IMG/VR virus record: IMGVR_UViG_3300046062_000024
Direction: 5' to 3' (one strand)
DNA from: a virus
Length of the DNA: 64,000 nucleotides
This document shows positions 1-64,000 of the stretch, piece after piece (within the stretch, counting starts at the first letter, position 1; every line of letters starts with the position of its first letter). The translations under genes were made by a program, and so were the position numbers. Below the pieces are notes generated by a model, which saw only the letters and a program-made list of their open reading frames with translations, did not search any database and had not been told where the DNA came from.

Positions 1-1
1 C

Positions 2-241
2 CTCGTGGACCGGCAGGCTCACGGCCGAGGGGTCGCGCCGGCCCCCCTCGACGGTCTTGCTCGCTTGCTCGTCCGGGGGGATGCGTTCGTCGCACTCGGC
101 GCAGATGGGCCAGTTGCGCTCGGGGTTCTCCTCGTCCATGCACGACGGACAGAGGTTGTCGTAATACACCTGTTTCACAAGGTCGAATCGAGCGCCACAC
201 TCGCGGCACTCGACGATGTCGCGGTCGTGGTCGTGGTTCAC
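2..241 (-). CDS. Cassette gene 1, CxxC zinc-finger protein (truncated by window edge)
   Basis: GTG 6 nt after the repeat; MNHDHDRDIVECRECG...LCPSC...ICAECDE; not in the ORF track. Confidence 0.7.
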   Translation of the reverse strand, partial: MNHDHDRDIVECRECGARFDLVKQVYYDNLCPSCMDEENPERNWPICAECDERIPPDEQASKTVEGGRRDPSAVSLPVHE

Positions 242-268
242 GGTGTCTCACGCCCCTCTTGGGGCTGG

Positions 269-296
269 CCCTCTCCTCGAAGCGAAAAGGAGAGGG
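269..296. repeat. 9-bp inverted repeat CCCTCTCCT/AGGAGAGGG overlapping an inverted partial copy of the array element (290-302)
   Basis: Read directly from the sequence. Confidence 0.85.
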
Positions 297-364
297 GCGT
301 GACCCGTAGTTGGCTGGCTGTACGCCTCGGTGCCCCTTTCGGGGCCGAAACCCGCCGCTGCGGG

Positions 365-796
365 CTACTTTCCGAGGCGGTCGCAGACCGCCTCGACGTT
401 CTCCTCGTGCCGGCCGTCGGCCGTGAACCCGTGGCCGGCGGCGGTGTAGTCGCTCGGTTCCTCGCCGATGGCTTCGGCGAGAATGGCGGACACGTCCGAG
501 TACGTCACGAGCATCTCGTGTGGTGCCACGTTCGTCATGCCGCGGGCCTCGTCCGCGGACCGCTGTCGGTCCTCCACCGCGCCGGACAGCGCGAGCGCCC
601 CGTTGTCCTCGTCGTTGCTGAACTCGTCGGCCGAGTCGAACAGCGTGTGGTCGAGGATGAACTCGTCGGTCACGTCGTCGCGGAACGGGTACAGCAGCGG
701 AAACGCCGCCCACGCCTGGATGTATTCCTGTCCGCTCGCCTCGCGTAGTTCGTCCAATGCGGTCGGTTTCGTCACGTCTGTGTCTATCTCGACCAT
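365..796 (-). CDS. Cassette gene, acidic hypothetical protein (143 aa)
   Basis: ATG 4 nt after the repeat; acidic halophile composition. Confidence 0.8.
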   Translation of the reverse strand: MVEIDTDVTKPTALDELREASGQEYIQAWAAFPLLYPFRDDVTDEFILDHTLFDSADEFSNDEDNGALALSGAVEDRQRSADEARGMTNVAPHEMLVTYSDVSAILAEAIGEEPSDYTAAGHGFTADGRHEENVEAVCDRLGK

Positions 797-841
797 GCAA
801 TCACGCCCCTCTCGGGGCCGTAGTGGCCTGTGGAGGCCACC

Positions 842-1576
842 CTATGGTTCTGCGTCTACGTCGTCGGGCGTTCGTTTGTCGCGCGTCTCCTCGACATCGG
901 GCATCGAATACTCGCCGAGCCGGGTTGCCTCCTCGGACAACTGCTTGGTCGGGTGGTACTCGTACTTCCGGCCGTCGCCCTCGGGCTGCTGGCGGCGGAC
1001 GACGAGTCCCTTGTTTCGGAACAGCCGCGACGAGCCGTTCTGGGTCTGTGTTTCCGACAGCGGGTTCGGCTCGTACTCGGCGAGCGCGCCCCCGCTGACC
1101 CAATCGGCGTCGTGGTCGGCATACCACTCCATGAGGATGTCGGCGATGACGTGGAGTTGGGTGTGTTCCCGGATACGCCCCGGCGGCTCGCCGGGGAACC
1201 CGACGTACTGCGGGTCAACTTTCCCGGCGAGCGGCGTGACCTGCGGCTGGAACCCGCTGCTGCCGGGACTCGAACTGGTGTCCTCGTCGGTGGTCGATGG
1301 CGCCGCCGGCTCGTCGCGCTCGGTCACGTCGGCGTCGATGGACGCGACCTCGTAGTCGTCCCACTCGACGCCGCCGAACATCTCGGCGGTAATGTCGCCG
1401 GCGTTCGGGCCGTCCGCGACGAGCGCGACCTCCGTGTCGCCGTCGCCGTTGACGACGACGGTGATGTCGGCCGCCTCGATGTCGCTCGGCGGGATGCCGA
1501 GGCCATTGAGGAGGCCCCTGGCGATGTTCGCGGCGGCGGAGCCCGCGACCTCGATGTTGGCTGTGTTGCCTGTCAT
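842..1576 (-). CDS. Cassette gene, protein with C-terminal winged-helix-like domain (244 aa)
   Basis: ATG 7 nt after the repeat; C-terminal SSRLFRNKGLVVRRQQ..GRKYEYHPT resembles a wHTH wing. Confidence 0.7.
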   Translation of the reverse strand: MTGNTANIEVAGSAAANIARGLLNGLGIPPSDIEAADITVVVNGDGDTEVALVADGPNAGDITAEMFGGVEWDDYEVASIDADVTERDEPAAPSTTDEDTSSSPGSSGFQPQVTPLAGKVDPQYVGFPGEPPGRIREHTQLHVIADILMEWYADHDADWVSGGALAEYEPNPLSETQTQNGSSRLFRNKGLVVRRQQPEGDGRKYEYHPTKQLSEEATRLGEYSMPDVEETRDKRTPDDVDAEP

Positions 1577-1662
1577 CGTGGAGTCACGCCCCTCTCGGGG
1601 CTGCCAGGAGCCGCTGTGTGCGCGTGTGTGCGGCTTCGTTGGTTGGCCGGCCCGTGGGCCGG

Positions 1663-2037
1663 CTACGCGCGCTCGCCGTCAGCGTCGGCCTCGACGCGGT
1701 CGAGAGCCACCGACAGAACGTCGGCTTCCATCACGACGTAGGCGAGACGCTTCAGTGTCTCCTCCGGGGTGTCGGCCTCGACGAGCGCCGGCCAGTCCGA
1801 GTACGTCGCCGGGTCGGTGTCCGCGTGTTCGACGATGGAGCCGTACAGTGCGCCGTCGTAGTAGTTCCGGGCGAACCAGTCGTGATAGTTGAGTTCCTCG
1901 GAACACATCTCCATGACGCCCTGCCGCCGGGAGTCGAAGTGGCCCGACTCGACCATCTCCTCGGCCTCATCGAGTAGCATCTCCACGAACGGTTCGACCG
2001 CCGCGTCGTACTCCGATTGCGTGATTGCGTCCGTCAC
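1663..2037 (-). CDS. Cassette gene, hypothetical protein (124 aa)
   Basis: GTG 6 nt after the repeat; acidic. Confidence 0.8.
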   Translation of the reverse strand: MTDAITQSEYDAAVEPFVEMLLDEAEEMVESGHFDSRRQGVMEMCSEELNYHDWFARNYYDGALYGSIVEHADTDPATYSDWPALVEADTPEETLKRLAYVVMEADVLSVALDRVEADADGERA

Positions 2038-2080
2038 AGTGTCTCACGCCCCTCTCGGGGCCGAATAGTATTGAGTCTGC

Positions 2081-2542
2081 CTACGACCGCGGCACGTCGT
2101 CCACCTCGACGGGGTACGTCGGGCCGTCCGGCAGGTCCTCGACGCGCCGGTTCTGAACGACGGTCTCGACCTCACCGTCCGGGTGGACAACGTGGTCGAA
2201 CGACACCGCTTCGGTGCCGAGACGCCGCGCTTTCCAGTGGTCGTGTGGGGGGACCGCCTCGGCGTCGCCGAACGTCCGGAAGTAGGCGTACTCGTCCACC
2301 GAGTTGACGGTCCCCCGCGTGCCGGTGTTCAGCGACCAGTATTCTTTCGCGTCGTAGAACGCCTGCCCGTTCCCGAGCGACGAGTAGCCGGGATGAACGT
2401 CGCCGCCGATGATGGCGCCCATGATGTAGCCGCCACAACCGGGACACTCCCGGGGCGCGTCGTCGGGACCGGGCTCGGGGTCGCTACACGAACACGGAGT
2501 GATACCGCCGTCGCCGTCGCCGTTGTTGGTTGCCTGTGGCAT
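2081..2542 (-). CDS. Cassette gene, Cys-containing hypothetical protein (153 aa)
   Basis: ATG 5 nt after the repeat; CSC..ECPGCGG. Confidence 0.75.
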   Translation of the reverse strand: MPQATNNGDGDGGITPCSCSDPEPGPDDAPRECPGCGGYIMGAIIGGDVHPGYSSLGNGQAFYDAKEYWSLNTGTRGTVNSVDEYAYFRTFGDAEAVPPHDHWKARRLGTEAVSFDHVVHPDGEVETVVQNRRVEDLPDGPTYPVEVDDVPRS

Positions 2543-2584
2543 CGTGGTCACGCCCCTCTCGGGGCCAATGTCCGGGGGTGGCGT

Positions 2585-2950
2585 TCACCCCTCGTGGCGG
2601 TACGTCTCCGCGATGGTGGCGCCGTGCTGGTCGATGGCGACGGTTCCGTCGAACCCGGTGACTCCGTAGCCGACGTTCTTGCTCCGGGTCCCGGTCGCGT
2701 CCTCGATGACCACCTCGTCATCCTCGACGGACAGTTCATCCCACTGGAAGGCGGTGTCGTCCAACGTCGCGCGGTCGAGGAAGATGTGGATGCCCCACAC
2801 CTCGGGCGGGTCGATGACCGACCACCACAACTCGTCGCCGTTGTCGTTCTCCGCGAGGACGGTGCCGCGCTCCTCGCCTTCGGGCGGTTCCTGCTCTTTG
2901 ACGTGGAACCCTATCTCCGTGAACGTCTCTTTGAACGTCTCGTGGTCCAT
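2585..2950 (-). CDS. Cassette gene, hypothetical protein (121 aa)
   Basis: ATG 4 nt after the repeat (MDHETFKETF); the longer track ORF reads through the repeat. Confidence 0.75.
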   Translation of the reverse strand: MDHETFKETFTEIGFHVKEQEPPEGEERGTVLAENDNGDELWWSVIDPPEVWGIHIFLDRATLDDTAFQWDELSVEDDEVVIEDATGTRSKNVGYGVTGFDGTVAIDQHGATIAETYRHEG

Positions 2951-2954
2951 CGAA

Positions 2955-3143
2955 TCACGCCCCTCTCGGGGCAGATACCGTGACATACCGCGACGAACCA
3001 TCCCGCTCGGGGCAGTAACCGTGACAGACCGCGGTATATCGCGGGGTATCGCCCCGTTTCGGGGAGATGCCGCGACATACCGCGACGAATCACCGGACAC
3101 CGACCCGTCTCGGGGAGGTACCGTGACATACCGCGACGAATCG
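2955..3143. repeat. Four degenerate ~41-52 bp tandem units, each containing the right half of the array element
   Basis: ACCGTGACATACCGCGACGAA identical at 2977-2997 and 3120-3140, near-identical at 3070-3089; TCGGGG begins each unit. Confidence 0.85.
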
Positions 3144-3719
3144 TCAGACCTCGGCGGCGTCGGCCGCCCACTGCATGAGGTCTTTCGCCTCGTTGTCGCG
3201 CTTGGCGGTGTTCTCCAGTTGCGCGAGCATCGCGTTGTACTCACGGGCGTCGAGGCCGCCGACCGGGCGGTTCGTGTGGTCGGCCTGCTCGGCTGTCCGT
3301 GTGGCCTCGGTTAGCACGTCCGTGTCCGTTCCGTCCCACCGTTTGAAGTTCTGGAGCGTCTCGACGACCGACAGGTTCGGCCGCTCGGTCACGTACCGGA
3401 CCGCTTGCTGTATCCAGTCGTGGACACCACCGTTGAACGCGACCGAGAGGTCGGCGGTGTCGGCCAGGAGGTCGAACCCGTCGAGTGCGGGGTTTGCCCG
3501 GAACTCGAACGAGTGGAACAGGTCCTCCACGGTCGTCCAGTGTTCGGACAGCACGTAGCCTTCGAGGTTGACGTAGCCCTCGGGGAACTCCTTGCGAGCG
3601 CTCACGTCGACCGTCAGCGCCAGGGTGTTCTCGACGGCGTAGTCCGCACGGCCGTCCTGCCCCCTGTCGCGGTGGGTCGCTTCTGCTTCGACCGTTCCGT
3701 TGACACGTATCGTTATCAC
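3144..3719 (-). CDS. Cassette gene, hypothetical protein (191 aa)
   Basis: GTG 6 nt after the repeat. Confidence 0.75.
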   Translation of the reverse strand: MITIRVNGTVEAEATHRDRGQDGRADYAVENTLALTVDVSARKEFPEGYVNLEGYVLSEHWTTVEDLFHSFEFRANPALDGFDLLADTADLSVAFNGGVHDWIQQAVRYVTERPNLSVVETLQNFKRWDGTDTDVLTEATRTAEQADHTNRPVGGLDAREYNAMLAQLENTAKRDNEAKDLMQWAADAAEV

Positions 3720-3761
3720 GGACAATCACGCCCCTCTCGGGGCGGCGACCGCTTACGGCGG

Positions 3762-4301
3762 TCAGTCGAGGATGCCGGCGAGTTCGCCGAGGCGGCGGAG
3801 GTCCTCGGACATATCCTCGCGGAGATGCGCTCCGTCGCGCTCGGTGGTGTGCGTGGGGAAGGCGTAGCCGTTCCAGTCGTCGCGGAGCCCGCGGACGTAG
3901 CCGTTACAGAACGCCTCGGCGCCGTCCGGCCACTCGTCGTCGTGGCTCTCGTAGGTGTCTCGGTCGCCGACCTCGTGTATCTCGATGTCCACGTTCCCGG
4001 TGAAATTCATCAGGTGAACGCCGCCGGATTTGACGTACACCCGGATGATGTCGCGGTCGCGGTCCGCCCGGGCGATGGTCGGGACGCTGTTCATCGAGCG
4101 GACGAGGAGTTCCGCCAGCGCCTCGGTCCGTGAGAGGTCAACTGGGACGGCGTGGAACACTTGGCGCTCGTCGCACTCCGTGCAGGTCCCCGACAGGCGA
4201 CGGCCAGTAACGGACACCTTCGGGTCTCCTGCCCCACACTCCGGGCACTGGTAGACGAGTCGCTCCCACGCTTCCGTCTCGGGTAGCTCCTGTTGTGGCA
4301 C
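3762..4301 (-). CDS. Cassette gene, zinc-ribbon protein (179 aa)
   Basis: GTG 5 nt after the repeat; CPECG...CTECD. Confidence 0.8.
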   Translation of the reverse strand: MPQQELPETEAWERLVYQCPECGAGDPKVSVTGRRLSGTCTECDERQVFHAVPVDLSRTEALAELLVRSMNSVPTIARADRDRDIIRVYVKSGGVHLMNFTGNVDIEIHEVGDRDTYESHDDEWPDGAEAFCNGYVRGLRDDWNGYAFPTHTTERDGAHLREDMSEDLRRLGELAGILD

Positions 4302-4349
4302 GGGAATCACGCCCCTCTCGGGGCCGAACCGGGGCGGGCGCCCCGGTCG

Positions 4350-4778
4350 TCAGTTGATGGGTTCGGCCCACGCCGCGATGTCCGCCGGAACGACCGACCC
4401 GGGGTTTTCGTAGAAACCGCCGTTCCGCATGACCCACCCCTGCATCCACACGTAGGCGAGGGCACGCGAGGCGGCGAGCGACTCCACCTCCAGCATTGCG
4501 ACCGACGAGGCGCCGGACACCATCTCTCCGGGCTCGTCGGGCTGGAGAACACAGTCGCCGTTGTCGTAGTCGCCCATCGACGGCTGGACGCTGTACGTCC
4601 CGTCGTCGGCCTGCATGACGCGGGCCGCTGTTGCCGTCCGGGGGTGGACGAACGCCTCGTGGTCCTCGTCGATGTGTCGGGCGTCGCGGCTGGCGATTTT
4701 GTCCTCGTCCCAATGCTCGACGCTGTAGAGCAGGTCCTCGTCGTCCGGGACCTGCTTGAAACTCGTAGCCATATCCAT
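4350..4778 (-). CDS. Cassette gene, hypothetical protein (142 aa)
   Basis: ATG 6 nt after the repeat. Confidence 0.8.
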   Translation of the reverse strand: MDMATSFKQVPDDEDLLYSVEHWDEDKIASRDARHIDEDHEAFVHPRTATAARVMQADDGTYSVQPSMGDYDNGDCVLQPDEPGEMVSGASSVAMLEVESLAASRALAYVWMQGWVMRNGGFYENPGSVVPADIAAWAEPIN

Positions 4779-4838
4779 CGGGCGTCACGCCCCTCTCGGG
4801 GCCGGGACCGCTTACGGCGGTCAGTCGAGGATGTCGTG

Positions 4839-4940
4839 TCAACAGTCCGGTAGCACTTCGATGTGTTCGTCACACACGGCTATCTCTGTACGCCCATCCC
4901 GCGTGACGGCAGGCGTGTCACAGAACGCACAATACGTCAT
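4839..4940 (-). CDS. Small Cys/His peptide (33 aa), ATGA-coupled to the upstream cassette gene
   Basis: MTYCAFCDTP..AVCDEH; 4-nt ATGA overlap with 4937..5329; followed in frame by HDILD* remnant. Confidence 0.5.
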   Translation of the reverse strand: MTYCAFCDTPAVTRDGRTEIAVCDEHIEVLPDC

Positions 4941-5329
4941 GTGACACCTCCGTCGCCGGGGCGCCGGATGGTGATGTCCGCAAGCAGCCAGTACGCCTCG
5001 TACCGCGAGAAGTGGCGCTCGGGGTGGTTCGGCGTGCCGGTCGCGCACACGTAGTCCGGCCCCACCTCGACATCCACGGCGACGTTCCACGATTCACCGT
5101 AGGTCATGTCGGTGTAGTCCACGTCGGAGACGCGGTGCCACTCGTCCGGCCCGGTTTCGACGGTGACGTACTCGGGCGTCCAGCGGTACCTGACGGAATC
5201 CACGGTGTGTCGGAGCGTGCGGTCGTCCAGCAGGTCGAGGTCGCTCGCGTGAACCGGGTGGAACGCATGCGGCTCGCTGGCGAACTCGCGGAGTTGCGCC
5301 GGGTCTGGATAGCGTGTTTCCTGTGGCAT
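4937..5329 (-). CDS. Cassette gene, hypothetical protein (130 aa)
   Basis: ATG 5 nt after the repeat (MPQETRY). Confidence 0.8.
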   Translation of the reverse strand: MPQETRYPDPAQLREFASEPHAFHPVHASDLDLLDDRTLRHTVDSVRYRWTPEYVTVETGPDEWHRVSDVDYTDMTYGESWNVAVDVEVGPDYVCATGTPNHPERHFSRYEAYWLLADITIRRPGDGGVT

Positions 5330-5372
5330 CGGCTTCACGCCCCTCTCGGGGCCGACAGCGGGCGTGTGCCCG

Positions 5373-6134
5373 CTACTCGTCGTCGGCCGCCTCGTCCGGC
5401 GGTTGGACGCTCCACCCGTCGGGGAGGAGACAGACGGCGAGGGTGGCGACCTCGTAGGATTTGAGGTTCGCCTGTATCTCGCCGGGGAGGTCGAGGTCGT
5501 CGTTCTCGACCAGCATCCAGTACAGGTCGCTCACGTCGTCTTTGAACAGCGACGTGAACCCCGTGTCGCGGGCGAGACACACCATCGGGCCGTAGCCCGT
5601 GTCGGGTTCCAGGTCAACCACCTCGCGGTTCGTGATGGACCCGATGGTCGGCCCGGCCTCGCGTTTGCGCTCGGCGCGCTCCGCTTGCGTGCGCGGCATC
5701 CGGTAGCCAGCGTTCTTCCGGTGGTTCTGGATGGCGCCGCAGGCGTTACACACCTGTTGGCGCTCGCCCGGGAGGGTGGCGACCGTCTGTTTGAGTCGGT
5801 CGTACCCGCAGCGGGCGCACTCGCCTTCGACTATCTCGGTGTACGAGCCCTGCGTGCCCTCGACGGGGCCGGACCGCATGTTGGACTCCAACAGCACCGG
5901 GAGGTCCTCGCCGGTGTCCATCCGGGCGATGCGGGGGTCGTCGCCGCCCGAGTCCTCGGGGAGCCGGGAGCGGACGCCGGGGCGGTCACACGGGTGGCCG
6001 TCCACGTCCGTCGTCTCCTGGCCGAGATAGTCCGGGCCGACGGTGCCGGATACGTCGAGGTTGTAGCCGCTCGGTGCGCCGCGTTCGTTGGCCCCCATCC
6101 GCTTGAGGGCACTGTCAGGCTCCTCGCCTGTCAT
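5373..6134 (-). CDS. Cassette gene, zinc-ribbon protein (253 aa)
   Basis: ATG 5 nt after the repeat; CARCG...CNACG. Confidence 0.8.
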   Translation of the reverse strand: MTGEEPDSALKRMGANERGAPSGYNLDVSGTVGPDYLGQETTDVDGHPCDRPGVRSRLPEDSGGDDPRIARMDTGEDLPVLLESNMRSGPVEGTQGSYTEIVEGECARCGYDRLKQTVATLPGERQQVCNACGAIQNHRKNAGYRMPRTQAERAERKREAGPTIGSITNREVVDLEPDTGYGPMVCLARDTGFTSLFKDDVSDLYWMLVENDDLDLPGEIQANLKSYEVATLAVCLLPDGWSVQPPDEAADDE

Positions 6135-6177
6135 CGCGGTCACGCCCCTCTCGGGGCACTGGTGTGGGTGGTGGGGG

Positions 6178-6474
6178 CTACAGGTCCGCGGGTGGAAAGC
6201 GCATCACCTCGACGGTGGCGAGTAATTCGTCGTCGCCCACCTCGATGTTCGGGTCGAACCGGCCGGAGCGGAGACACACGAACGCCCACTCGGCGCGCTC
6301 CGGTCTGTCCTCGACGTGGACCCAGAAGCCGAGACTGGTCACGTCCGAAAGCACCACGTCGGTCTGGTGTCCCATCACCCCGGCTTTCCACTCGCCGGAG
6401 ACGCGGTCGATGTAATCCATGTTGCGGAACGCCTGTTCCATCAATTCTCGCTGTCGTTCGGTCGGGTGTGGCAC
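6178..6474 (-). CDS. Cassette gene, hypothetical protein (98 aa)
   Basis: GTG 5 nt after the repeat (MPHPTERQ). Confidence 0.75.
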   Translation of the reverse strand: MPHPTERQRELMEQAFRNMDYIDRVSGEWKAGVMGHQTDVVLSDVTSLGFWVHVEDRPERAEWAFVCLRSGRFDPNIEVGDDELLATVEVMRFPPADL

Positions 6475-6524
6475 GGGAATCACGCCCCTCTCGGGGCCGG
6501 GAGCCGGCGGTCGCCCGCCGGTGG

Positions 6525-7469
6525 TTAGCGGAACACGCAGTACCCGATGTGGTCGTCGTCGCACGTGTGGAACACGGCGCCGTCGATGTGGTCGTCGTCG
6601 TGGGCCGCGTTCAACGCCGGGTGGTCGTCGTCGCCTTCTTCGATGAGGCCTTCGTCCTGTAACTCGAACGGGTCGATGGACCGCTGGTAGCGCAGTTCAT
6701 CGCTCCCGTAGAGACAGGACTCGTAATCGACCCACTCGCAGCGTTGACACCGGAACTCTAACTCGTGGGGGAGCCAGCCGCCCATCGCGCTGGTGTACGC
6801 CCGCGGGCCGGTGTAGCCGCCGCGAACGTCCGCGCCCTGATGGACTTGGACGAACCCGTACCCGGCGTAGGGACCGCCGAGGACGACGCCCTGAAGCACC
6901 TGCGAGAGTGAGTGACACTCCCCGTTGTAGGTGTTGAAGGTGAACCCCGCCTCGGTGCCCTGGATGTCGTTCTGGACCGCGAGAACGTCCGTGATGAACC
7001 CGTCGGGGACACCCCACTCGCGGAGGTCGAACTCCGTGAGCGCGTTGTCGAACAACAGGTCGCGGAACGCCTCGCTGGACGAGAGCCACGGCTCGCGCTC
7101 CTGGCTGTCGGTGTGGCCGAAGGCGTAGAGTGCGGCTTCCAGCGCGACCGCCGGCCGGTCGCGGCCGAAGGCCCGCTCCATCCAGTGGTAGACGTTGTGG
7201 GTAACGTAGCCGTTCCCCACGTCCCACGCCGGGCGTTCCCACGGGGGATTCTCCTGGTTTTCCTCCCAGTGCCGACCGTAGGCACTGCCGGAATCCAAGA
7301 GGTGCCTGCCCGTGTTCTCGGTCAGTTGGGACCGAATCACGTCCACGGCGTCGTCCGTGGCCATCGGGATAGGCTTCTCGCCGGGGGCGTTGTACGCCGC
7401 CTCGGCGAACGCCCGGACGAGTCGCTGGAGTTCGTCGGTACTGCCGTCTGTGGTCTGGTTGCCTGACAT
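6525..7469 (-). CDS. Cassette gene, conserved-looking viral hypothetical protein (314 aa)
   Basis: ATG 5 nt after the repeat; motifs TGRHLLDSGSAYGRHW, NTYNGE, HQGADVRGGY that I recall from uncharacterised phage proteins (unverified); C-terminal CQRC. Confidence 0.8.
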   Translation of the reverse strand: MSGNQTTDGSTDELQRLVRAFAEAAYNAPGEKPIPMATDDAVDVIRSQLTENTGRHLLDSGSAYGRHWEENQENPPWERPAWDVGNGYVTHNVYHWMERAFGRDRPAVALEAALYAFGHTDSQEREPWLSSSEAFRDLLFDNALTEFDLREWGVPDGFITDVLAVQNDIQGTEAGFTFNTYNGECHSLSQVLQGVVLGGPYAGYGFVQVHQGADVRGGYTGPRAYTSAMGGWLPHELEFRCQRCEWVDYESCLYGSDELRYQRSIDPFELQDEGLIEEGDDDHPALNAAHDDDHIDGAVFHTCDDDHIGYCVFR

Positions 7470-7521
7470 GGCAGTCACGCCCCTCTCGGGGCTGCTACCC
7501 GCCGATGAGGCGGGTGGTGTG

Positions 7522-7935
7522 CTACTCGGATAACACCATCTCGGGGACGGCCTCGTCGGGGAGTGCCGCCTCGAACTCGGCCGCCGCCGCGTTCACCTCG
7601 TCGATGAGCCTGACGACGAACCGAGGGTAGTATTCGACGGCTCGGCGGAGCAGGTCATCGTCGGCTTCCGGCGCCGGGACGCCGCTGCCCCGGCTGTTCG
7701 GGTGGTTTTTCGACACGAACAGCGCCCCGCTCTGACGGACGGTGTAGTAGCACGACCGGCCGGGTTTGGCGACCTTCACCGTGATGTCCCCGACGCCGGC
7801 CCCGCCGTAAGAGCGGGGTTTCGTGACGCCGGTGAGCATCTCGGCTTCGGGACGGTCGCGGAGCCACTCGCGGAGCGCCTCGTCGCTGTCCTCGACGCGC
7901 TCGACGGCTTCTCGGAGTTGTGGTATCTCCTCCAT
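7522..7935 (-). CDS. Cassette gene, hypothetical protein (137 aa)
   Basis: ATG 7 nt after a variant repeat. Confidence 0.8.
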   Translation of the reverse strand: MEEIPQLREAVERVEDSDEALREWLRDRPEAEMLTGVTKPRSYGGAGVGDITVKVAKPGRSCYYTVRQSGALFVSKNHPNSRGSGVPAPEADDDLLRRAVEYYPRFVVRLIDEVNAAAAEFEAALPDEAVPEMVLSE

Positions 7936-7991
7936 AGCGGTATCATGCCCCTCTCGGGACGAAACCGGGGAGTTGCCCCCCACCGACCGGG

Positions 7992-8255
7992 TCAGGTCGG
8001 CGTGACCAGCGGTTCAAGTTCTCGCGTTGCCCGCTCGACGCCGTGCGCCTCGGCGTACTGATAGCACCCGGGGTGAGCCTCCCCGTCGGGATACTCCTCA
8101 CGACGCCACAAGTCGATGGTTTGTGTCTCGTCGGCGTACCCGCCGCAGAGCGGACACGTCACGCTGTGGGCGTCTATCCACCGCTCGTTCGGCGAGACGC
8201 CAGCCGCCAGCGGGATGCCGTCAACGGTCGGCCGGTCGTTGTCGTTGTCCTCCAT
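7992..8255 (-). CDS. Cassette gene, zinc-finger protein (87 aa)
   Basis: ATG 5 nt after the repeat; CPLCG...HPGC. Confidence 0.75.
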   Translation of the reverse strand: MEDNDNDRPTVDGIPLAAGVSPNERWIDAHSVTCPLCGGYADETQTIDLWRREEYPDGEAHPGCYQYAEAHGVERATRELEPLVTPT

Positions 8256-8313
8256 AGCGGTCACGCCCCTCTCGGGGCCGAAGGCCGGAGCGTCGCCGGC
8301 GGGGTGGGTGGCT

Positions 8314-8607
8314 CTATAGCCACTCGTGGTCGGGGTGGGCGAGGAGCCACCCGGCGGCGATGCCTTCCGACTTGGCTGCCTCCGACATGACCGAGGGGGC
8401 CACGTCGGTCTGACGGACCGGGTATCCCTCGTGGAGTACCTCGCCCGCGTCGTGGTTCACCACGAGGTAGGTGTAGGTCCGGTGGTCGCTCACCCGCGCC
8501 TCGTTCTTGATACACCGCACGTCGAGGGGGCTGAAGTCCTCGGGGTCGTGCAGGGTGGTTTGCGATGCCTCCACGGCGTCGTCGTAGGTGCGCGTGTCGC
8601 GTCCCAT
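8314..8607 (-). CDS. Cassette gene, hypothetical protein (97 aa)
   Basis: ATG 6 nt after the repeat. Confidence 0.75.
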   Translation of the reverse strand: MGRDTRTYDDAVEASQTTLHDPEDFSPLDVRCIKNEARVSDHRTYTYLVVNHDAGEVLHEGYPVRQTDVAPSVMSEAAKSEGIAAGWLLAHPDHEWL

Positions 8608-8653
8608 CGTGGGTCACGCCCCTCTCGGGGCCGAAGGCCGGGGCGGTCCCGGG

Positions 8654-8797
8654 TTATTCCAGGTCGTGGACGGCGACGGGTTCGTCGTCGCTCGTCCGGT
8701 AGACCGCTATCTCGCTATGCTCCTCGCTGACGGAGACTACCAGGTCGCCGTCGATAAAGACGTTCAGGTACTCGCCGCGGTGGTCTGCCTCTATCAT
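8654..8797 (-). CDS. Cassette gene, small acidic protein (47 aa)
   Basis: ATG 6 nt after the repeat; MIEADHRGEYLNVFIDGDLVVSV...DLE; below the ORF-track cutoff. Confidence 0.7.
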   Translation of the reverse strand: MIEADHRGEYLNVFIDGDLVVSVSEEHSEIAVYRTSDDEPVAVHDLE

Positions 8798-8842
8798 CGG
8801 TGGTCACGCCCCTCTCGGGGCAAATACCGGGTGGGTTGTGGG

Positions 8843-9244
8843 TTATTCCCGGGGCGGCTTCGGGCCGATTTCGTCAATCAGGTCGGGGCGGTACCGCTCG
8901 GTTTTCTCGTACAGTACCCGCCGGAAGTGGACTGGCCCCGCGCCGATGCTCACACCGGCGGCCCACAGGTAGGCCGGACCGAAGGTGTCCAGCAGGAGCC
9001 TGACGTTGTTCCCGTCGGCGTGGAAAAACGCCTCGGCGACGTTGCCGTCCCACAGGTTGCCGGCGAAGTCGCCGCCGCGCTCGCGGACCCGCTCGGGGTC
9101 GTCGTGCTTGCGGACGAGTTCCTTGACGCTGTGGCGGTCCACGTCCGGGTGGTCGGACGGCTCGGCCAGCATGACGGTGGCGAACTCGGGCGATGCGCCG
9201 GCGACGAGTAGCCGTTCGGCGTCCGAATAGGAGTCGGGGTTCAT
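8843..9244 (-). CDS. Cassette gene, hypothetical protein (133 aa)
   Basis: ATG 6 nt after the repeat. Confidence 0.8.
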   Translation of the reverse strand: MNPDSYSDAERLLVAGASPEFATVMLAEPSDHPDVDRHSVKELVRKHDDPERVRERGGDFAGNLWDGNVAEAFFHADGNNVRLLLDTFGPAYLWAAGVSIGAGPVHFRRVLYEKTERYRPDLIDEIGPKPPRE

Positions 9245-9287
9245 CGGTGGTCACGCCCCTCTCGGGGCGACGGTGTGGGGCTGTCGG

Positions 9288-9497
9288 TCAGCCCTGTTGT
9301 TTGTTGAGTTGGGCCTTCAGTTCGGACCACAGGGACACGTCGCCGTCCCCGGTTCCGAACTCGTCGGCCTTGACCTGTTCTTCCAGCAGCCGCCCGACTC
9401 GTTCGGCGTCCATCTCGGTCGGGACGAACAGCATCGCTTCCGGGTCGTCGGGGACTCTCAGTATGTCCGTCGAGGCGTTCGGGTTGTCCGATTCCAT
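9288..9497 (-). CDS. Cassette gene, hypothetical protein (69 aa)
   Basis: ATG 6 nt after the repeat. Confidence 0.75.
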   Translation of the reverse strand: MESDNPNASTDILRVPDDPEAMLFVPTEMDAERVGRLLEEQVKADEFGTGDGDVSLWSELKAQLNKQQG

Positions 9498-9542
9498 CGG
9501 TGGTCACGCCCCTCTCGGGGCCGAACGAGGCGGGCCGGGGCG

Positions 9543-10019
9543 TTAGCCCCACTCCTCGCTGTGTAGTTGTTGCTCGCAGCGGAGGCAGGTGACGCTCTCA
9601 CCGCCCGATATGTAGTGGTGGGCGCGGTACGTGTAGACGCCGCGCTCGCCGCCACACTCGGGACACTCCTCGGGGACGCCCGAGAGGTCGGCCTCGAAAA
9701 GTGGGAACGCCACCGTGTAGCGACCCACGTGGTCGTCGCTCCGTTTCGCGCCGTGCTGTGGGTCGCCGCGGGTGACTGAGAAGTCCCGTACCTCGCGCGT
9801 CTCGACCGTCCACTCGCTGTCGTGGACGTGTTTCAGGACGTGGAGGTCGCCGGTCCCCGGCGTGCCCGGGATGTCGTGGTTTGCGACCGTCTCCAGCGCC
9901 GCCTCGATGCGGCTGGTCGAGGGACCGCGGCGTTGGCGGCCTCGGTCCCGTCGCGCTCGCTGGTGGTCGGTTCGGTCGAGTCGTGCCCGTCGTCGGGCTT
10001 CGGGGTAGGGGTCAGTCAT
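9543..10019 (-). CDS. Cassette gene, Arg-rich N-terminus and C-terminal zinc ribbon (158 aa)
   Basis: ATG 7 nt after a variant repeat; CPECG...CLRCE; the N-terminus may be frameshifted. Confidence 0.7.
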   Translation of the reverse strand: MTDPYPEARRRARLDRTDHQRARRDRGRQRRGPSTSRIEAALETVANHDIPGTPGTGDLHVLKHVHDSEWTVETREVRDFSVTRGDPQHGAKRSDDHVGRYTVAFPLFEADLSGVPEECPECGGERGVYTYRAHHYISGGESVTCLRCEQQLHSEEWG

Positions 10020-10063
10020 ACCGGGGTCTCGCCCCTCTCGGGGCCGAACGCGGGATGGGTGGG

Positions 10064-10300
10064 TTAGTAGTACCAGCCCATCTTGTCGCATATCTCGCGG
10101 GCGAGTTCCACTTCGCTCTCGTTGCGGGCGTCCACGTACTCGGTGCCGGCCAGCGCCACGATGCCCGGTTTGAGTACCTGCCGGAACACCTCGCGCTGGA
10201 GATAGTTGTGTTCGCTGTTGATGCCGGCTTGGAACTCGGCTATCTCGATACCGCTGTTCACGCTGTCGCCGATTGCGTCGGCGAGGTCGGCTGCGTCCAT
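10064..10300 (-). CDS. Cassette gene, hypothetical protein (78 aa)
   Basis: ATG 6 nt after the repeat. Confidence 0.75.
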   Translation of the reverse strand: MDAADLADAIGDSVNSGIEIAEFQAGINSEHNYLQREVFRQVLKPGIVALAGTEYVDARNESEVELAREICDKMGWYY

Positions 10301-10348
10301 CGGTGGTCACGCCCCTCTCGGGGCCGGCGGGGGCAGTCCCCGCGCTGG

Positions 10349-10591
10349 TTACTCGTGGACGACGACCCGGAGGCCGGACTCGACCATCTCGACGGCGGGG
10401 TCGGATGTATCCATCTCGTCCGGTACGTCGTACTCCTGGTCGGTCACGCGGACGGCCTCGACCTCGACGGCGAACGGGTCGCCCGGCCACTCGACTCCAT
10501 TGACGACGGCTTCGGCCGCCGTTTTGTGGTCGTCGGCCTCGGCCGCGCCGAGGACTTCGCCGCTTTCGACGTAGATGATGTACGTATCCAT
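10349..10591 (-). CDS. Cassette gene, hypothetical protein (80 aa)
   Basis: ATG 5 nt after a variant repeat. Confidence 0.75.
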   Translation of the reverse strand: MDTYIIYVESGEVLGAAEADDHKTAAEAVVNGVEWPGDPFAVEVEAVRVTDQEYDVPDEMDTSDPAVEMVESGLRVVVHE

Positions 10592-10636
10592 CGGTGCCAC
10601 GCCCCTCTCGGGGCCAAACCGGCTTGAAGCCGGTGG

Positions 10637-11167
10637 TTAGTCGTCCAGTCCCGCCACTACGTCGTCACGCGGTATCCACGACGTGGCCCCCGCTTCACCG
10701 TAGGGGGCGAAGTCCTCGGCCAGCATGATGCGGACCTCGGTGTCGTCGTCGTCCAACAGGTACGCCGCGGCGTGGCGACCCATATCGTTCGGGTCGCGTA
10801 CCTCCACGACCGGGTGGGGATGGCCGTGGGGGTAGTCATGCACCAGCAGGGTCGTGTTCAGGCGGTCCCCGCAGACATGGCAGGACGCGCCGGGGTAATC
10901 CCACTCGTCGTTCGCGGCGACGACCCCAACACCGAAGCCGTCGGGGTCGTGCCCGCCCGGCGGGAACTCCGTCAATGGGTACATCTCGCCGTCGCCCGCA
11001 GACTCGACGGACACATCCGGCGCGCACGATAGGCAGTACGCCGCGCCGTCGTAGATGTAGCCGGCCGCGCCGCCGGGCCACACGCCGCCAGGGAGTTCCC
11101 GGGCAGTCGGGGCGAGGTCGTCGTCGTCGGTCACGGACTCCGCACTCAGGTTTCCTATGACGCCCAT
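10637..11167 (-). CDS. Cassette gene, Cys-containing hypothetical protein (176 aa)
   Basis: ATG 7 nt after the repeat; CLSC...CHVCG. Confidence 0.8.
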   Translation of the reverse strand: MGVIGNLSAESVTDDDDLAPTARELPGGVWPGGAAGYIYDGAAYCLSCAPDVSVESAGDGEMYPLTEFPPGGHDPDGFGVGVVAANDEWDYPGASCHVCGDRLNTTLLVHDYPHGHPHPVVEVRDPNDMGRHAAAYLLDDDDTEVRIMLAEDFAPYGEAGATSWIPRDDVVAGLDD

Positions 11168-11209
11168 AGTCGAGTCACGCCCCTCTCGGGGCAGGACGCC
11201 GAGGGACCG

Positions 11210-11428
11210 TTATACACGGTCCGGGTCGCGGAGCAACACGTTCCGCTTCAGCGTGTGTCCGCACTCGGCGCATTTGATGTCGCCTTCTACCCACCCGCAG
11301 GGGTCCCGGCGTGTCGCGTGCGTCTCGGTCGGTGGGGGACACTCCCCACAGACGGGACACTCCGGCGGCACGGGCGGGCCGGGTGGGCGGTTCTCCCGTC
11401 TCGCGCCGCGTCGTCGTTCGCTGTGCAT
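11210..11428 (-). CDS. Cassette gene, Arg-rich N-terminus plus CPxCG zinc finger (72 aa)
   Basis: ATG 8 nt after the repeat; CPVCG...CAECG. Confidence 0.65.
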   Translation of the reverse strand: MHSERRRGARRENRPPGPPVPPECPVCGECPPPTETHATRRDPCGWVEGDIKCAECGHTLKRNVLLRDPDRV

Positions 11429-11490
11429 CGTCGGAGTCACGCCCCTCTCGGGGCTGACGGGAAGGCTGGATTGGGGCGCCGCCCCGGTGG

Positions 11491-11877
11491 TTACTGTCCG
11501 TACAACTCGAAGTCGAGGGTGTCGGCCTCGTATGGGGCGACGGCGGCCATGTAGCCGTGCGCGAAGTCCCGCGCCCGCGTCCGGTCGCCGGCGGGCGGCG
11601 CGGCGGCCTCGGGGCTGTCTTCCGCCAGCGGGCGGACGACCCCCATCAGGTCCGTCATGCCGTGTTCGGGGTACGCCAGGATGAACCAGTTGTCGTCGTG
11701 GGTTCGCCCGAGCAGGACTTGGTGGCCGTTGGCGAACAGGTAGGCCTCCTCGCCGTAGGCTTCGCCCTCGGCGGGGTCGAACCGGGTCCAGCCCGGTGGG
11801 AGTCGCTCGTCCGGCATACCCAGGGCCTCCTCGTTGTCGATGCCGTCGCGTAGGTCGGTTCCGTCGTACCCTGTCAT
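11491..11877 (-). CDS. Cassette gene, hypothetical protein (128 aa)
   Basis: ATG 7 nt after the repeat (MTGYDGTDL). Confidence 0.8.
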   Translation of the reverse strand: MTGYDGTDLRDGIDNEEALGMPDERLPPGWTRFDPAEGEAYGEEAYLFANGHQVLLGRTHDDNWFILAYPEHGMTDLMGVVRPLAEDSPEAAAPPAGDRTRARDFAHGYMAAVAPYEADTLDFELYGQ

Positions 11878-11923
11878 GGGTCGGTCACGCCCCTCTCGGG
11901 GCGATAAATCGGCGGCGGGGCGC

Positions 11924-12310
11924 CTATTCGTCGGACACCGGCGGGTACACCAGGGTGTTCGTCGCGCGCGGCGGCGTGACGAACTCGTCGTTCGACGGCT
12001 CAACCACGACGACGAGAACCGCGTCGTCGGGACTGATTACCTCGTTCTCCCCGTTGTCGGTGCCGAGCCACGAGGGGTGGTCGTCCATTATCTCGACGCC
12101 GCCGTCGTCGCAGATTTGGTACATCCGCGGTACCGCCTCGTAGGCGGGGTAGCCGTCCGCTTGGCCGATACGGTTAACCACGGTACCGTCCACGTCCACG
12201 GACCGGGAGACTGTCCCGACTATCAGGAGGAGCGGACCCCTACAGTCGCCGCGCTTACGGCCCGCTCGGTCCATCAAGTCGGCCAGTCCGGTTACTGTCG
12301 TGTCCGTCAT
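11924..12310 (-). CDS. Cassette gene, hypothetical protein (128 aa)
   Basis: ATG 3 nt after a variant repeat. Confidence 0.75.
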   Translation of the reverse strand: MTDTTVTGLADLMDRAGRKRGDCRGPLLLIVGTVSRSVDVDGTVVNRIGQADGYPAYEAVPRMYQICDDGGVEIMDDHPSWLGTDNGENEVISPDDAVLVVVVEPSNDEFVTPPRATNTLVYPPVSDE

Positions 12311-12352
12311 GGGTCACGTCCCCTCTCGGGGCAGGGCGACCGCTTACGGCGG

Positions 12353-12829
12353 TCAGTCGATTGGCGAGAGGGGCCGCAGGCTTTCCTCGCCGGCGTAGGG
12401 GCCGACATAGACGACTCGGTGGCCGTACTCGCCCGCGCCGGTGGTGAGTCGCTGCATGGCCGCGACCATCGGGTGGTCGTCGCGGAGGCCGTCGATGGCG
12501 TACAGCCGCAGGTCGTTGTTCGGCCGCCATTGGACGGCGGCGTGCAGCGGCTCGCACTCGACCCACTCGTCGGTGTGCGGCGGCTCGATGCAGACCCGCG
12601 TTGTCTTGTTACAGCGGGAGGTCGAGGGCGAAACCTCCCACCGGCGGCCGTCGGCCGTCTCGGCGTACACGCCGGAGACGTGGCGGTCGTCGGCGTCGGG
12701 GTCGTAGCGGTTCCGGCCGGCGGCGAGTTCGCGCTCCTCGCTGGTCCAGTCGCCGTCGTCGCGCGCGGGAACGAGCGCGCCCTCGTTCGTGGACTGGACG
12801 CCGGTCGCGTCTGCTGTTGCTCGGGTCAC
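12353..12829 (-). CDS. Cassette gene, hypothetical protein (158 aa)
   Basis: GTG 6 nt after the repeat. Confidence 0.75.
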   Translation of the reverse strand: MTRATADATGVQSTNEGALVPARDDGDWTSEERELAAGRNRYDPDADDRHVSGVYAETADGRRWEVSPSTSRCNKTTRVCIEPPHTDEWVECEPLHAAVQWRPNNDLRLYAIDGLRDDHPMVAAMQRLTTGAGEYGHRVVYVGPYAGEESLRPLSPID

Positions 12830-12873
12830 AGTTAGTCACGCCCCTCTCGGGGCCGGGCGACCGCTTACGGCGG

Positions 12874-13416
12874 TCAGTCGTCGTTCGTGGCGTCGTCCGG
12901 CAGGTCGCGCTCGGACACGTTCTGGACCTCGCTCGGTTCCACGCCGTAGCCGGAGGCGTGCGACCAGTATCCCTCAACGTCGCTCTCACCGACCTCGAAC
13001 GTCTCATGTCGGACGTTCCGATAGTGGGTGAGGTCGGCGACGTAGTAGGTCGCGCGGTCGAGGAACGGCGGGGCGGCGGGCAGGTGATGCTCGTCACCGA
13101 GGGACCGGAGTATGGCCTTCACGTTGTCGGTGAAGTCCGTCCACGGGTCGCTCGGGTCCGTCCACACGTCCGCGGGGCGGAACCTGTACCGTTCGACGAG
13201 GTGCTTCGGTTCCGACCACGCGGCCGGGGGCGTCACCTCCACGACGCGCCAGTCGGTTCCCGTCCACTTGATGTATTCGCCCCCGTGTTCGATGGGGTTC
13301 ACGTCCCAGTAGTTCACCCACCGCTCCGGCGGGTCGAACGCCGGACTGTCGGTGGGCGCGTGCTTGGGCCGCTCCTGATACCGGGTTTCGAGGGTTGTGT
13401 CGAGTTGGCCGGTCAT
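12874..13416 (-). CDS. Cassette gene, hypothetical protein (180 aa)
   Basis: ATG 7 nt after the repeat. Confidence 0.8.
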   Translation of the reverse strand: MTGQLDTTLETRYQERPKHAPTDSPAFDPPERWVNYWDVNPIEHGGEYIKWTGTDWRVVEVTPPAAWSEPKHLVERYRFRPADVWTDPSDPWTDFTDNVKAILRSLGDEHHLPAAPPFLDRATYYVADLTHYRNVRHETFEVGESDVEGYWSHASGYGVEPSEVQNVSERDLPDDATNDD

Positions 13417-13466
13417 CGGTCGGTCACGCCCCTCTCGGGGCCGGCGCGGGCGCTTCGCCCGCGCGG

Positions 13467-13793
13467 TCAGTCGTCGTCGCGGAGGCCGAGTTCGCTGAGG
13501 CGCTCCCGCAACGCCTGATGTTGGTCTACGGTCATGCCGGCGTCGAACTGACTCATGTCGTCGTTCGAGAGGTACACCACCCAGGACAGGATGGATTGGA
13601 CGATTGGGTCGTTCGGGCCGGCCACGTCGCTCCAGTAGTCGGCGGTGGCGATGAGGAGCCGGCGGTTCGTCGGCGGGTGGCGTCGGGCCATAGCCGCAGC
13701 CACGTCCGCGAACTTCTCGCGGACCTCGGCCACGTCGTCGCCGGCGAGTTGCCCTATCGGTTCCGCGAGGTCGATGGTGGGGTTGGCGCTCAT
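13467..13793 (-). CDS. Cassette gene, hypothetical protein (108 aa)
   Basis: ATG 8 nt after the repeat (MSANPT). Confidence 0.75.
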   Translation of the reverse strand: MSANPTIDLAEPIGQLAGDDVAEVREKFADVAAAMARRHPPTNRRLLIATADYWSDVAGPNDPIVQSILSWVVYLSNDDMSQFDAGMTVDQHQALRERLSELGLRDDD

Positions 13794-13842
13794 GGCCGGA
13801 GTCACGCCCCTCTCGGGGCCGGAGCCGGCAGCCGGCGGCTGG

Positions 13843-14016
13843 CTACCGGGTCGTGTTGCCGTGCGGCGGGTTGCGGTGCATGACCGGCTCCGGGTTTCCG
13901 GGGGCCAGCCGCGCCGCCTGTAGGTCCTCGCACCGCGGGCACAGTTCGGGGCCGGGTGGTCGGGGGTCGTTACACCGTCTGCACGCGAGGGAGTCCTCGT
14001 AGTCGTTGGCGCTCAT
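13843..14016 (-). CDS. Cassette gene, small zinc-finger protein (57 aa)
   Basis: ATG 8 nt after the repeat (MSANDY); CRRC...CPRC. Confidence 0.65.
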   Translation of the reverse strand: MSANDYEDSLACRRCNDPRPPGPELCPRCEDLQAARLAPGNPEPVMHRNPPHGNTTR

Positions 14017-14065
14017 GGCCGGAGTCACGCCCCTCTCGGGGCCGAGACGCGGGAGTCGAGACGGG

Positions 14066-14458
14066 TTAGACCGTGACGGTCATGCCGTCCGTGAACTCCC
14101 GCTCGCCGCTCGGCGTCTCCAGGTACCACTCGTAATCCTCCTGGTACACCTCGTACCCGTCGGGCAGGTAGCGGTTGATGCGGTCCTTTGTCGTTTGGGT
14201 CCGGTAGCCGTGGCTGTCAAGCCGGCGCGTGCGTCCCTCCGTAACGACCACCGGCGACTGGTGGTAGAAGTGGACGAGTGCGCCGTCGTACCGGACTTTC
14301 ACGTCGCGGTACGCGCCTTTGTCGGTCGTGCGGGCACACGTACAGCCCTTAACCGCGGGGCCGTTGTTACCGGGCTGGTGGTAGCCGGACCGCTCTTGTA
14401 CGGTTCCCTCGTCGGTCGCAGTCCCGAAACTCGGGACGGGTAGACTGTCGGCGCTCAT
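14066..14458 (-). CDS. Cassette gene, phage-type hypothetical protein (130 aa)
   Basis: ATG 8 nt after the repeat (MSADSL); YHQSPVV..GYRTQTTKDRIN motif recalled from phage hypotheticals (unverified). Confidence 0.8.
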   Translation of the reverse strand: MSADSLPVPSFGTATDEGTVQERSGYHQPGNNGPAVKGCTCARTTDKGAYRDVKVRYDGALVHFYHQSPVVVTEGRTRRLDSHGYRTQTTKDRINRYLPDGYEVYQEDYEWYLETPSGEREFTDGMTVTV

Positions 14459-14508
14459 GGCCGGAGTCACGCCCCTCTCGGGGCCGGCGGGGGCGGCCCC
14501 CGCGCTGG

Positions 14509-14769
14509 TCAGGGCAGGTACTTCAGGGGGTCCTCGTCGGACTCCCGCATGACGCCCTTCATGTGTTCGGCTTCCAGTTCCTCGACGGACTTGAACCGCG
14601 ACACCGACACGTCGCCGGCTTTGTCGCCCCACTCGCAGGTGGGGCAGCCGTCGCCCGACTGGAACTTCTCCGCCGGGTCGTCCGGCTGGTCGTCCCACTC
14701 GGCCACGTCGTGTCGGAGCGCGTACAGCGAGTACGGTTCGCCGCACTTCGCGCAGGGTATGTCGTTCAT
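14509..14769 (-). CDS. First (promoter-proximal) cassette gene, zinc-finger protein (86 aa)
   Basis: ATG 7 nt after the repeat; CAKCGEP...GCPTC. Confidence 0.8.
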   Translation of the reverse strand: MNDIPCAKCGEPYSLYALRHDVAEWDDQPDDPAEKFQSGDGCPTCEWGDKAGDVSVSRFKSVEELEAEHMKGVMRESDEDPLKYLP

Positions 14770-15949
14770 CGGCGGGTCACGCCCCTCTCGGGGCCGAAAG
14801 CCGCGATGCGAGTGTGGGTGTGTTCGCTAGTTGCCCACGGCGGCCCTCTCGGGCCGGTGCGCGTGGCTATGGTGGCTCTTGTGTCCCCGTGCAGCGGGCG
14901 TCTGTATCCACGGTGCTGTTTACTCTCGGGTACGTCTATCTGGTGATGGCTGGTGCCTTCTATGGCCGGTGGCGGCGGCGGCTTGTCGCCGTCGTGCCTG
15001 CCGGGTCGGGCTATGCCGACCGAGGCCGCGGCCGTCATACGCGCGCTCGCGTCGGGTCGCGTGCCATAGCCGTGAGATTCCTCGCGCCCCGGCGCTATGC
15101 CGGGGTCGCGTGCCCTAATAGCCCCTTCCAGGGACTCCGAAAACCACTCGTCGGCTGGTAGGCCGTGCGGCCGAACTGACCGGCGACCGCGCCGGGTCCG
15201 GGGTACTCCCGCGCCCCACCGCGCCCGCGCCGCTCGCGGGTGCGTGTGTTGGTCGGACTCGCGGGGATACTACTGGCCCCCACCGCCCTGTCGGCTCGGG
15301 AGTCTCACCCTTAATCGGGGCGCGGGGCCGGGCCGCCGTATCCGGCGGGGCGTCGTATTGTCGTACCCTGACGCCTCGGGTCGCGGGGCCGTTCCCCGGG
15401 GAGTCTCCCGGTTATCAATTGAGTGGGTTTTGGTTTCCCGTACCCACCGGGAGACTCGCACGCCCGCCGTTCGGGGCCTTAGACCGCCCCCGTTGCAGGG
15501 GACAGGATTGGACCCGTCCGGCGACGCACACACCGACCGCGCGACTTCTCGCCCGCGGCCCCGTCGCCCGCACACCTATCCGCGGCCACCGCCGCGTGTG
15601 CTATGGGCCGGAGCGTCTCGCGTGGGTGGGTAATCACCCCGGGCGAGCGTAGCCGGTGCCATGACGCGCGGGGGGTCGCCCCCGCGCCGTATGCTATTTC
15701 CGGGTTTACAGTTAAGTCTCCCCGTCGCAACCGGGGGTAGGCGGTGGTGCCGGAACCGTAGGGGCCTCACACGCCCCATTCCCGCGGCCCTACGGGGCCA
15801 CGGAGGGGGGCGCTTGAACGGCCGCCGCCGTCCGACGCCACCGGCCAACCGCAGGCCGGCACCGCGCCGGGTGGGCCGTGCCGGGATACCCCCGCGCCGG
15901 GAACCCGCCCCACGTCAGGGGGGATACCCCCATGTTGGGCCGCGGGGAG

Positions 15950-15957
15950 TATAAAAG
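15950..15957 (+). promoter_or_regulatory. Archaeal TATA box (TATAAAAG)
   Basis: Best TATA consensus in a very GC-rich intergenic region; purine-rich GGGGAG directly upstream; predicted TSS about 15979-15980. Confidence 0.6.
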
Positions 15958-15978
15958 TTTCGGTTCGCAAATTCCGGC

Positions 15979-16170
15979 GGTTCACGCCCCTCAGACACCC
16001 GAAAACGGCGCTTTGCGTCGTGGAAACATGATTCCACGACACGGCCCGCGTGCGGGGCGGTATCGGCCGATTCTGGCGGATATAGCCGCGATAACTCGTG
16101 ATTCCATCATGGCATACCCCCGAACAGCACCGCGCCACGACGGACGACCTAGCCGGTTCAGGCCGCGTGT
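15979..16170 (+). ncRNA. Candidate structured small RNA or long leader with a 5' end antisense to the array element
   Basis: TCACGCCCCTC at 15982-15992, about 30 nt after the TATA box; perfect 9-bp hairpin GTCGTGGAA/TTCCACGAC at 16017-16040 and further short stems; 3' end unknown. Confidence 0.35.
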
Positions 16171-16275
16171 GCCCCGATGATAGATAAACCCGGACGGAAC
16201 AGGCCGCCACCGGCCGAATCAGGACACCCCCCGGCGGGGGGACTAAGGCCACGGAGGCCCACGCTATTATCCATC

Positions 16276-17157
16276 ATGGCCGTCGAGGACTCCGACGACA
16301 TCAACCGATTCGCACAAGCCGTGAGCGGGCGCGAAGTCACGAACGACGACACGCTCGACTCCTACATACGCTGGATTCAGCGGTATGAGGAGTGGCTCAC
16401 CGCCGAGTCCCCCACGGAAACCACCGTCAGAGAGTTCGACCGATACCTCGCAAGCAACGACGAGTTCCTCTGGAACATGGGGCATCCCCTGCGGAACGAC
16501 GAGGACCGCCCCGGCTACGCATACCGAACCCGGGTCAAGGCGCTATCAGCCGTCAAGCTCTGGATGCGGTTTCACTACAACGTCGAGATACCGACAGAGG
16601 TCCAGAACATGGCACTCGGCGAGGCGCCGGACTACGACCCCGACTGGCTCTCGGAGAGCGACTGTGAACGAATCATCACCACCGCCACCGACGCCTGCGA
16701 CAACGAGGAGTGCCGGGCGCTCCTCCGGCTGTCCTACGACGCCATCCTCCGAGCCGCCGAAGCCGCGAGCATCGAACGAGACGACATCTCGCTGGACCGC
16801 GGGACGATATACGTCAGAGCCAAGAAGGGGTCGATGAACGCCGAGATTGGCCTCGACGACACCACCGTCTCCCGGCTCCGAGAACACACCGCCGCCTTCC
16901 CGGGACGTGACCGGCTGTTCCGAAACGCATACGGCCGGGCCTGGAAACCGAACGCGCTCGCCCAGCACTTCCGACGATGCCACCACGAGGTCGGCATCCA
17001 CAGTTTCTCCCGACACAGCCCCATCATCCACCGGCTCAACGCCGGCGAACCCTTCGGCACAGTCATGCGGCGGGCGAGGCACTCGAACAGCACGACGACG
17101 ATGCGGTATGCCCGCCTCGTCGGGGCGGAGATACCGCCGTGGGTCGAGGACGGGTGA
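16276..17157 (+). CDS. Tyrosine recombinase/integrase (XerC-like, 293 aa)
   Basis: Catalytic set R (ILRAAEA), K (AKKG), H-x-x-x-R (IHSFSRH), H and Y (RHSNSTTTMRY); N-terminal core-binding-like domain. Confidence 0.9.
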   Translation: MAVEDSDDINRFAQAVSGREVTNDDTLDSYIRWIQRYEEWLTAESPTETTVREFDRYLASNDEFLWNMGHPLRNDEDRPGYAYRTRVKALSAVKLWMRFHYNVEIPTEVQNMALGEAPDYDPDWLSESDCERIITTATDACDNEECRALLRLSYDAILRAAEAASIERDDISLDRGTIYVRAKKGSMNAEIGLDDTTVSRLREHTAAFPGRDRLFRNAYGRAWKPNALAQHFRRCHHEVGIHSFSRHSPIIHRLNAGEPFGTVMRRARHSNSTTTMRYARLVGAEIPPWVEDG

Positions 17158-17373
17158 CTACTTGAACTCCTCCTCGACCAGCCGTTCGAGTTCGGCGCGG
17201 GACTCCTCGCCGTAGAGCGCGCGCTGCATCACGAGGACGCGACACGCCGGCGCCTTCGGTCCGCGGATACCGGCACAGAGGTCGTCCGATACGTCCATCG
17301 CCACCCTGACCGCGTCCGGGTGCGGTGGGCGTGGTGGCGTGAGGTCGTCGAGCATGGGAGTGGGGTCGGTCAC
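17158..17373 (-). CDS. Hypothetical protein (71 aa)
   Basis: ORF track; ATGA-type overlap with the upstream gene. Confidence 0.55.
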   Translation of the reverse strand: MTDPTPMLDDLTPPRPPHPDAVRVAMDVSDDLCAGIRGPKAPACRVLVMQRALYGEESRAELERLVEEEFK

Positions 17374-17864
17374 ATCATCATGGAGGGGTCGTCGATGACC
17401 TCGAAGTCGTCCATGACCTCCGCGAGTTCAGCGGGGTCTGCGCCCGTGTCGGCTTCGCGTTTGAGCGTGGCGAGTTCTCGGACGCCCTGTACTTGCTCCT
17501 CGATGGGTCGGGAGCGGAGCGCGTCGAGTATCTGGAGGCACAGTTCGCACGTTTCGTCGTCCATCGCCGCCTTCACCCGGTCGATGTATTCGTCGCCGAG
17601 TTCCGCGGCGGCTTCGAGGTCCGACAACCCCTCCGTGGTCAGTATATCTGGATTGGTCGCGGCATGTCGCGGTTGGTCACTCCCATCGGGCTCGGCGTCC
17701 TCGGCGGACTCGGCGTTCTCGGGGAGCGGTTCGCCGCTGTCGTCGTCGAACGCCGGGACCGGGACGGGCACGCCGAACGGGCCGAACGCCTCGGTCGTCA
17801 CGCCGGGCGGGGTTGGGAACGGGTCGGGCGCGTCGGAGTCATCGTCGTTCTCGTTCGAGGCCAT
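17370..17864 (-). CDS. Acidic, Pro-rich hypothetical protein (164 aa)
   Basis: ORF track; halophile composition. Confidence 0.7.
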   Translation of the reverse strand: MASNENDDDSDAPDPFPTPPGVTTEAFGPFGVPVPVPAFDDDSGEPLPENAESAEDAEPDGSDQPRHAATNPDILTTEGLSDLEAAAELGDEYIDRVKAAMDDETCELCLQILDALRSRPIEEQVQGVRELATLKREADTGADPAELAEVMDDFEVIDDPSMMM

Positions 17865-17955
17865 ACGCTACAGACGGGTTGAGGCTCCACGCTATTGGTA
17901 CTTGAGGTTGGTCGGGAGAAGTGGAGGGCGGCGTGGCCGGCCGGTGGGTCCCGTG

Positions 17956-18147
17956 TCAGAAGCGGTCGAGGGGGCTGTCGCCATCCATCACGTCCGGCGG
18001 GTCGGGGGCGCCTTTCGGCTTGACGAGCGGGAGGCCGAGCGGGCCGTCGACGACTTCCGGCTCGATGTCCTCCAGCACGCCGATGTCGTCCCCGAAGTCG
18101 CCGAGTTGACCGAAGTCGGGCTTGGGTACGTCAGGCATCTGTATCAT
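17956..18147 (-). CDS. Small Pro/Asp-rich protein (63 aa)
   Basis: ORF track. Confidence 0.5.
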   Translation of the reverse strand: MIQMPDVPKPDFGQLGDFGDDIGVLEDIEPEVVDGPLGLPLVKPKGAPDPPDVMDGDSPLDRF

Positions 18148-19114
18148 CCAGTCCGTGCCGGAGGAATATAGTGTTGGGGGTCATTGCCCACTGGACTTTC
18201 GGCTGTGTGAGCTTCGGATGGTACTCGTAGGTGTACCTCGTCCTCGTGACGTTATCGTACCCGGCGTTCATCGGCGTCGTGTAGTCGTTCCCCCATTTTT
18301 CAAGTTCGTTTCCGACCCTATCGAGGTGGCCGAACCCGAGGCAGTGGCCGATTTCGTGAAGCAAGGTGACGAGGCCGGCGGTGGGGCCATCGAAATCCCC
18401 GTCGCCGCCGACGTTCTTTATCCTGTCCGTGGGGTCGCGGCCCCAGTCCTTGAAGAACCCTGGCTGTATCCAGCCGCCGTACCCGACGCCCTCGCCGTAC
18501 ACGGAGCCGAACCGTTTGAGCGCCATGTTCGCGTCCTTCGCCATCACGTCGTTCGCCCAGTACCAGGAGCCGTACTCGTCGAAGTCCATGCCCTCCGGGA
18601 TGGGGTCCGGGTGGACCGCCACGTCCACATCGTAGCCCTCCGAGGCGAACGCATCCAGCAAGCAGTACCGCACGTACTTTGTGGACTGATGACACGCCGT
18701 CTCGGCCCACGGTTTCTCCGCCGGCCAATACAGCCGGACCTCGATGGTCGCGTCGGGGGCCTCCGGCGGCTCCGGCCACGGGCACGCATCGTTCCCGACG
18801 AACGGCGGCCACGTCACGTCTATCTCGTCGTCATCCCCGCCGTCCGAGGGGTCGTCCGACGGTGGTTCCTCGGGCGGCGGTTCCTCCGGCGGCGGTTCCT
18901 CGGGCTCCGATGGCGGCTCCTCCGGCTCCGGCTCCGATGGAGCGTCGTCGGGCGGGGCGTCGTCGGACGGCGGCTCCTCCTCGGGGTCGTCCGGCGGTGG
19001 CTCGCCGTCCGGCGGGGCGTCCGGGTCGTCGGGACTCGGCGACGAGCCCCCGCCGCCGCCTCTCGACAATAGCGACCGGAGCGTGGCGATAACGCGGCGC
19101 AGCCAGACCTTCAT
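18131..19114 (-). CDS. Zinc metalloprotease (metzincin-like) with a Pro/Glu/Asp-rich stalk
   Basis: LLHEIGHCLGFGH = HExxHxxGxxH; downstream TPM Met-turn; basic/hydrophobic N-terminus then EEPPP repeats. Confidence 0.8.
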   Translation of the reverse strand: MKVWLRRVIATLRSLLSRGGGGGSSPSPDDPDAPPDGEPPPDDPEEEPPSDDAPPDDAPSEPEPEEPPSEPEEPPPEEPPPEEPPSDDPSDGGDDDEIDVTWPPFVGNDACPWPEPPEAPDATIEVRLYWPAEKPWAETACHQSTKYVRYCLLDAFASEGYDVDVAVHPDPIPEGMDFDEYGSWYWANDVMAKDANMALKRFGSVYGEGVGYGGWIQPGFFKDWGRDPTDRIKNVGGDGDFDGPTAGLVTLLHEIGHCLGFGHLDRVGNELEKWGNDYTTPMNAGYDNVTRTRYTYEYHPKLTQPKVQWAMTPNTIFLRHGLDDTDA

Positions 19115-19497
19115 GGAAGCTCCCCGACACCGGGCTCGCGGAGTAGCTCCGCGAGCGGCTCGATGTCCTCACCGAACCGCTGGACGGCCACGTGCGGCGG
19201 CGGGAACAGCGTGTCGATGGATTCCTGTTGTGCCTCGATGTAGAACGTGATTGCTCGCGCGAGCGTCTCCGCGGAGACGCTGGCGAGGTCCGCCTGCGTC
19301 GACATGTTCTTCAACACGGACCCGACGAGACTCGTCCCCGCCCCGGGGGCTTCTTCCAACCCGGAGCCCAACGCCGAACCCATCGTGGCGACGTTCTGAA
19401 TCGGGTCCATTGCATCCGCGATGGCCTGGGCCTCCTCCGGTGTGATGGGGAACTCCTGTTGGAAGTCCTCCGCCGACGGCTCGCCCGACGCGCTCAT
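19111..19497 (-). CDS. Hypothetical protein (128 aa)
   Basis: ORF track; overlaps the next start. Confidence 0.7.
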   Translation of the reverse strand: MSASGEPSAEDFQQEFPITPEEAQAIADAMDPIQNVATMGSALGSGLEEAPGAGTSLVGSVLKNMSTQADLASVSAETLARAITFYIEAQQESIDTLFPPPHVAVQRFGEDIEPLAELLREPGVGELP

Positions 19498-19500
19498 CGG

Positions 19501-19839
19501 TTATCGGCCCCCGCGTTCTTCGAGGTACTTGAGCGTGTTCTGTGAGAGGACGATGTCGCCAGCAGTGTCCAGCGGCGGCGGGAGGTCACTGATGACGTTT
19601 TCGAGAAACGCCGGCCGAGTGGGGTACTCCTGGCCGCGCTGTGTCGCTATCTCGCGTCGGTGGAGCGCAAGGATGTCGCCGACGAACGGCGCCGCATCCA
19701 CCGCGTCCGCCGCGAGGGCCTCGTGGAGCGCCTCCTGCTCGGGCTCGGTGAGGACACGGGAGAGTCCGTCGTGGTTGATTTTCTCCTCCAGGTCCGGCCT
19801 CGCCTCGACCAGTTTGTCGATAGGGCTCTTGTCCGCCAT
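19501..19839 (-). CDS. Hypothetical protein (112 aa)
   Basis: ORF track. Confidence 0.7.
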   Translation of the reverse strand: MADKSPIDKLVEARPDLEEKINHDGLSRVLTEPEQEALHEALAADAVDAAPFVGDILALHRREIATQRGQEYPTRPAFLENVISDLPPPLDTAGDIVLSQNTLKYLEERGGR

Positions 19840-19921
19840 TGGGTGTCGCTACTCCCTATGACCAGTTAAACTCCAGGGGCGGCTTCGGCTACGGACTGAA
19901 CACGGACTCCCTGATTGGCAG

Positions 19922-20728
19922 CTACTCCCCCTCGGGGATTGGGTTAGCCTCGTTCTTGCACATCGGTTTGTTGAATCCGCGAATACGCCGGCAGAGGTCA
20001 TGCTCGACCCCACAATACCCGTCCCCCCTGTTGTGGGTCGCGCGATGCTCGACAAATTCCATCAGAACATCCGCCTGTTTTCGTTTGAGGGTCAAATACG
20101 GACGCACCCGTTTAAGCACCGCGTGCATCATCGGCATCGAGGTCAAATCCAGACGGTAGAGGTCTCGCTTCCTGTCGGAGTGAGGCTCTTTCGCCCCCTT
20201 CGTCGTCTTTATCCGAGCAGAATCCAGCATTCCACGGACATCTTGCACAAATTCCTCCTCCACGCTGTGCAAAATAATCACGTTTGGTGCATAACGGTAA
20301 TTACCGTCCCCCTGCGACCATCGGCCAATTGTAACCGTCCCCTCCCCGTCGATAAGACCAGCGATATAGCCTGCCTCGGCGTCGGTTAACTCGACCTCCC
20401 ACTCCTCGATTGCATCCTGTAACGGCATCCCCATCGACATCACGGGGAAACATACGTCCATCTTCGCTATCTTATTATGGACGGAACTATATGTCCTCCC
20501 GAGTTCTTCGGCGAGTTCCTCGGTATTCATCCCGCCGATGTTATCGCGTATGAACTGTTCCTCCCCCTCTCCCCACCCGTAGTGCGGTCGGTCCTCCGAC
20601 AACCCCATCGAATCGGCCTTCCCGTAAACGCTTGGTTTCGACCGACCCAACTCGTCCGCTATATCACCCGCCGACTGGTCGTGGTAGTGCTGTTCGAGAT
20701 GCTCCTCCTCCTCTTTGGTCCACTCCAT
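19922..20728 (-). CDS. Free-standing LAGLIDADG homing endonuclease with two N-terminal HTH-like repeats
   Basis: YIAGLIDGEGTV motif; WTKEEEEHL..DIADELGRS and WGEGEEQFI..ELAEELGRT repeats; GTTAAG box at 20753-20758. Confidence 0.8.
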   Translation of the reverse strand: MEWTKEEEEHLEQHYHDQSAGDIADELGRSKPSVYGKADSMGLSEDRPHYGWGEGEEQFIRDNIGGMNTEELAEELGRTYSSVHNKIAKMDVCFPVMSMGMPLQDAIEEWEVELTDAEAGYIAGLIDGEGTVTIGRWSQGDGNYRYAPNVIILHSVEEEFVQDVRGMLDSARIKTTKGAKEPHSDRKRDLYRLDLTSMPMMHAVLKRVRPYLTLKRKQADVLMEFVEHRATHNRGDGYCGVEHDLCRRIRGFNKPMCKNEANPIPEGE

Positions 20729-20768
20729 GAAAAGACCATTGCCGTTGGGTTACTTAACCGTTCGGGAG

Positions 20769-22346
20769 TCAGGGACTAAAGACGCTTTCTCTCAGCGGCC
20801 CGAAACCGGACGCCACGTTCTTACCCTTGACCTCCTCATTCGCCCCCGGCGCAGCGCGCGGATGGTAGCCGGGTTCGCTGTTCCGCTTCGCCACGCGCTT
20901 GAGTTCCTTCGCGGTCTCGATGATGCCCGCGTCGTACAGCCGCGCGACAAGTCCTGCAACGGCGGGGGTGGCCATGCTCGTTCCCTTCATGGAAGCCCGG
21001 GCATCTTTCAGCCCGTCGTACAGCCCCTCGGCCCACCCCGTGGACATTTGGTGGAGTAGCTCACCCTCGTCGTCGCTGTCGGCCTTCGTCTGGCGCCCCC
21101 CTCCGGGGGCTGCAACGTCCGGGGCGATGAACTCCGTCGTGTTGTACCTGTTCGCGTCATCCTCGAACCTCCCCCGGTTCTTCTCGTACCAGTCGCCCTG
21201 CGGGCCGCGAGAGGAGAAATACGCCGGTGCCCCGTCCTTCAGCGACCACGAACCGACGGTGATGGCCTTCTCCGAGACGCCGGGCGAGCCGATGGTCCAC
21301 TTGTCGGGGCCGGCGTTACCGGCTGCGACGACGAAGATTGCGCCGGCGTCGTCGCCGGCGTTCTCTTTACATCGGCGGCGGATGAACTTCGCGTAGGGGT
21401 CCTCGTCCAGCGGTCCCTGTTGGTCGCCGCCGAGCGACATGGAAATCACGTCGGCGCCCCAGTCGAGTGCGCCCTCCATCGCGGCGAGTATCCACGACGT
21501 TTTCCCGAACCCGGGGAACGTGTTCAACGCCTTGAAGTGACCGAACGGCGAGCCGTCCGCGACACCGCGAACCGTCCCCCACGCACTGGACGCCGGCGCC
21601 CCCACGGCGGTGTACGTTGTGTGCGTACCGTGGGCCATGAAATCGCTGGGGCCTTCACCGGGGACGTAGCTCTCCAGCCGCGGCGTCCGACCGCCCGCAG
21701 CGGGGGGGACCACGGTGAAGCCAGTGTCAACGACCCCGACCTTGGCACTCGACCCGTCGTGGGCGTCCAGCATGTGACTATCCCGAATCCAGTCATACGA
21801 CTCCTGTGTCGGGACGTGTTTTTCGCCGGTGAGCCCGAGGCCGAAGGCGTCGTCGAGCGCGGTGGCCATCGTCTTCATCGGGTCGCCGGGCGGGAGTTGT
21901 GCCGGCGTGACCTGGGGTATCTCGACGCGAGAGACGCCGACCTCGCCGACGTACTTGTCCTCGACGCCGCCGATGTTGAACGCCGCCGTCGACAGCGCCG
22001 AGGCGACGGGGTCGGTCGATGGACGCATGAACGGTAGCTGTGGGAGTGAGGCGTCGGATTGTTTGACGCCGACGAGTTGGTCCTGGTGTACCTGGACGAC
22101 GCCGTCGAGGCGGGCGACGGTGGGGAGTGCCTCGCTGGGCATCGTGGTGGCGACGAACTCGCTGGAGACGACGCCCTGCGTCGCCAACTCGACGTTCGGG
22201 ACGTTCTGTAGTGCCTGAGAAACGGCTTCCGCTTCGCCGAACTCCGTCTCGACAAGCACGTCGAGTGGGGACGCCCCCTGGTCTTCCAGCCGGCGGGCGA
22301 ACTCGGTGTTGAGGACCTCCTTTGTCTCGTCGTCGAGCGTAACCAT
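20769..22346 (-). CDS. Subtilisin-like S8 serine protease with N-terminal propeptide (525 aa)
   Basis: VGVVDTG, AHGTH, AAGN, KGTSMATPAVAG. Confidence 0.92.
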   Translation of the reverse strand: MVTLDDETKEVLNTEFARRLEDQGASPLDVLVETEFGEAEAVSQALQNVPNVELATQGVVSSEFVATTMPSEALPTVARLDGVVQVHQDQLVGVKQSDASLPQLPFMRPSTDPVASALSTAAFNIGGVEDKYVGEVGVSRVEIPQVTPAQLPPGDPMKTMATALDDAFGLGLTGEKHVPTQESYDWIRDSHMLDAHDGSSAKVGVVDTGFTVVPPAAGGRTPRLESYVPGEGPSDFMAHGTHTTYTAVGAPASSAWGTVRGVADGSPFGHFKALNTFPGFGKTSWILAAMEGALDWGADVISMSLGGDQQGPLDEDPYAKFIRRRCKENAGDDAGAIFVVAAGNAGPDKWTIGSPGVSEKAITVGSWSLKDGAPAYFSSRGPQGDWYEKNRGRFEDDANRYNTTEFIAPDVAAPGGGRQTKADSDDEGELLHQMSTGWAEGLYDGLKDARASMKGTSMATPAVAGLVARLYDAGIIETAKELKRVAKRNSEPGYHPRAAPGANEEVKGKNVASGFGPLRESVFSP

Positions 22347-22444
22347 GCACGTCCGTTGCGCGCGGCGTCACTAAAAGCCCGGGTCACGGCCGTTTGTCGG
22401 CCGGCAGCCCCCAATCCTTTGTCGCTGGCTGTAGAACTCCGGGT

Positions 22445-22975
22445 ATGCACGCAGGGAGACGTGACGTGGAACCGCGCGTCCCGGACGCCGCCCCGCGTGG
22501 GGTTGGTGGCGTGTTCCCCGCGCTCACGGAGACGCTCGGGAACCCCGCGACCGCCGCGATTGGCCCGGACGAACCATCACTCGCATCACTATCGACCGCT
22601 CCGGCCGTTCCGCCGGCGACGGTCGCCAGTTACGCCGTCGAAGGCGACCAGGGCGTCTCACGGTTGGAAGAAATCATCAGGAACCGCGCGAACCGTCTCG
22701 AAACGGGGAAGTTCTCGAAGTACGACGCCTACTACCTCCCGCAGACTCTCGCTCCGCCCGGAGTTTGGGAGTACAAATGCCGGACCTGCCGGTTCTACAA
22801 CGCCCGCGAGAAGGTCAACTCCCGGGGCGGGAAGTGCAACGTCGTCGGTCAGAGCGGCGACCCCTTCGGCGGCGAGAACGTCCACCCCGAGGCGTGGTGT
22901 GCGTACTGGCTGCCGCAGCAGGGCCGGTCGTGGTTCGAGTGGGCAGCGGATAGACTGGAGGGTGGGGATGACTGA
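22445..22975 (+). CDS. Protein with a C-terminal HiPIP-like four-Cys motif
   Basis: CRTCRFY..GKCNVV..VHPEAWCAYW matches C-x2-C-xn-C-xn-WC of high-potential iron-sulfur proteins. Confidence 0.6.
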   Translation: MHAGRRDVEPRVPDAAPRGVGGVFPALTETLGNPATAAIGPDEPSLASLSTAPAVPPATVASYAVEGDQGVSRLEEIIRNRANRLETGKFSKYDAYYLPQTLAPPGVWEYKCRTCRFYNAREKVNSRGGKCNVVGQSGDPFGGENVHPEAWCAYWLPQQGRSWFEWAADRLEGGDD

Positions 22976-23322
22976 CGACGACCGGCTGGTTGTCGATGAA
23001 ACGTACACCGACAAGGGGATACCGCACAAGTACGCGGGAAAACGCGGGTCGACACATGACGGTAAGGACGGCCGTATCTACACTTTCGAGTTCGCAGACC
23101 ACCCCGAGTCGAGCGACGGCCCCGGGGAGTTCGGCGAACTCGCTCGGAACATCGTCATCCGGCGGTTGCCCGTCGCACACATCGACACACACATCGGGGG
23201 CGTGACGGACTTGGGGGAGACCGACAGCGAGACGGGGCGGCACCTGTATCGGGTCGGCATCTTCGTCCACGAGGGCGCATTTCAATGACGTGGTTCGAGT
23301 GGGCAGCGGATAGACTGGAGGG
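22929..23322 (+). repeat. 34-bp direct repeat at 22929-22962 and 23289-23322 (360-bp period)
   Basis: CGTGGTTCGAGTGGGCAGCGGATAGACTGGAGGG identical in both copies. Confidence 0.9.
22968..23288 (+). CDS. Hypothetical protein, paralog 1 (106 aa)
   Basis: Shares DGRIYTFEF.DHPE...GPGE.GELARN with 23328..23651. Confidence 0.8.
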   Translation: MTDDDRLVVDETYTDKGIPHKYAGKRGSTHDGKDGRIYTFEFADHPESSDGPGEFGELARNIVIRRLPVAHIDTHIGGVTDLGETDSETGRHLYRVGIFVHEGAFQ

Positions 23323-23327
23323 CAGGG

Positions 23328-23651
23328 ATGGATAAAATCGACCGGCTGAATGTCGGACAGTGGTACAACGCAAAGCAGATACCCCACGAGCTAACGGGAA
23401 AGCGGGAGGCGACCCACAACGGCGCCGACGGCCGCATCTACACGTTCGAGTTCGAGGACCACCCCGAGTTGTACTCCGGGCCGGGGGAGAGCGGCGAACT
23501 GGCCCGCAACGTCATCACCCGCAACCTGCCAGTCTCGTCTTTCGACACGCTTGTCGTCGGCGTGACGGACATGGGAGAAGTCGAGGCCTTCCCGGAACAC
23601 CACCAGTACGAGGCCGAAATCTTCGTCCACGGGGACGCGCTTCAGAGGTAA
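23328..23651 (+). CDS. Hypothetical protein, paralog 2 (107 aa)
   Basis: Paralog of 22968..23288. Confidence 0.8.
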   Translation: MDKIDRLNVGQWYNAKQIPHELTGKREATHNGADGRIYTFEFEDHPELYSGPGESGELARNVITRNLPVSSFDTLVVGVTDMGEVEAFPEHHQYEAEIFVHGDALQR

Positions 23652-24430
23652 TACGGAACAAGCCACTCGGGGCGCAGCGGCGTCCGGTTCGCCACATCCC
23701 CCAACCGAGTATGGAGGCGTAAGATACGGCGGAGCCGTCGCGTTGCCGGCGACGCGCCCCACAACGCCTCCGCCTCGTCCATCATCTCCTCCCGCCGGAA
23801 CGCGAGGTCCTGGCGGGTGGTGTATCCCTCCGTGAACAGTGTGGAGATGCCGGCGTCCTCGTCGTCCGGCTGGTCGAGATAGTCGTCCAACAGTTGCATC
23901 ACGGCGCCGAACTCCAGCATAAACTCCACCTCGTCGTAGGTCGGTTCCGCTTTGAGCGCGTGGAGGTGTGTCCGCGCCGACCAGCCGCCTTTCATCTCTG
24001 TCACGAGCATCAAGTCGGTCGCGGAGGGGTCCTCGAACTGTGAGAGGCTCTCGTCCTGCCATTGGGCGATTTTCTCCATCCCGTCGTCGAACTCCGGGCT
24101 TCTTGCCACGTCTGAGGCGGTTTCGACGAGTTCGAGTTCGGGGTACTCGGTGCCGCCGTGGAGGGCGCGGCGGGTGACGCCGCCGCCGATGCGTTCGTTC
24201 CGGTAATCGGTCACGCAGTCCATCGCGGCAATGGCGGCGGCGTACAGCGAGCCCTCGAAGTGCCGCGGCTCGCCGACCGCCATCCACGACAGGTACGTCG
24301 TGACGACGTTGACGTGCCGGACCATCTTCAGCGAGCCCTCGCGTTCGGGCTCGGGGATGTGGCGTTCGATGAGTGCCGGGGCGAACCCGAAGTCGTGGCC
24401 GAGTTGGCGGCGTTCGTGCGACAGCATCAC
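23642..24430 (-). CDS. Class I isoprenoid synthase / terpene-cyclase-like protein (262 aa)
   Basis: MDCVTD (degenerate first motif), EMKGG, QLLDDYLDQPDD second Asp-rich motif. Confidence 0.6.
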   Translation of the reverse strand: MMLSHERRQLGHDFGFAPALIERHIPEPEREGSLKMVRHVNVVTTYLSWMAVGEPRHFEGSLYAAAIAAMDCVTDYRNERIGGGVTRRALHGGTEYPELELVETASDVARSPEFDDGMEKIAQWQDESLSQFEDPSATDLMLVTEMKGGWSARTHLHALKAEPTYDEVEFMLEFGAVMQLLDDYLDQPDDEDAGISTLFTEGYTTRQDLAFRREEMMDEAEALWGASPATRRLRRILRLHTRLGDVANRTPLRPEWLVPYYL

Positions 24431-25866
24431 GAATCAAATACGCCGTTCTCGTGCTGTAATTTTGTCGTCTCCGAAAGGGAACGGCGCTCGATGCTGTGCC
24501 TGTCCATCCATCTCAGAATCGTGGAGCCACTAACTTCGCACTCCTCGGCGATTTCGCGCCCTGATTTCTCGTGGTCGTGATACTGCTCGCGGAGCCACTC
24601 CTCGTCCGTGTACGGGCCATCTTTTATGTGGGATTCCCCTCTGGGGCGTCGGGCGATGTCGTACGTATCCATCCAGTTGTGGACTGTGCCTTCACTGACT
24701 CCACACTCCTCGGCGATTTCGCGCGCTGACTTTTCGCACTCCTGATACTGCTCTCGGAGATACTCCTCGTCAGTGTGCGGGCCGTCGCCGCGCTGCGTTT
24801 CTGGCCCGGAGCGCCGGTCGATGTCGTGCTTGTCCGCCCAATGATAAATCGTGGCGGCGCTCACATCGCACTCCTCGGCCATATCGACCGCCGACCTCCC
24901 CCGCTCGTGGTACTGCTCGCGGAGCCACTCCTCGTTCATGTACGGCTCGTCCCCGCGGTTGGCCTCCGAGAGCGAGCGGCGCTCAATGCCATGTTTTTCC
25001 ATCCAGTAGTGGATTGTGTTCCCATCTACATCACACACCTCGGCGATTTCGTCCTTTGTTTTTTCCTGACCGTGGTACTGCTCGCGGAGCCATTCCTCGT
25101 TGCGCCACGGGCTGTGCAAGACCTCAACGTCTCGGTCTTGGATGTCCGAGTTTGCCTTGTTTAGCCCGGTGGTGGGGCCTTCATACCGCCTCCCCCCAAT
25201 CTCTACGGTTTTCCGCTCCGGGATGGACTCAGTTGGCTCGCTTTCCACGTCAGAAACGTACACCACCTTATCGCGGTAGTTTTGGGATGCTTCCGAGCGC
25301 GAGCGGCGTTCGATGTCATGCCGTTCCATCCACTTGCAGATTGTTTTATGACCAACTTCACACTCATCAGCCATTTCGAGAGTTGACTTTTCCTTCTCGT
25401 GGTACTGCTCGCGGAGCCACTCCTCGTCTTTGTGCGGGCCTTCAGCCATTTGCATCTCTGAGTACGACCGACGCTCGATGCCGTGGCGGTCCATCCAACT
25501 GTAAATTGTGCTTGTAACCACCTCACACTCGTCAGCGATTTCGAGAGCCGACTTTTTTTGCTCGTGGTACTGCTCGCGGAGCCACTCCTTGTTCGCAAAC
25601 GGACCGTCGCCAGTTTGCGATTCTGCCCCCGAACGGCGGTCGATGTCGTACTCGTCCATCCACCGGAGGATTGTTGTTTCACCAACTCCACACTTCTCGC
25701 CCATCTCAGACATGGTCATTTCCAGCCCGTGGTACCGGTTGTAGAGCCACTCGGGGTCCTGATACTTCTCGTCGTACTCCTCGCCGGCCTCGGCCTGCTC
25801 GTCGGCGCGGTCGTCGATGACCTCGACCGTTTCGCCCTCGCTCTTGTACGGTGTCTCCTCGCTCAT
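24427..25866 (-). CDS. Protein of seven tandem ~55-aa HTH-like repeats (479 aa)
   Basis: Repeat EEWLREQYHE..KS..EIA.EC.V...TI..WM..H.IERRS in a 3+4 arrangement. Confidence 0.85.
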   Translation of the reverse strand: MSEETPYKSEGETVEVIDDRADEQAEAGEEYDEKYQDPEWLYNRYHGLEMTMSEMGEKCGVGETTILRWMDEYDIDRRSGAESQTGDGPFANKEWLREQYHEQKKSALEIADECEVVTSTIYSWMDRHGIERRSYSEMQMAEGPHKDEEWLREQYHEKEKSTLEMADECEVGHKTICKWMERHDIERRSRSEASQNYRDKVVYVSDVESEPTESIPERKTVEIGGRRYEGPTTGLNKANSDIQDRDVEVLHSPWRNEEWLREQYHGQEKTKDEIAEVCDVDGNTIHYWMEKHGIERRSLSEANRGDEPYMNEEWLREQYHERGRSAVDMAEECDVSAATIYHWADKHDIDRRSGPETQRGDGPHTDEEYLREQYQECEKSAREIAEECGVSEGTVHNWMDTYDIARRPRGESHIKDGPYTDEEWLREQYHDHEKSGREIAEECEVSGSTILRWMDRHSIERRSLSETTKLQHENGVFDS

Positions 25867-28085
25867 GCTATCGCCTCGTCCGGGATGAAGGATACGTCTA
25901 CCTCGTCCAGTACGGAATCCTGGGACGCCATCTTATAAACCATCCATGCAGGGACCGTCTCCATCATCGAGGTCTTCTCGTGGTCCGGCATGTCCTGAAC
26001 CCACGCCGTGGCGTTGTCGTACCACTTCTCTAACTCCTCGTTCTCGTCCTTGATGAACGACGGGATGTCGTCGTCGGCGATGTCGTCCGCGACTTGATAC
26101 AGAATACCCGTCTCCTCGCCGTACTTGCGGGCGGCGTCCTCCTGTTCCGGTGGGACGCTCACGTAGGTCGCGGGCATCCAGGCGGCCATCCCGAACAGCC
26201 CCCCGGTTTTCATCCGGTTAATCTCGATGTATTTGTCGTACCCGCCGCCGAGCATGCCCCAGGTGAAGTTCTGCCCTTCGGCGAAAAACCCGTCCACGAG
26301 ATGTCGGGTGCCGTGGCCCATCGCTTGCACTACGTCGGGGTCGTCGGCGAGTTCGAGCGCGAGCGCCATCAACCCGTTCTCCGCCATGACGGTGAGGCCG
26401 GTCGTGACCTTGTGGCCCTTCCGGCCGAACGGGAGTTTCTCCAGGATTTTCCACAACGCCGGCGCCCCACGACGGGTCGCGTCGCCGTCGTACACGTCGT
26501 CGGCGACCAACGAGTTGTGCGTGACCACGCCGTCTGCGATGTAGTTGTGGTCTCCCTCGACACAAAGGTCGTAAGTGGGTTGCGGCTCGTCAACTGGCTC
26601 CACCGACTTCACCCTGGTAAATCCGACCGCATCGTAGTCGGGACCGCCGTCGGGGAACAGCACCGTCCGCTCCAACCGCATCGAGCGTGTCCTGTCGAAG
26701 CCCGACAGCCGTTCGCGGTACTCGGGAGATAGCGGGACCATCCCATCCATGACCTTGTGCGGTCCAATACTGAAGTGGTACAGCCGCGTCTCTGTGGTCG
26801 GGGCGCCGTCGATGTGGCCCGTATCGACCGTCCGGGACCAGATGTTCGTCGTTGTGAACCCGAGTTGGTCCAGCAGTTCCTTCAGGTCGCGCACAAGCGG
26901 GCCGTTTGCCATCCCGAGTTCTATCATCCCGTCTTTCTTCGCGGTCCCGTCCGCGTCAATGACGCCCGCGACGAACTGCCGTTGCGTCTCGGGGTCAGCT
27001 CCCCACACCCACTCGGGAACACGAATTTCTGTATGGTTCTCCGCCAATCCCAGGTCGCGGTACTTTCGCGCCAGCGACACGTCCGGCACCTGGAGCCTGT
27101 CGGGACGAACGTCGATGCTATTGTCCGTCTGCTCGGCCAACGCATCGTGGACCCACTCGCGGATGGGGTCAGTAGATGGAACGTGGACATCCACTCTATA
27201 GTCAGTGACGGACCCGTCGCCAACGATAATGCCCGCGAGGCGGGCGAAGGTACTGTCGTGGCTCTCTCCCGACACCGATGTCTGCTTGGCCGCAACAACC
27301 ACGTCGCCATCCGACAGGTCAGACGCCTCGACGTACTCGTACCCCACATCGGGCGTCTCGTACTTCATCTGCTTACTCCGGCAGAGGTCGGCGGGTGCGA
27401 CATCGACATCTGCCGCATCGAACACGGCTTCCACGTCCGATTCGGTGAGGTAGTTGGTCGATTCCCACTCTTTGTCGGCTTGGTAGAGCCAGTTTTGAAC
27501 GGTTCCGTCAGCGGCGTCTGTGTCTGCTCTTGCCGCGATGTCTGTGACCGTGGACGACAACATACGCATCACCTCCTCGGTCGGCGCGTACCTGACCTGC
27601 TGGTCCTTCCGGTAGACCAAGAACTCGTGGTCCGGGGTGCAGGTCACAGTACGGTTGCCCATCTCGACGCACACGACGTTCTGGACGCCGTTCTCGTGGA
27701 AGTGAGTAACCTTTCGGGGAGTGTAGGTGTGCTGGCCCTCGTCGTAGGCCAACACCTCGTCGCCCTCCTCGATTTCTACGATAGGGACACTCTCCCCGCT
27801 CGATTTACGAACGCGGGTGTCTCCGGTCACGCAGGCGTTGTGGATGAGTTCAACGATGGCTGCGTGGTCGAGGGCTCGGTCGTAGGGCACGTCGTACACG
27901 TCCGCAACCAGCATCGTCAGCACGGGGCGAACGCGCTTCCCGCCCTGTGTGGCGTGCGCGAGGATTTTCCGCTTCCCGGCGAAGCCCTCCTCGGTCTCGA
28001 TGATTTCGTCGAGCCGGTCGTCTATCCGCTGTTTGGCCTCCACGTAGTATTCCTCGAACGCATCGAACTCTGCTTGGGTGGGCAT
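25863..28085 (-). CDS. Trans-polyprenyl diphosphate synthase (GGPP synthase family) interrupted by an intein
   Basis: GGKRVRP, IHNA|SLVADDVYDGDATRRG, KTGGLF, YQVADDIAD; the spliced product would be 300 aa. Confidence 0.9.
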   Translation of the reverse strand: MPTQAEFDAFEEYYVEAKQRIDDRLDEIIETEEGFAGKRKILAHATQGGKRVRPVLTMLVADVYDVPYDRALDHAAIVELIHNACVTGDTRVRKSSGESVPIVEIEEGDEVLAYDEGQHTYTPRKVTHFHENGVQNVVCVEMGNRTVTCTPDHEFLVYRKDQQVRYAPTEEVMRMLSSTVTDIAARADTDAADGTVQNWLYQADKEWESTNYLTESDVEAVFDAADVDVAPADLCRSKQMKYETPDVGYEYVEASDLSDGDVVVAAKQTSVSGESHDSTFARLAGIIVGDGSVTDYRVDVHVPSTDPIREWVHDALAEQTDNSIDVRPDRLQVPDVSLARKYRDLGLAENHTEIRVPEWVWGADPETQRQFVAGVIDADGTAKKDGMIELGMANGPLVRDLKELLDQLGFTTTNIWSRTVDTGHIDGAPTTETRLYHFSIGPHKVMDGMVPLSPEYRERLSGFDRTRSMRLERTVLFPDGGPDYDAVGFTRVKSVEPVDEPQPTYDLCVEGDHNYIADGVVTHNSLVADDVYDGDATRRGAPALWKILEKLPFGRKGHKVTTGLTVMAENGLMALALELADDPDVVQAMGHGTRHLVDGFFAEGQNFTWGMLGGGYDKYIEINRMKTGGLFGMAAWMPATYVSVPPEQEDAARKYGEETGILYQVADDIADDDIPSFIKDENEELEKWYDNATAWVQDMPDHEKTSMMETVPAWMVYKMASQDSVLDEVDVSFIPDEAIA
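26514..27833 (-). mobile_element. Intein (440 aa) with LAGLIDADG endonuclease
   Basis: N-terminal CVTGDT, block B TPDHEF, LAGIIVGDG and VAGVIDADG, C-terminal HN followed by extein Ser. Confidence 0.92.
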
Positions 28086-28094
28086 GAGGCCGCC

Positions 28095-28274
28095 TTAGTC
28101 GTGGATTTCGTTGTTCGTCGGCTCGACGTACTCGTCACAGTGCTGGCACCGGACGCCGTTTCCGTCCTTGTCCATGTGCTTTCGGATGACGTTGCCGAAT
28201 ATCTCTGCCTGCCGCCCCCGAATCTTCACCCCGAGCCGGCTCTCGCACTCGGGGCAGTCACCCTCGATTCGCAT
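28095..28274 (-). CDS. Small zinc-ribbon protein (59 aa)
   Basis: CPECE...CQHCD. Confidence 0.7.
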   Translation of the reverse strand: MRIEGDCPECESRLGVKIRGRQAEIFGNVIRKHMDKDGNGVRCQHCDEYVEPTNNEIHD

Positions 28275-28278
28275 GTGG

Positions 28279-28755
28279 CTATGACTCAGCCTCCACACCG
28301 TCGGCCGCCTGCTGTTGTTGCCACACGAGCGTCTCCAGCATGATGTCCAGTACGTTACTGGTGACGAGCCACACGCGCTCTCGGGACTCGCCGTCCGCCG
28401 GGTGGATGCTCACACCCCCGTGCTGGTAGCGTGCTTTGTCCGGCGTCATCGGGTCGTCCACGTCGAGGATGCGGAGCCCGTAGTCCTGGTAGGTGACGAT
28501 GGCGCCGATGTACTCCCACTCCGGCGTGAGTTCGTCGAGGATGACGATGCGCGGTCCTTCGACGATGCCGAGCATCACCTGCTCGATGGACTCCTCCCCG
28601 CTCTCGTCCGTCAAGTGAACGGACATCGCCGTTCCGACTGGGGATTCGTCGTACCGCTCCCTGATGATACTCCAGTTAAACCCGGCGTTCACCCGAGGGA
28701 GCAGGTCTTTCATGGTCTGTCCAACGATACCGAGGGTGGTTGTGTTCTCCGTCAT
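28279..28755 (-). CDS. Hypothetical protein (158 aa)
   Basis: Start at MTENTTTLG within the track ORF. Confidence 0.7.
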   Translation of the reverse strand: MTENTTTLGIVGQTMKDLLPRVNAGFNWSIIRERYDESPVGTAMSVHLTDESGEESIEQVMLGIVEGPRIVILDELTPEWEYIGAIVTYQDYGLRILDVDDPMTPDKARYQHGGVSIHPADGESRERVWLVTSNVLDIMLETLVWQQQQAADGVEAES

Positions 28756-28865
28756 CAGTGGCCTCCAGTGTTCGGCATGGTCTTGCGCTTCCGCTTCCGG
28801 TAGGCGAGCAGGGCGACGACGACAGCCAGCACGACGACGCCCAGCACCGCGAGGGCTCGTTTCAC
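28755..28865 (-). CDS. Small single-pass membrane peptide (36 aa)
   Basis: MKRALAVLGVVVLAVVVALLAYRKRKRK; overlaps both neighbours. Confidence 0.55.
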   Translation of the reverse strand: MKRALAVLGVVVLAVVVALLAYRKRKRKTMPNTGGH

Positions 28866-29683
28866 GCCGCCACCTCCTCGCGCTGGAGGAACTCGCGGAC
28901 TGTTGTGCCCCACGCATCCCGCCGCGCCTCGAAGTCCGCCGTGTACGGAAGGACGGCCTCGATGTCCGTGCCGAAGTCCGGGGGGCCGTCGCTGTCGTAG
29001 CCGAACAGCGGGTAGTCATCGGCGGTCTCCCGTAGGACTTCGTGGATGCGTTCGGCTGTCGCGTCGCCGACGCCGTCGATGTCCGTGAAGTCGACGCCCG
29101 CGGTTGCGTGGTCGACGATGGCGTCGGCGTTGATTTCGGACATGTTCAGGACGCCGGAGTGCGGGACGTTAGCTTGCTTGAAGAACTCGTGGGTCTTGGT
29201 GGCGTCGCGGACGGCGCTCGGGTGTGGCGTCGAGACGACGTAGGCGTAGTCCAGCGGGACCTCGCTGGCGACGGTCTGGAGTTCCTCGCCAGAGCCCGGT
29301 GGGGAGTCGATGACGATGACCTCCGTGTCGTCGCTCCACTCGACGTTCTGGATGTAGTCAAGGACTGCCTCCGCGCGCCACTTCGCGCCGCGGAGGACTG
29401 GTACGTCGTCCGGCAGGACGAGTCCTTGTGAGACGAGTTGGACGCCCTCGACCTCCGGTGGGACGAGCGAGTCGCTGGATGCGAGTCGCTCGTCGGAGAT
29501 GTCGACCTCCTCGCCGCCGATGACCTGGAGGCTGTTCGGCGTCGAGATGTCGGCGTCGATGAAACCGACGCTGTCGACGTGTTCGGTTGCTTGCCGGGCG
29601 ATGTCGGACGCGACCGTCGTCTTGCCGACGCCGCCCTTTCCCGAGGCGACGGCGACGAGTTGTGGTACGTTTTCGAGTTTCAT
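28862..29683 (-). CDS. Mrp/NBP35-MinD/ParA-family P-loop ATPase lacking the Fe-S CxxC motif
   Basis: ASGKGGVGKTT, DADISTPN, IDSPPGSG, LNMS not followed by CPxC. Confidence 0.85.
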   Translation of the reverse strand: MKLENVPQLVAVASGKGGVGKTTVASDIARQATEHVDSVGFIDADISTPNSLQVIGGEEVDISDERLASSDSLVPPEVEGVQLVSQGLVLPDDVPVLRGAKWRAEAVLDYIQNVEWSDDTEVIVIDSPPGSGEELQTVASEVPLDYAYVVSTPHPSAVRDATKTHEFFKQANVPHSGVLNMSEINADAIVDHATAGVDFTDIDGVGDATAERIHEVLRETADDYPLFGYDSDGPPDFGTDIEAVLPYTADFEARRDAWGTTVREFLQREEVAA

Positions 29684-31485
29684 GCTTCAGCCTGCTGGTC
29701 GTCGTTGGTGTCTTCGAGACCGAGTTTCTCGCGGACCCGTCGGCCTTTCTCCTCGGCGGCGGGGTCCGGTTCCTGTTGGCCCATGCCCTGTGGCTCCGGT
29801 TCCGGTTGCGGCTCGGGCTCGGGCTCCGTGTCGGGTTCGGGGTAGCCGCGGTCCCGGTCAGGGTCCGGCGCCGGCCGCTGCGGCTGGCGTTCCTGCTGGG
29901 TGGACTCCGTGACGGTCGGCGGAACGTATCCGGGCTGGCCTTGCACGCCCTGTTGGGGTGGGTCCCAGAGTGCGTGGCCCTCGCCGGGCGTGGAGTGCTG
30001 GAGTTCCTTGAACGCGGGTACGAGGGCCTCCCGGACGGTCACGCCGACTTCTTTCGGTATCTTGCGGAGGTTGTCGTTGAGCATCTCCAGGTGTTTCTCC
30101 TGGGACTCCATCTTGCGGTCGGTTTTGAGGTACTCCGGGTCGTCGATGCCGTCGGCGCCGAGCCGTTTCGCGTCGCGGAGTTCCTCCGTGAACGACGACC
30201 GCATGTTCTCCAGTTGGCGTTCGAGGCGGTCGACTTCGTCCTCTTTGAGTTCCTCGTTGATGATGGCCTGTACGTCCTCGGCGGTGAGGTCCTCGTCGTC
30301 CTCGGCCTGCATCTCCCGCATCTGGTCGAGCGTCTGCGTGAAGTTCTGGGACATCTGCTGTTGGGCCTGCGCCTGTTTCTCGCCGAGGTGTTGGATGGCG
30401 TCGCCGATGGCGTCGGCCATGTCCTTTCCGCTGTCGTCGTTGATGACGCCCATGTTGTCCAGGAGTTGGACGGTATCTTCCAACGACCGCGAGTCGTCCT
30501 GTTGATAGTCGGACTCGTCCGGGATGAGGCCCGCGTTCTTGGCTTTCGCCAGTTTCTCGATGAAGTCCTCGTCGCCGCCGTCGTCACCGATGAGCCCTAG
30601 CTGGACGGCCTGCTCGAACGGCATCGTGACCGACGAGCCGTCCTCCCGTTCGACCGTCACCATCTGGCCGTCCGGTTCGTCGTCCACGGCGTCCTGGACG
30701 GCATCGGTCAGTTGCTCGACCTGTCTCTGAAGCGCGTCCACCCGCGGGTCGGTTCCCTGCCGGCCGCCCTGCTGGGGCGGCGGCCCCTGCTGTCCCCGGC
30801 GCTGGTGTTGTGGCGGGTTCGGTTGGCCGCCGTGTGCTGGCGGGAAGTCGCCGGGCTGTCCTTGGACGGGGACGCCGCCGCTCATGGATTCCGGCGCCGT
30901 CGGGTCCTGCTCGACGCTGGCGCCTTGTATCGCGCCCATGCCGCTCGGTGCGCCGCCGGCGGCCTGCTGCTGGGTCTGGTAGTTATCAATCCACGTCTCG
31001 TAGCGGCGTTGGATGTAGTCCACGTCCGTGCCGGTGACGCCGCTCTTGGTCCCGCGGAGGAACTGGTCGACGTACATGGGCGCGGGGAGTTGTTGTGCGT
31101 CCCGGATTTCGTCCACCATCATCTGGATGGCGCGGCTACGGATGCCCATTTCGTATTTCTCGTCCATCTCCTCGAAGAACGTCTCGAACTCGCTGATGGC
31201 TTCTTCGAGCGGGTCACGGAACAGCCCGGAACCTTCGACGAGGTTGGCTTCTATCTCCTCGGCGGCCTCCTCTACGTCCGCCCACCGCTCGGACAGCAGT
31301 GGTTGTGAGAAGTCGCGGCCCTCCGCCGCCCCGCTTTGCGATTCGCCTTGTGCTATCTCCATCAGCGCACTACGCATTTCATCTTTGTCCCACTCGGCTT
31401 TCTCACTCCGGTGGGTGATTACACGGTCTATCGCGTCGTAGTACGCCGGGTCTACCTCCGGCATGACCGGGCTTTTCAAGGCCAT
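29680..31485 (-). CDS. Large acidic protein with Gln/Pro/Gly low-complexity tracts and coiled-coil-like segments (601 aa)
   Basis: ORF track; ATGA coupling to the ATPase gene. Confidence 0.8.
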   Translation of the reverse strand: MALKSPVMPEVDPAYYDAIDRVITHRSEKAEWDKDEMRSALMEIAQGESQSGAAEGRDFSQPLLSERWADVEEAAEEIEANLVEGSGLFRDPLEEAISEFETFFEEMDEKYEMGIRSRAIQMMVDEIRDAQQLPAPMYVDQFLRGTKSGVTGTDVDYIQRRYETWIDNYQTQQQAAGGAPSGMGAIQGASVEQDPTAPESMSGGVPVQGQPGDFPPAHGGQPNPPQHQRRGQQGPPPQQGGRQGTDPRVDALQRQVEQLTDAVQDAVDDEPDGQMVTVEREDGSSVTMPFEQAVQLGLIGDDGGDEDFIEKLAKAKNAGLIPDESDYQQDDSRSLEDTVQLLDNMGVINDDSGKDMADAIGDAIQHLGEKQAQAQQQMSQNFTQTLDQMREMQAEDDEDLTAEDVQAIINEELKEDEVDRLERQLENMRSSFTEELRDAKRLGADGIDDPEYLKTDRKMESQEKHLEMLNDNLRKIPKEVGVTVREALVPAFKELQHSTPGEGHALWDPPQQGVQGQPGYVPPTVTESTQQERQPQRPAPDPDRDRGYPEPDTEPEPEPQPEPEPQGMGQQEPDPAAEEKGRRVREKLGLEDTNDDQQAEA

Positions 31486-31685
31486 GTTGATAAGTCTGGT
31501 CCATACACCGTAATAGCGCGCCGTACCTCAACGGTACAAATCGCCATACGGGGGCGACATTCAGGGGTATAATTCCCCGGCGGTGTAAATCAGTCAGGTG
31601 TAATATCGTGGGGGCCGCCGGCCGTCTCCCACCCCCGCATCGGACACGCAGTTAGACGGTTCATCGTAACTTGGTAGTGGCGCTA

Positions 31686-31946
31686 TCAGGGACCGTTGCC
31701 GCTGGATGATTGGATAGGGAGCGGCTGTTGGTCGCCTTGGAGGTCGGAGAGGGTGTGGAAGTATAGGTCCAGCGACGTGTGGGTCGCGCCCGCGGCGCGC
31801 TGGTAGGTCTCCGGGTCGACGCACATTCGGGCGTACTTCTTGAAGAACGTGTACGGCGGTGCGGGTAAGTGGTCGGAGAACGTGTCGCCGGACTTGACCA
31901 CGGTATGTGCGGAGTAGTCGAGCCCGCACGCGGGGCACCCGTTCAT
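31686..31946 (-). CDS. Small CPxCG protein (86 aa)
   Basis: MNGCPACG. Confidence 0.6.
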   Translation of the reverse strand: MNGCPACGLDYSAHTVVKSGDTFSDHLPAPPYTFFKKYARMCVDPETYQRAAGATHTSLDLYFHTLSDLQGDQQPLPIQSSSGNGP

Positions 31947-31947
31947 G

Positions 31948-32418
31948 TCACTGTTCCACCACCGGGCCGAGTGTGTCTGCGAACTCCGCGACCTCGTCCG
32001 CGAACTCCCCCGTCCAGTGGTTGTGGAACACCGACTTGACCGCGTCCGCGTAGTTGTCTCCGTACACTTCCCGCACATCGGCGAGTAGATGAGACATCGC
32101 TGCGCGGACCACCTTTTCCTGGACGCGGCGGTCGCCGGTGGCGGGTTCCGTGAGGAGCCGGCCGAGTCTGACCTCGGGGTATTGTTTGGTGTCCTGCGGG
32201 ACGAAGTATTGGGACCCGGTCGGGACATCGACTAGTTCGAGGACGTTTTCGTCGGGGTCGAGGTCGTAGTATTCTTGGTTCACGTCGTTGTCCCAGACCC
32301 GTTGCACGTCGGCGGCGTCGCGGCGGCTGACGCCTGTGACCTGCATCGGGCGGTGGCTCGTCATGTCCAGTACCACGTCGCCGGGGAGGAGCGCGTCTCG
32401 GTCGAGTAAGTTGGTCAT
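31948..32418 (-). CDS. Hypothetical protein (156 aa)
   Basis: ORF track; acidic. Confidence 0.75.
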   Translation of the reverse strand: MTNLLDRDALLPGDVVLDMTSHRPMQVTGVSRRDAADVQRVWDNDVNQEYYDLDPDENVLELVDVPTGSQYFVPQDTKQYPEVRLGRLLTEPATGDRRVQEKVVRAAMSHLLADVREVYGDNYADAVKSVFHNHWTGEFADEVAEFADTLGPVVEQ

Positions 32419-32667
32419 ATGTATTTTCCACGGCCTATCGGGATGGTACTCGGCCGCGTGGAATCAAGCTACCGCCCCACGGGGCGGTTTCGGCCGGGGA
32501 TTGATTGGGACAGTGACAGGCACCCGTATACTTAAGTCCCCAGGGGCAGATGGGTCTGGCTGTTCACAGCCGTCCCGCGGAAAAGGCTATCCCTCGCCTG
32601 TTCTGTGGGGCTGCTACCACATAAAGGTAGTGCCAACTATGCACGGCAGCCCACCCACGAAAATAAC

Positions 32668-35600
32668 ATGACGACGCAAGACCCGATTCAGAGCGACGCT
32701 ACCGTAGTATCGAACACGACCCATTTTCCCGCGCGCCTGACATCGAGCGACCGATGGATGGTCTGGAAAGCCACGGAGAATCAACGAAAGGTACCGCGCG
32801 CGCCCTGGGACGGAAGCGTGGACGCCTTCGCCTCCGCGATGGACCCCGACAACTGGCAGGACTACGAGACCGCGTGTGAGTACGTGGAGATGCTCGACGG
32901 GTTCGACGGCCTTACGTTCTCGCTACAGGACGGCGACGGGTTGACCCTGATGGACTACGACGACGTGCGTAACCCCGACACCGGCGAGGTGCTGCCGGAG
33001 GTCTCGAACCACATCGAGCGCGTCGGCGGGTTCGCGCAGGTCTCGACGAGCGGCACCGGCATCCACCTCATCGTCGAAGGCGACCTCCCCGAGAACGCCC
33101 GCTCGCTCGTCATCGACCTCGACGGGCACCCCGACGCGGAACTGGAGATATACGACGGCGACCGCTTCATCGCCATGACCGGGGACAAGGTCGAGCGGTC
33201 ACGGCCGAACGTCCGCGGCGGCCAAGCCCTGCTTGACGACATCGTGGCGGAGTACGGCGAGGACGCCACCGCCGTCGAGCCCGGCGAGCGCGCCGAAGAA
33301 TGGGACGCGAGCAAGAGCCGTGCCGAAATCGAGGACACCGAGACCACGTCGAACATCGAGGACATATTCGACGCCATCAAACACACCGACTACTCCGACA
33401 TCCGGCTCCGCTCGACACTCACCGAAGGCGAGAACGCCTCACGGAAATCGTTCGACCCCTCCTGGGAGACATCCGAATCCGGGACGCGGCTCGGATACGA
33501 GGACGGCGGCTGGATTTACCGGCAGGGCAACGTCGGCCTCGACGCCCTCCAGTTAGTGGCGCTCGAAGAACGCATCATCCACGACCCACGCGACTACCCC
33601 GACGGCCAGGAGTTCTGGGACGCCGTCGAGGAGCTACGAGCCCGCGGCGCACCCATCCCCGAGTACGACGACACCGCAGCCGGGAGCGACATGGTCGCGG
33701 TCCTTCCGCACACCCCGAATGGTGGCGAGTGGAACTGGAAATCCGCGACGCGGGCGATTTCGGCCGACGACATGCCCGGGATGGAGGAGGCGCGCGAGCG
33801 ACTCGACGAGATGCTGGAGGACGTGTGGACGGGGAGTGACGACGTGTTGATTGACGCCTTGCCGAGCCTCGGGAAATCCTCCGGCGCGATACGCGCAACC
33901 GCCCGGACCGGACAGCCGGTCACGGTCTACTGCGCGCGCCACGAGCTATACGGCCAGAACCAGGAGTGGTGCGACGATTACGGCCTCACGTACTACACGC
34001 TCCCGTCGATGCCCCGGGACTGCCCGACCGCCAGCGGCGAGTACGGCGACGACTGGCAGGACAGAGCGATGGATTGGTACGGGCGCGGCGCCACCCCGAA
34101 AGCGATACACGCCCACGCGGAGAACGCGCTCGGGCGACCCCTCCCGTGCCAGGAGGACGGCCGCTGTCCGTACTCCGCGAAATGGGATTTCGAGCCCGAC
34201 GACTACGATGTCCTCATCGGCCACTACAAGCACGCCTACAAGACGGCCACTCACTCCGGCCGCGTTGCCGTGTTCGACGAGTTCCCCGAGGACACCTACA
34301 CCACGCCGCTCGCCGGCCCCGCGTTCAAGGGCGCGGTGACGCGGTACCTCCAGGATGCCGACGACATACCCGCCGACGACTACGCCGGCCTCGTGGCGAA
34401 ACGTACCGACGACGAGATGCGGGGCGCGATAGCGGACCACTTCGACGGCGAAGTCGAAACGGACCCCGAGAGCGTTATCTACAACGATGACGCCCACGCG
34501 AACGCGCCCCTCGCAGTGTACGCGCTCGTCCACGCGAAAGACCTCGGGAACGGTTACGAACACGCCCGCCTCCCCGACGGCGACCGCGCCGTCGTGGCGA
34601 AAGAAGACCTGACCATCAGCCTGATGCACACCCCCGACCTCACCTACACGTCCACGACGGTCGCACTCGACGGCACCCCGACCAAACGGATGTGGGACAC
34701 GATTCTCGGCACCTACCTGGAGCGCCGCAGCCCACTCGACACCGCCGAGCGCCGACACTACCTCGTCAACGTCCTCGGCGTCAACGTCGTCCAGACGACC
34801 GACTACATCAAACCATACTCCAGTGGGACATACGTGACGGCGGGCGGGATGCAGCGCGACGAGGCAATCCTGGAAGGGATACGCGGTGTCTACGACGAGA
34901 AACCCGCCCTCATCACCACCCAGAACGCGGAGGAAAAGTACGAGCGCGCCGGCCTCTTAGAACACACGTCAGACACCGAACACTACGGGAACCTCAAGGG
35001 AACGAACCGCTTCTCCTCCACCCGGCTCGGCACCGTCATCGGGTCACGCCACTACGGCGACCGCTACATCAAGCGGTGGGGCGCCTTCGAGAACAAAGCC
35101 ATCGAGGCCAACGACGAACACGGCGTCGAGCGCAGCTACGGCGAGTTCGGAGACAAGATACTCCGACACATGCGCGAACACGAGACGCTCCAGGCGGTCC
35201 TCCGGTTCGGACGCGACGGCGGCGGCGGGACCGTGTTCGTCCACACCAACACCCTCCCGGAGTGGGTCCCATTGGCGGGACGTGGAACGACCATCAAGGT
35301 CTGGAGCGACGGGATGAAAGAAGTGATGGATGCCGTCAAGCGCGCATCGAAGTGGACGACGACCGAGGTCGCCGAGCGGTGCAGCATCACGCGCAGACAG
35401 GTCCTTAACAACCTCAACACGTTGGCGGAGATGGGATACGTGTCCGTGAAAAAGGACGATAGCGAATACGTCTGGGGGGATGGCGGGCTGGTGGAGGCGC
35501 CCGACGCGGGGCACGTCGAGTTCGAGGACATCGAGGTGGATGCGTTGTCTGTCGAGGAGGAGCGCGAAATCTCGCGTAGCGTTATCCTTACGTGGGACTT

Positions 35601-35715
35601 CGCGCCAGTGGGCTTGGAAACCTTCGCTACAGGAGGAGCCCCCGAGTACGGGCGGGCCACCGATGGGGGGACGGGGGCGGATGGGTCGTCGGGAGTGGGG
35701 GAGCCGCCGCCGTAG
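32668..35715 (+). CDS. Replication protein: N-terminal primase-polymerase (NrS-1/AEP-like), central helicase-like NTPase, C-terminal wHTH
   Basis: WMVWK..RKVP, MDYDD, QVSTSGTGIH, ELEIYDGDRFIAMTG; ALPSLGKS and VFDE; ETLQAVLRFGR; TTTEVAERCSITRRQVLNNLNTL. Confidence 0.8.
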   Translation: MTTQDPIQSDATVVSNTTHFPARLTSSDRWMVWKATENQRKVPRAPWDGSVDAFASAMDPDNWQDYETACEYVEMLDGFDGLTFSLQDGDGLTLMDYDDVRNPDTGEVLPEVSNHIERVGGFAQVSTSGTGIHLIVEGDLPENARSLVIDLDGHPDAELEIYDGDRFIAMTGDKVERSRPNVRGGQALLDDIVAEYGEDATAVEPGERAEEWDASKSRAEIEDTETTSNIEDIFDAIKHTDYSDIRLRSTLTEGENASRKSFDPSWETSESGTRLGYEDGGWIYRQGNVGLDALQLVALEERIIHDPRDYPDGQEFWDAVEELRARGAPIPEYDDTAAGSDMVAVLPHTPNGGEWNWKSATRAISADDMPGMEEARERLDEMLEDVWTGSDDVLIDALPSLGKSSGAIRATARTGQPVTVYCARHELYGQNQEWCDDYGLTYYTLPSMPRDCPTASGEYGDDWQDRAMDWYGRGATPKAIHAHAENALGRPLPCQEDGRCPYSAKWDFEPDDYDVLIGHYKHAYKTATHSGRVAVFDEFPEDTYTTPLAGPAFKGAVTRYLQDADDIPADDYAGLVAKRTDDEMRGAIADHFDGEVETDPESVIYNDDAHANAPLAVYALVHAKDLGNGYEHARLPDGDRAVVAKEDLTISLMHTPDLTYTSTTVALDGTPTKRMWDTILGTYLERRSPLDTAERRHYLVNVLGVNVVQTTDYIKPYSSGTYVTAGGMQRDEAILEGIRGVYDEKPALITTQNAEEKYERAGLLEHTSDTEHYGNLKGTNRFSSTRLGTVIGSRHYGDRYIKRWGAFENKAIEANDEHGVERSYGEFGDKILRHMREHETLQAVLRFGRDGGGGTVFVHTNTLPEWVPLAGRGTTIKVWSDGMKEVMDAVKRASKWTTTEVAERCSITRRQVLNNLNTLAEMGYVSVKKDDSEYVWGDGGLVEAPDAGHVEFEDIEVDALSVEEEREISRSVILTWDFAPVGLETFATGGAPEYGRATDGGTGADGSSGVGEPPP

Positions 35716-35907
35716 CGGTCTCTCGGTGGGGGCCGGGGGGGGGGGTTTCTCGTGGCGGTGCTGAGCGGCGCACAGCGGCGCGTGCGTTAGTCCGGTATTA
35801 CCCCCTCACCACTGGGCGCGACGCCGATAGCGGCGAAAAGTTATTAACATTGCCCGTTAATTGGGTCATATGGGAGCCGAACCCCCGAAGCCGAGGTGTA
35901 CGAATAC

Positions 35908-36108
35908 ATGCCAAACAAGGTCTCAAAACGCCGCGTGAAGGCGGTATCGCAGGGCGACAACCGCGGCGTCCTCGTCCCGATTTCCCGCTCACAGTTAGAG
36001 GAGGCCGGCGTAGACCCCAACAGCGACATCGAGGTGAATCGGTACGTCTACGACACCGACCGGGCCGAGATACGCCTCCGACTGTTCGAGCAGGACGAGG
36101 AGGCGTAG
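35908..36108 (+). CDS. Small AbrB-like DNA-binding protein (66 aa)
   Basis: GVLVPISRSQLEEAGVD pattern. Confidence 0.5.
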   Translation: MPNKVSKRRVKAVSQGDNRGVLVPISRSQLEEAGVDPNSDIEVNRYVYDTDRAEIRLRLFEQDEEA

Positions 36109-36110
36109 CC

Positions 36111-36305
36111 ATGCCGTTGAACGCCATCTCGCCGTGCGACTGCTCTATCATTCCTGTCTCCCCACAAGAGGCGTATGTCGTGTTCCCGACCATCGGGGAG
36201 GAGCTACAGTCAGCGATAGACGAAGCGGAATCGCTCTCCGGCCCCCACGTCCTCTGCCCGAACTGCGGCCGAACGTTCACCACCGGAGAGGTCGGACGAA
36301 AATGA
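36111..36305 (+). CDS. Small zinc-ribbon protein (64 aa)
   Basis: CDC...CPNCG. Confidence 0.6.
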   Translation: MPLNAISPCDCSIIPVSPQEAYVVFPTIGEELQSAIDEAESLSGPHVLCPNCGRTFTTGEVGRK

Positions 36306-36547
36306 CTGATGAAATAGAGGTCGTGGAGTCTCTACCCGACCGACCGTTAACACATGCAGAGATAGCCGCCTTGGCCGGCGCTGACAGTATCAAGGGCGTC
36401 GAGCCGACCGGTTATCACCCCGAGACGTTAGAAATAATGGGTGTCGCACTCGGTACCGGGTCGGACGAGGTGCTTGTGGCGTATCACCCCGAACGGTGCC
36501 AGTGGGAGGTGGTCGAGCGTTGGGGCCGAAGTAAACCACAACCATGA
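36302..36547 (+). CDS. Hypothetical protein (81 aa)
   Basis: ATGA overlaps at both ends. Confidence 0.65.
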   Translation: MTDEIEVVESLPDRPLTHAEIAALAGADSIKGVEPTGYHPETLEIMGVALGTGSDEVLVAYHPERCQWEVVERWGRSKPQP

Positions 36548-36888
36548 CACCGACCGACGAGGAGTACGACGAGCCGTACTACGACCCCGAGTGGCTCCGC
36601 CACCAGTACCACGAGTTGGGCAAGTCCACGGTCGAAATCGCCCAGGAGCGCGACGTGGACCCGACCACGATTGGGAACTGGATGAAACGCCACAACATCG
36701 ACAGGCGCTCGCTCTCGGAAGCCCACATGACCCGCGGGATACACCAGGACGAGGAGTGGCTCCGCGAACAGTACCACGAGCAGGAGAAATCGCTGTACGA
36801 CATCGCCGACGAGTGCGGCGTTAGCGCCCCGACGGTGTTCCGCTGGATGACGCGGCACGACATCGACCGCCGCTCGCGCGGCCGATAA
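36544..36888 (+). CDS. Two-repeat HTH protein, same repeat as 24427..25866
   Basis: PEWLRHQYHE..KSTVEIA and EEWLREQYHEQEKSLYDIA. Confidence 0.85.
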   Translation: MTPTDEEYDEPYYDPEWLRHQYHELGKSTVEIAQERDVDPTTIGNWMKRHNIDRRSLSEAHMTRGIHQDEEWLREQYHEQEKSLYDIADECGVSAPTVFRWMTRHDIDRRSRGR

Positions 36889-36936
36889 CACCGTCCACCC
36901 CAACGTTTTTTGTCGTGGTCGGGTATAGATGGAGGC

Positions 36937-37182
36937 ATGAGTGACAGACCGGAGGCGGCAAAGGCCGGTGAGGTGAGCGTCAACGTCACGGAGTCAGTTC
37001 TCGACAGCATCGACCAAGTGTTCGATGCGTTCGGGCTCCCCGAACCGGGCAGCGTCCTGAAGCGGCTCGCGCCGCGACACGTCGCCGACGCGCTCGGCTT
37101 CCCGACGCCGGACTCGCTGGCCGACGGCATCATGGCCGACATCGACCGCGACCTCGGCGTCAACCACCCGCCGGAGCGATAA
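36937..37182 (+). CDS. Hypothetical protein (81 aa)
   Basis: GGAGG then ATG; acidic. Confidence 0.6.
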   Translation: MSDRPEAAKAGEVSVNVTESVLDSIDQVFDAFGLPEPGSVLKRLAPRHVADALGFPTPDSLADGIMADIDRDLGVNHPPER

Positions 37183-37212
37183 CCAGCGGACCCACCCCAA
37201 TCCAACACAACA

Positions 37213-37704
37213 ATGCCCCACAGGCCTCAGCACCAGTTCGACCCGGTGGCTGCCTCCGCAATCGCAGCCCTCAACGCCGCACAGCGCACCGAACGCACCG
37301 TCCGAAGCCAAGCCGGCGCCCCGGCACCGCCCGGCGCGGACTCCGCCGTCAACAGCGCACGAGACGTACTGATGCAGGTCTCGTCGTTCAGCCCCCTCAA
37401 CATCCTCGGTAGCGGCCAGACCCCGCAACTCCCCGGGATGCAGGGCCAGGGCGGCATCCCAGACCCCTCATCCATCCTCCCGGGCGCGCAAGGCCAGGGC
37501 GGCCTTCCCCAGCTTCCTGGGATGCAGGGCCAGGGCGGCATCCCGAGCCCCCAGCAGCTTCTCCCGAGCATGGGCGGCCAGACCGGGATGACGGGCCGAC
37601 GCCAGCGGCCGAACGGCAACGGCGGCAACGGCGGGAACGGCGGCGCCTCCGACTCGGAGACCGACGAGAGCCCCGACCGTAACGCCACCGACTCGCGGGC
37701 GTAA
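37213..37704 (+). CDS. Gln/Gly/Pro low-complexity protein with PQLPGMQGQGGIP repeats (163 aa)
   Basis: Internal tandem peptide repeat. Confidence 0.7.
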   Translation: MPHRPQHQFDPVAASAIAALNAAQRTERTVRSQAGAPAPPGADSAVNSARDVLMQVSSFSPLNILGSGQTPQLPGMQGQGGIPDPSSILPGAQGQGGLPQLPGMQGQGGIPSPQQLLPSMGGQTGMTGRRQRPNGNGGNGGNGGASDSETDESPDRNATDSRA

Positions 37705-37734
37705 CGCCCCGCCGCCTGCCACCCCGGTTTCTCC

Positions 37735-37929
37735 TCACCGCGACTCCGACGACGAGTCGCGCTCGTCCGCCTGTAGATGCCGTCGGAACTCCTGTTCGTT
37801 CTTGACAACGAACCGCGCAACTTCCAGCGCCATCTCGCCGTGCGTCAAGTCGAACCGCCCCCGAGCCGCTTCCCACTCCTGTCGGACCTTCTTGTCGCCG
37901 CGTATCTGTATCCGCACACGTCTCGACAT
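37735..37929 (-). CDS. Small ribbon-helix-helix-like regulator (64 aa)
   Basis: N-terminal RVRIQIR strand followed by two helices; divergent from 37988. Confidence 0.5.
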   Translation of the reverse strand: MSRRVRIQIRGDKKVRQEWEAARGRFDLTHGEMALEVARFVVKNEQEFRRHLQADERDSSSESR

Positions 37930-37955
37930 GGGGGTATGACTCGTAGTACCCCACT

Positions 37956-37961
37956 ATTAAG
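37956..37961. promoter_or_regulatory. Bidirectional TATA-like box (ATTAAG/CTTAAT)
   Basis: About 27 nt from both divergent starts (37929 and 37988). Confidence 0.5.
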
Positions 37962-37987
37962 TCCATCCCTCGGCAACACAGTCGTGT

Positions 37988-38791
37988 ATGCCCCGAAGTG
38001 GCACTGAACTCCTCTCCGAAGCGCGCTTCCGCGGCGCGATGCCGGACGGGTTCAAAACGACGCTGACCGACTCGAACCGACTCCGCCAACTGGCGAACGC
38101 CGACCTGAACGCCATCACCGAGGTCGTCGCCGACTACGGCGACAACGACCTCACCGAGCGGGACCTCATCCGCGCGGAAATCCAGGGCGTCATGTCGTCG
38201 TTCGTCACGCCCGAGCGCACACTCGAACTCCCCGGCACCGGGATGGAGTTCGAGCGGCTCCAGCGGTTCGCCGCCTACTACAAGCGCGACAACGAGACCC
38301 CGTCGGGCACGGTGAAGAACCTGCGGCGAGGCACCGTGGACGACATCGTGTTCACGTTCGCCTCCCCCGAGGTGTACGAGGAAATCACGGGGACCGCCCA
38401 GGACAACTTCATCGCCACGGGCCTCACGGGCGGGAACACGCTCGAACTCATCGACCAAGACGGGACCGTCGACGGCGGCCAGACCGCCGGCACCACGCTC
38501 GACCTGGACGACAACGAGATGCTGTACTTCACGGGTGACTTCATCGACCTCAGCGACGGCAAGTCCGTCATCACGAAGTTCCACTACGCGGACATCGACG
38601 GGGAGGACCACGAGCCGAACAACCACCTGTTCGCCAACCGCCTGTCGGGCACCCACACGACGCTCTCCCAGGGCGCCTGGGTCAAGCAGACCGTGGACAT
38701 CGACGCGAAAATCTACGAGGGCGGGGACGCCGAAGTCGTCCCGGTGGCCTTCTACATGGCCCCCGGCTCGAACGTCCCCAGCCTCGTCTAA
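37988..38791 (+). CDS. Putative major structural (capsid-like, beta-rich) protein (267 aa)
   Basis: Own promoter, very biased codons, beta-rich C-half, heads a block of structural-looking genes; fold not confirmed. Confidence 0.4.
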   Translation: MPRSGTELLSEARFRGAMPDGFKTTLTDSNRLRQLANADLNAITEVVADYGDNDLTERDLIRAEIQGVMSSFVTPERTLELPGTGMEFERLQRFAAYYKRDNETPSGTVKNLRRGTVDDIVFTFASPEVYEEITGTAQDNFIATGLTGGNTLELIDQDGTVDGGQTAGTTLDLDDNEMLYFTGDFIDLSDGKSVITKFHYADIDGEDHEPNNHLFANRLSGTHTTLSQGAWVKQTVDIDAKIYEGGDAEVVPVAFYMAPGSNVPSLV

Positions 38792-38809
38792 CGGCCAACC
38801 ATCCGATAC

Positions 38810-39250
38810 ATGGTTGACCCAGACTACCAGCCAGGACCCGACACCCCGGCCGGCGCAACGCCGGGTAGCGTCGTCCCCGGCGCCGCCGTGCCCGACACCT
38901 CGACGGAGGTCGTCGAGACCGTCTCCGTCACTGGCGTGGACGTTACGGTCACGGGGACGACTCGCGTCGGCACCCCGAGCGGCCGCGGCGGCGAAGTCAA
39001 GGCGGTCCGCGTCGACGCCGACGCGGCCGACTTCGACTTCAACGTCGAGCGCGACGGCAGCGACGTGTTCGTCAACGAACAGTCCCCCAGCGGGACGAGC
39101 GAGGAGGAGTTCTTCCCCACCGACGACGAAAACGCCTCGTTCGCCGGCGAGGACCCACAAATCGACTTCGACGTGTCCACTACATCTGCGACGACGGGCG
39201 CAACGGCAGATGTCGAAGTGGATGTCGGGTTCGAGGAGCAAGAGGAGTAG
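38810..39250 (+). CDS. Putative structural beta-sandwich protein (146 aa)
   Basis: Val/Thr/Asp-rich alternating strands. Confidence 0.55.
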   Translation: MVDPDYQPGPDTPAGATPGSVVPGAAVPDTSTEVVETVSVTGVDVTVTGTTRVGTPSGRGGEVKAVRVDADAADFDFNVERDGSDVFVNEQSPSGTSEEEFFPTDDENASFAGEDPQIDFDVSTTSATTGATADVEVDVGFEEQEE

Positions 39251-39391
39251 CTCCCCCAGAACCTAACCCCTCGCGGCGCAAAACCCCACCCTGTAGCGCC
39301 ACCTCGGCCGAGCGCCGAGGCATGGACCCGCCGGTGGAACCCAACCGATGCACGCCACAAATGCGGCCCTCACACCGGATGGAGGTGGAAC

Positions 39392-39643
39392 ATGCAGGAC
39401 ATGAGCGTCATGGAGTTAGCCCGCTCCATCAGCGGCATCATCATCATCATGGCGTTCGTAACCATCTCGCTGGGGGACGTGTTCGTCGACGGCGTGTCGT
39501 TCAACCCGTGGATGGTCGCCGTGATGCTCGGGCTGATTTACGGCCTGTTGAGCCTCGAACACTTCGTCCTCGACCACTTCCCGTTAAAAATAAAAGTATC
39601 GACACCGACAGCCGACGACACGGACGACAACGGCAACACCTGA
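39392..39643 (+). CDS. Small membrane protein (two hydrophobic segments)
   Basis: ISGIIIIMAFVTISL and WMVAVMLGLIYGLL. Confidence 0.7.
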   Translation: MQDMSVMELARSISGIIIIMAFVTISLGDVFVDGVSFNPWMVAVMLGLIYGLLSLEHFVLDHFPLKIKVSTPTADDTDDNGNT

Positions 39644-39659
39644 CCCCACTCACACAGCC

Positions 39660-39977
39660 ATGTTCGACACGGACATCACGACCATAATCGACACCATCGG
39701 CTTCTTGACCGGCGTGTTCGGCGTCTCGATGGTCGTGTACCTCCTGATGATTTCACGGAAACAGTACGACCACGGGCGACTCTGGACGCTACTCATCGTC
39801 GGGAGTGCGCTCATCGTGATGAACTTCCAACCCTTCATCTCACAAGAACTCGTTACCGAGCTACTCCGCCTCATTGCCTACGCCGTCCTGTTCGTCCTGT
39901 TTGCACGGGAGTCGTATGTTCTATGGGACGAGGCCGAGCCGGTCTCGTCAGCCGCCGACGCACTCAACGGCGAGTAA
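39660..39977 (+). CDS. Small membrane protein (three hydrophobic segments)
   Basis: Hydrophobic stretches in the translation. Confidence 0.75.
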   Translation: MFDTDITTIIDTIGFLTGVFGVSMVVYLLMISRKQYDHGRLWTLLIVGSALIVMNFQPFISQELVTELLRLIAYAVLFVLFARESYVLWDEAEPVSSAADALNGE

Positions 39978-40034
39978 CTACCGCACTGGCTTCCCTGCCC
40001 AACTTTTATGGCTGCATTACCCGTTGACTGACGC

Positions 40035-40340
40035 ATGGCCTCGGACCTGCTCCACAAGTACAGCGCACACCCCGACATCGACCAGTCGGCCGTCCGCGAC
40101 GCACTCAACGACCTCACTGACGACGACATCTCCGTGTCCTCACCCATCACCGCCGGCGCCCCGGAGGCGTCAGTCGGCGTCGAGCGCGGCGACGACATGG
40201 CCGTCGTGGAAGTGACAGTCAGCGGACACAGCGGAGACTGGAGTAAAACGAGCGAGCAGGCCGTCACGGACGCCGTGGAGGCCGTGGAGGGCGTGGTGGA
40301 GCGGGCCGACGCCGAGGGCGGCTACGAGCCCGACGGGTAG
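40035..40340 (+). CDS. Hypothetical protein (101 aa)
   Basis: ORF track. Confidence 0.7.
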   Translation: MASDLLHKYSAHPDIDQSAVRDALNDLTDDDISVSSPITAGAPEASVGVERGDDMAVVEVTVSGHSGDWSKTSEQAVTDAVEAVEGVVERADAEGGYEPDG

Positions 40341-40343
40341 TCG

Positions 40344-40814
40344 ATGCCGGCGGTCGACCTCACAGACTACGGGCTCGACAACCGACCGCGCGTCGAGAAG
40401 CGCCGACGCCTCGACCTCGGCGCCCGCTCCGTCGGCTACATCGGACTGAACCTCGAAACCGGCCGGCCGTGCTACACCTCCGTCCGCGACACCGACGACC
40501 ACCGCTACCACGGCGAGGACCCCTGGTACGACCTCCCGTTCGGCGGCGACGGCTACGGCCTGTCGGTCGCGCTGTTCGAGCGGCTCCACGACGCCGGCGT
40601 CGAAGCCGTCTACATTCCCGAGACGGACACGGGCCGCGTCTACCACTTCTCGTTTCAGCAGTTCGTGAACGGCGCCCCAATCAACTTTGAGGACGAGGCG
40701 GCCGACCGGGGGTTCATGAAAGACCCACAGATGGTCGTGGCCGTCGCGGACGCAATCGACGTGTGGGACGACCACTATCCGGGCATCTTCGCAAAACAGC
40801 CAGCGTACCGTTGA
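40344..40814 (+). CDS. Hypothetical protein (156 aa)
   Basis: ORF track. Confidence 0.75.
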   Translation: MPAVDLTDYGLDNRPRVEKRRRLDLGARSVGYIGLNLETGRPCYTSVRDTDDHRYHGEDPWYDLPFGGDGYGLSVALFERLHDAGVEAVYIPETDTGRVYHFSFQQFVNGAPINFEDEAADRGFMKDPQMVVAVADAIDVWDDHYPGIFAKQPAYR

Positions 40815-40817
40815 CCC

Positions 40818-41624
40818 CTAAGGTCTGATTTCGCCGGCGTCCACCTGGACTCTGTAATTATACCACTGTCTCGGCAAGTTCGGGTTCGTGTTCGTCAACG
40901 GCCCGTATTGGACGACGGCGCGGTTGTAGCCGGCGCCCTCAAGCATGTCCAGCACCGTGGTCTCGTCCTGCACGGGGCGGACGTGGTAGGTCCGGGCGCG
41001 ACCGATTACGTCGATGGTCTGGCTCCCCCCGCTCTGGTTATTGAACCCGAAGTAAAAGCGGTTCGGGCCGTCCTGCTCCGAGTCGATGCGGATGATTCCC
41101 TGGTCGGTTTTCTCCGACAGCGCCGTCGTCGGCATCACCGAGTCGGTTGACACGGTGGGGTTGTCGACGTATGTGAAGTCCGACAGGACGCCGGCTCGCT
41201 GGTCGAGGTCCTCCGCGGAGAGGCCGCGGCCGCGGTCCTCGCCCTCGGCGAGCCCGTCGAGAACGTCGCCGTCCCCGCATTGAACGCCGACGTACACGCC
41301 GTCCTGCGGGACGGCGAACGTCCACTCCTGGATGGTGCGGTCGCGTTCCTGTTCGATGGAGAACACCTCGTCGCCCGGGCTGTTCGTGTCTCGCGAGAAC
41401 CCGTCCTCGCCGAACCACCCGAACTCCTTGGTGCTGCCGTCAGCGACGCTGAAGGCGTCGAACACGCGCTCGACGCGCCTGACGGAGCGCGCTACCTGGA
41501 ACGCGAGGACGTTGATTGCGCTCCGGTCCGAGGTGCCGTAGGTGAGGACGATGTTGTCCCAGTTGCGGCTGAACACGTCGGTTGCGGCCGGGTAGGTGGA
41601 CTCGTATTTGTTTCTTTGGTCCAT
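40818..41624 (-). CDS. Beta-rich hypothetical, possibly structural protein (268 aa)
   Basis: Start at MDQRNKY; divergent from 41688. Confidence 0.7.
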   Translation of the reverse strand: MDQRNKYESTYPAATDVFSRNWDNIVLTYGTSDRSAINVLAFQVARSVRRVERVFDAFSVADGSTKEFGWFGEDGFSRDTNSPGDEVFSIEQERDRTIQEWTFAVPQDGVYVGVQCGDGDVLDGLAEGEDRGRGLSAEDLDQRAGVLSDFTYVDNPTVSTDSVMPTTALSEKTDQGIIRIDSEQDGPNRFYFGFNNQSGGSQTIDVIGRARTYHVRPVQDETTVLDMLEGAGYNRAVVQYGPLTNTNPNLPRQWYNYRVQVDAGEIRP

Positions 41625-41687
41625 CACAACGGACCGTTGCACGTCGGTGGGGGTAAACCTATGGGTGAGCGCCGGCAAGCGGTTGGC

Positions 41688-42524
41688 ATGACACCGAACG
41701 GTGGCGGTACCACTCGGGAGTACGTCCGTCCGAGCGATGTCGTCGATGAACTCAACTTCATCGAGCGGATGCGGAACGAACTCTCGTCGGGCGACGAGTT
41801 CCTGGAGGCGATACTCACGAACCAGCGTCTCCTCGCGCTACAAATCATCCAGCGGATGCAGGAACAGACCGGGCGGAGTCTGCCCGTCGATGCGGTCGAT
41901 ACGGAGAACGATGGCTCGCCCGCCGGGTACCGCGTGGACGCACGCCCCGTCCCCGAGGGCAAATTGATTAACGACTCGATGGTGCCGCTGGATGCCGTCG
42001 GCCTCGCCAACCGGACGATTTACGAGAACGACATCGGTCCCGCGACGTTCCAGGTTAACGGCACGGTGTTCGCCACCACGATTCGCGTGACGGAGGACGT
42101 GGGCTCTGGGGACCCCATCCGGGTGGTGGCGCCGGGGAACATCACGGAGGCCGTGGGCGACGTGGCGCTGTCGCTGCTCGGGCTGCCCGGCAGTATCGGT
42201 GTTGGGACGTTCGACGTGGCGGAGACGGACGATAACGTCGAGATACAACCAGGGGAGACCGCGCACGTCCTCCGCGTCACCGTCGGCGGTGGCGACTGGG
42301 TGTCCGTGGGGACGAACGACGAGACGCACACGGAGTACCAGTACACCATCGACGGCGAGGAACTGCTGGAGACGCCGCTCAAGGAACCACTCGGTCTCTA
42401 CAACGACCCCTATAAGTTCCCGACGCCGCTGTCGGCCGACCAAACGTTCGGCGTCAAGGTCACTCGGCAGAACTCGGCGTCCGGCGCCGCCGAATACTAC
42501 TCGAAAGCCGCGTACTTCGATTGA
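41688..42524 (+). CDS. Putative structural protein with a C-terminal beta-sandwich (278 aa)
   Basis: Start at MTPNGGG; strand-rich C-terminal domain. Confidence 0.6.
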   Translation: MTPNGGGTTREYVRPSDVVDELNFIERMRNELSSGDEFLEAILTNQRLLALQIIQRMQEQTGRSLPVDAVDTENDGSPAGYRVDARPVPEGKLINDSMVPLDAVGLANRTIYENDIGPATFQVNGTVFATTIRVTEDVGSGDPIRVVAPGNITEAVGDVALSLLGLPGSIGVGTFDVAETDDNVEIQPGETAHVLRVTVGGGDWVSVGTNDETHTEYQYTIDGEELLETPLKEPLGLYNDPYKFPTPLSADQTFGVKVTRQNSASGAAEYYSKAAYFD

Positions 42525-42573
42525 GCGCCGCGTTGGCCAAACCTTGAAGCGGCGTGCGTCTCATACCTCAGGT

Positions 42574-42798
42574 ATGACTGGCGAGCGGACGCATAAAGGG
42601 ATGTCTAAACCCCCCGAGGGGGTGGTGGCGGGCGAGACCGTGCCCGTCGAGTCCGAGCCCGACGAGGCGGCGCGACAGGCGATAGAACACGTGATGAATC
42701 ACATCAAGGCACGGCATCCGAGTGGGGCGGAGATGAGTGAGAGCGAGCGGCGGGAGAAGGCAAAGGCGTGGCTCCGCGACATGGGGGTGGAGGTGTGA
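42574..42798 (+). CDS. Small hypothetical protein (74 aa)
   Basis: GTGA overlap with 42795. Confidence 0.55.
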   Translation: MTGERTHKGMSKPPEGVVAGETVPVESEPDEAARQAIEHVMNHIKARHPSGAEMSESERREKAKAWLRDMGVEV

Positions 42799-43679
42799 GC
42801 GACCTTCCCGACATCGAGACCGGCCAAGTATCCTTCATCGCGTACTTCAACGCCATCGACCAGGGCGGCGTCCAATCCATCGACCCCGAGGAGGTCACGA
42901 GCGACGCCGGCATCGAATCCGCGACGCTGTACGACAACGGCGTGGACGGCACCTATGACCTGACGCACGTTTCCAGCGGCTTCACGAACGACAACGGCCC
43001 GGTTGAGTGCCAGTTCCGGGTCAAGAGCGACGGGTGGATGGTCGCGTACCTCGACCAATCGGAGGAGTTTAACCAGAATGTTCTCGGGAACGCAGGCGAA
43101 TCAGGCACTTATCCTCCTTATCCGGTCGATTCGGGTGTGACTGGCTGGTGGCGGTTGGACCCCCAATGGGCGGGAGTCGGGGAAAACTACCAGGGTGGAA
43201 CTCCGCCTGATGGGGTGAATCATGGTCTCGCCCGTACCATCAATTCTCTCCGGGGGGAGTTCTCGAACTCCGGGTCAATCTCGTACTCCGCGAGCGACGT
43301 GGGCCTGTATAACTTCCAGTATTCCGACGCGACGGCCCACACGCTACTGACCTCGATAGTCGAGAATTACCAGGGTGGAGCGGGCGGCCCGTGGGGGTTC
43401 TCGTACACGGGCTCGACGACCATTGAGGCCGCCGCGATGGCAGGCGGCATCATCGCTGACTTGTACGACGGCGACCTGGAGATGTCGTTTGAAAACACGA
43501 AACTCGTCAAAGCAAGCGACATCACAAATGACCATCCCACGAAAGGCTTCGGTGTCATCAACCCGGTATCTCGCGGCCTCATCCCGAACGCCGACACGAC
43601 ATACGAACACCACATGACGATAAAAGACGGGGGCGATTACCGGACGGAGATACCGACGGCGTACCTCCTCTGGAGCTAA
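42795..43679 (+). CDS. Putative spike/receptor-binding protein A1 (294 aa)
   Basis: GTG start; N-terminus MSDLPDIETGQVSFIAYFNAIDQGGV shared with 45019..45846; divergent C-half. Confidence 0.6.
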   Translation: MSDLPDIETGQVSFIAYFNAIDQGGVQSIDPEEVTSDAGIESATLYDNGVDGTYDLTHVSSGFTNDNGPVECQFRVKSDGWMVAYLDQSEEFNQNVLGNAGESGTYPPYPVDSGVTGWWRLDPQWAGVGENYQGGTPPDGVNHGLARTINSLRGEFSNSGSISYSASDVGLYNFQYSDATAHTLLTSIVENYQGGAGGPWGFSYTGSTTIEAAAMAGGIIADLYDGDLEMSFENTKLVKASDITNDHPTKGFGVINPVSRGLIPNADTTYEHHMTIKDGGDYRTEIPTAYLLWS

Positions 43680-43682
43680 CCC

Positions 43683-44909
43683 ATGAGTGTCACCAACGAA
43701 TCTCACCACGACGCGGACGAGAAATCGCTGTCGGACGACTCCGAGGCCAGAACCGGCACGGGCGGCGACGTACTCGACGTGTGGACGAAGGGCCGCCGGA
43801 CGCTGCTCCGGGACCTGTGGGGCGCCGGAACCGTGAACAACAACTCGTCGTTCGACGCGCCGAAAGGCATCGTGGACCCGAGCGGGAGCCGTCACGACCA
43901 CTCGTTCGAGAACGGGGAGAAGCGTCATGGCGTCTACACGTCGGGCCTCGTCCTCACGGCCGATGGAGCGCCGATGTCGGGGGAGGCGAGAATCGAAAAG
44001 GACGGGACCGCGGTCGAATCCGCCGATGCGTCCGGCAGGTTCATTCTCGCTACCACCCCACAGTCGGGGGTGACGGACGGCGCGGACGTAGCGGGCGTGG
44101 AGTACGACCTCCGGTTCGACATCAACCCGTCCGGTATCGACGTGTATGAGACGGGCATCTTCTCGGGGCGCGATATTGGAACCATCCGGTACGGTGACAT
44201 GGAGGGGGAAATCACGGACTACAACGGCGACCCCGTGCCGAACGAGCCCGTGAGCGGAAAAGGCGGCGGGGCGAGTACGGACGACGACGGGTTCTACACG
44301 TTCAGCGCCCCGGGCGGGACGGACGTAACGGTGTCGTCCCTCTCCGGTGGACACGACAAGACCAAGACGATTCCGGGCGGCTCGACGCTCACGGTGAACT
44401 GGCAGTTCTCGGGGGTGCTGGCGAGTGCGACGCTGCCCGACGGAAAGGCGGTCCCGAACGCCCCCGTCGAAATCGACACTCGTGAAGGCCCGGCGCGAAC
44501 CGACAACGGCGGCGAGGTCCAGTACGTGATGGTGCCGCCCGAGACCGAAGTGACGGTCACGTACCTCGACACCTACGAGGAAACCGTGACGACGGCCGAC
44601 GAGGGCCAGAACGTGGTGGCGCCGATGGAACTCGGCGCCGGCTGTAAAGGCACTATCGTGTCGGAACGGGGCGCGAAGGCGGAGAACGTCGACGTGTATA
44701 TGGACGTTGAGGGCGTCCCTATTGCGTATAGCCGCGAGACCGGGCGGTTCGCCATCGGCGTCCTCGACCCCGGGAACCTATTGGTCGTGTGTAGCGATGA
44801 GGACCGTCGGTACGAGCGGGCGGACAAGGAGTTGGACTTATCGCAGGACGACGTGGTCGAGGTCGATTTCGAGTTGACTGACGCGACGAACATCGGGAAC
44901 GCCATTTAG
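43683..44909 (+). CDS. Putative structural protein B1 with carboxypeptidase-regulatory-like beta-sandwich repeats (408 aa)
   Basis: GEITDYNGDPVPN..V....GGASTDDDGFYTF motif; paralog of 45853..47076. Confidence 0.7.
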   Translation: MSVTNESHHDADEKSLSDDSEARTGTGGDVLDVWTKGRRTLLRDLWGAGTVNNNSSFDAPKGIVDPSGSRHDHSFENGEKRHGVYTSGLVLTADGAPMSGEARIEKDGTAVESADASGRFILATTPQSGVTDGADVAGVEYDLRFDINPSGIDVYETGIFSGRDIGTIRYGDMEGEITDYNGDPVPNEPVSGKGGGASTDDDGFYTFSAPGGTDVTVSSLSGGHDKTKTIPGGSTLTVNWQFSGVLASATLPDGKAVPNAPVEIDTREGPARTDNGGEVQYVMVPPETEVTVTYLDTYEETVTTADEGQNVVAPMELGAGCKGTIVSERGAKAENVDVYMDVEGVPIAYSRETGRFAIGVLDPGNLLVVCSDEDRRYERADKELDLSQDDVVEVDFELTDATNIGNAI

Positions 44910-46820
44910 CCCGGAAAGCCGCCCCACGTTTCAAGTCGCTCGGGCAGATACACCCACCCATGCCGACCGACATCGCCCGGGAATACAGACGAGCCATCGG
45001 CTGCGCGGAGGTGGGTCTGTGAGCGACCTCCCCGATATAGAGACCGGGAAAGTATCCTTCATCGCGTACTTCAACGCCATCGACCAGGGCGGCGTCAACG
45101 ACATCGACCCGACCGAAGTCACCAACCACTCGAACGTCCAGTCCTACACGTTGTACGATAACGGCGTCGAAGGCGTCTACAACACCGTCACGGGGCGGAA
45201 CTGCGATTTCCGGGTAAAGGAGGACGGCTGGTTCGTCGCGTGGTTCAACCGGGACGAGAACTTCAACAACAACTCGTACATCTCCGCGGACGATGTTCGC
45301 GGTCCCTGGGACCTCCTGAACGATTGGGTTGACCATACCAGTGCGGACGACATCACGGCGAACTCGTTGGAACGCTGCATCAACGCGCTAAAGAGCGAAC
45401 TCAGCAACAGCGGCAGCGTCACGTACAGCGCCAGCGACGTAGGTCTGTACGACTATCGGTACTCCTCAGCCGCCGGCATCACCGCGCTCTCGACCTACCA
45501 CCGCGAAGGTAGCGAAAACACATCAACCCAGCAGAATCCTGGGCTCCAGTACACGTCCGGCACGACCGTTCATTGGGCCGCCGGCATCGGCACCGTCCGC
45601 GCCGACGCCGGGTTTAGCGACTTATCGGAGGGCGAGGTAGACTTCAATGGGACGGACATCGCCTACGCCAATACCGGAGACAACGACTACAACGACACGA
45701 AGGACCACGGCGGTATCGACCTCATCAGCCGCGGGCTCATCCCCGATGCGGACACGGAGTACACGGGACTGGTTCGCTGTGAAGTAATCATAGACAACGA
45801 GCCGTATGCTGAAGCGGTGCTGAGTTGTCTTCTGGTGTGGGAGTGACCCATCATGGGCGTCAATGCAACACAGGATGTCGATGTGGAAACGGACATCACG
45901 CCCGAATCCCCGGGTGGCGCGAGCGACGGCCCCGGCGGCGGGGTGATGAGCGTATGGCAGCAGGACCGCGTCACGAAGCTCAACCAGTTGGCGACCTCGT
46001 CGTTCACGAACAATTCGTCGTATGACATCCCGAACGGCGTCGTGGACACCCAACAGTTCGACACCGCGTTCGAGAACAACGAAAAACGCCTCGGCGTGTT
46101 CGCCACGGGCCTCGTCCTCACGGCCGATGGAGCGCCGATGCCGGGGGCGGCGAGAATCGAAAAGGACGGAAAAGCGGTCGAATCCGTCGATACGTCCGGC
46201 CAGTTCACCGCCACCACCACGCCACAACAAGGGGTCGTGAACGGCGAGAACGCGGGTAGTGAGGAGTACGATTTCCGGTTCGACATCGACCTTGAAGGTA
46301 TCGACCTGTTCAAAACCGGCATCTATTCGGGACGCGACATCGGGACGATTCAGTACGGCGACATGGAGGGGAAAATCACGGACTACAACGGCGACCCCAT
46401 CCCGAACGAATCCGTGACCGGGAAAGGCGGCGGTGGGGCGAGTACGGACGACGAGGGGTTCTACACGTTCCGCGCGCCCGGCGGAACCGACGTGACGGTC
46501 TCATCATTGTCCGGGGAAGTAGACAAGACCCGGACGGTCCCCGGCGCCTCGGCGCTCACGGTAGACTGGCAGTTCGCCGGCGTGACGGCGAAAGCATCAC
46601 TGCCCGACGGCACGACCGTGCCGAACGCCCCCGTCGAAATCAGCAGCCGCGAGGGGAACGCCCGCACCGACGAGGGCGGGGAGAACCAGTACGTCGCGGT
46701 GCCGCCCGAGACCGAAGTGACGGTCACGTACCTCGACACCTACGAGGAAACCGTGACGACGGCCGACGAGGGCCAGAACGTGGTGGCGCCGATGGAACTC
46801 GGCGCCGGCTGTAAAGGCAC
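44531..46820 (+). repeat. 123-bp identical direct repeat (44531-44653 and 46698-46820) within a ~2.2-kb two-gene duplication
   Basis: Base-by-base comparison of the two segments. Confidence 0.85.
45019..45846 (+). CDS. Putative spike/receptor-binding protein A2 (275 aa)
   Basis: Paralog of 42795..43679. Confidence 0.6.
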   Translation: MSDLPDIETGKVSFIAYFNAIDQGGVNDIDPTEVTNHSNVQSYTLYDNGVEGVYNTVTGRNCDFRVKEDGWFVAWFNRDENFNNNSYISADDVRGPWDLLNDWVDHTSADDITANSLERCINALKSELSNSGSVTYSASDVGLYDYRYSSAAGITALSTYHREGSENTSTQQNPGLQYTSGTTVHWAAGIGTVRADAGFSDLSEGEVDFNGTDIAYANTGDNDYNDTKDHGGIDLISRGLIPDADTEYTGLVRCEVIIDNEPYAEAVLSCLLVWE

Positions 46821-47076
46821 CATCGTCTCCGAACGCGGCGTGAAAGTCGAGAACGTGGACGTGTATATGGACGTTGAAGGCGTCCCGATTGCGTACAGCC
46901 GCGACACGGGGCGGTTCGCCATCGGCGTCGCTGACCCGGGCAACCTGTACGTCGTGTGCAGCGACGAGGACCGCCGGTACGAGCGCGCCGACAAGGAGTT
47001 GGACTTATCCCAGGACGATGTCGTCGAGGTCAACTTCCGGCTCGTGGACTCGACGGCCGTCGGCAACGTCGCATAG
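45853..47076 (+). CDS. Putative structural protein B2 (407 aa)
   Basis: Paralog of 43683..44909. Confidence 0.7.
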   Translation: MGVNATQDVDVETDITPESPGGASDGPGGGVMSVWQQDRVTKLNQLATSSFTNNSSYDIPNGVVDTQQFDTAFENNEKRLGVFATGLVLTADGAPMPGAARIEKDGKAVESVDTSGQFTATTTPQQGVVNGENAGSEEYDFRFDIDLEGIDLFKTGIYSGRDIGTIQYGDMEGKITDYNGDPIPNESVTGKGGGGASTDDEGFYTFRAPGGTDVTVSSLSGEVDKTRTVPGASALTVDWQFAGVTAKASLPDGTTVPNAPVEISSREGNARTDEGGENQYVAVPPETEVTVTYLDTYEETVTTADEGQNVVAPMELGAGCKGTIVSERGVKVENVDVYMDVEGVPIAYSRDTGRFAIGVADPGNLYVVCSDEDRRYERADKELDLSQDDVVEVNFRLVDSTAVGNVA

Positions 47077-47125
47077 CCGCCCACGCCCCCTGTGTTTCAA
47101 GAAGCCTCGGGAGGTATAGCTACGC

Positions 47126-48832
47126 ATGCCGGCCAACACCGACCGGAAATACAAACAAATCATCGACTACGTCGTCGACCAAGTCGGCGCAGACGTAGAC
47201 AGAGACCTCCTCCGGGTCGCTATCGCCTCCCAAGACGACCCCGCGACGATGAACATGAACGTCGAGGAAATCGGGGGCACCGCACAGTCCGGCGGCGACC
47301 TCATTGCCGCGCTCCAGTCCGTCAGTGCCGACGACGAACTCCGCCTCCGGCTGTTCGCAGAGGACAACGCCGGTAATCTCGCCGAGATACAGGGCGAAGA
47401 ACTCGGCACACCCCTTGCCGGCACCGAGACCGCGGTCGTCACGAAACTCGCCGACATCCTGGGTTCGGTCGCCAACGACGAAGCGCGCGTGTCCGTGTAC
47501 GCCGAGGACGACGCCGGGAACCTCGTCGAAGTCCAGTCAGGCGACCTCGACGCTACCGTCGCCGGGACCGAGACCGGCGTCGTCACCGTGGTCGCCCGCG
47601 CGCTCGCCGAAGTCGGGAACACGGAACTCCGCACCCGCGTCCTCGGGCTGGATGACGCCGGCGCACTCCAGGAGGGACAAATAGAGGCGCTCGACACCGG
47701 CGTCGCCGCCGGGACGTACTCCCAACTCACCTATCTCGCCCGCGCACTCAACTCACAGAGCCTCGACGAGTTCATCTCTCGCGTCACGGACTCGACCGGC
47801 ACCCAAATCGACCCCTTAACCCAGGACGCCACCGAGGCCGTCGGGAACACGGAACTCCGCACCCGCGCACTCGGTCCCGATTCCGCTGGTAATCTCAGAC
47901 AGGCGAACGTCGAGGGATTCGACACCGGCCTCGCCGCCACGGACGCCGGGGTGGCGACGTACACCGCTCGCGCGCTGGAGGCCATTGGCCAGGACCACGT
48001 CCAGGCCTCGCTGTACGCCGACGACCCGAACAACGTACTCAGCCGTCTCAACGTCAACAACAACGGCGAACTGCTGACGGATGCGACGTTGAGCAGCGAG
48101 AGCGCGTTCATCGACGCGGACGACGACGACGGCAATACGCTCAACCCGAACGCGGAGACGCTCTCCCAAGCAATCGTGGACCCTGACGGGCTCGTGACGT
48201 ATCTCGCCCGGGCGCTGGCGTCGCAGGGCCAGGACGAGCTTCAAGTCGAACAGCAGACGCCGGTTGGCATCGAGGGCGATGACGACGATGGGAACACGCT
48301 CAATGTGGCCGTGGAGAGGTTCTCGGAGGGTATCACCGACCGGCCGGGCCTCCTTACCTACCTCGCCCGGGCGCTTGCCTCGAAAGGCCACGACCAGCTT
48401 CGCGTGGACCTCCAGAACAACAACGCCGGCACGCTCGCCGTCGAACCCCAGACGCCGGTCGCGGTCGAGGACGCCTCCGGCACCCAGGTAAACCCCGCAA
48501 TCCAAACTGACTACCTTTACTACCAGACCGGCGGCCACGACCTCGTGGGGTCGGGCGACATCTCCATTGGTCCTGCCGCCGTCCAGCGCGCGACCGCCGT
48601 TGTCATCGCCGCCACCTCGACCGACGACAACGCCTTCAGCGTCAGCGTCGAGTGGGTCGACGGCAACGGGAACACGTATCAGAGCGAGTCCGCGACGGAC
48701 ATCGGGCTGGACTCGATTACGGAGGATTACGCCCGTCTCGTGCGAAAGGGGCCACAGGTCCAGGTCACGGTGACGGACGAGTCCGGCGCGGCGCAGAACC
48801 TCGTGAACGTCCACGCCGACACGGAGCGGTAG
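47126..48832 (+). CDS. Repeat-rich putative fibre/structural protein (568 aa)
   Basis: Recurrent L(T/V)YLARAL and DD.GN.L motifs. Confidence 0.65.
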   Translation: MPANTDRKYKQIIDYVVDQVGADVDRDLLRVAIASQDDPATMNMNVEEIGGTAQSGGDLIAALQSVSADDELRLRLFAEDNAGNLAEIQGEELGTPLAGTETAVVTKLADILGSVANDEARVSVYAEDDAGNLVEVQSGDLDATVAGTETGVVTVVARALAEVGNTELRTRVLGLDDAGALQEGQIEALDTGVAAGTYSQLTYLARALNSQSLDEFISRVTDSTGTQIDPLTQDATEAVGNTELRTRALGPDSAGNLRQANVEGFDTGLAATDAGVATYTARALEAIGQDHVQASLYADDPNNVLSRLNVNNNGELLTDATLSSESAFIDADDDDGNTLNPNAETLSQAIVDPDGLVTYLARALASQGQDELQVEQQTPVGIEGDDDDGNTLNVAVERFSEGITDRPGLLTYLARALASKGHDQLRVDLQNNNAGTLAVEPQTPVAVEDASGTQVNPAIQTDYLYYQTGGHDLVGSGDISIGPAAVQRATAVVIAATSTDDNAFSVSVEWVDGNGNTYQSESATDIGLDSITEDYARLVRKGPQVQVTVTDESGAAQNLVNVHADTER

Positions 48833-50152
48833 ATGCCCTACGACCAGTTGGCCGGCGTCGACGAACCACCGGGCGACGGCGGGGAGAGTACGCCGTACCG
48901 AGCGAAGAAAACCGCCGCCCAAACCGTCCAGTTCAGTCTCGACCCGGATTTCCCCGTCTCGAAGAAACGCTGGTACTATTCGTCGAACGGCACCGACTTC
49001 GACGACACCAACATTGCCAGTAAGACCGGCGAAATCGAGGTCTCGACCACCGCAACCGGCACCGACACCGCCCGCCTCCGCACCGCCATCAGCGGCGAAT
49101 ACGTCTCCCATGCGCTCGCCGAACCCGGCCAAGCCATCCGCATCCCAACGACGCACCTCTCGTTCGACGCGGACGGCGCCGTCCAACTCAGCCACGGTCG
49201 GATGATATGGGGCGCCTTCACGTATGACGCCGCGAACGACGCCATTGAGAACGGCCTCGGCCTCGTCCTCGACAGCACCGGATTGTCGGCGTTCCTCCGC
49301 AAGAACTCGGCGCACGTCGAGGACTCACCCGTCACGCAGACCGCGTGGAACCTCGACGACGCGCTGGACCCCGGCACGGGCGCCGGGGCGCTGGACCTCT
49401 CGGCGGGCCACACGTGGAACGAGCCCTACACGTGGTACAACGCCAACCCCTTGACGGTCGGCTATGTGGATTCGCGGCTCGACCGCTTCCGACCCGTCCA
49501 CCAGTTCCGGCCCGAGACCTCGCCGACGATGGGCACCCCGAACCTCCCGATTCAGTGCATCGTCGACAACCAGGGGACCGCGAGCGCGCTGGAGTGCTAC
49601 GTTGGTGGCGTCCAGTACAGTATGTACGGCGCCACGAGAGAGGGTCGGAACATCCGTCGGACCCGCACCGGCCGCACGACGCAGAACACGTATATCGACA
49701 CGCCGGCCGCCACGTCCAATAACGCGGTCGACCCGTTCGCCGAGCCCGGCCTCCCACTCCTCGCCGTGCGACGGCGGGGACGCGACACGATGCCGCTGAA
49801 CACCGATAGCTTCGAGGTCAGGCCGACACAGGACGTGTGGCTGTTCGTGTGGGACGAGTACGACGAGGCGAGCGCGCTCACCGGGGCGAACTTCCGGCAC
49901 CCACACGGCGACAACACCGGCGTCGAGTCCCAGGTCGAGGTGGACACGGAGGCGACCGCGTACTCGCCGGCGACGGCGGTGTTGCGGGAGGCCATCCCGT
50001 TGAAGGGGGCGGATACGACGCCGGTGGCGTTCGCCGACGAGCGCACCGGCGGCACGGTGCCGGACCGCGCCACGCGGGTGGTGTCGGCGGCCCATCGTGG
50101 GAACGCGGCGGACGTGGACCCGATACGCGCGCGGTTGACCGAGGGCTATTAA
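48833..50152 (+). CDS. Putative virion protein, lectin/jelly-roll-like (439 aa)
   Basis: AWNLDDALDPG.G.GALDLSAGH..N.PYTWY resembles a motif I recall from phage structural hypotheticals (unverified). Confidence 0.55.
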   Translation: MPYDQLAGVDEPPGDGGESTPYRAKKTAAQTVQFSLDPDFPVSKKRWYYSSNGTDFDDTNIASKTGEIEVSTTATGTDTARLRTAISGEYVSHALAEPGQAIRIPTTHLSFDADGAVQLSHGRMIWGAFTYDAANDAIENGLGLVLDSTGLSAFLRKNSAHVEDSPVTQTAWNLDDALDPGTGAGALDLSAGHTWNEPYTWYNANPLTVGYVDSRLDRFRPVHQFRPETSPTMGTPNLPIQCIVDNQGTASALECYVGGVQYSMYGATREGRNIRRTRTGRTTQNTYIDTPAATSNNAVDPFAEPGLPLLAVRRRGRDTMPLNTDSFEVRPTQDVWLFVWDEYDEASALTGANFRHPHGDNTGVESQVEVDTEATAYSPATAVLREAIPLKGADTTPVAFADERTGGTVPDRATRVVSAAHRGNAADVDPIRARLTEGY

Positions 50153-50176
50153 CCCTGGCGCTCGGTAGGGTTTCGC

Positions 50177-51604
50177 ATGGGCGTTGACCAGGTGTCGCGG
50201 CACGACCATAGTTCGGATGCGGACGGTGGCGAGTCCATCTCGCCCACAGCGGTCAGTACAAAAACTGTTAATGGTATCGTTAATGTCGCGTCGTTTAATA
50301 CGTTCCAAGACGCGATTGATTATGCAGATGTCGGTGGAGAGCTTTGGTTCGACCCCACAGAGACGTTCAAAGTCTCTAACTACGGGAACGCAACCATTAA
50401 TAAACCGCTCTCGTTCACCGGGCGGCACGCACGGAGCGCATCAAGCATAGAAGCTGTCGGCAGCACCATCCGCCAGGACACCACATCGCCCGCGTTCCAG
50501 ATTCCAAGCGGTGAAGACATCAAAGCAATATCGTGGAATGGTGTTGGATTCAACATGGATTCCAACGCCCCCATTCTTGAAAACCTCGGAACGGCAAATT
50601 TTTCAACTATTAGCGAGGTTTACGGGAGCTGCAATGCGAACGGCGGCAACGCCTTCAACCTCGTCGGAGAAAACTACTTCCTGACACTCAAAGACGTATA
50701 TGTCAGGCGGGCCGACCCTGGACCCGCAACGACTATTGAAACCTTGGGCGGACAGGTTACTATCCGCGACTCGTCCTTCCAGGCAGGCTCAAGTGCAACC
50801 GGCGGGCCAATTCTCGATGTCGGCGTTGAGAGCAGGCTGCTTCTAGATTCCGTCGACGTTGGCGGGTCGACAGATGTTGACGGCATCCATATATATCAGC
50901 CGTCGACTCGCTTCTTTGCTCCGGGCGGGACGATACAAAATTGCTCAGCAGAAAGCGTTAATCGGGGGTTTGTCGTCGGAGAAGCAGGCAAAACGAACGC
51001 GTCAGTCGTCGGTGTGGAGCTTCTCGGGAATTTCACCATTAAAAACGACGGTCCCGGTGTGTTGTTTGATGATGCTGTGGGGTGTGTCGACAGGATGTCA
51101 GTACTGGAGGAGGGGTCGTCGTCAGGAACAGCCGGTGAGGCAACGTCAAACGCGGCGCAATGTGGATTCCAACTCAGCGAAGCTTTACGGGCTGAGACAT
51201 ACGACGTGTCTCCCGGAAACCGATGCCATGTGCATTTCCAGGGAACGCCTGTTGAAACAGACGGGCGAATATCGGGGTTCACCGCACCGACAGAGGGGTC
51301 GACGGTGTGGAATAAGGATGACGCTGGACTTAACGTCAAGGACCCGCAGGGATGGTTTGAGGTTCCTCACGGGACAAAAGGAGTTGAGACTCAAAGCGGG
51401 GATGGGTCAACGAAAACCTTCTCGATTCCACACGGCCTTAGTGGCCGTGCGCCGTCGATGGTGAGTGTTGATGCGGCGAGCGAGGACGCGTCTACGGACT
51501 TTTATGTTAGTGACCGAACAGGCACCGATATTGAAATAACGTACCCGGCGGCCCCAGCTAGCGGGACGGACAATCTCCAGTGGATTTGGATTGCAGCGGT
51601 CTAA
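50177..51604 (+). CDS. Pectate-lyase-like beta-helix spike/depolymerase (475 aa)
   Basis: VNVASF..FQDAID..GGELWF opening, Asn/Gly/Val/Ile coil pattern, C-terminal FSIPHGL motif; visibly AT-richer than flanks. Confidence 0.65.
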   Translation: MGVDQVSRHDHSSDADGGESISPTAVSTKTVNGIVNVASFNTFQDAIDYADVGGELWFDPTETFKVSNYGNATINKPLSFTGRHARSASSIEAVGSTIRQDTTSPAFQIPSGEDIKAISWNGVGFNMDSNAPILENLGTANFSTISEVYGSCNANGGNAFNLVGENYFLTLKDVYVRRADPGPATTIETLGGQVTIRDSSFQAGSSATGGPILDVGVESRLLLDSVDVGGSTDVDGIHIYQPSTRFFAPGGTIQNCSAESVNRGFVVGEAGKTNASVVGVELLGNFTIKNDGPGVLFDDAVGCVDRMSVLEEGSSSGTAGEATSNAAQCGFQLSEALRAETYDVSPGNRCHVHFQGTPVETDGRISGFTAPTEGSTVWNKDDAGLNVKDPQGWFEVPHGTKGVETQSGDGSTKTFSIPHGLSGRAPSMVSVDAASEDASTDFYVSDRTGTDIEITYPAAPASGTDNLQWIWIAAV

Positions 51605-51709
51605 TACCGCACAAAAATTCGTCAAGGCCGCTCGGTAATGAGCGCAACTGACCGCCTGTTTCAATAGCGGGGCGAGGTGTTATAGTCTAAGGACCGCTAC
51701 CGCCTCGTT

Positions 51710-51937
51710 ATGGACCTGTCGAGCTTCGCTAAACCACGGTTCGTCCTCGCCGCGCTCGCACTCGTCGTCGTCGGCGTCCTCATGGGCATCGGCCGAGTGG
51801 ACCAGACCGGCGGCCTCACCGTCATCATCGGCGTCCTCGCCGCCTTCGGCGCCTACACCCAGAGCGACAGAGCCCAGCAGGCGGCCGAGACCGCCACCGT
51901 CCACGCCAAATCCCGACTGCCGACGACGGACGAGTAG
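51710..51937 (+). CDS. Small two-TM membrane protein (holin-like or virion membrane protein)
   Basis: Two hydrophobic helices and a polar tail; follows the spike gene. Confidence 0.6.
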   Translation: MDLSSFAKPRFVLAALALVVVGVLMGIGRVDQTGGLTVIIGVLAAFGAYTQSDRAQQAAETATVHAKSRLPTTDE

Positions 51938-51951
51938 CGACGGGCGGTGGC

Positions 51952-51957
51952 TTTAAG
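51952..51957 (+). promoter_or_regulatory. TATA-like box TTTAAG
   Basis: 27 nt before ATG 51984 (leaderless geometry). Confidence 0.5.
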
Positions 51958-51983
51958 CCCCGATGGTGTGATGCTATAGCCGC

Positions 51984-52127
51984 ATGTCGGAGACAACGAC
52001 CGTCGAGGTAACACACGAGGGCCGACTCACCATCCCAAAACCCACACGGAAAGCCCTCGGCATCGAAGGCCAAAACGCGATACTCCAGTTAGACATCGAA
52101 GTCCGCGAGGAGGTCAACAATGGCTGA
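51984..52127 (+). CDS. AbrB/MazE/SpoVT-family DNA-binding protein (47 aa)
   Basis: EVTHEGRLTIPKPTRKALGIE; below the ORF-track cutoff. Confidence 0.75.
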   Translation: MSETTTVEVTHEGRLTIPKPTRKALGIEGQNAILQLDIEVREEVNNG

Positions 52128-52398
52128 CCACGACATCGACCTCACCACCGAGGGGTTCACCATCCACGCATCAGAGAAAGTGTCAACAGGGGATTATGAG
52201 ACGGGCACCGTCTCCATGACCATCGAGGGGTCAATCGAAGGCGTCGACGTAGACGCCGAACTCCCCGACGCACTCCGCGCACGACTCCACACCATCCAGC
52301 GGCAACTCCAGCGCGACGTAGAACAGGCCGCGATGAACCGGGTGCGGGAGCGACAGCACGAGGAGTGGGGCCCGAACGCCGGCGTCGACAGGGAGTGA
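52120..52398 (+). CDS. Hypothetical protein (92 aa)
   Basis: GGAGG SD; ORF track. Confidence 0.7.
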   Translation: MADHDIDLTTEGFTIHASEKVSTGDYETGTVSMTIEGSIEGVDVDAELPDALRARLHTIQRQLQRDVEQAAMNRVRERQHEEWGPNAGVDRE

Positions 52399-52404
52399 CC
52401 GATA

Positions 52405-52941
52405 GTGGAGTCGATGCTCAACTGGCCCGAGGGCTTCCAGCGCACCCCACCGGAGCAGCGCGAATCCGCGACGAAGTTCTCCAAGAGCTTCAGCGGGACG
52501 AAAAGCGAGTTGGACGCCGAGATGGAGCGGCTCGGCGTCGACGGATGGGCGCTCGACGACGTGTCCGGTTCCAGCGGCGACCCCGGCGTCGTCGTGCGCT
52601 GGCGGAAAGACGGCACCGACTACGCCGTCGCCTGCGACTTCTACACCTCGAAGCGGTCGAACCTCCGCGCCACATACCTCTGGTTGAACGAAACACGGAT
52701 GCGGAACCAGCGGCCCGTCGAGACCGGCCAGGACCAACTCGCCGCCGCACAGATACCCTCGAAGGACGCCGACGTGGCCGCCGACCCGGAGCCGCACGTC
52801 GTCCTCGGCGTCGAGCCCGACGCCGACGAGGACGACGTGATGGACGCCTTCAGGGAGAAGGTGAAAGAAGTCCATCCCGACAACGACGGCAGCCAAGCAG
52901 CGTTCAGCCGAGTCAAGCGAGCCCGAGACAAACTCCTCTAA
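52405..52941 (+). CDS. J-domain (DnaJ-type) protein with phage-type N-terminal domain
   Basis: PHVVLGV....DVMDAFREKVKEVHPD..G...AF..VKRA. Confidence 0.85.
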   Translation: MESMLNWPEGFQRTPPEQRESATKFSKSFSGTKSELDAEMERLGVDGWALDDVSGSSGDPGVVVRWRKDGTDYAVACDFYTSKRSNLRATYLWLNETRMRNQRPVETGQDQLAAAQIPSKDADVAADPEPHVVLGVEPDADEDDVMDAFREKVKEVHPDNDGSQAAFSRVKRARDKLL

Positions 52942-52944
52942 ATT

Positions 52945-53334
52945 ATGGGAGCGACACGTACACCCGACGACCTCGCCCAGCCAGTCGAGGAGATGACGAA
53001 CGCCGCGCGCCGCGGCCGAATCGCCCACATCGTCGGCTGTAAGACGAACTGGGAGTCGCCGCTCGACAAACGAACGCTGAACAGCGTCCACGCCTACCTC
53101 ACCGGCGAGTTCTACACCCCACCGGGCGCGCTCAACACCCCGGAGAGCCCCGATTTCGAGCCCAGAGCGGACATCATGGTCGCGGTCGCCGCTGAAGCCG
53201 ACATCGCCGACCCCGAGTCGTGGGCCGTGGACGGCGAGTCCACGATGCCGAAGGGCTTTCGGTCGCACGAACTCGTCGCACTCATCGAGGAACTCAAAGA
53301 ACGCGGCGACCGGCGGTCATGGACAAATGACTAA
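52945..53334 (+). CDS. Hypothetical protein (129 aa)
   Basis: ORF track. Confidence 0.7.
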
Positions 53335-53749
53335 TTCAAATCGAAAAGGTGCAACAAAAGAACGCGAGTTGACGAGCTATCTCGACGACGAGGGGTGGGC
53401 GGTGATACGCGCGCCGGCGTCGGGCTCGGCGACAGCGCGAGAGCTACCCGACGTACTCGCGGGGAACGGCGACGTGTTCTACGCCATCGAGGCGAAGGCC
53501 TCCAGCGGCGACCCCATCTACTACGAGCAAGCCGAGGTCGAGGCCTTGACGTTTTTCGCCGACGGGTTCCGCGCGACGCCGCTCCTCGGCGCGCGATTTG
53601 ACGAGGCCTACGGGGACCCGTCGTATGGCGAGCCGTGGCCCGGGTGGTATTTCTTCGAGCCCGGGAGTCTGCATAGAACGGACGGCGGCAGTTACCGGGT
53701 GAAGAAACAATACGCTGAAACGGACGGGACGCCAATCATTGAGATGTGA
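53327..53749 (+). CDS. hjc: Archaeal Holliday junction resolvase
   Basis: [34 protein letters not shown]. Confidence 0.92.
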
Positions 53750-53923
53750 CGAACCTCAGCGTCGGCGCTGTCCTCGTCCGCGCGGCGTGGTTTGCCGTAC
53801 TCGTGTTTACCGCGTACTGGGTCTTTATCCTGTGGCGGCTCTATCGCGGACGTGAGCGGCTGTAGCCCGCGTCCGGTCGGCGACCCCTCGGGTTGAAGTT
53901 CGTGGGGCGGTAACGTGGCCGCT

Positions 53924-55003
53924 ATGGACCAAGACGTAGTAGAGATACGGCCCGACAGACCAATCACGACGATGGGTTTCCACACGGTCGACCCCGGTGA
54001 CGTGTACGAGCTACACGACTGGCCCACTTCGGTCGAGGGCGCCGACGAACCCGTCACCGTCGCCGTCATGGACTCCGGCATCCACGAGGACGCCGTCTCC
54101 GACCACCCGTGGTTCACAGAGGCCGAAGTCGTCGAGCGGTACGACGCCACCGACACCGGCACCGGCGGCGACGCAGTCGGCCACGGAACCGGGTGTGCGA
54201 GCCTCATAGCGAAAGCCGCGACGAACGCCAGCGACCACCTGGAGACCGACGTGCCGTCCATCGAGTTCCACGACGTGCGCATCTTCGGCGACAGCGGCCG
54301 TACCGGAACGACCGCTATCCTCGACGCCTACAGGTACCTGCTCGATAACGCCAGCGACATCGACATCGTGAACATGTCGTGGGGAAGCCGGCGCGACGTA
54401 CCCGCCATCAACCAGCCGCACGAGAAGCTAATCGACGCCGGCGTCCACGACTGCGTCGCAGCCGGGAACAGCGGAGCGGACGGTGGGTCGCCGGCGACGG
54501 CCGACGGCGCGTTCAGCGTCGGGGCGTTGACGGAGGACGGCGAGCCGACGCGGTTCTCGTCGTTCAATCCAGAGAAGGGCAACCCGGATGTGGCCACCGC
54601 AGGGAAGGACATCAAGATGGCGCGCGCGCCGGGTACGTCGATGGGCCGACCGCTCGACGACGATTTCACGAAGGCGAGCGGCACGAGTTTCGCCAGCCCG
54701 CTCACGGGGGGCGGATACGTGCTGGCGCACCATCAGAAGCCGTCGTCGTGGGACAAACGCTTCATGGGCGCCGCGACGGGCATCCCGGGGACGCCGAAGG
54801 ACGGCGGCGGCGTGCTGAAGCTCTCGCCGGCGCTGGACGGCCGCCAGCCGGATTCGCCGGACCCGACGGTGAGCGCCAAAGCGTGGGGGTTCAGTGCGGG
54901 CGAGGTGGTGTATCTCGGCGCCGACTGGATACCGGACGGGGCGGAAAAGGCGGTACTTCGGGAGGAGTCGAAGCGCGGCGCCACTATTGAGTTCCGCGAA
55001 TAG
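53924..55003 (+). CDS. Second S8 subtilisin-like protease (359 aa)
   Basis: VAVMDSG, GHGTG, AAGN, SGTSFASP. Confidence 0.9.
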   Translation: MDQDVVEIRPDRPITTMGFHTVDPGDVYELHDWPTSVEGADEPVTVAVMDSGIHEDAVSDHPWFTEAEVVERYDATDTGTGGDAVGHGTGCASLIAKAATNASDHLETDVPSIEFHDVRIFGDSGRTGTTAILDAYRYLLDNASDIDIVNMSWGSRRDVPAINQPHEKLIDAGVHDCVAAGNSGADGGSPATADGAFSVGALTEDGEPTRFSSFNPEKGNPDVATAGKDIKMARAPGTSMGRPLDDDFTKASGTSFASPLTGGGYVLAHHQKPSSWDKRFMGAATGIPGTPKDGGGVLKLSPALDGRQPDSPDPTVSAKAWGFSAGEVVYLGADWIPDGAEKAVLREESKRGATIEFRE

Positions 55004-55052
55004 CGCACCCGAGGTTTAAGGTTCTCCTGCCGGAACGTACCGGGCAAGAACT

Positions 55053-57782
55053 ATGGCTCTCACAAGAGGCGGCGTCAACGGCGGCGGCGGCGGCGATGAC
55101 GACGACGACGGTGGCGGTGGAGGCGGCGGCGGTGGCGGCGGTGGCGGCGGTTTCACGTTGAGCGGCCTCGGACTCAACGGCGGCGGTGGTGGTGGCGGTG
55201 GTAGCGACGACGACGACGATGACGGTGGCGGTGGCGGAGGCGGCGGTGGCGGAGGCGGCGGTGGCGGGTTCCTGTCGGGCGTGAAGGACGCCGGCAGCGA
55301 CTTCGTCGACGACACGCAGGACGCGGTCGAGGACGCGACCGGCGGCGACGACGGAGGCGGGGTCTCCGACATCGCCATCCCGGACCTCGGTCTCGGCGGC
55401 GGCGGCCTCGTCGAGACCGGCCCCGGGCCTGAGCCCGAGGAGCCAGTTAGCGGCGGCGTCGGCGTCGATACACCCGACGTGTCGACGCCAGATACCGGCG
55501 GCATCCCGGACGAGGTGGGCGTCCCGTTCCCGGATGTGACGACGGGCTCCGGGCCGGAGACCGACGGCCCGAGCGGCGGCGTCTCCGTTGGCCTGGGAGA
55601 GAAAGAAGTCGGCATCCCGGACGCGGACCTTTCGGGAGCCCCCGACTTGAGCGATATAGACTACCCGAACAACGACACGCCGAACAGCCCGGAGGCGGAC
55701 GACCCGACATCCGGCTCCCCGGACTACTCCGATGTCCCGATTCCCGGCCTTAGTCGCCGCGGCGGCGGCCCGGACGTGAACGACGTGGACGACCCGGACG
55801 CCGACGCGCCGGATAGCCCGGATGCCGACACCCCCGACGAGCCGGACGACGGCGGCGGGTGGCTGTCGGGCGCAAAGGACTTCGGCAGTGACCTTGTCGG
55901 CGGCGGTGGGGACGTGGTGGACGAGACTGTCGGCGGCACGCAGGATTTCCTCGGCGACGTGGGCGGCGGCGTCGAGGACGTAGCTGGCGGCGGCGTGGAC
56001 ACGGTGACGGATGTCGGTGGGGGCCTCATCGGACTCGGCGCCGAGGGGTACGACACGGCAGCCGGCGCCGGCGAGGAGTTTGTCGGCGGCACGGAGGACG
56101 TGGTGACGGGAACGGGCGAGGCGCTCCACGAGGGCGGCGAAACGCTCTACGAGGGCGGCGAGACGCTCGTCAGCGGCACGGGGGGCGTGGCGAGGGAGAG
56201 CGGCGAGGCGCTCTACGAGGGCGGCGAGACGCTCTACGCGGGCGGCGAGGAGGTCGTGGGCGGCACGGGGGACGTGATAGAGGAGAGCGGCGAGGCGCTG
56301 TACGAAGGCGGCCAGGATGTCGTGAGCGGGACCGGAGACGTGATAGAGGAGAGCGGCGAGACGCTCTACGAGGGCGGCGAGGAGGTCGTCGGCGGCACGC
56401 TGGACGTGATAGAGCGGTTGGCCGGCATGGGCGGCGGGCAGCCAACCGGCGGTGGGCCTGTGGAGGCGAACGTGTCCCTGGACGATGGGCAGTCGGGCGG
56501 GCCCGGCGACCTGGGCCGCACGGCCGGTATATGGGGAACCGGCGACACGGAAGATGAGGAGGTCGGCGAGGACGGGGGCGGCGAATCGCAGGGCCCCGTC
56601 ATCGACGAGGTCGCCCACCCGGACGAGGCGGAACCGGGGACGAACTACAGCGTCGAGGTTCCGATTCGCAACCCCGGCGACGAGCCGAAAACCGTCACGG
56701 TGCGGGTCGACGGCGAGGACCGCACCCAGACCATCCCCCCGGGCGGCGTGGCGACGTTTAGCTACAAGAAACGGAAGAACCGCGCCCAAGTCACCCGCCA
56801 CGCCGTTGACGTAATCGACCAGAAAACCGGGAAATCGGAGTCCTACATCATCCCCGTTAACAACTCGGAGGAGCAGTCGAGCGGCGGCGGCGGGGGCTTC
56901 CCGACACCACCCTTCCCGTCACCCCCGCCAACCGCGGCGGGAGCCCCGCCGGCGCCGTCGGGGGCGAGTCAAGTGAGGCATGACGTGCCGATTGGTATAC
57001 CGGAGGTCGCGTACCCATCGACGGTCCCCGTTGGCGAGGAGGTAAGCGGCCGAATCGCCGTAGCGAACGCGACTGACGACCGCCGGTCGGACTTCGTGGT
57101 CGTGGGCGACATGACGCAAGGCCTGACGGTGCCATCCGGGCAGTCGGCAACGACGGAACACGAGTTCGTCCTGAACGAACCGGGGCTGCACACGTTCAAC
57201 ATCAGACTCGAAAACCAGCCCGGCGGGAACGAACTCGACACCCACAGGGTCAACGTTGAGGCTGTCCAGACGCCCGGCGGCGGACAAGACCCCGCCCAGC
57301 CCCCAGGCGGCGGCGGCGGTGGCGGCGGAACGTCGCCGTACCCGCCGACCCAGCCCCCCGGAGGCGGCGGTGGCTATCCGTCTCCGCCGACCGCGCCCGG
57401 CGGCGGCACGTCGCCCTACCCGCCAACACAACCCGGCGGCGGTGGGTCTCCGTACCCACCGACCCAGCCCGGCCGCGGCGGTGGCGGCGGAGGCGGTGGT
57501 GGGGGCGGCGGCTTCCCCACCCTCCCAGGACAGCCCGGCGGCGGAGGCGGCGGTGTCGTCGCTCCGATTTCGCCGCCCGGCGGTGGTGGCGGCGGGGATG
57601 GCGGGGACGGGGGCCTCGGTGTCGCCGAACTCATCCCGCTGCTACAGATGATGCAGCAGGACGACGGCGACGGTGGCGACGGCGGCGGGCAGCCGCCGCA
57701 ACGCCGCGGCCCACCGCCGCTCGCCGCCGGCGGCCCCGAGCCGACGATAGTCGACCCGCTCGGCATCATCCCGGGCATCTGA
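55053..57782 (+). CDS. Large Gly/Asp/Pro-rich protein with 11/22-aa repeats and two Ig/CARDB-like domains (909 aa)
   Basis: Poly-Gly tracts; EEVVGGTGDVIEESGEALYEGG repeats; YSVEVPIRNPGDEP..VTVRVDG and VSGRIAVANAT domains; TTTAAG at 55015. Confidence 0.75.
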   Translation: MALTRGGVNGGGGGDDDDDGGGGGGGGGGGGGGFTLSGLGLNGGGGGGGGSDDDDDDGGGGGGGGGGGGGGGFLSGVKDAGSDFVDDTQDAVEDATGGDDGGGVSDIAIPDLGLGGGGLVETGPGPEPEEPVSGGVGVDTPDVSTPDTGGIPDEVGVPFPDVTTGSGPETDGPSGGVSVGLGEKEVGIPDADLSGAPDLSDIDYPNNDTPNSPEADDPTSGSPDYSDVPIPGLSRRGGGPDVNDVDDPDADAPDSPDADTPDEPDDGGGWLSGAKDFGSDLVGGGGDVVDETVGGTQDFLGDVGGGVEDVAGGGVDTVTDVGGGLIGLGAEGYDTAAGAGEEFVGGTEDVVTGTGEALHEGGETLYEGGETLVSGTGGVARESGEALYEGGETLYAGGEEVVGGTGDVIEESGEALYEGGQDVVSGTGDVIEESGETLYEGGEEVVGGTLDVIERLAGMGGGQPTGGGPVEANVSLDDGQSGGPGDLGRTAGIWGTGDTEDEEVGEDGGGESQGPVIDEVAHPDEAEPGTNYSVEVPIRNPGDEPKTVTVRVDGEDRTQTIPPGGVATFSYKKRKNRAQVTRHAVDVIDQKTGKSESYIIPVNNSEEQSSGGGGGFPTPPFPSPPPTAAGAPPAPSGASQVRHDVPIGIPEVAYPSTVPVGEEVSGRIAVANATDDRRSDFVVVGDMTQGLTVPSGQSATTEHEFVLNEPGLHTFNIRLENQPGGNELDTHRVNVEAVQTPGGGQDPAQPPGGGGGGGGTSPYPPTQPPGGGGGYPSPPTAPGGGTSPYPPTQPGGGGSPYPPTQPGRGGGGGGGGGGGGFPTLPGQPGGGGGGVVAPISPPGGGGGGDGGDGGLGVAELIPLLQMMQQDDGDGGDGGGQPPQRRGPPPLAAGGPEPTIVDPLGIIPGI

Positions 57783-57788
57783 ACTGAT

Positions 57789-58409
57789 GTGGCGCCCGGA
57801 GGCGGCGCGATGGTAGGCGTCCCGGAGCCGCTCGCCGACGGGCTGAACGGGTTCGTCGCGTCGTTCGACGTAACGGATAGCCTCGGCGACACGCGGTACT
57901 GGACGATGTGGGACGGGAAGTTCGACGCGGTCCCCGGCATCAGCGGCCTCTGGTTCCCCACGGAGGGGTTGATGGTACTGGAACAGCGCGGGATGACCCA
58001 TCACAACGCCGCCTACCGAAACGTCTACGACCGCCTCGGCCACATCTCGCCCGTAATGGCGTGGGCCTCCGGGTCCAACACCAACAACCGATACCTTGAC
58101 ATCCCATCGTCGGCGGGCGGACTGTATCAGGCCTTGTCCCGTCTGGACGCAGCGGATGACGTTGCGCGGTGGAGCAGCGGCTCGTATCTCTCCCCCGAGG
58201 ACGTGTGGGCAGTCATCTACGCGGCCCGGCTCGTGGATGCCCCGCCAGAAACGAACGTGACAGCGAGCTACGACCACCACGGTATCGCCAGCGTCGACCC
58301 GGGCTACTCCGAACAGTCGCGGTTCACGCTGGAGGACGCCTACACCGAGTTACAGTTCAGCCCCGCCGGCAAGCCGGAGCCGAGAATCGACAGAGGGCAG
58401 TACCTATGA
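57789..58409 (+). CDS. Hypothetical protein (about 200 aa)
   Basis: ORF track; ATGA overlap downstream. Confidence 0.7.
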   Translation: MAPGGGAMVGVPEPLADGLNGFVASFDVTDSLGDTRYWTMWDGKFDAVPGISGLWFPTEGLMVLEQRGMTHHNAAYRNVYDRLGHISPVMAWASGSNTNNRYLDIPSSAGGLYQALSRLDAADDVARWSSGSYLSPEDVWAVIYAARLVDAPPETNVTASYDHHGIASVDPGYSEQSRFTLEDAYTELQFSPAGKPEPRIDRGQYL

Positions 58410-59059
58410 CCGTCGACCTGTTTCACGTCACTCGGGTCCGGGATGCCGAGAGCGTCTTCATCGACGGGCTCGTCGCGGACTCCGAGACGCCGGCGCGGAA
58501 AGAGAACCGGGAGATAATACAGGAGGAGGATGCCGACCCGATGGCGCCGATGAACGAGTCGGCGACGGTGCAGGCCGAGCGGTACTTCGACGAGGTCATC
58601 GCTGACGCCAAGCGCGCCGTCGATGGGGTCGAGGAGTATCCCGCCCATCAGCCGGCGAACTTCTTTTGGCCGTCGGAGAATCAGGCGAGACAGTCCGCGT
58701 CGGGTGTCTCGTGGGGCGGGGTCATCGTCGCCGTGGACCGCCACGCGATGCCGGAGGCGTGTCGGTGTGCGATTGCGCCGACCGACGGGGTGGGTCAGAT
58801 ATTCACAAAATATTACGACACGTTCCGTGACCACGACACGTTCGACCGGGAGAAACAGTACGAACGTGCAAAAGAATGGTGGCAGGAGGTCGAGATGTAC
58901 GGCGGCGAGAACCGTCGGAACCACGAGATATGGTGCGACTGCGACGTGCCGCCGCACGCTATCGAGTGGATACACAACCCGCGAACCGAGAGCCGCATCT
59001 ACGAGCCCCCCGAACCGGGCCAATCACGGCTGGTGGAGTTCGAGGTGGACGATGGTTGA
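58406..59059 (+). CDS. Possible ADP-ribosyltransferase/KptA-like fold protein (217 aa)
   Basis: LFHVT...SVFIDGL at the N-terminus, NFFWPS, VIVAVD, EIWCDCDVPPHAI at the C-terminus. Confidence 0.45.
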   Translation: MTVDLFHVTRVRDAESVFIDGLVADSETPARKENREIIQEEDADPMAPMNESATVQAERYFDEVIADAKRAVDGVEEYPAHQPANFFWPSENQARQSASGVSWGGVIVAVDRHAMPEACRCAIAPTDGVGQIFTKYYDTFRDHDTFDREKQYERAKEWWQEVEMYGGENRRNHEIWCDCDVPPHAIEWIHNPRTESRIYEPPEPGQSRLVEFEVDDG

Positions 59060-59540
59060 CCCGGCGTTGTTCGAGGAGTACGTCGAGGAAATCGACGGGT
59101 GGCCGGGGAGTACCATCGAGTCGAGGGAGAACATCGGCGTCTCGATGCACGCCATCGACTTCTCGCTCGACTGGCCGAACGAGGCGCCGGCGGCAAAACA
59201 CCCACTCCGGTACGGCGCCGTCGAGCGGTCTGCGGTCATCTTCGAGGACGACCGGACCGTTGACGAGTGGGAGCTACGACTCGCGCCCATCCAGCAGGCT
59301 GACAACGGCGACGAGGAGGCGGTTATACGACGCCTGGAGAGCATCTTCACCCCGGAGGTGGGGTACGGCGTGAACGTGTTGTTGGCGTCTGACGGCGACA
59401 CATGGACGCCGCACGCCCATCCTGCGCGCGGCGGGCCGCGCCGCCAGCCCGCAGACGACGTTCTCCCGGACCTCCGCTCGCTGTGGGACCGCTACCGGGA
59501 CCTCGTCACGAGCGACCCGTTCGGAGTGGTCGCGCGATGA
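59052..59540 (+). CDS. Hypothetical protein (162 aa)
   Basis: Start at MVDPALF. Confidence 0.7.
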   Translation: MVDPALFEEYVEEIDGWPGSTIESRENIGVSMHAIDFSLDWPNEAPAAKHPLRYGAVERSAVIFEDDRTVDEWELRLAPIQQADNGDEEAVIRRLESIFTPEVGYGVNVLLASDGDTWTPHAHPARGGPRRQPADDVLPDLRSLWDRYRDLVTSDPFGVVAR

Positions 59541-60262
59541 TGGAGTTGTGGCGCAAGGGCGTCCCGTCGATTGGGGAGACGTGGCCGCGACGGTTCCACT
59601 TCCGGCGCTCAACCGGGGGTCTCGGCGCCGGCGTCTACACGTTCCGCACGGAATCGGCCGCCACGCGGAACAACGAGGACCGCCGGTTCGGGTCGAGCGA
59701 GATATACCGGCTCGAAAACGCCGTGGAGAACCCGATTCAGCCGCGGACGAGGGACGCGACGCAACTCTTGAACGATTTCTCCCGGAAGCTGGCCCTCGTC
59801 GCCGCGGAGGTCCGCAGCGGTGAGGTGTCGTGGGAGTACGTCGAGGAGCGCGGTGCGTCCCTCCGGTTGACGCTAACCGGCGGGTTCGGCGGCCAGCCGA
59901 GGGTTGACGATGGGAACGACAGCCTCGGGCATGACATCATCCCGCTGCTCGGGGACATCCCGGAGTTGCGTGAGACGTGGGGGTACGATTCGGACGGGTT
60001 CGTCCAGGACGCCATCCAGGCCGCGAAAGCCGCAAACCGGGACATTGACCGTGGTCGGAACTCCCACGGCACGCAGCCGCTCAACCACCTGTTGTACCCC
60101 GAGTACGACGGCGTATGCCCCCACGAGGGGGCGGGTGGCGACAGCGGCAAGTGGGGGTGTGTGGTACTCCTCGAACGAGTCCAGGAGTGTGTGGACCGGG
60201 AGTTCACGTATAGCGACGAAATCGAGGCCGCGACGCTGAACGACTGCTTTGGAGGACCCTAA
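59537..60262 (+). CDS. Hypothetical protein (241 aa)
   Basis: ATGA overlap. Confidence 0.7.
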   Translation: MMELWRKGVPSIGETWPRRFHFRRSTGGLGAGVYTFRTESAATRNNEDRRFGSSEIYRLENAVENPIQPRTRDATQLLNDFSRKLALVAAEVRSGEVSWEYVEERGASLRLTLTGGFGGQPRVDDGNDSLGHDIIPLLGDIPELRETWGYDSDGFVQDAIQAAKAANRDIDRGRNSHGTQPLNHLLYPEYDGVCPHEGAGGDSGKWGCVVLLERVQECVDREFTYSDEIEAATLNDCFGGP

Positions 60263-60265
60263 CCC

Positions 60266-60544
60266 ATGCGATACTCGGACGAACTCGGACGGGAGTACAC
60301 CAAGCAAGAAGCCCGATTCTGGCGGGAGGTGAAACACGCGATTCAAGCCAATCGCGGGGTGGCGTCGGTCTACCCTGTCGCACAGAATATGGGCATCCCG
60401 AAGCACCGAGAGCAACAGTTGGTTCGGACGTGGATGAACGACGGCCTCGTGCGCGGGCTGGACGGCGGGACTGCCCGATTGACGCTCACCCCGTTCGGTC
60501 GGCGGTTCACGTTCGAGGACCGATACAGCGACATCATGGAGTAG
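60266..60544 (+). CDS. Small winged-helix protein (92 aa)
   Basis: VAQNMGIP..QQLVRTWMNDGLVR....LTLTPFG. Confidence 0.6.
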   Translation: MRYSDELGREYTKQEARFWREVKHAIQANRGVASVYPVAQNMGIPKHREQQLVRTWMNDGLVRGLDGGTARLTLTPFGRRFTFEDRYSDIME

Positions 60545-60599
60545 CGGGTTTAAGCCAACCGAAGGGACGTAAACGAGGACTCCGTAGGTATGGGTGTAG

Positions 60600-61208
60600 A
60601 TGAACTCCGACCAAGCACTCCATCACCTCAACGAGGTACGGGCGAACGTGGACGGTGACATCGCCGAGTACGTGGATACCATCGCGCAACTGGTCCTGCT
60701 GAATCAGGACATCGACTCGCCGATGCTCGGAGCGAAGGTCACGGTGTACCTGGACCCACCGACCGAGAGCCACAGCGTCCCCGCCGATGAGGTGCCGGAC
60801 GACATCGACCCCGACCGCGACGACGTGACCTACTACTCCGGGTACGAGAATGACGGCGAGGAGATGGTCCGCTACCGACTCAAGACCGACCCCGAACACC
60901 CCGACGCCATCCCGGTGGAGGGGCTCACGTTCGAGGGCAACGTCGCCGAGAGCGCGCCCGATGGACCGCTGTGGGACCCGAACAAGGACGAGTACACGGT
61001 CAAAGAGGACTACCCGATGGGGACCGTCAACGCGGCCATCCCCGAACAGTGGGAGGATGGCGGCATCGACGCGCTGTTCTCCGAGGGGTACTGTTCATCG
61101 ACCGAGGACCGGACGAGTCTCGTTCCGCACAAGGGCGATGGTACAGAGACAGCGTGCTACCGCCCGGGGTGGGACGATGCTCAAGTGTTCCACCTCGACC
61201 GCGAGTAG
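60600..61208 (+). CDS. Acidic hypothetical protein (202 aa)
   Basis: ORF track; TTTAAG box upstream. Confidence 0.75.
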   Translation: MNSDQALHHLNEVRANVDGDIAEYVDTIAQLVLLNQDIDSPMLGAKVTVYLDPPTESHSVPADEVPDDIDPDRDDVTYYSGYENDGEEMVRYRLKTDPEHPDAIPVEGLTFEGNVAESAPDGPLWDPNKDEYTVKEDYPMGTVNAAIPEQWEDGGIDALFSEGYCSSTEDRTSLVPHKGDGTETACYRPGWDDAQVFHLDRE

Positions 61209-61209
61209 T

Positions 61210-61836
61210 CTACTCCTCTCGCTTCTCGTCGTCGGGGTGGTTCGACATGACGGTCTCGTGGTCGCGGCCGAGGAGTAGCGCGGTGGCTGCGTCCTCGTGG
61301 ATGATGTCGTCTACGACGCCGTCTTGGACGATGTCGCCGTTGTTACGGATGTAGACCGGCTCGCCTTCGTAGTCGTACTCGTTCCCGTGGCTGTCGGTGC
61401 CGCCGAACGCGCCGGGGGTGGGGAGGCTGACTTCTCTCGTGTGGCCGTCGATGTAGAACACTGCGCCCTCGACGTGTGCCTGCGGTTCGGCGTCGCCGCC
61501 GACCAGTACCTCGTCGGGCTCCGACGGGACCATTGCCTCGACCTCCTGTTGGGCGTCGTGGGCGCACTCGGCCGAGCAGAAGTACCGCGACCCGTACACG
61601 TCGTTGTCCTCGTACTCGGCGTGGAAGAACTGGACGGCGCCGCCGGCGTCCTCGACGGCGCGCCCGTGGGGCCGTACCTCGCCGCAGTGTTCACAGCCCT
61701 CCTCGACATCCTGGACGGTCGGGAGTATCTCCATCATGCCGTCCAGTACGTCGCTCCAGGAGTCATGCGTGGGGGCGCGGTGGTCGCCGAGTCGTTCCTT
61801 GGTGTCCTCGCCGACGGTGATACTCGTGTCACCCAT
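61210..61836 (-). CDS. RHH-like N-terminus plus CxxC..FCSxxC zinc motif (208 aa)
   Basis: DTSITVGEDTKERL; CEHCG...YFCSAEC. Confidence 0.65.
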   Translation of the reverse strand: MGDTSITVGEDTKERLGDHRAPTHDSWSDVLDGMMEILPTVQDVEEGCEHCGEVRPHGRAVEDAGGAVQFFHAEYEDNDVYGSRYFCSAECAHDAQQEVEAMVPSEPDEVLVGGDAEPQAHVEGAVFYIDGHTREVSLPTPGAFGGTDSHGNEYDYEGEPVYIRNNGDIVQDGVVDDIIHEDAATALLLGRDHETVMSNHPDDEKREE

Positions 61837-61960
61837 AGAAGAAATTGGTGGCAATTTGTCTTATGCCTTACGAAAAACCGCTTCGGTCCTAACGTTGCGC
61901 GCTCCATCTTACGGATGTTCCCCCACCTCTAACTTCATCGCCTACAAAAAGGGGGTAACG

Positions 61961-62581
61961 ATGGGCACCACCGACGATTTCGTCCTCGACATGCACTTCG
62001 CGGACTGGCTGTGGAACCACATCAGAGCCTCCCCCCGCATCTACTGGCCCGACGACCAGAAACTCATCTACATCACGAACCCCGGCCGGAACCAGGAGAA
62101 ATACTACCGCGACGGGGCCTGGAACAAGGACAACTGGCGCGACTGGTATAGTAACATGGGCGCGCTCGGCCCGACGATGACGATGAGCCCCATGATGGAT
62201 TTCCACGACGATAAAGTACGCGAGGTCGCCCTCGCGGGCACGCCCTACACCACCATCGGGTCGTGGTACACCTTCGAGATGCGCGAGAAAGAAGGCGACT
62301 CGGCGTCGTTCGTCCCCATCCGAGTGCCCGTGCCGCGCGACTGGGAAGGGGAGGTCCGCAAGTGGGCCGACGACAATTACGGCCGCGTAACGCGCGTCAA
62401 GCCCGTCGAGTTCACGGAACGCTTCGCCGACGCACTCCCAGCGCACGAGGCCCGTAGCGCCGCCCGCGACATCAAGGACGTACACGTCCGCTTCGAGAAC
62501 GTCGAGAGCGAACGGGAAGCCAAACGACTCGTGGAGGACGCGACCGATTACGCCGAACGCGGCGCACGGGCGGTGATGTGA
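61961..62581 (+). CDS. Hypothetical protein (206 aa)
   Basis: Start at MGTTDDF. Confidence 0.75.
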   Translation: MGTTDDFVLDMHFADWLWNHIRASPRIYWPDDQKLIYITNPGRNQEKYYRDGAWNKDNWRDWYSNMGALGPTMTMSPMMDFHDDKVREVALAGTPYTTIGSWYTFEMREKEGDSASFVPIRVPVPRDWEGEVRKWADDNYGRVTRVKPVEFTERFADALPAHEARSAARDIKDVHVRFENVESEREAKRLVEDATDYAERGARAVM

Positions 62582-63141
62582 TGCCGATAGAGCCCGAACA
62601 CATCGACGGGATGCCGGACTGTATCGAGGACCTCCGGGCCGCCATCAACAAGTGGGGCGAGGTCCACAACGAGACCGCGACGGTCGGTCGGTTAACTATC
62701 GACTTCTCGACCACCGACGACAACGGCCTGAGCCTGATGGCGAAAGCCAGCGCCGGCAGGTACGGGTCCAGCGTCGTCGTGGACACGACGAACGCGGAGG
62801 TCGTGACCGGCACAATCCGGCTCGGCGACCTCGCGCTCCCCGAGGGCGCCGACCTGTTCTTGGCGAAAGTCGAGGTCGAGAAACTCATCGACAAAGCGGA
62901 CCCGCCGGCGACGGCCAGTACGATAGATGACGACGCCGGCCTCTACGTGCGGATGCGGAGCATGGCAGGGAACCACCTCGCCCGCGAGGGCGATGACATC
63001 GTCCACGTCGAACTCAACGCCCGCATGGACATCAAGGAGTTCACCGACTGGTACCGGCGATTCATACGGGTCTACAATCGGGAGAAGGCATCCATCCGCG
63101 AGCGAACCATCGAGTTGGGTGCTTCGGAGGACGAATTATGA
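62578..63141 (+). CDS. Hypothetical protein (187 aa)
   Basis: Overlap-coupled. Confidence 0.75.
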   Translation: MMPIEPEHIDGMPDCIEDLRAAINKWGEVHNETATVGRLTIDFSTTDDNGLSLMAKASAGRYGSSVVVDTTNAEVVTGTIRLGDLALPEGADLFLAKVEVEKLIDKADPPATASTIDDDAGLYVRMRSMAGNHLAREGDDIVHVELNARMDIKEFTDWYRRFIRVYNREKASIRERTIELGASEDEL

Positions 63142-63509
63142 GTGACTTCGCCCCGCCACCGACCCCGACCGCGAAACTCGAAATCATCGTCAGGTTCGTC
63201 CAGGACGTAGAAGAACTACCGCCGGGCCACGAGGACACCATCCAGGCGTCGGTGTCGAAGAAAGCCCGTGAGGCGGGCATCACGCCGGACCCCATCTTCG
63301 TCCACCAGGACGTGTCGATGACGTTCGACGAACCATTGGAGCCCAACACGCTCAACGAACTGGCGTTCCAGTTAGAGGAGACGACGATTTCGGCCGACCA
63401 GCTACCCCGGTTGACGCGCATCATCGTGGATACCTGCCGCGACTTCGAGGTGCCGGCGAGCCAGGAGAACGTCCTCGTCTCCACGTATGCCCCATTCACC
63501 ATCTCATAA
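63138..63509 (+). CDS. Hypothetical protein (123 aa)
   Basis: ATGA overlap. Confidence 0.7.
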   Translation: MSDFAPPPTPTAKLEIIVRFVQDVEELPPGHEDTIQASVSKKAREAGITPDPIFVHQDVSMTFDEPLEPNTLNELAFQLEETTISADQLPRLTRIIVDTCRDFEVPASQENVLVSTYAPFTIS

Positions 63510-63524
63510 CCCCTATATCCATAG

Positions 63525-64000
63525 ATGACGGGCAGAGACGACCTACGCACGGTATCCGTCGATGCGGACGATGAATACGGCGCGCAACTCTACGTCTCCG
63601 ACGAACGCCCGGCGCGCGGCGACATGGACCCGATAGCAAACCAGGAGGCGAACCTGCGGAAACCGAGCGGCGGCCTGTGGACCTCGACGCACACCGGCGA
63701 CGGCACGTTGTCGTCGTGGGTGTCGTGGGCTGCCGGCGAGAACTTCTACGACGGCAGCGAGAAGGCCTGGAGGCTCACGCTGACCGCCGGCACGGAACTA
63801 CTCGTCATCGACGGCAGACAGGACCTCGCCGACATCGTGGACGTGTACCCCCGGGAGGCGCCGCATCAGGCCATCCACGAGGGCCCGGGAATCGACTATG
63901 AGGCCACAAGCGACTATCACGACGGCATCTGGTTGACGGCGGAGGGACAGCGAGAGACCCGGTTGGCGTCGAAAGGGACGGTGACGCTGTACGGGTGGGA
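63525..64000 (+). CDS. Hypothetical protein, truncated by window edge
   Basis: Open frame MTGRDDLRT...KPSGGLWTS...HDGIWLT...LYGW running off the end; not in the ORF track. Confidence 0.7.
   Translation, partial: MTGRDDLRTVSVDADDEYGAQLYVSDERPARGDMDPIANQEANLRKPSGGLWTSTHTGDGTLSSWVSWAAGENFYDGSEKAWRLTLTAGTELLVIDGRQDLADIVDVYPREAPHQAIHEGPGIDYEATSDYHDGIWLTAEGQRETRLASKGTVTLYGW

Follow-up and report, generated by a model that had tools for sequence, protein, structure and literature searches.

What is the role of a short sequence that recurs, always in one orientation, ahead of the small genes at the left end of a DNA from an uncultured haloarchaeal virus, 64,000 nt in length (the whole stretch analyzed, referred to here as the window)? 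A preliminary description had taken the locus for an undescribed integron-like gene-capture platform. We favor, with a probability of roughly 0.6, a reading in which the 18-mer is an mRNA element, i.e., a stable GNRA-capped 5-bp hairpin followed by a minimal SD core (GUGA), that would also serve as a crossover point.

The array, its repeated element, and its leader

The array (positions 1 to 14794, minus strand) consists of at least 33 co-directional small genes (47 to 314 aa) and extends beyond the left edge of the window; in the relatives L190 and L192, about five further units lie past unit c31. Thirty-two of the genes carry the 18-nt element GCCCC-GAGA-GGGGC-GUGA (248 to 14794, minus strand). 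One is attached through an ATGA overlap: a 31-aa CxxC ORF without the element (4845 to 4940, minus strand), the ATG of which overlaps the stop codon of c22. The earlier claim of one element per gene holds for the 32 genes and fails for this ORF. A search with GCCCCGAGAGGGGCGTGA, with up to 2 mismatches allowed, gave 31 matches (27 exact), all on the minus strand between positions 248 and 14794, against a chance expectation of 0.00 in shuffled sequence. Per-copy inspection added a 32nd, GCCCCGAGAGGGGACGTGA (12314 to 12332, minus strand), which has an extra A between stem and tail and lies 3 nt before an ORF of 128 aa (11924 to 12310). The co-oriented copies thus comprise 27 exact ones, 4 with 1 or 2 substitutions, and 1 with a 1-nt insertion. 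Their low coordinates are 248, 801, 1584, 2044, 2548, 2955, 3726, 4307, 4785, 5335, 6140, 6480, 7475, 7943, 8261, and 8614 for copies 1 to 16 and 8804, 9251, 9504, 10027, 10307, 10597, 11175, 11437, 11885, 12314, 12836, 13424, 13802, 14025, 14467, and 14777 for copies 17 to 32.

All 32 copies lie 3 to 8 nt before a start codon, and in most units 17 to 36 nt separate the stop codon of the upstream gene from the next element. Information content drops steeply on both sides of the 18-mer. The same search found no match in the 14.8- to 64-kb part of the window, so that the number, orientation, and spacing of the copies, as well as their absence from the other ~49 kb, are as first described. The repeat is short, asymmetric, and confined to one orientation, and a few nucleotides separate it from the start codon of the non-structural gene downstream. 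When the 18-mer was compared with 185,579 species genomes, only isolated chance matches were found, none of them haloarchaeal. The small ORFs had been called unrelated, and no paralogues were indeed detected among the 31 array proteins compared; a Pfam scan of 20 larger array proteins identified no significant family. A variable hairpin follows the stop codon in 17 of 26 short junctions (−5 kcal/mol or lower), i.e., the GC hairpin previously ascribed to every unit is present in about two thirds of the junctions and missing from the rest. No U run follows the stem-loop of the element.

Upstream of the first unit lies a non-coding, highly structured leader of ~1.1 kb (14795 to 15930, minus strand), which was delineated by comparison with L190. 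The two leaders are 85.6% identical across 1,247 nt, with mismatches that lack codon periodicity, indels of 1 to 2 nt, and compensatory changes; an Rfam search of the leader returned no match. Beyond it, a candidate BRE (CGAAA) and TATA box (CTTTTATA) point at the array (15950 to 15962, minus strand) and are kept in L190 as CGAAAC-CTTTAT; on a reading of the sequence, they would form a promoter. Many non-array genes have TTAAG/TTTTAG-type boxes ~27 nt upstream, and an A/T-rich hexamer occurs at −40 to −18 in 3 of 32 array units versus 9 of 25 other genes. The earlier statement that no TATA-like box lies between the genes applies to 29 of 32 units; before c07, c15, and c28, the hexamer occupies a possible TATA position just upstream of the element.

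These three boxes are among the observations that would fit a DNA-level signal, i.e., a promoter-proximal or operator site for a virus-specific transcription factor or polymerase, with each gene transcribed separately behind a very short leader. An invariant 18-bp repeat before genes also recalls phage-specific promoters, and haloviruses are known to carry promoter cassettes in repeated copies, namely, the class I/II intergenic repeats of HF2 (PMC8707807) and the TATA-plus-inverted-repeat motif of HGTV-1 (Sencilo et al. 2013, in the summary given in PMC3950731). Both are virus-specific repeats that precede numerous small genes along one side of the genome, and according to that summary, the HGTV-1 motif was suggested to drive both expression and shuffling. 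However, the halovirus motifs are AT-rich promoters that precede leaderless genes by 25 to 100 nt (direct reading of the HGTV-1 motif gives an AT-rich succession of CTTTTTATA, CTCCTCGTGGCACGAGGAG, and TATATAAA), whereas the element is GC-only, has no TATA box, and abuts the start codon. Given also that TATA-like sequence is missing in 29 of 32 units and that the larger ORFs scanned include no RNA polymerase or TFB/TBP gene, we consider a DNA-level signal distinctly unlikely. The pattern of stem changes described below likewise makes sense for sense-strand RNA and not for duplex DNA.

Sense-strand covariation and the ribosome-binding position

The element consists of a 5-bp GC stem, a GNRA loop, and a GUGA tail, and the isolated hairpin has a folding energy of −11.7 kcal/mol. 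Pairing is kept in 96.4% of stem cells across 11 distinct variants drawn from 5 sources. Compensatory double changes are found at 3 of 5 stem pairs (C-G to G-C; C-G to U·G to U-A; and G-C to U-A), and the level of covariation was matched by only 1 of 500 shuffles. Four related metagenomic viruses retain the stem through three compensatory changes and eight wobbles; the latter are all G·U or U·G, with zero A·C or C·A instances. This pattern favors a hairpin in the mRNA strand, since neither the antisense strand nor a DNA cruciform would accommodate it. One wobble variant, GUCCCGAGAGGGGCAUGA, is found in the window itself (7943 to 7960, minus strand), with U·G at stem pair 2 and an AUGA tail. 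The loops of the variants remain GNRA or GNRA plus 1 nt, and the L177 lineage has its own version with a 4-bp stem.

The location of the hairpin corresponds to that of a ribosome-binding site. Before distal genes in Haloferax operons, the optimum spacing of GGAGGUGA is 3 to 7 nt (PMC3986360), with which the spacing of the element agrees. The last array junction of L190 carries GGAGGTGA-acg-ATG in place of the element, and one gene outside the array in the window is preceded by GGGAGTGA-cccatc-ATG. Most minimum-free-energy folds leave the tail, the spacer, and the AUG unpaired. With an anti-SD taken from the consensus in PMC3986360 rather than from an identified host, the duplex between GUGA alone and the 16S 3′ end has a calculated energy of −3.5 to −5.3 kcal/mol, and that of the opened 3′ arm plus tail has −10.0 kcal/mol, versus −14.7 kcal/mol for GGAGGUGA. 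Because SD strength was without effect in Haloferax 5′-UTRs (Kramer et al.; PMC3986360), the 4-nt core may contribute little. Taken together, the element is best seen as an RNA hairpin placed where ribosomes bind, and first of all as an expression signal; our reading is that of a translation module acting at the RNA level and tied to start codons, on what would be a largely promoterless operon.

Roughly 32 to 37 small accessory genes, mostly promoterless, would be transcribed as one or a few long messages from the candidate promoter about 1.1 kb upstream of the array. Local folding of the hairpin would keep GUGA, spacer, and AUG single-stranded regardless of the neighboring sequence, and each unit would hence bring along a portable ribosome entry site of its own. 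A further role of the hairpin may be to stabilize or mark transcript ends. Gating of translation is also conceivable, because the hairpin (−11.7 kcal/mol) and the pairing of its 3′ arm and tail with 16S rRNA (−10.0 kcal/mol) are nearly isoenergetic. Internal initiation in haloarchaea is poorly understood, and for polycistronic expression in these organisms the element would provide a compact, portable module of translation initiation that could easily be tested with reporters. It would be the first start-associated repeat of an archaeal virus shown by covariation to act as RNA structure and not as a promoter.

Pairing alone does not explain the sequence of the element. Exact copies make up 27 of 32 in the window and 26 of 34 in L190, though only 2 of 17 in L181, and the exact 18-mer is retained in a virus (L001) whose common proteins are only about 40% identical. 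A structural constraint is not enough to account for such conservation, which calls for a sequence-reading factor or else for frequent gene conversion. The hairpin could accordingly be, in the first place, the recognition or cleavage site of a dedicated RNA-binding protein or endonuclease of the virus or host, with ribosome recruitment secondary; a long precursor would then be cut into monocistronic mRNAs with hairpin-protected ends. The invariance across such distant viruses, the homogeneous lineage-specific versions (e.g., the 4-bp stem in L177), the second hairpin after the stop codon in about two thirds of the junctions, which could shield a 3′ end, and the long structured leader, which hints at RNA-level control, all speak for processing of this kind. 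Yet no candidate nuclease or RNA-binding protein was seen among the ORFs scanned, L181 tolerates many sequence variants while pairing persists, and translation is a simpler explanation for the 3- to 8-nt spacing and for the canonical SD that replaces the element at the array end. We regard it as a tentative and unlikely alternative. An extended form, speculative and unlikely, is that a ~20-kb precursor with its conserved 1.1-kb structured leader is recognized at each hairpin by a dedicated sequence-specific factor, which either cleaves it or gates translation through a hairpin/anti-SD switch, and that these same hairpins turn the genes into a pool freely reshuffled among halite viruses; if this were true, some 35 interchangeable accessory genes would be under one master control.

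Unit shuffling and the neighboring recombinase

A comparison of gene order among element-bearing relatives, proposed in the preliminary description, revealed arrays that are not syntenic, contrary to the strictly invariant order that it had named as refuting. Relative to the window, L190, L192, and L181 differ by translocations, indels, and replacements of single units, with orientation always constant. The order is c02 c03 c04 c01 c05 c05′ c16 ... c14 c07 c18 c19 c20 c21 c22 c26 c23 c24 ... in L190 and c03 c02.. c09′ c14. c12. c19 c21 c06 c27 c23 c25 c22 in L181. The evidence for recombination comes from assembled contigs; independent Logan contigs from a sister sample show the same joints at elements (as does L191), and in X4 one unit is deleted between elements 6 and 7. 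These data support the view that the array is a set of exchangeable single-gene units, and the repeat can thereby be tied to single-gene shuffling in natural sister populations.

At most rearranged junctions, the 3′ hairpin has remained attached to the gene upstream, and the spacer has remained attached to the gene that follows. In L190, c18 keeps its AUGA tail, and the 5′ arm there is GCCCC behind another upstream gene; this puts the crossover inside the element (the copy at 7943 to 7960). For c01, the limits of homology are the stop codon and codon 3, and elsewhere 5′ or 3′ junction modules are common to unrelated genes. Breakpoints are thus in or beside the element and not at one fixed position.

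The gene divergent from the array (16177 to 17157, plus strand; true start probably ~28 codons further in) encodes a tyrosine recombinase, as had been claimed (Pfam Phage_integrase, 2.3e-16). It scored 39.1 bits against the integron integrase model TIGR02249 of NCBIfam (cutoff, 265) and 23 bits against NF011946 (integron integrase; cutoff, 435), and its best model match, XerA, reached 71.5 bits (cutoff, 220). The recombinase of the window is 42% identical to that of L190 and 44% identical to that of L181, although the window and L190 arrays share the identical 18-mer and cassettes that are ~90% (85 to 94%) identical. A 38%-identical homologue lies at a host/provirus border, flanking host genes as an ordinary integrase does. 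Adjacency of recombinase and array is observed in the window, L181, L190, and L177, where it belongs to a synteny of the whole backbone (subtilase, prenyl synthase, and ParA).

That this recombinase, or another site-specific enzyme, moves single-gene cassettes by means of the hairpin element therefore appears very unlikely. The topology does resemble an integron: single-gene units, mostly without promoters of their own and all pointing the same way, follow what would be one promoter; the boundary repeats form hairpins; a tyrosine recombinase is retained beside the array in divergent orientation; and cassette content and order vary between relatives unit by unit, with boundaries at the repeat and orientation preserved. 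Nevertheless, the enzyme falls far below the IntI and XerA cutoffs and was swapped without a change in the repeat, its adjacency is accounted for by backbone synteny, and breakpoints are imprecise. As the preliminary description had recognized, the element is not an attC; it has perfect 5-bp arms and a 4-nt loop, lacks an RYYYAAC/GTTRRRY core and extrahelical bases, and is invariant and 5′ of each ORF at the ribosome-binding position, whereas attC sites are variable and 3′ of the ORF. The element also occurs singly beside head genes in L001 (a 4.9-kb contig), where no recombinase gene was noticed. A repeat-punctuated array beside an integrase need not, then, be an integron: of the integron-like platform first proposed, the exchangeable units are supported and the recombinase-driven mechanism is not.

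As part of the favored reading of the 18-mer as an mRNA element, the neighboring integrase would be an ordinary integration enzyme, dispensable for unit shuffling. Varying breakpoints, a non-IntI recombinase, and a swapped integrase are consistent with homologous or short-homology recombination of the kind reported for the PeSLs of T4-type phages (see below). The element is the sole sequence common to all junctions and would act as the crossover point, within one genome or between co-infecting relatives, and such events would delete, insert, or relocate single-gene units with their orientation fixed.

Bacteriophage analogues and irregular junctions

The platform was called undescribed, but the closest analogues of the element are T4-type PeSL cassettes and the start-associated sequences of cluster K mycobacteriophages, both of which it resembles more than it does a bacterial integron. 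It joins two phenomena described separately in bacteriophages, i.e., start-associated sequences, the function of which is unknown, and PeSL-mediated modular shuffling. PeSLs (promoter-early stem-loops) are mobile regulatory cassettes (Arbiol et al. 2010, PMC2839356; Comeau et al. 2014, PMC4122927). Like them, the element is a short conserved expression signal flanking ORFans in a hyperplastic/plastic region; where close relatives differ by indels, replacements, or relocations, these terminate at the motif; and recombination between PeSL motifs is homologous and not integrase driven. In contrast, a PeSL is a DNA promoter plus stem-loop terminator of ~70 bp, whereas the element, from an archaeal virus, has 18 nt, occupies the site of ribosome binding, and is under constraint as an RNA hairpin, with no promoter-like sequence in it or in most junctions. 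Mini-circles have been shown for PeSLs, whereas recombination at the element is deduced from contigs.

The start-associated sequences (SAS/ESAS; Pope et al. 2011, PMC3203893) are likewise short, asymmetric, one-orientation repeats 3 to 7 bp before the starts of many non-structural genes; they too occupy the ribosome-binding position, often have an inverted-repeat module ahead, and are missing from the host genome, and they contain an SD core, to which the putative GUGA core of the element would correspond. The SAS differs in being a non-hairpin sequence of 13 bp (GGGATAGGAGCCC) at 10 to 19 scattered genes, and for the ESAS, the authors saw no support for RNA pairing (PMC3203893). The element, in contrast, is a covarying hairpin that stands before essentially all genes of a single contiguous array and at which recombination breakpoints fall.

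Two stretches of the array hold additional junction-derived sequence. At 2973 to 3143 (minus strand), a junction module (a shared 3′ block plus a degenerate hairpin) is present three times in tandem, in decayed form and with no genes. The c30-c31 junction (266 to 364, minus strand) contains an orphan tailless hairpin with a GAAA loop (332 to 345) and an inverted partial copy, and this whole junction is kept in L190, L192, and L181.

Anatomy of the array and its probable leader

A pattern search with GCCCCGAGAGGGGCGTGA, allowing up to two mismatches, returned 31 matches in the window (27 of them exact; shuffled expectation, 0.00), all on the minus strand between positions 248 and 14794, and no copies in the remaining 49 kb. 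A 32nd copy (12314-12332, minus strand), with an extra A between stem and tail, precedes a 128-aa ORF. An ATG or GTG start lies 3 to 8 nt after every copy, and in most units 17 to 36 nt separate the stop codon of the preceding gene from the element. Information content was 2 bits over all 18 positions and dropped abruptly on either flank. No similarity was detectable when 31 array proteins were compared with each other, and a Pfam search with the 20 larger ones gave no significant family. The preliminary description, a co-oriented repeat before small, unrelated minus-strand ORFs and absent elsewhere, was accurate, because the copies (32), their spacing (3 to 8 nt), the boundaries, and the lack of paralogues were all confirmed. 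Some of its details were too general. The variable GC hairpin assigned to each unit was found, as a stable hairpin after the stop codon, at 17 of 26 junctions (about two-thirds) but not at the rest; most junctions indeed lack a TATA-like box, but three carry an A/T-rich hexamer just 5' of the element; and the rule of one element per gene holds for 32 units but not for a 31-aa ORF that has no element and is joined to c22 (array genes are designated c01 to c31) via an ATGA overlap.

In leaderless haloarchaeal mRNAs, a promoter box is expected some 27 nt 5' of the start codon. Many genes outside the array have TTAAG/TTTTAG-type boxes at this distance, and comparable boxes occur in only 3 of the 32 array units. 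A candidate BRE/TATA pair, read from the sequence at 15950-15962 and directed toward the array, is conserved in a related contig (L190); the array would be an operon transcribed from this putative promoter. Between the pair and the first unit lie approximately 1.1 kb of noncoding DNA (14795-15930, minus strand), with counterparts at L190:2757-3985 and, in a second relative, L181:8925-9065. This stretch is 85.6% identical between the window and L190, while the adjoining integrases are only 42% identical; its substitutions lack codon periodicity, its indels are of 1 to 2 nt, and many changes are compensatory. A 140-nt core is kept in L181 as well, with 9 of 42 predicted pairs showing double changes among the three viruses. 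The stretch is therefore probably a large structured leader RNA, as judged by comparative sequence analysis, although it is possible that the same conserved noncoding DNA serves as an origin or packaging site instead. No matching Rfam family was found for the leader (E-value mode, 14 to 16.4 kb) or for the whole window at gathering thresholds, and a tRNA scan found none. The 178-aa ORF predicted within the leader (15097-15633, plus strand), and annotated in L190 too, is almost certainly not a real gene, because the region shows no codon periodicity and has 1- to 2-nt indels relative to L190. An antisense RNA on the plus strand, which would start with TCACGCCCCTC from the TATA box at 15950, was not favored, because the BRE lies on the array side of that box and because the complementary 11-mer is not conserved (GAGGGGTCTCA is found there in L190).

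Related arrays and the reordering of units

The window is part of an 81.8-kb JGI contig from a halite metagenome. Its other genes include those for a primase-helicase, ParA, a subtilase, and a polyprenyl synthase that contains an intein, together with one for a virion structural protein that bears a distant likeness to one of the halovirus HGTV-1. The source is an uncultured haloarchaeal virus that was probably tailed. No match emerged when 1 to 20 kb and 30 to 50 kb were compared by Megablast with phage and plasmid collections. The exact 18-mer had just single chance matches, in bacteria, among 185,579 species genomes; matches to the 14-nt hairpin core in IMG/VR were mostly unrelated single ones, and its two-copy loci there were rejected as actinophage-like terminators. 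A search for relatives in IMG/VR via the primase found none. Four related arrays (L190, L192, L181, and L177) were reached through integrase homologues and cluster look-ups. Cassette proteins of L190, an 82-kb contig, are 60 to 94% identical to those of the window (most 85 to 94%), and those of L181 are 56 to 92% identical. The unit layout is common to the relatives (stop codon, often a hairpin, element, 3 to 8 nt, start codon), and the exact 18-mer also precedes other genes in the metagenome fragments L034, L040, L043, and L001.

Gene shuffling had been proposed for the array, and the comparison of gene order bore this out: relatives are nonsyntenic, with units reordered in L190, L192, and L181. 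Unit families were named after the window member, whose order is c01 to c31; n denotes units without a window family member. The order in L190 is c02 c03 c04 c01 c05 c05' c16 (c08) n01 c11 c12 c13 c14 c07 c18 c19 c20 c21 c22 c26 c23 c24 n02 c27 n03 c28 n04 c29 c30 c31, plus five more; that in L192 is c19 c21 n10 c24 c25 c27 c28 n11 c29 n12 c30 c31 and onward; and that in L181 is c03 c02 n n c09' c14 n c12 n c19 c21 c06 c27 c23 c25 c22 and onward. Orientation is constant in all three and in the window. Relative to the window, Logan contigs from a sister sample (X3) share their joints with the JGI contig L190: the leader runs into element 2 with c01 missing, c01 lies behind a copy resembling element 5, c26 and then c23 come after c22, and c08 comes after c16. 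In contigs of another sample (X4), one unit is deleted between elements 6 and 7. These joints are known from contigs; assembly chimeras are unlikely, because the assembler's word length exceeds the 18 nt of the repeat and two assemblers agree, possibly on reads of the same sample.

Several genes provided additional observations. The largest cassette protein, c19 (6525-7469, minus strand; 314 aa), has homologues 28 to 32% identical in L175 and L176, contigs of low-GC bacteriophages that are without the element; at least one cassette gene is therefore common to viruses of different host domains. In the IMG/VR contig L001 (1147-3210), the c30-c31 pair carries the element once in exact form and once as the GGGGCAGTGA variant and directly follows genes that by appearance resemble a virus structural (head) module with ordinary GGAGGTGA-type Shine-Dalgarno (SD) sequences, so the element is not confined to integrase-linked arrays. 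The intein of the window polyprenyl synthase (25863-28085, minus strand) has a LAGLIDADG domain; in L182 (4671-7466) an intein lies in the subtilase instead, and the prenyl synthases of L177 and L181 are intein-free.

Recombinase and junction mosaics

The array had initially been likened to an integron, a reading with which the evidence is at odds. The window recombinase (16177-17157) is a generic tyrosine recombinase, far under the XerA and IntI model thresholds, and had no match in the phage collection by tblastn. It is 42% identical to its L190 counterpart (L190:382-1281) and 44% identical to the L181 enzyme, and nearer to those of L183 (87%) and L177 (60%). The window and L190 arrays nevertheless have 26 to 27 exact 18-mer copies each, with similar cassettes and leaders; the integrase module has thus been swapped between these otherwise about 90% similar viruses with the repeat unchanged. 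Its adjacency to the array is part of a general backbone synteny. Furthermore, a 38% identical homologue (P0012, L184:8136-10056) lies between haloarchaeal housekeeping genes (RNase P subunits, proteasome, and SBDS) and an integrated element that carries a D5-type primase as well as a resolvase. That integrated element also occurs in L185 and L186 with the left flank different or absent, so its att site is definable by comparison.

Breakpoints are likewise imprecise. At most rearranged junctions, the 3' hairpin travels with the upstream gene (for example, c19, c21, c14, c27, c26, and c28) and the spacer and first codons travel with the downstream gene. For c18, the AUGA tail travels with the gene and the 5'-arm variant does not, which places a crossover inside the element. 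Homology of c01 between the window and L190 extends only from codon 3 to two bases beyond the stop codon; the hairpin behind it differs, that of the window resembling the hairpin of c10. Three adjacent unrelated genes share the 20 nt after the element, and the block GACUGA-ccgccguaagcgguc terminates four window genes (c05, c06, c22, and c24) as well as several in relatives. Several junctions hold orphan hairpins, and three gene-less, decayed junction copies in tandem (2973-3143, minus strand), with gttcgtcgcggtatgtcacggtatct and a degenerating hairpin, have the appearance of scars left by slippage or by the loss of a unit. The c30-c31 junction (266-364, minus strand), a 120-nt noncoding block kept in the window, L190, L192, and L181, contains a GAAA-loop hairpin without a tail, as well as an inverted partial element copy (UCACGCCCCUCU) that could pair with the next element. 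As read from these sequences, the mosaic is the trace expected if gene conversion and homologous or short-homology recombination had acted on a shared repeat and its surroundings; fixed-point site-specific exchange is disfavored because it would not leave such a mosaic of small modules.

The element as an RNA hairpin before start codons

Among L181 copies, the element varies in sequence with its structure kept. Variants there include GCCCGGAGACGGGC (stem pair C-G to G-C), GCCCUGAGAGGGGC (U·G in the stem), and GCCCCGAGAGGGGU (G·U), with GAAA, GAGAU, GAAAU, and GAGAC loops; pair 2 in L190 and L192 forms the series C-G, U·G, U-A, L043 has U-A at pair 1, and L177 has its own version with a 4-bp stem. 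Across 11 distinct variants, 96.4% of cells are paired and three of the five stem pairs show double compensatory changes, a level of covariation reached by only 1 of 500 shuffles; slid registers gave no compensatory pairs. All eight one-sided stem changes are C to U, each leaving a wobble pair (G·U or U·G) on the gene strand, and none is G to A, which would be tolerable only on the opposite strand. Such a pattern favors a structure in the sense-strand mRNA and speaks against an antisense RNA and against DNA-level readings (a cruciform or a duplex-DNA site).

The tail, GUGA, corresponds to the 3' half of GGAGGUGA, the SD sequence of haloarchaea, and the spacing to the start agrees with the optimum of 3 to 7 nt for SD motifs before distal genes of Haloferax operons (PMC3986360). 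At the final array junction of L190, GGAGGTGA-acg-ATG replaces the element, and one window gene outside the array has GGGAGTGA-cccatc-ATG. Tails in relatives vary (AUGA, GUGG, or GUGA with 1 to 2 bases inserted before it) with the distance to the start codon kept. Whole junctions, folded to minimum free energy, form the hairpin and leave the tail, spacer, and AUG largely unpaired. With an anti-SD derived from a published consensus, which may not be that of the host, the computed energy is -10.0 kcal/mol for the opened 3' arm plus tail and -3.5 to -5.3 for GUGA alone, versus -11.7 for the hairpin. The hairpin may simply present a minimal SD independently of sequence context, or, with the hairpin and anti-SD pairing so close in energy, it might also act as a switch.

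The exact 18-mer is kept in L001 though shared proteins are only about 40% identical, and copies are homogeneous in the window and L190 and heterogeneous in L181. This odd conservation pattern could reflect recombination that drives concerted evolution, a factor that reads the sequence, or both. An RNA punctuation system, in which a dedicated factor would cleave, or gate translation of, a precursor of about 20 kb at each hairpin, is unlikely; we retain it at a probability of roughly 15% on account of the conservation pattern and the probable leader RNA.

The claim of an undescribed platform was not supported by comparison with known systems. The PeSLs of T4-type phages (PMC2839356, PMC4122927) come closest in function as far as the shuffling is concerned, but they are promoter-terminator DNA motifs. 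In position and likely role, the best analogue is SAS/ESAS of cluster K mycobacteriophages, which are non-hairpin, lie before genes at scattered positions, and are not known to be linked to recombination (PMC3203893). By analogy with these, the element is best regarded as a variant of a mobile regulatory cassette or start-associated sequence, neither an integron nor categorically new. Among haloviruses, the intergenic repeats of HF2 are repeated promoters (PMC8707807), and a repeated promoter motif is described for HGTV-1 (PMC3950731). Read directly, the HGTV-1 motif is AT-rich and lies 25 to 100 nt upstream; it was rejected as a relative of the element, being a promoter-type repeat.

Follow-up and report, generated by a model that had tools for sequence, protein, structure and literature searches.

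A hairpin repeated at the gene starts of a haloarchaeal virus array: a possible translation-start module and recombination seam

Introduction

The locus described here raises the question of what one short, nearly invariant hairpin is doing in front of essentially every gene of a 15-kb viral array. Haloarchaeal mRNAs are mostly leaderless and distal genes normally overlap their neighbors (PMC3986360), and translation initiation on leadered and internal haloarchaeal cistrons is an open problem; here is a virus lineage that places one invariant hairpin and tail before each of 30-40 genes, with spacers of about 45 nt. The sequence analyzed, referred to as the window, is 64,000 nt of virus DNA in IMG/VR record IMGVR_UViG_3300046062_000024, and its source is an uncultured haloarchaeal tailed virus of a salt crust.

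A One-way Array of Small Genes

The genes in question were recognized as the open reading frames that follow each copy of the motif:

1-14797, minus strand: array of 32 small genes of 47-314 aa, all in one direction

Thirty-one of these are complete and one (gene 1-241) is cut by the window edge. Their products are mostly acidic ORFans, together with Zn-ribbon proteins, and Pfam and PHROG comparisons of the array proteins gave almost no matches. The intergenic spacers have a median length of 48 nt, with 26 of 31 falling between 35 and 60 nt. In relatives that lack the array the median spacer is 2 nt, genes overlap, and the Shine-Dalgarno (SD) sequences are of the ordinary GGAG type.

A Repeated Hairpin at Gene Starts

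On the mRNA strand the element is a GCCCC-GAGA-GGGGC hairpin followed by a 4-nt, SD-like GUGA tail. Scanning for the 14-nt core, allowing up to two mismatches, finds 34 matches in the window, all on the minus strand between 252 and 14855, where 100 dinucleotide shuffles give a mean of 2.0 and a maximum of 6; the repeat reported in the preliminary description is thus confirmed. First, the copies are highly uniform: 29 of the 34 cores are identical, and 27 copies are identical over the 18-mer of core plus GTGA, identity between them usually ending 0-2 nt outside it. Second, the geometry of stem, cap, tail and start is fixed, with a start codon 8-12 nt past the 3′ end of the hairpin in 32 of the 34 copies and a gap of 4-8 nt after GTGA, where 3-8 nt had been claimed earlier; no start codon follows the copies at 332 and 14842. 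Third, the motif is absent from the other 49 kb of the window, and in 185,579 species genomes, IMG/VR and most metagenome contigs only single chance matches were found. Finally, no Rfam covariance model reaches its gathering score over the 64 kb, and none gives a match at E<=1 in 14700-16400.

The copies are listed below. For the identical 18-mers the start of the 14-nt core is given, the tail occupying the four lower positions.

801-14794, minus strand: 27 identical 18-mers, each 4-8 nt before a start codon
Core starts, minus strand: 805, 1588, 2048, 2552, 2959, 3730, 4311, 4789, 5339
Core starts, minus strand: 6144, 6484, 7479, 8265, 8618, 8808, 9255, 9508, 10311
Core starts, minus strand: 11179, 11441, 11889, 12840, 13428, 13806, 14029, 14471, 14781
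248-265 (core 252-265), minus strand: AAGA loop, tail GUGA, preceding the GTG that starts gene 1-241 (24.4 bits)
332-345, minus strand: GAAA loop, lacking SD tail and start codon
7943-7960, minus strand: 5′ arm GUCCC with a G-U pair, tail AUGA
10027-10044, minus strand: canonical hairpin, tail GAGA in place of GUGA, before gene 9543-10019
10597-10614, minus strand: canonical hairpin, tail GUGG
12314-12332, minus strand: one extra base (bulge) between 3′ arm and tail
14842-14855, minus strand: orphan copy GGCCC GAGA GGGCC at the 5′ array edge, with both partners of one pair changed

These departures had been described beforehand and each is present, namely the GAAA loop at 332-345, the C-to-U change giving a G-U pair (assigned to 7943, and found in the core at 7947-7960), the compensated stem at 14842-14855, the changes confined to the tail at 10027 and 10597, and the two exceptions at 248 and 12314. 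A 5′ UUCG extension, put at no fewer than seven copies, is counted as TTCG in eight.

The Same Element in Related Viruses

The same arrays occur on five related halite or hypersaline metagenome contigs. A covariance model over the six loci identifies 112 copies, all on the gene strand, with no opposite-strand matches and none in four array-less relatives. An ORF of at least 40 aa follows 106 of the 112; in 95 of these 106 the 3′ end of the hairpin lies 9-12 nt from the start codon, which is ATG in 88%. The dominant hairpin variant differs genome by genome, and a 5-nt loop occurs in contig L155. Array proteins are 56-81% identical to their orthologues in contig L027, between which the motif is kept and the flanks have diverged.

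Stem Pairing and the Tail

Among the covariance-model copies 99.2% of stem cells are paired, a level reached in 0 of 500 shuffles. All eight one-sided changes in the four inner pairs produce G-U on the sense strand, and would therefore read A-C on the other. Two stem pairs are changed on both sides, and further copies beyond the model matches include CUCCC-GAGG-GGGAG, GGUC-GAGA-GACC and CCCCC-GAAA-GGGGG, a flipped GGGGAG-AGA-CUCCCC followed by GGAGGA, and a 4-bp GCCC-GAGA-GGGC that occurs twice; two-sided, shortened and flipped stems retain the GAGA or GAAA loop. True two-sided changes are nonetheless few, and copies within one genome are non-independent. A single-stranded-DNA hairpin would give the same pairing pattern, and the uniformity of the cores is far above structural need, which points to sequence-specific recognition or to homogenization by recombination.

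The predicted energy of the hairpin is -10.0 kcal/mol. The tail by itself is modeled to pair with the anti-SD sequence at -5.1 kcal/mol, and the tail with the 3′ arm at -11.9 kcal/mol; the tail and AUG are modeled as only 1.2 kcal/mol more accessible than when the 5′ arm is broken, a gain that the flipped stem fails to reproduce. The tail is GUGA in 80 of the 106 ORF-linked copies, with alternatives that include AGGAG(A), and 91 of the 106 carry GUGA or a longer SD word at SD distance. GUGA and AGGAG are the two halves of the haloarchaeal SD word GGAGGUGA (PMC3986360), and the tail offers at least 4 nt of complementarity, 3-8 nt before the start, to a 16S rRNA 3′ end that was taken from the literature (PMC3986360) and not from a host genome. 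The SD label is uncertain, since SD motifs in the 5′ UTRs of Haloferax volcanii do not drive initiation (PMC3986360).

The preliminary description had interpreted the repeat as an RNA signal for translation control, processing or antitermination that divides a ~15-kb transcript into monocistronic units or regulates it as such. Its claim of a sense-strand hairpin tied to gene starts fits the data, given the fixed position, the maintained pairing, the G-U changes, the stem variants that keep the loop and the tails that alternate between GUGA and AGGAG; translation control is a reading to which we give qualified support below, whereas processing into monocistronic units and antitermination find no support.

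A Probable Promoter and Transcript

Upstream of the array there is a single TATA-like run, followed by a long leader:

15950-15956, minus strand: TTTTATA, with no other TATA-like run upstream of the array
14856-15949, minus strand: leader of about 1.1 kb, GC-rich and non-coding, from the promoter-like box to the first array gene

Within 1-16400, A/T runs of 6 nt occur only at 15950, 16265 and 11904. The array spacers contain no TATA-like or oligo-T runs and no T-run longer than 4, and their A/T runs are mostly 3 nt or shorter. The TTTTATA at 15950 is likely to be the single array promoter and, since the spacers hold no other such box, one long transcript is the likely product.

These observations bear on whether the repeat acts on transcription. 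One proposal is that a dimeric regulator recognizes the GCCCC-N4-GGGGC dyad in duplex DNA, as an operator or promoter element that controls transcription gene by gene. The dyad symmetry, the strong invariance and the genome-specific consensus variants suit this, as does a T3-5 run that in L155, L156 and L023, relatives of lower GC content, often immediately precedes the hairpin on its 5′ side, about 30 nt ahead of the start codon. The halovirus repeats of broadly this type that are known act as promoters (PMC8707807; for HGTV-1, the summary in PMC3950731). The intergenic repeats of halovirus HF2 resemble the present element in being conserved in a haloarchaeal tailed virus with position kept across the genus, but are 58 and 29 bp long, with AT-rich motifs and promoter activity established by experiment (PMC8707807); AT-rich motifs are missing from the spacers described here, most of which have no A/T run above 3 nt and hence no TATA box. 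As read in NC_021328, the AT-rich HGTV-1 motif spans about 100 nt and contains clear TATA boxes and three AT-rich boxes, quite unlike an 18-nt element with an all-GC stem, no TATA box and a start codon abutting it. Moreover, a single genome can hold canonical copies alongside copies in which both half-sites are altered and pairing is preserved, one-sided changes restricted to G-U are not expected of a duplex site, and the loop is asymmetric with the orientation always one way. We therefore regard a duplex-DNA operator as very improbable.

Antitermination of the lambda boxB kind would have an arginine-rich viral protein bind the hairpins on nascent RNA, so that polymerase reads through the array. 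The 5-bp GC stem with its GNRA or GNRA-like loop (5 nt in L155) resembles boxB, and the arrays co-occur with a candidate partner, an array-encoded protein whose N-terminal helix is arginine-rich. Lambda boxB, however, is present once per operon within a nut site, together with boxA, and acts on transcription elongation and termination. Here 31 hairpins, one per gene, stand at the ribosome-binding position, the window spacers hold no oligo-T terminators to overcome, and no boxA-like partner was noticed; membership of the boxB/nut class is rejected on the first two grounds, and this mode of action seems to us barely credible.

Spacer Architecture and RNA Processing

Two spacers illustrate how the hairpin is embedded:

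12830-12873, minus strand: typical spacer, with stop codon, gene-specific GC hairpin, short linker, universal hairpin and tail
2951-3143, minus strand: long spacer that folds with three degenerate extra hairpin copies, their stems shifted or shortened and pairing still possible

Within 2951-3143 Tandem Repeats Finder reports only short 10-nt repeats. In about half of the spacers the stop codon is directly followed by a clear GC hairpin specific to that gene and then by the universal hairpin, and the gene-specific hairpin (including that of 12830-12873) moves with its upstream gene in relatives, its stem being kept despite base changes in the L027 orthologues. This arrangement could be a form of RNA punctuation, in which a host or viral endonuclease cuts the long transcript at or next to the universal hairpin, so that every gene would have a separate mRNA protected by a hairpin at its 5′ end, while the upstream piece would end in the gene-specific 3′ hairpin. 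RNase III sites between phage T7 genes and the action of Cas6 on CRISPR repeats are parallels, and invariance combined with a genome-specific variant is what would be expected of a site read by one enzyme. Nevertheless, no nuclease candidate is seen among the array proteins, the element matches no Rfam family, and many spacers have no 3′ hairpin, those of L156 having unstructured C/A-rich linkers instead. Cleavage of this kind is compatible with a start-associated RNA module, and we consider it unlikely.

Gene Exchange at the Hairpin

The order of orthologues is shuffled between the window and L027, 21 of the window's 32 array genes lack a counterpart in L027, and the breakpoints lie inside the hairpin, between the 3′ UTR of the upstream gene and the tail of the downstream gene. 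At the DNA level the hairpin is thus also a seam where related viruses exchange individual genes; recombination occurs at gene boundaries because the same 14-18 bases stand at every one.

A recombinase gene lies beside the array:

16177-17157, plus strand: tyrosine recombinase, divergent to the array, a generic phage-type integrase (PF00589, 60 bits)

One could suppose that this recombinase operates an integron-like cassette system with the hairpin as core site, the closeness of the hairpin to start codons being secondary. Recombinase, promoter and a one-way single-gene array recur together in the window, L027 and L023, and the shuffled order with breakpoints in the hairpin fits. Archaeal and other integron arrays (attC/IntI; PMC9668308) likewise have one-way, promoterless single-gene units beside a divergent tyrosine recombinase and promoter, a folded site at unit boundaries, and gene content that varies between relatives. 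The recombinase, however, scores 39 bits against a cut-off of 265 with the NCBIfam integron-integrase model TIGR02249, 23 against 435 with PRK15417, and 71 against 220 with the XerA model, and a 38% homologue adjoins host housekeeping genes at a provirus-host junction, like an ordinary integrase; an integron identity is rejected on the first two scores and this location. An attC site is an imperfect palindrome of 57-141 nt with R′′/L′′-L′/R′ boxes (GTTRRRY) that follows each cassette. Here the site is a nearly invariant 14 nt (14-18 nt with the tail) without R/L or GTT/AAC boxes, and by inspection is not an attC. It also carries the ribosome-binding tail of the downstream gene, and an SD-like tail at constant spacing from the start codon would be left unexplained. 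Tracts common to copies end raggedly, up to 20 nt into coding sequence, which fits homologous exchange and not a fixed crossover point. A dedicated recombination site thus appears quite unlikely.

Mobile palindromes of the REP/RAYT or MITE type are spread by a Y1 transposase and have target duplications or terminal repeats; the scanned proteins showed no transposase, and the repeat unit is only 14-18 nt. The preliminary description did not discuss recombination at the hairpin.

A Model for the Start-associated Hairpin

We judge it slightly more likely than not, and still far from certain, that the element is an RNA start-associated module (hairpin plus weak SD) that initiates translation at internal genes or controls that step, and that it doubles as a recombination seam. 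Transcription from the TATA-like box at 15950 would yield one long early RNA of the array. A separate initiation signal would then be needed for each of the 31 internal genes, because each begins about 45 nt past the previous stop and does not overlap its neighbor as in normal haloarchaeal operons, and the hairpin-GUGA module would supply it. The hairpin may either hold the start site in a defined, exposed geometry or mask its G-rich 3′ arm, with which the tail could form a much stronger extended SD. As a common handle, it could allow the ribosome or a virus or host protein to switch all of the genes together.

A more specific form of this proposal, a dedicated ribosome-capture (internal-initiation) or operator hairpin through which a virus protein such as that of gene 9543-10019 switches the whole early set, is possible, if doubtful. 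If it is true, translation starts at 31 start codons lying about 45 nt past the previous stop, a layout that haloarchaeal operons normally avoid and that SD sequences alone do not achieve in Haloferax 5′ UTRs; any gene placed behind the tag could be expressed at once, and the cassette-like turnover would be explained. The element is a compact, natural 18-nt sequence with stem, loop and tail variants that fits existing Haloferax reporter systems, and it could reveal how internal initiation, or global control of initiation, works.

Relation to Known Repeats

A close analogue is the start-associated sequence (SAS) of cluster K mycobacteriophages, a 13-mer GGGATAGGAGCCC with an SD sequence inside it, present in 11-19 scattered copies and thought to function in translation (PMC3203893). 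Both are short, asymmetric, one-orientation repeats a few bases before many non-structural gene starts (3-7 nt for the SAS; 4-8 nt in 32 of 34 copies here), with bases complementary to the 3′ end of 16S rRNA, enrichment for ATG starts, and absence from the host genome and other phages in the SAS case (PMC3203893). The SAS has no stable hairpin, whereas here a GNRA-capped hairpin stands beside the SD-like tail, precedes essentially every gene of an archaeal-virus array and marks the seams of shuffling. The sequence is not GGGATAGGAGCCC and the host is archaeal, so that the relation is one of analogy only.

The PeSLs of T4-type phages (PMC2839356, PMC4122927) and the PeSL-like motif of HGTV-1 (PMC3950731) are likewise repeats with a stem-loop that stand before most of the small ORFans in a hyperplastic region, and recombination between their copies brings about modular shuffling. 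The -10 kcal/mol hairpin and the shuffled order relative to L027 parallel these features. A PeSL, in contrast, combines an early, sigma-70-like promoter with a terminator stem-loop, and with no promoter in the repeat and most spacers lacking an A/T run above 3 nt, the element is assigned to neither the PeSL nor the HGTV-1 class. The portable regulatory tag that doubles as a recombination seam, known from T4 PeSLs and proposed for HGTV-1, would thus exist in a promoterless, translational form.

A Candidate Binding Protein and the Array Edges

Two further features are relevant here:

9543-10019, minus strand: array gene whose 158-aa product has an arginine-rich helix at the N terminus and a CxxC..CxxC ribbon at the C terminus
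290-302, plus strand: inverted partial copy, on the mRNA the complement of the loop, 3′ arm and tail

The 158-aa protein, whose fold model is poor (pLDDT 54), has homologues in all three long array-bearing relatives and none seen in the array-less loci examined; judging by these sequence features, it is a speculative candidate for a hairpin-binding factor. At the array edges, the GGCCC GAGA GGGCC variant, an orphan in the window, stands directly before an ATG in L155, and a patch of the leader at 15230-15450 is conserved in L155 and L027. The copy at 332-345 sits in a gene-less junction conserved in L027. The inverted copy at 290-302 could pair with the copy at 248-265, and the same arrangement is present in L027 and L156.

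A universal hairpin ahead of the genes of a one-way array

The core sequence GCCCC-GAGA-GGGGC is present in 34 copies (allowing up to two mismatches) on the minus strand between positions 248 and 14855 of the window, whereas shuffled sequences have 2.0 on average and 6 at most, which confirms the repeated hairpin array of the preliminary description; the hairpin variants that it had listed were likewise all found in place when the copies were inspected. The same search and a covariance model found no copy of the core on the plus strand or in the remaining 49 kb of the window. Twenty-seven copies are an identical 18-mer ending in the Shine-Dalgarno (SD)-like tail GTGA, and identity between most pairs of copies ends 0–2 nt beyond it. 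At 32 copies a start codon lies 4–8 nt after the GTGA and is followed by an ORF of 47–314 aa, and these hairpin-tagged ORFs form an unbroken one-way array. The spacers are highly uniform (median 48 nt) and are built alike: the stop codon is often followed by a GC hairpin particular to the gene, and then come a short linker, the universal hairpin with its tail, and the start codon. The antisense strand of the gene-specific 3′ UTR parts folds more stably than the sense strand, a comparison that is confounded by the C-rich, G-poor sense strand and was set aside. The array and its neighboring features are as follows.

1–14797 (−): array of small genes, each preceded by the universal hairpin
242–364 (−): gene-less junction within the array
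5373–6134 (−): array gene with homologues in related contigs
15230–15450 (−): leader patch, non-coding, upstream of the array
16177–17157 (+): tyrosine recombinase (integrase) gene, divergent to the array

The gene-less junction is common to three genomes (also L027 205–323 and L156 about 11504–11642), and contains, besides a start-less GAAA copy, an inverted copy with the potential for pairing to the 3′ arm and tail of the next hairpin.

Transcription of the array

Archaeal promoters have an AT-rich TATA box near −27, and archaeal terminators are oligo-T. On the array strand between 1 and 16400, A/T runs of six are limited to three sites: TTTTATA at 15950, another close to the integrase start at 16265, and a third at 11904. 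In most spacers neither A/T runs nor T-runs exceed 3. A separate promoter for each array gene was rejected for the window, given the absence of TATA-like runs, and with neither TATA-like nor oligo-T runs in the spacers the array would most simply be one transcription unit, on which all 31 genes would be internal cistrons. In Haloferax operons more than 90% of distal genes lie no more than 4 nt from the upstream gene, and SD motifs in 5′ UTRs do not recruit ribosomes (PMC3986360); spacers of about 45 nt ahead of all genes are thus out of the ordinary, with the conserved module as the obvious candidate for making translation across them work.

The leader patch is 69–76% identical to L155 1757–1990 and L027 8850–9060, and folds into several hairpins with 11 pairs changed on both sides (among three sequences only). 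Candidate identities for the patch are a non-coding RNA, an attP site and an origin.

Relatives with and without arrays

Relatives were reached through homologues of the adjacent integrase and of the array gene at 5373–6134, the latter numbering 80, and the same type of array is present in the contigs L027, L155, L156, L023 and L122. When IMG/VR, species genomes and metagenome contigs were scanned for the exact motif, nearly all matches were single, chance ones, and one true relative, L122, was found. Many of the chance matches lie in class II tRNAs, at the variable arm plus junction. In assorted bacteria (L016, L097, L120, L130 and L136) the variable arm and T-arm junction of such tRNAs (Leu/Ser type) have exactly the sequence of the 18-mer (hairpin plus GUGA), an identity that is probably coincidental and that explains most of the single matches.

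The covariance model was built from copies with 4-nt loops only; a MAFFT alignment mixing 4-nt and 5-nt loops misplaced the gap. Across 254 kb the model identifies 112 copies; every one lies on the gene strand of an array-bearing locus, and the more distant relatives L157–L160, which still encode a homologue of the 5373–6134 gene, have none. All but six copies (106 of 112) precede an ORF, and in 95 of these 106 the 3′ end of the hairpin is 9–12 nt from the start codon. Among the 110 array genes of four loci whose spacers reach 25 nt or more, 95 have a model match, and most of the other 15 have a recognizable diverged hairpin. Genes of the array-less relatives either overlap or adjoin, with a median spacer of 2 nt, and have ordinary GGAG-type SD words; this makes the hairpin-spacer design a derived trait of one sub-lineage.

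Two further features of these contigs were observed. The dinucleotide CC directly follows the stop codon in 49 of 102 array genes (window, L027, L155 and L156) as compared with 10 of 152 genes in array-less relatives, and the common array stop context TRRCC resembles the tail GUGACC. A 91-nt tRNA-Pro(GGG)-like gene, a possible attachment site or viral tRNA, lies directly past the array end in L156 (16096–16186, +).

Conservation of the hairpin and its tail

Stem positions in the model copies are paired in 99.2% of cases, a level reached by none of 500 shuffles. There are eight one-sided stem changes, every one giving a G-U pair on the sense strand, and two two-sided changes. Variants beyond the model, all with a GAGA-type loop, include stems of CUCCC/GGGAG and GGUC/GACC, a flipped G-rich/C-rich stem with GGAGGA after it, stems cut to 4 bp by loss of one base per side, and a C-G closing pair. 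Sense-strand pairing is thus retained, with the two-sided changes being few and the copies not independent. Since single genomes hold variant stems next to canonical ones, a sense-strand hairpin is favored over a duplex operator recognized by one dimeric protein. The hairpin may alternatively form in single-stranded DNA; the proposal of an RNA hairpin combined with an SD has the support of the comparative data. The core is also much more uniform in sequence than its structure demands, and its dominant form is genome-specific (a 4-nt GAGA loop in the window, a 5-nt GAGAC or GAGAU loop in L155), which suggests recognition by a trans-acting factor or homogenization by recombination.

The tail most often reads GUGA, by a wide margin, with AGGAG(A) in its place in several L156 tails; each of these words forms part of the haloarchaeal extended SD, GGAGGUGA (PMC3986360). 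Modelled pairing with the 3′ end of 16S rRNA is −5.1 kcal/mol for the tail alone and −11.9 kcal/mol for the 3′ arm plus tail, and the modelled energy of the hairpin itself is −10.0 kcal/mol. Since the 3′ arm takes part in both the hairpin and the stronger SD pairing, the hairpin is predicted to mask half of a potential strong SD, and a factor that stabilizes it could control all array genes together. For the tail plus AUG, the modelled accessibility is 5.45 kcal/mol in the native sequence, 6.62 with a broken 5′ arm and 6.50 with a flipped stem; since the effect is minor and the structure-preserving flip fails to reproduce it, it was not taken as support for a role of the hairpin.

The hairpin as a recombination seam

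Eleven window genes have a counterpart in L027, ten of them full-length with 56–81% identity, and their order differs; 21 window genes have no counterpart in L027, and several L027 genes have none in the window. In the orthologous pairs, sequence between the stop codon and the universal hairpin goes with the upstream gene and the tail goes with the downstream gene, which places the gene-order breakpoints in the hairpin. This role as a recombination seam is an addition of the present analysis to the preliminary description. Some window copies share longer common tracts with ragged ends, extending up to 20 nt into coding sequence, and homologous exchange explains these better than a fixed crossover point.

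Exchange at the array may alternatively be mediated by the recombinase encoded beside it. This protein falls far short of the integron-integrase model, and a 38% homologue on L149 (1–10056) is at a provirus-host junction beside host genes for RNase P subunits, proteasome alpha and SBDS, at the boundary of an element integrated into a haloarchaeal chromosome. The array also lacks attC features, and is for these reasons not classed as an integron.

Relation to known elements

In function, the closest analogue is the start-associated sequence (SAS) of the cluster K mycobacteriophages, a one-orientation 13-mer located 3–7 nt before 11–19 start codons, whose function is unknown and presumed to be translational (PMC3203893). 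In evolutionary terms, the PeSL of T4-type phages and a PeSL-like motif reported in HGTV-1 (PMC3950731) come closest, although the HGTV-1 motif, read directly from the genome, is quite unlike the universal hairpin, being about 100 nt long and AT-rich with TATA boxes. The repeats of HF2 are promoters (PMC8707807). A literature search did not find the core sequence in a relevant context. The universal hairpin belongs with the start-associated or PeSL-like elements as a variant, and is the first such case that could be documented in which the tag consists of a hairpin with a GNRA cap joined to a ribosome-binding tail instead of a promoter.

Viral setting and array proteins

By its gene content the window has a viral and haloarchaeal character: it encodes a primase-helicase, a virion protein with distant similarity to HGTV-1 gp10, an S8 protease, an intein-bearing prenyl synthase and haloarchaeal DUFs. 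Its DNA is present in halite metagenome runs, all from one study; the public runs listed for it are of DNA only, with no RNA run among them, and no near-identical DNA was found in the phage collection. Nearly all of the array proteins are without a family. Two of them (9543–10019 and 11210–11428, both −) have arginine-rich N-termini in a proteome that is otherwise very acidic; the first also has a CxxC..CxxC ribbon, with homologues in all three long array-bearing relatives. An AlphaFold model of this first protein (pLDDT 54) was too poor for a fold search. Outside the array, a 479-aa protein (24427–25866, −) has many tandem helix-turn-helix units, matching dozens of HTH families, each over short stretches. 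A polyprenyl synthase gene (25863–28085, −) is split by an intein with a LAGLIDADG endonuclease, and the intein is absent from the homologues in L023 and L027 (298 and 311 aa).

Follow-up and report, generated by a model that had tools for sequence, protein, structure and literature searches.

Trans-acting antisense sRNAs that carry a seed at the 5′ end are known in bacteria and haloarchaea. In the integron platform (intI, Pc, attI and attC), which also exists in archaea (PMC9668308), a divergent tyrosine recombinase lies beside a one-way array of promoterless single-gene cassettes, with a single promoter at the recombinase-proximal end and a cassette order that is reshuffled between relatives; attI shares only the core with attC, and an attC of 55-140 nt follows each gene. 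In the PeSL cassettes of T4-type phages (PMC2839356, PMC4122927), short stem-loop regulatory repeats, each with an early promoter, flank small accessory ORFs, and it is at these repeats that viral genes change their order, no dedicated integron integrase being involved. The intergenic repeats of classes I and II in halovirus HF2 are AT-rich promoters of 58 and 29 bp, some of them bidirectional (PMC8707807).

Here we analysed a stretch of 64,000 nt, referred to as the window (IMG/VR record IMGVR_UViG_3300046062_000024), which came from a halite metagenome and belongs to an uncultured haloarchaeal virus bearing an array of cassettes. The rest of the window contains virus-type genes, including those for a primase, a virion protein and a protease. 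The features of the locus are as follows.

248-14794, minus strand: cassette array, about 31 single-gene cassettes with an element 5-8 nt before each start codon
290-302, plus strand: inverted copy of the right half of the element (GAGAGGGGCGTGA on the plus strand), a true anti-element within the minus-strand array transcript
14777-14794, minus strand: first full element (GCCCCGAGAGGGGCGTGA), marking where the leader ends and the variable cassettes start
14795-15925, minus strand: predicted leader of about 1.1 kb, non-coding and structure-rich, from the promoter to the first cassette
15950-15962, minus strand: putative BRE (CGAAA, 15962-15958) and TATA (TTTTATA, 15956-15950), with a predicted leftward start near 15925
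15975-16005, minus strand: extended element-like site, made up of TTTTCGG, 6 nt (GTGTCT replacing CCCCGA), the 11-mer and ACCGCCG
15982-15992, minus strand: half-element, the right half and tail (GAGGGGCGTGA) of the array element without the left stem arm, co-oriented with the array
16017-16040, no strand assigned: palindrome with 9-bp arms and a 6-nt centre (ACATGA), preceded by GCTTTGC, with compensatory arm changes in five array lineages
16276-17157, plus strand: tyrosine recombinase divergent from the array, 293 aa, ATG at 16276, Pfam Phage_integrase (2.3e-16)

Comparison with described cassette systems

The locus resembles an integron in having a divergent tyrosine recombinase beside a one-way array of promoterless single-gene cassettes, one promoter at the recombinase-proximal end, a cassette order that differs between relatives, and an orphan site near the recombinase that shares one half of the repeat. 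As in attI, only the crossover-side core is shared, the right half and tail being identical and the left arm replaced. However, the recombinase is not an IntI, since it scored 39.1 bits against the integron integrase model TIGR02249 (cutoff 265) and 23 against PRK15417 (cutoff 435), and it is a core gene in related viruses without an array; its score against NCBIfam XerA was 71.5 bits (cutoff 220). The repeat is also different, being an 18-nt hairpin with a GNRA loop and an SD-like tail that stands before each start codon, whereas attC is longer and comes after each gene. Furthermore, the orphan site is not located downstream of the promoter at the junction with the first cassette; the promoter and a 1.1-kb structured leader intervene, so that insertions at the site would go unexpressed.

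The original prediction had suggested, as a DNA-level option, an attI-like half-site. This held good as far as a co-oriented copy of the right half of the element is concerned, but not for its place upstream of the promoter, which is unlike that of an integron attI. An identity as integron attI does not fit this position or the scores far below the IntI cutoffs, and none of the joints listed was a recombination joint at the site (see below).

With PeSL cassettes the locus shares short stem-loop regulatory repeats flanking small ORFs and the shuffling of viral genes at these repeats without a dedicated integron integrase. In contrast to PeSLs, the repeats have no promoter or TATA of their own, one promoter with a long leader apparently serving the array, and the host domain differs, the hosts here being archaea. 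Unlike the HF2 repeats, the element is a GC-rich hairpin with an SD-like tail and contains no promoter motifs. By these comparisons the system is partly integron-like and partly PeSL-like, and is a member of neither group, nor of the HF2-type repeats.

Recombinase and related lineages

A total of 57 relatives of the recombinase were found, and arrays of like architecture were present in four further lineages besides the window. Their recombinases and the coordinates of the leader are given below.

L022-25: recombinase 60% identical to that of the window; array present; leader in L022 at about 830-2330
L055: 51-52% identical; array present; leader at about 90-1240
L029/L030: 44% identical; array present; leader in L029 at 7938-9130
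L144: 44% identical; array present; leader at about 8400-9620

The recombinase occurred without an array in L027, L031, L145 and L143. No relatives of the recombinase were detected in IMG/VR, either with the single protein or with an alignment, and the region 14700-17200 had no DNA match among deposited phages and plasmids. No tRNA gene, as would fit an attP lying within a tRNA, was found in the window. It was also noticed that the Logan contigs of four relatives (L021, L026, L054 and L056) break off 100-200 nt upstream of where the recombinase starts; variable or repetitive DNA beyond that point in co-occurring strains would be expected to have this effect.

Cassettes bounded by a hairpin element

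The full element (GCCCCGAGAGGGGCGTGA) is 18 nt long and consists of a 5-bp stem, a GAGA loop and a GUGA tail. Its right half with the tail, GAGGGGCGTGA, was found 34 times in the window at no more than one mismatch, against 2.9 +/- 1.5 times in shuffles. The array copies (28 exact and 3 with one mismatch) are all on the minus strand, each 5-8 nt ahead of a short minus-strand ORF. According to the original prediction, an RNA begun at the 11-mer would be complementary to all 32 elements; this complementarity was confirmed for the 28 exact copies and, with one mismatch, for the other 3, but not for a tail-less variant at 332-345. No AT-run of at least 6 nt was present in any element, and in the 16 kb only two such runs were found (11904-11909 and 15950-15956). 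Searches for the exact 18-mer in IMG/VR and GTDB genomes gave only single chance matches.

About 15 cassette proteins are common to the arrays of the window (248-14794), L144 (300-8400) and L029 (1-7940), with 40-81% identity. These shared cassettes differ in order and agree in orientation, and despite the conserved leader in front of them, the cassettes that come first in the window and in L029 show no relation to each other. Single genes move as element-bounded units, and it is clear that the elements are where cassettes change places. In co-occurring variants, joints between contigs fall at the borders of elements (e.g. 11904 to 12859, 14488 to 14795, and 11462/11466 back to 8294); these joints are weak evidence, because their short sides measure only 21-23 nt. 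Rearrangements seen between the arrays include swaps of c2/c3 and c12/c14, a move of c6 and a reordering of c22-c27.

Two further observations were made within the array. First, a gene-less junction near its far end (290-302 on the plus strand and 332-345 in the window; about 230-310 in L144) is conserved nearly base for base; the L144 recombinase is only 44% identical to that of the window. This junction holds the inverted right-half element, which reads UCACGCCCCUCUC in the array transcript and is kept at the same place in L144. Second, the AT-run at 11904-11909 (TTTATC on the minus strand), the only other one inside the array, lies 26 nt before an ATG at 11877, and the cassette concerned (11877-11491) follows a gap of 457 nt. 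This run could be an internal promoter that yields a leaderless mRNA.

A probable leftward promoter at the head of the array

The sequence TATAAAAG was located at 15950-15957, where the minus strand reads CGAAA-C-TTTTATA (15962-15950). In the haloarchaeal promoter consensus, a BRE of CGAAA is followed by a TATA of TTWT and by WW near -10 (PMC4983044), and in halovirus HF2 the TATA ends at -26 with the BRE at -33 to -37 (PMC8707807). The minus strand conforms to this consensus: it has CGAAA, then a T-rich TATA some 26 nt ahead of the start that is predicted near 15925, and AA at 15936-15935 as the WW near -10. On the plus strand, GGGAG occupies the BRE position and there is no TTWT, so that the rightward consensus is absent. 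The T-rich half of the TATA faces the array strand in the window, L029, L144 and L055, that is, in at least four of the five lineages, L022 having several AT boxes; a canonical CGAAA BRE was seen in the window and L029 only.

This TATA is the only AT-run of at least 6 nt between 11910 and 16264, so that no other promoter is visible where the array begins. Since a structured leader begins about 25 nt to its left and runs into the first cassette, the TATA is, on consensus and conservation, most likely the leftward promoter of the array. A palindrome at the predicted start, GGGGGTATCCCCC, straddles the start site and was not counted as RNA structure.

A predicted leader, conserved and structured

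No credible ORF was found in the 1.1 kb to the left of the predicted start. Blocks of this leader are conserved in the four further lineages (L029/L030, L055, L144 and L022), the recombinases of which are only 44-60% identical to that of the window, and its length is 1.1-1.5 kb across all five array lineages. Near-invariant islands (e.g. GAGGAATCTCACGGC, ACAGCACCGTGGATAC and GGCGTCGGA) and covarying hairpins were recognised, and the conservation extends up to the first element. The consensus fold of the first 300 nt had a free energy of -43.3 kcal/mol on the minus strand vs -32.7 kcal/mol on the plus strand; one helix contains a G.U pair that does not vary and whose counterpart on the plus strand would be A.C. 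The z scores relative to shuffles were -3.97/-2.63 for the minus strand vs -2.29/-1.25 for the plus strand. No Rfam match with an E value up to 1 was obtained for 14000-17000, and a scan of IMG/VR for the leader motifs gave 86 chance matches, none of them halovirus-like. Such a leader is possibly a large viral RNA of a new kind, or else a 5′ leader of unusual length for a haloarchaeon.

A palindrome that travels with the putative array promoter

Upstream of the promoter, GTCGTGGAA-acatga-TTCCACGAC at 16017-16040 forms a perfect 9+6+9 inverted repeat. The left arms in the five array lineages are GTCGTGGAA, GGGATAGAA, GAGATAGAA, GAGTTACAA and GAGTTAAAA. Over these lineages 95.6% of the cells are paired and both sides have changed in 5 of the 9 pairs, a level that was reached by none of 500 shuffles. 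The palindrome is confined to array-bearing loci, and it may be either an RNA hairpin or a protein-binding DNA palindrome. The version in L029 is fully paired only as plus-strand RNA, by way of two G.U pairs. In the same lineage, the left arm of the degenerate palindrome (GAGTTAAAA-TAT) is repeated just before the recombinase start codon (9219-9233 and 9983-9996), where it has less the look of a hairpin than of a word repeated in a promoter or operator.

The five array lineages, when read on the minus strand, have in common the order palindrome, CAAAGC, a variable stretch, TATA and leader; in the window it reads palindrome, CAAAGC, TTTTCGG, half-element and promoter. In L055 the recombinase is set apart from this block by three ordinary genes of the minus strand that carry no elements, and the block stays with the promoter and leader, from which it follows that the block belongs to the array promoter and not to a recombinase leader. 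The palindrome travels with the array promoter rather than with the recombinase. The variant of a recombinase leader, given in the original prediction, is likewise weakened by these three genes, which lie on the opposite strand.

A function of the palindrome as a binding site for a regulator or for the recombinase is possible. The idea that it is a core site at which the recombinase recombines it with the elements was rejected as the working model, since the 6-nt centre ACATGA has nothing in common with the GAGA loop. The three intervening genes of L055 were also considered as cassettes inserted at the half-site, and this was rejected as they carry no elements. Between the palindrome block and the recombinase a conserved TAGATAA box was noticed in the window (16181-16191), L021 (48-58) and L055 (1466-1476). 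The minus strand carries its T-rich half, and the box is a candidate for the promoter of the recombinase or for a further leftward promoter.

The half-element upstream of the putative promoter

The 11-mer TCACGCCCCTC at 15982-15992 on the plus strand corresponds to GAGGGGCGTGA on the minus strand. Together with the TATA at 15950-15957 and the 9-bp inverted repeat at 16017-16040, it was found just as the original prediction had described. It has the orientation of every array element, all of which read GAGGGGCGTGA on the minus strand, and is therefore a further copy of the element, limited to the right half; complementarity to the elements would arise solely under plus-strand transcription. The similarity goes beyond the 11-mer: read on the minus strand, the half-element has TTTTCGG on its upstream side and ACCGCCG on its downstream side, where the first full element has TTTCGG and CCCGCCG. 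Midway through the GAGA loop this similarity ends, GTGTCT standing at the position of the left arm instead of CCCCGA, and because this arm is lost, the hairpin cannot form. Flank identity was highest to the first array element (17/34 vs a mean of 9.9), a value that was not significant after multiple testing.

The half-element lies 25 nt upstream of the BRE/TATA, roughly at -58 to -68 of the predicted leftward start. Between the array and the recombinase (14795-16275, 1.48 kb), 0.0014-0.0021 exact 11-mers would be expected by chance on either strand, in agreement with the original estimate of well under 1 percent, and no exact copy was present in the remaining 47.7 kb of the window. Among the joints listed from contigs of three metagenome DNA runs, none was a recombination joint at 15982-15993, and one metagenome contig crosses 14458-17500 unbroken. 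The homologous positions in the array lineages contain the following.

Window: GAGGGGCGTGA, 11/11
L055: GAGGGACGTGG, matching the L055 element in 9/11
L144: GAAGGGCTATGA, about 9/11 with one gap
L029: no motif, with elements identical to those of the window
L022: no motif

The presence at the same position, in three deeply diverged lineages, of a motif that resembles the elements of the respective lineage hints at a function. Rather than the beginning of a master antisense RNA, the best reading of the 11-mer is a half-copy (paralogue) of the element at the cassette boundaries, co-oriented with the array and hairpin-less.

Interpretation and alternative explanations

The explanation that we favour, with moderate confidence, is that the locus contains a leftward array promoter and its leader, the half-element being a DNA-level copy of the element within the upstream block of the array module. 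The promoter would fire leftward, and the start near 15925 would open the structured leader of about 1.1 kb that leads into the first cassette. As a DNA-level paralogue, the half-element would form an imperfect direct repeat with the first full element, the two bracketing the promoter-leader unit. The process behind the reshuffling of the cassettes, be it recombination between elements or gene conversion, probably also produced the half-element and keeps it element-like, and the half-element may serve at most as an accessory boundary or protein-binding site rather than as a trans-acting RNA seed.

Among the alternatives, the one that survives best is that the half-element is a functionless relic in promoter-upstream DNA, either a decayed cassette junction or a gene-conversion patch from the array. 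The destroyed left stem arm would fit such an origin, as would the loss of the motif in 2 of the 5 lineages with retention of the array, its being perfect in the window only, flanks that match the nearest element best, and the 32 donor copies nearby. Nevertheless, the motif persists in three lineages with recombinases only 44-52% identical to that of the window; neutral DNA would be saturated at such a distance, so that this persistence counts against a relic unless the copy is refreshed by conversion. We regard a relic as unlikely.

In the original prediction, the TATA is used rightward, alone or in both directions, and gives a small RNA or a recombinase 5′ UTR whose start (UCACGCCCCUC) pairs with the SD-like tail of the elements and represses or remodels all cassettes. 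The likeness to trans-acting antisense sRNAs lies in an 11-nt perfect complement to a motif in the ribosome-binding region of many genes, placed where a rightward transcript would begin: by the spacing rule from haloviral promoters the TATA fits a start at 15980-15984, and some of these promoters are bidirectional (PMC8707807). In addition, a related motif occurs at the same place in L055 and L144, and the L029 palindrome pairs fully only on the plus strand. The 11-bp duplex was calculated at -22.3 kcal/mol, slightly favourable on balance after opening of the element hairpin (+11.7) and of the seed (+5.1); by this model the pairing is possible, not compelling.

Unlike the known sRNAs, the candidate has no oriented promoter, terminator, seed conservation or co-variation, and its targets are locked in a stable hairpin, the opening of which costs about 11.7 kcal/mol. 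Both the BRE and the T-rich half of the TATA belong to the opposite strand. The region 15980-16275 showed no excess folding (z of -0.88 and -0.76 vs shuffles), the minimum free energy fold pairs the seed internally with GGGGCG at 16052-16057, and no T-run terminator follows the hairpins on the plus strand. A transcript going rightward in L055 would enter an unrelated gene in antisense instead of reaching the recombinase. Co-variation of the seed with the element was not found in the four other array lineages. L144 has the element of the window but TCATAGCCCTTC as seed, and L055 has CCACGTCCCTC against the element TCACGGCCCTC, which leaves about 7 bp of antisense pairing in L144 and 9 bp with an internal mismatch in L055. 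L029, with an identical element, and L022 have kept the array and lost the seed, a combination that the original prediction had itself named as refuting it. With the consensus on the minus strand, the seed lost in these two lineages and no excess fold, a TATA-driven plus-strand master antisense RNA is unsupported, and we consider it improbable.

Lower in probability we place a signal in minus-strand RNA, in which a transcript arriving from further right would meet the hairpin of the palindrome and UUUU as a terminator or insulator before the array promoter. Its source could be the TAGATAA box at 16181-16191 or, in L055, the upstream genes, and the half-element would be an element-like 5′ or read-through sequence. 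This arrangement is suggested by the succession of hairpin, CAAAGC and then (G)TTTTCGG or the T-run TTTTGCGG in the window, L055 and L144, by the three co-directional genes that end just upstream of the block in L055, and by the TAGATAA box retained in the window, L021 and L055, the T-rich half of which faces the minus strand. However, a run of four T is a weak terminator in archaea, and it lies 10-20 nt from the hairpin; L029 and L022 are without the T-run, and the window has no upstream minus-strand gene.

There is also a slim chance that the array promoter is truly bidirectional, such that a short rightward RNA, with its element complement and the palindrome as a protein-binding hairpin, couples the recombinase or the translation of about 31 cassettes to array transcription. 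If true, this version would amount to an RNA-guided or RNA-gated cassette system in archaeal viruses. A weak divergent transcript may exist. Finally, a chance match, for which only the GC-rich background speaks, has hardly any probability in view of the expectation given above, the element-like flanks and the related motifs at homologous positions.

Conclusions

It would have been remarkable if a single RNA gated 32 ribosome-binding sites, but the evidence leads in another direction. For the 15-kb cassette array of this uncultured haloarchaeal virus, the analysis gives the probable promoter together with its direction and start. A conserved upstream block, consisting of the palindrome and an optional half-element, travels with the array in five deeply diverged lineages, and a long, conserved and structured leader precedes the array. 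The block and the leader are thereby concrete sites at which array expression and cassette exchange may be sought.
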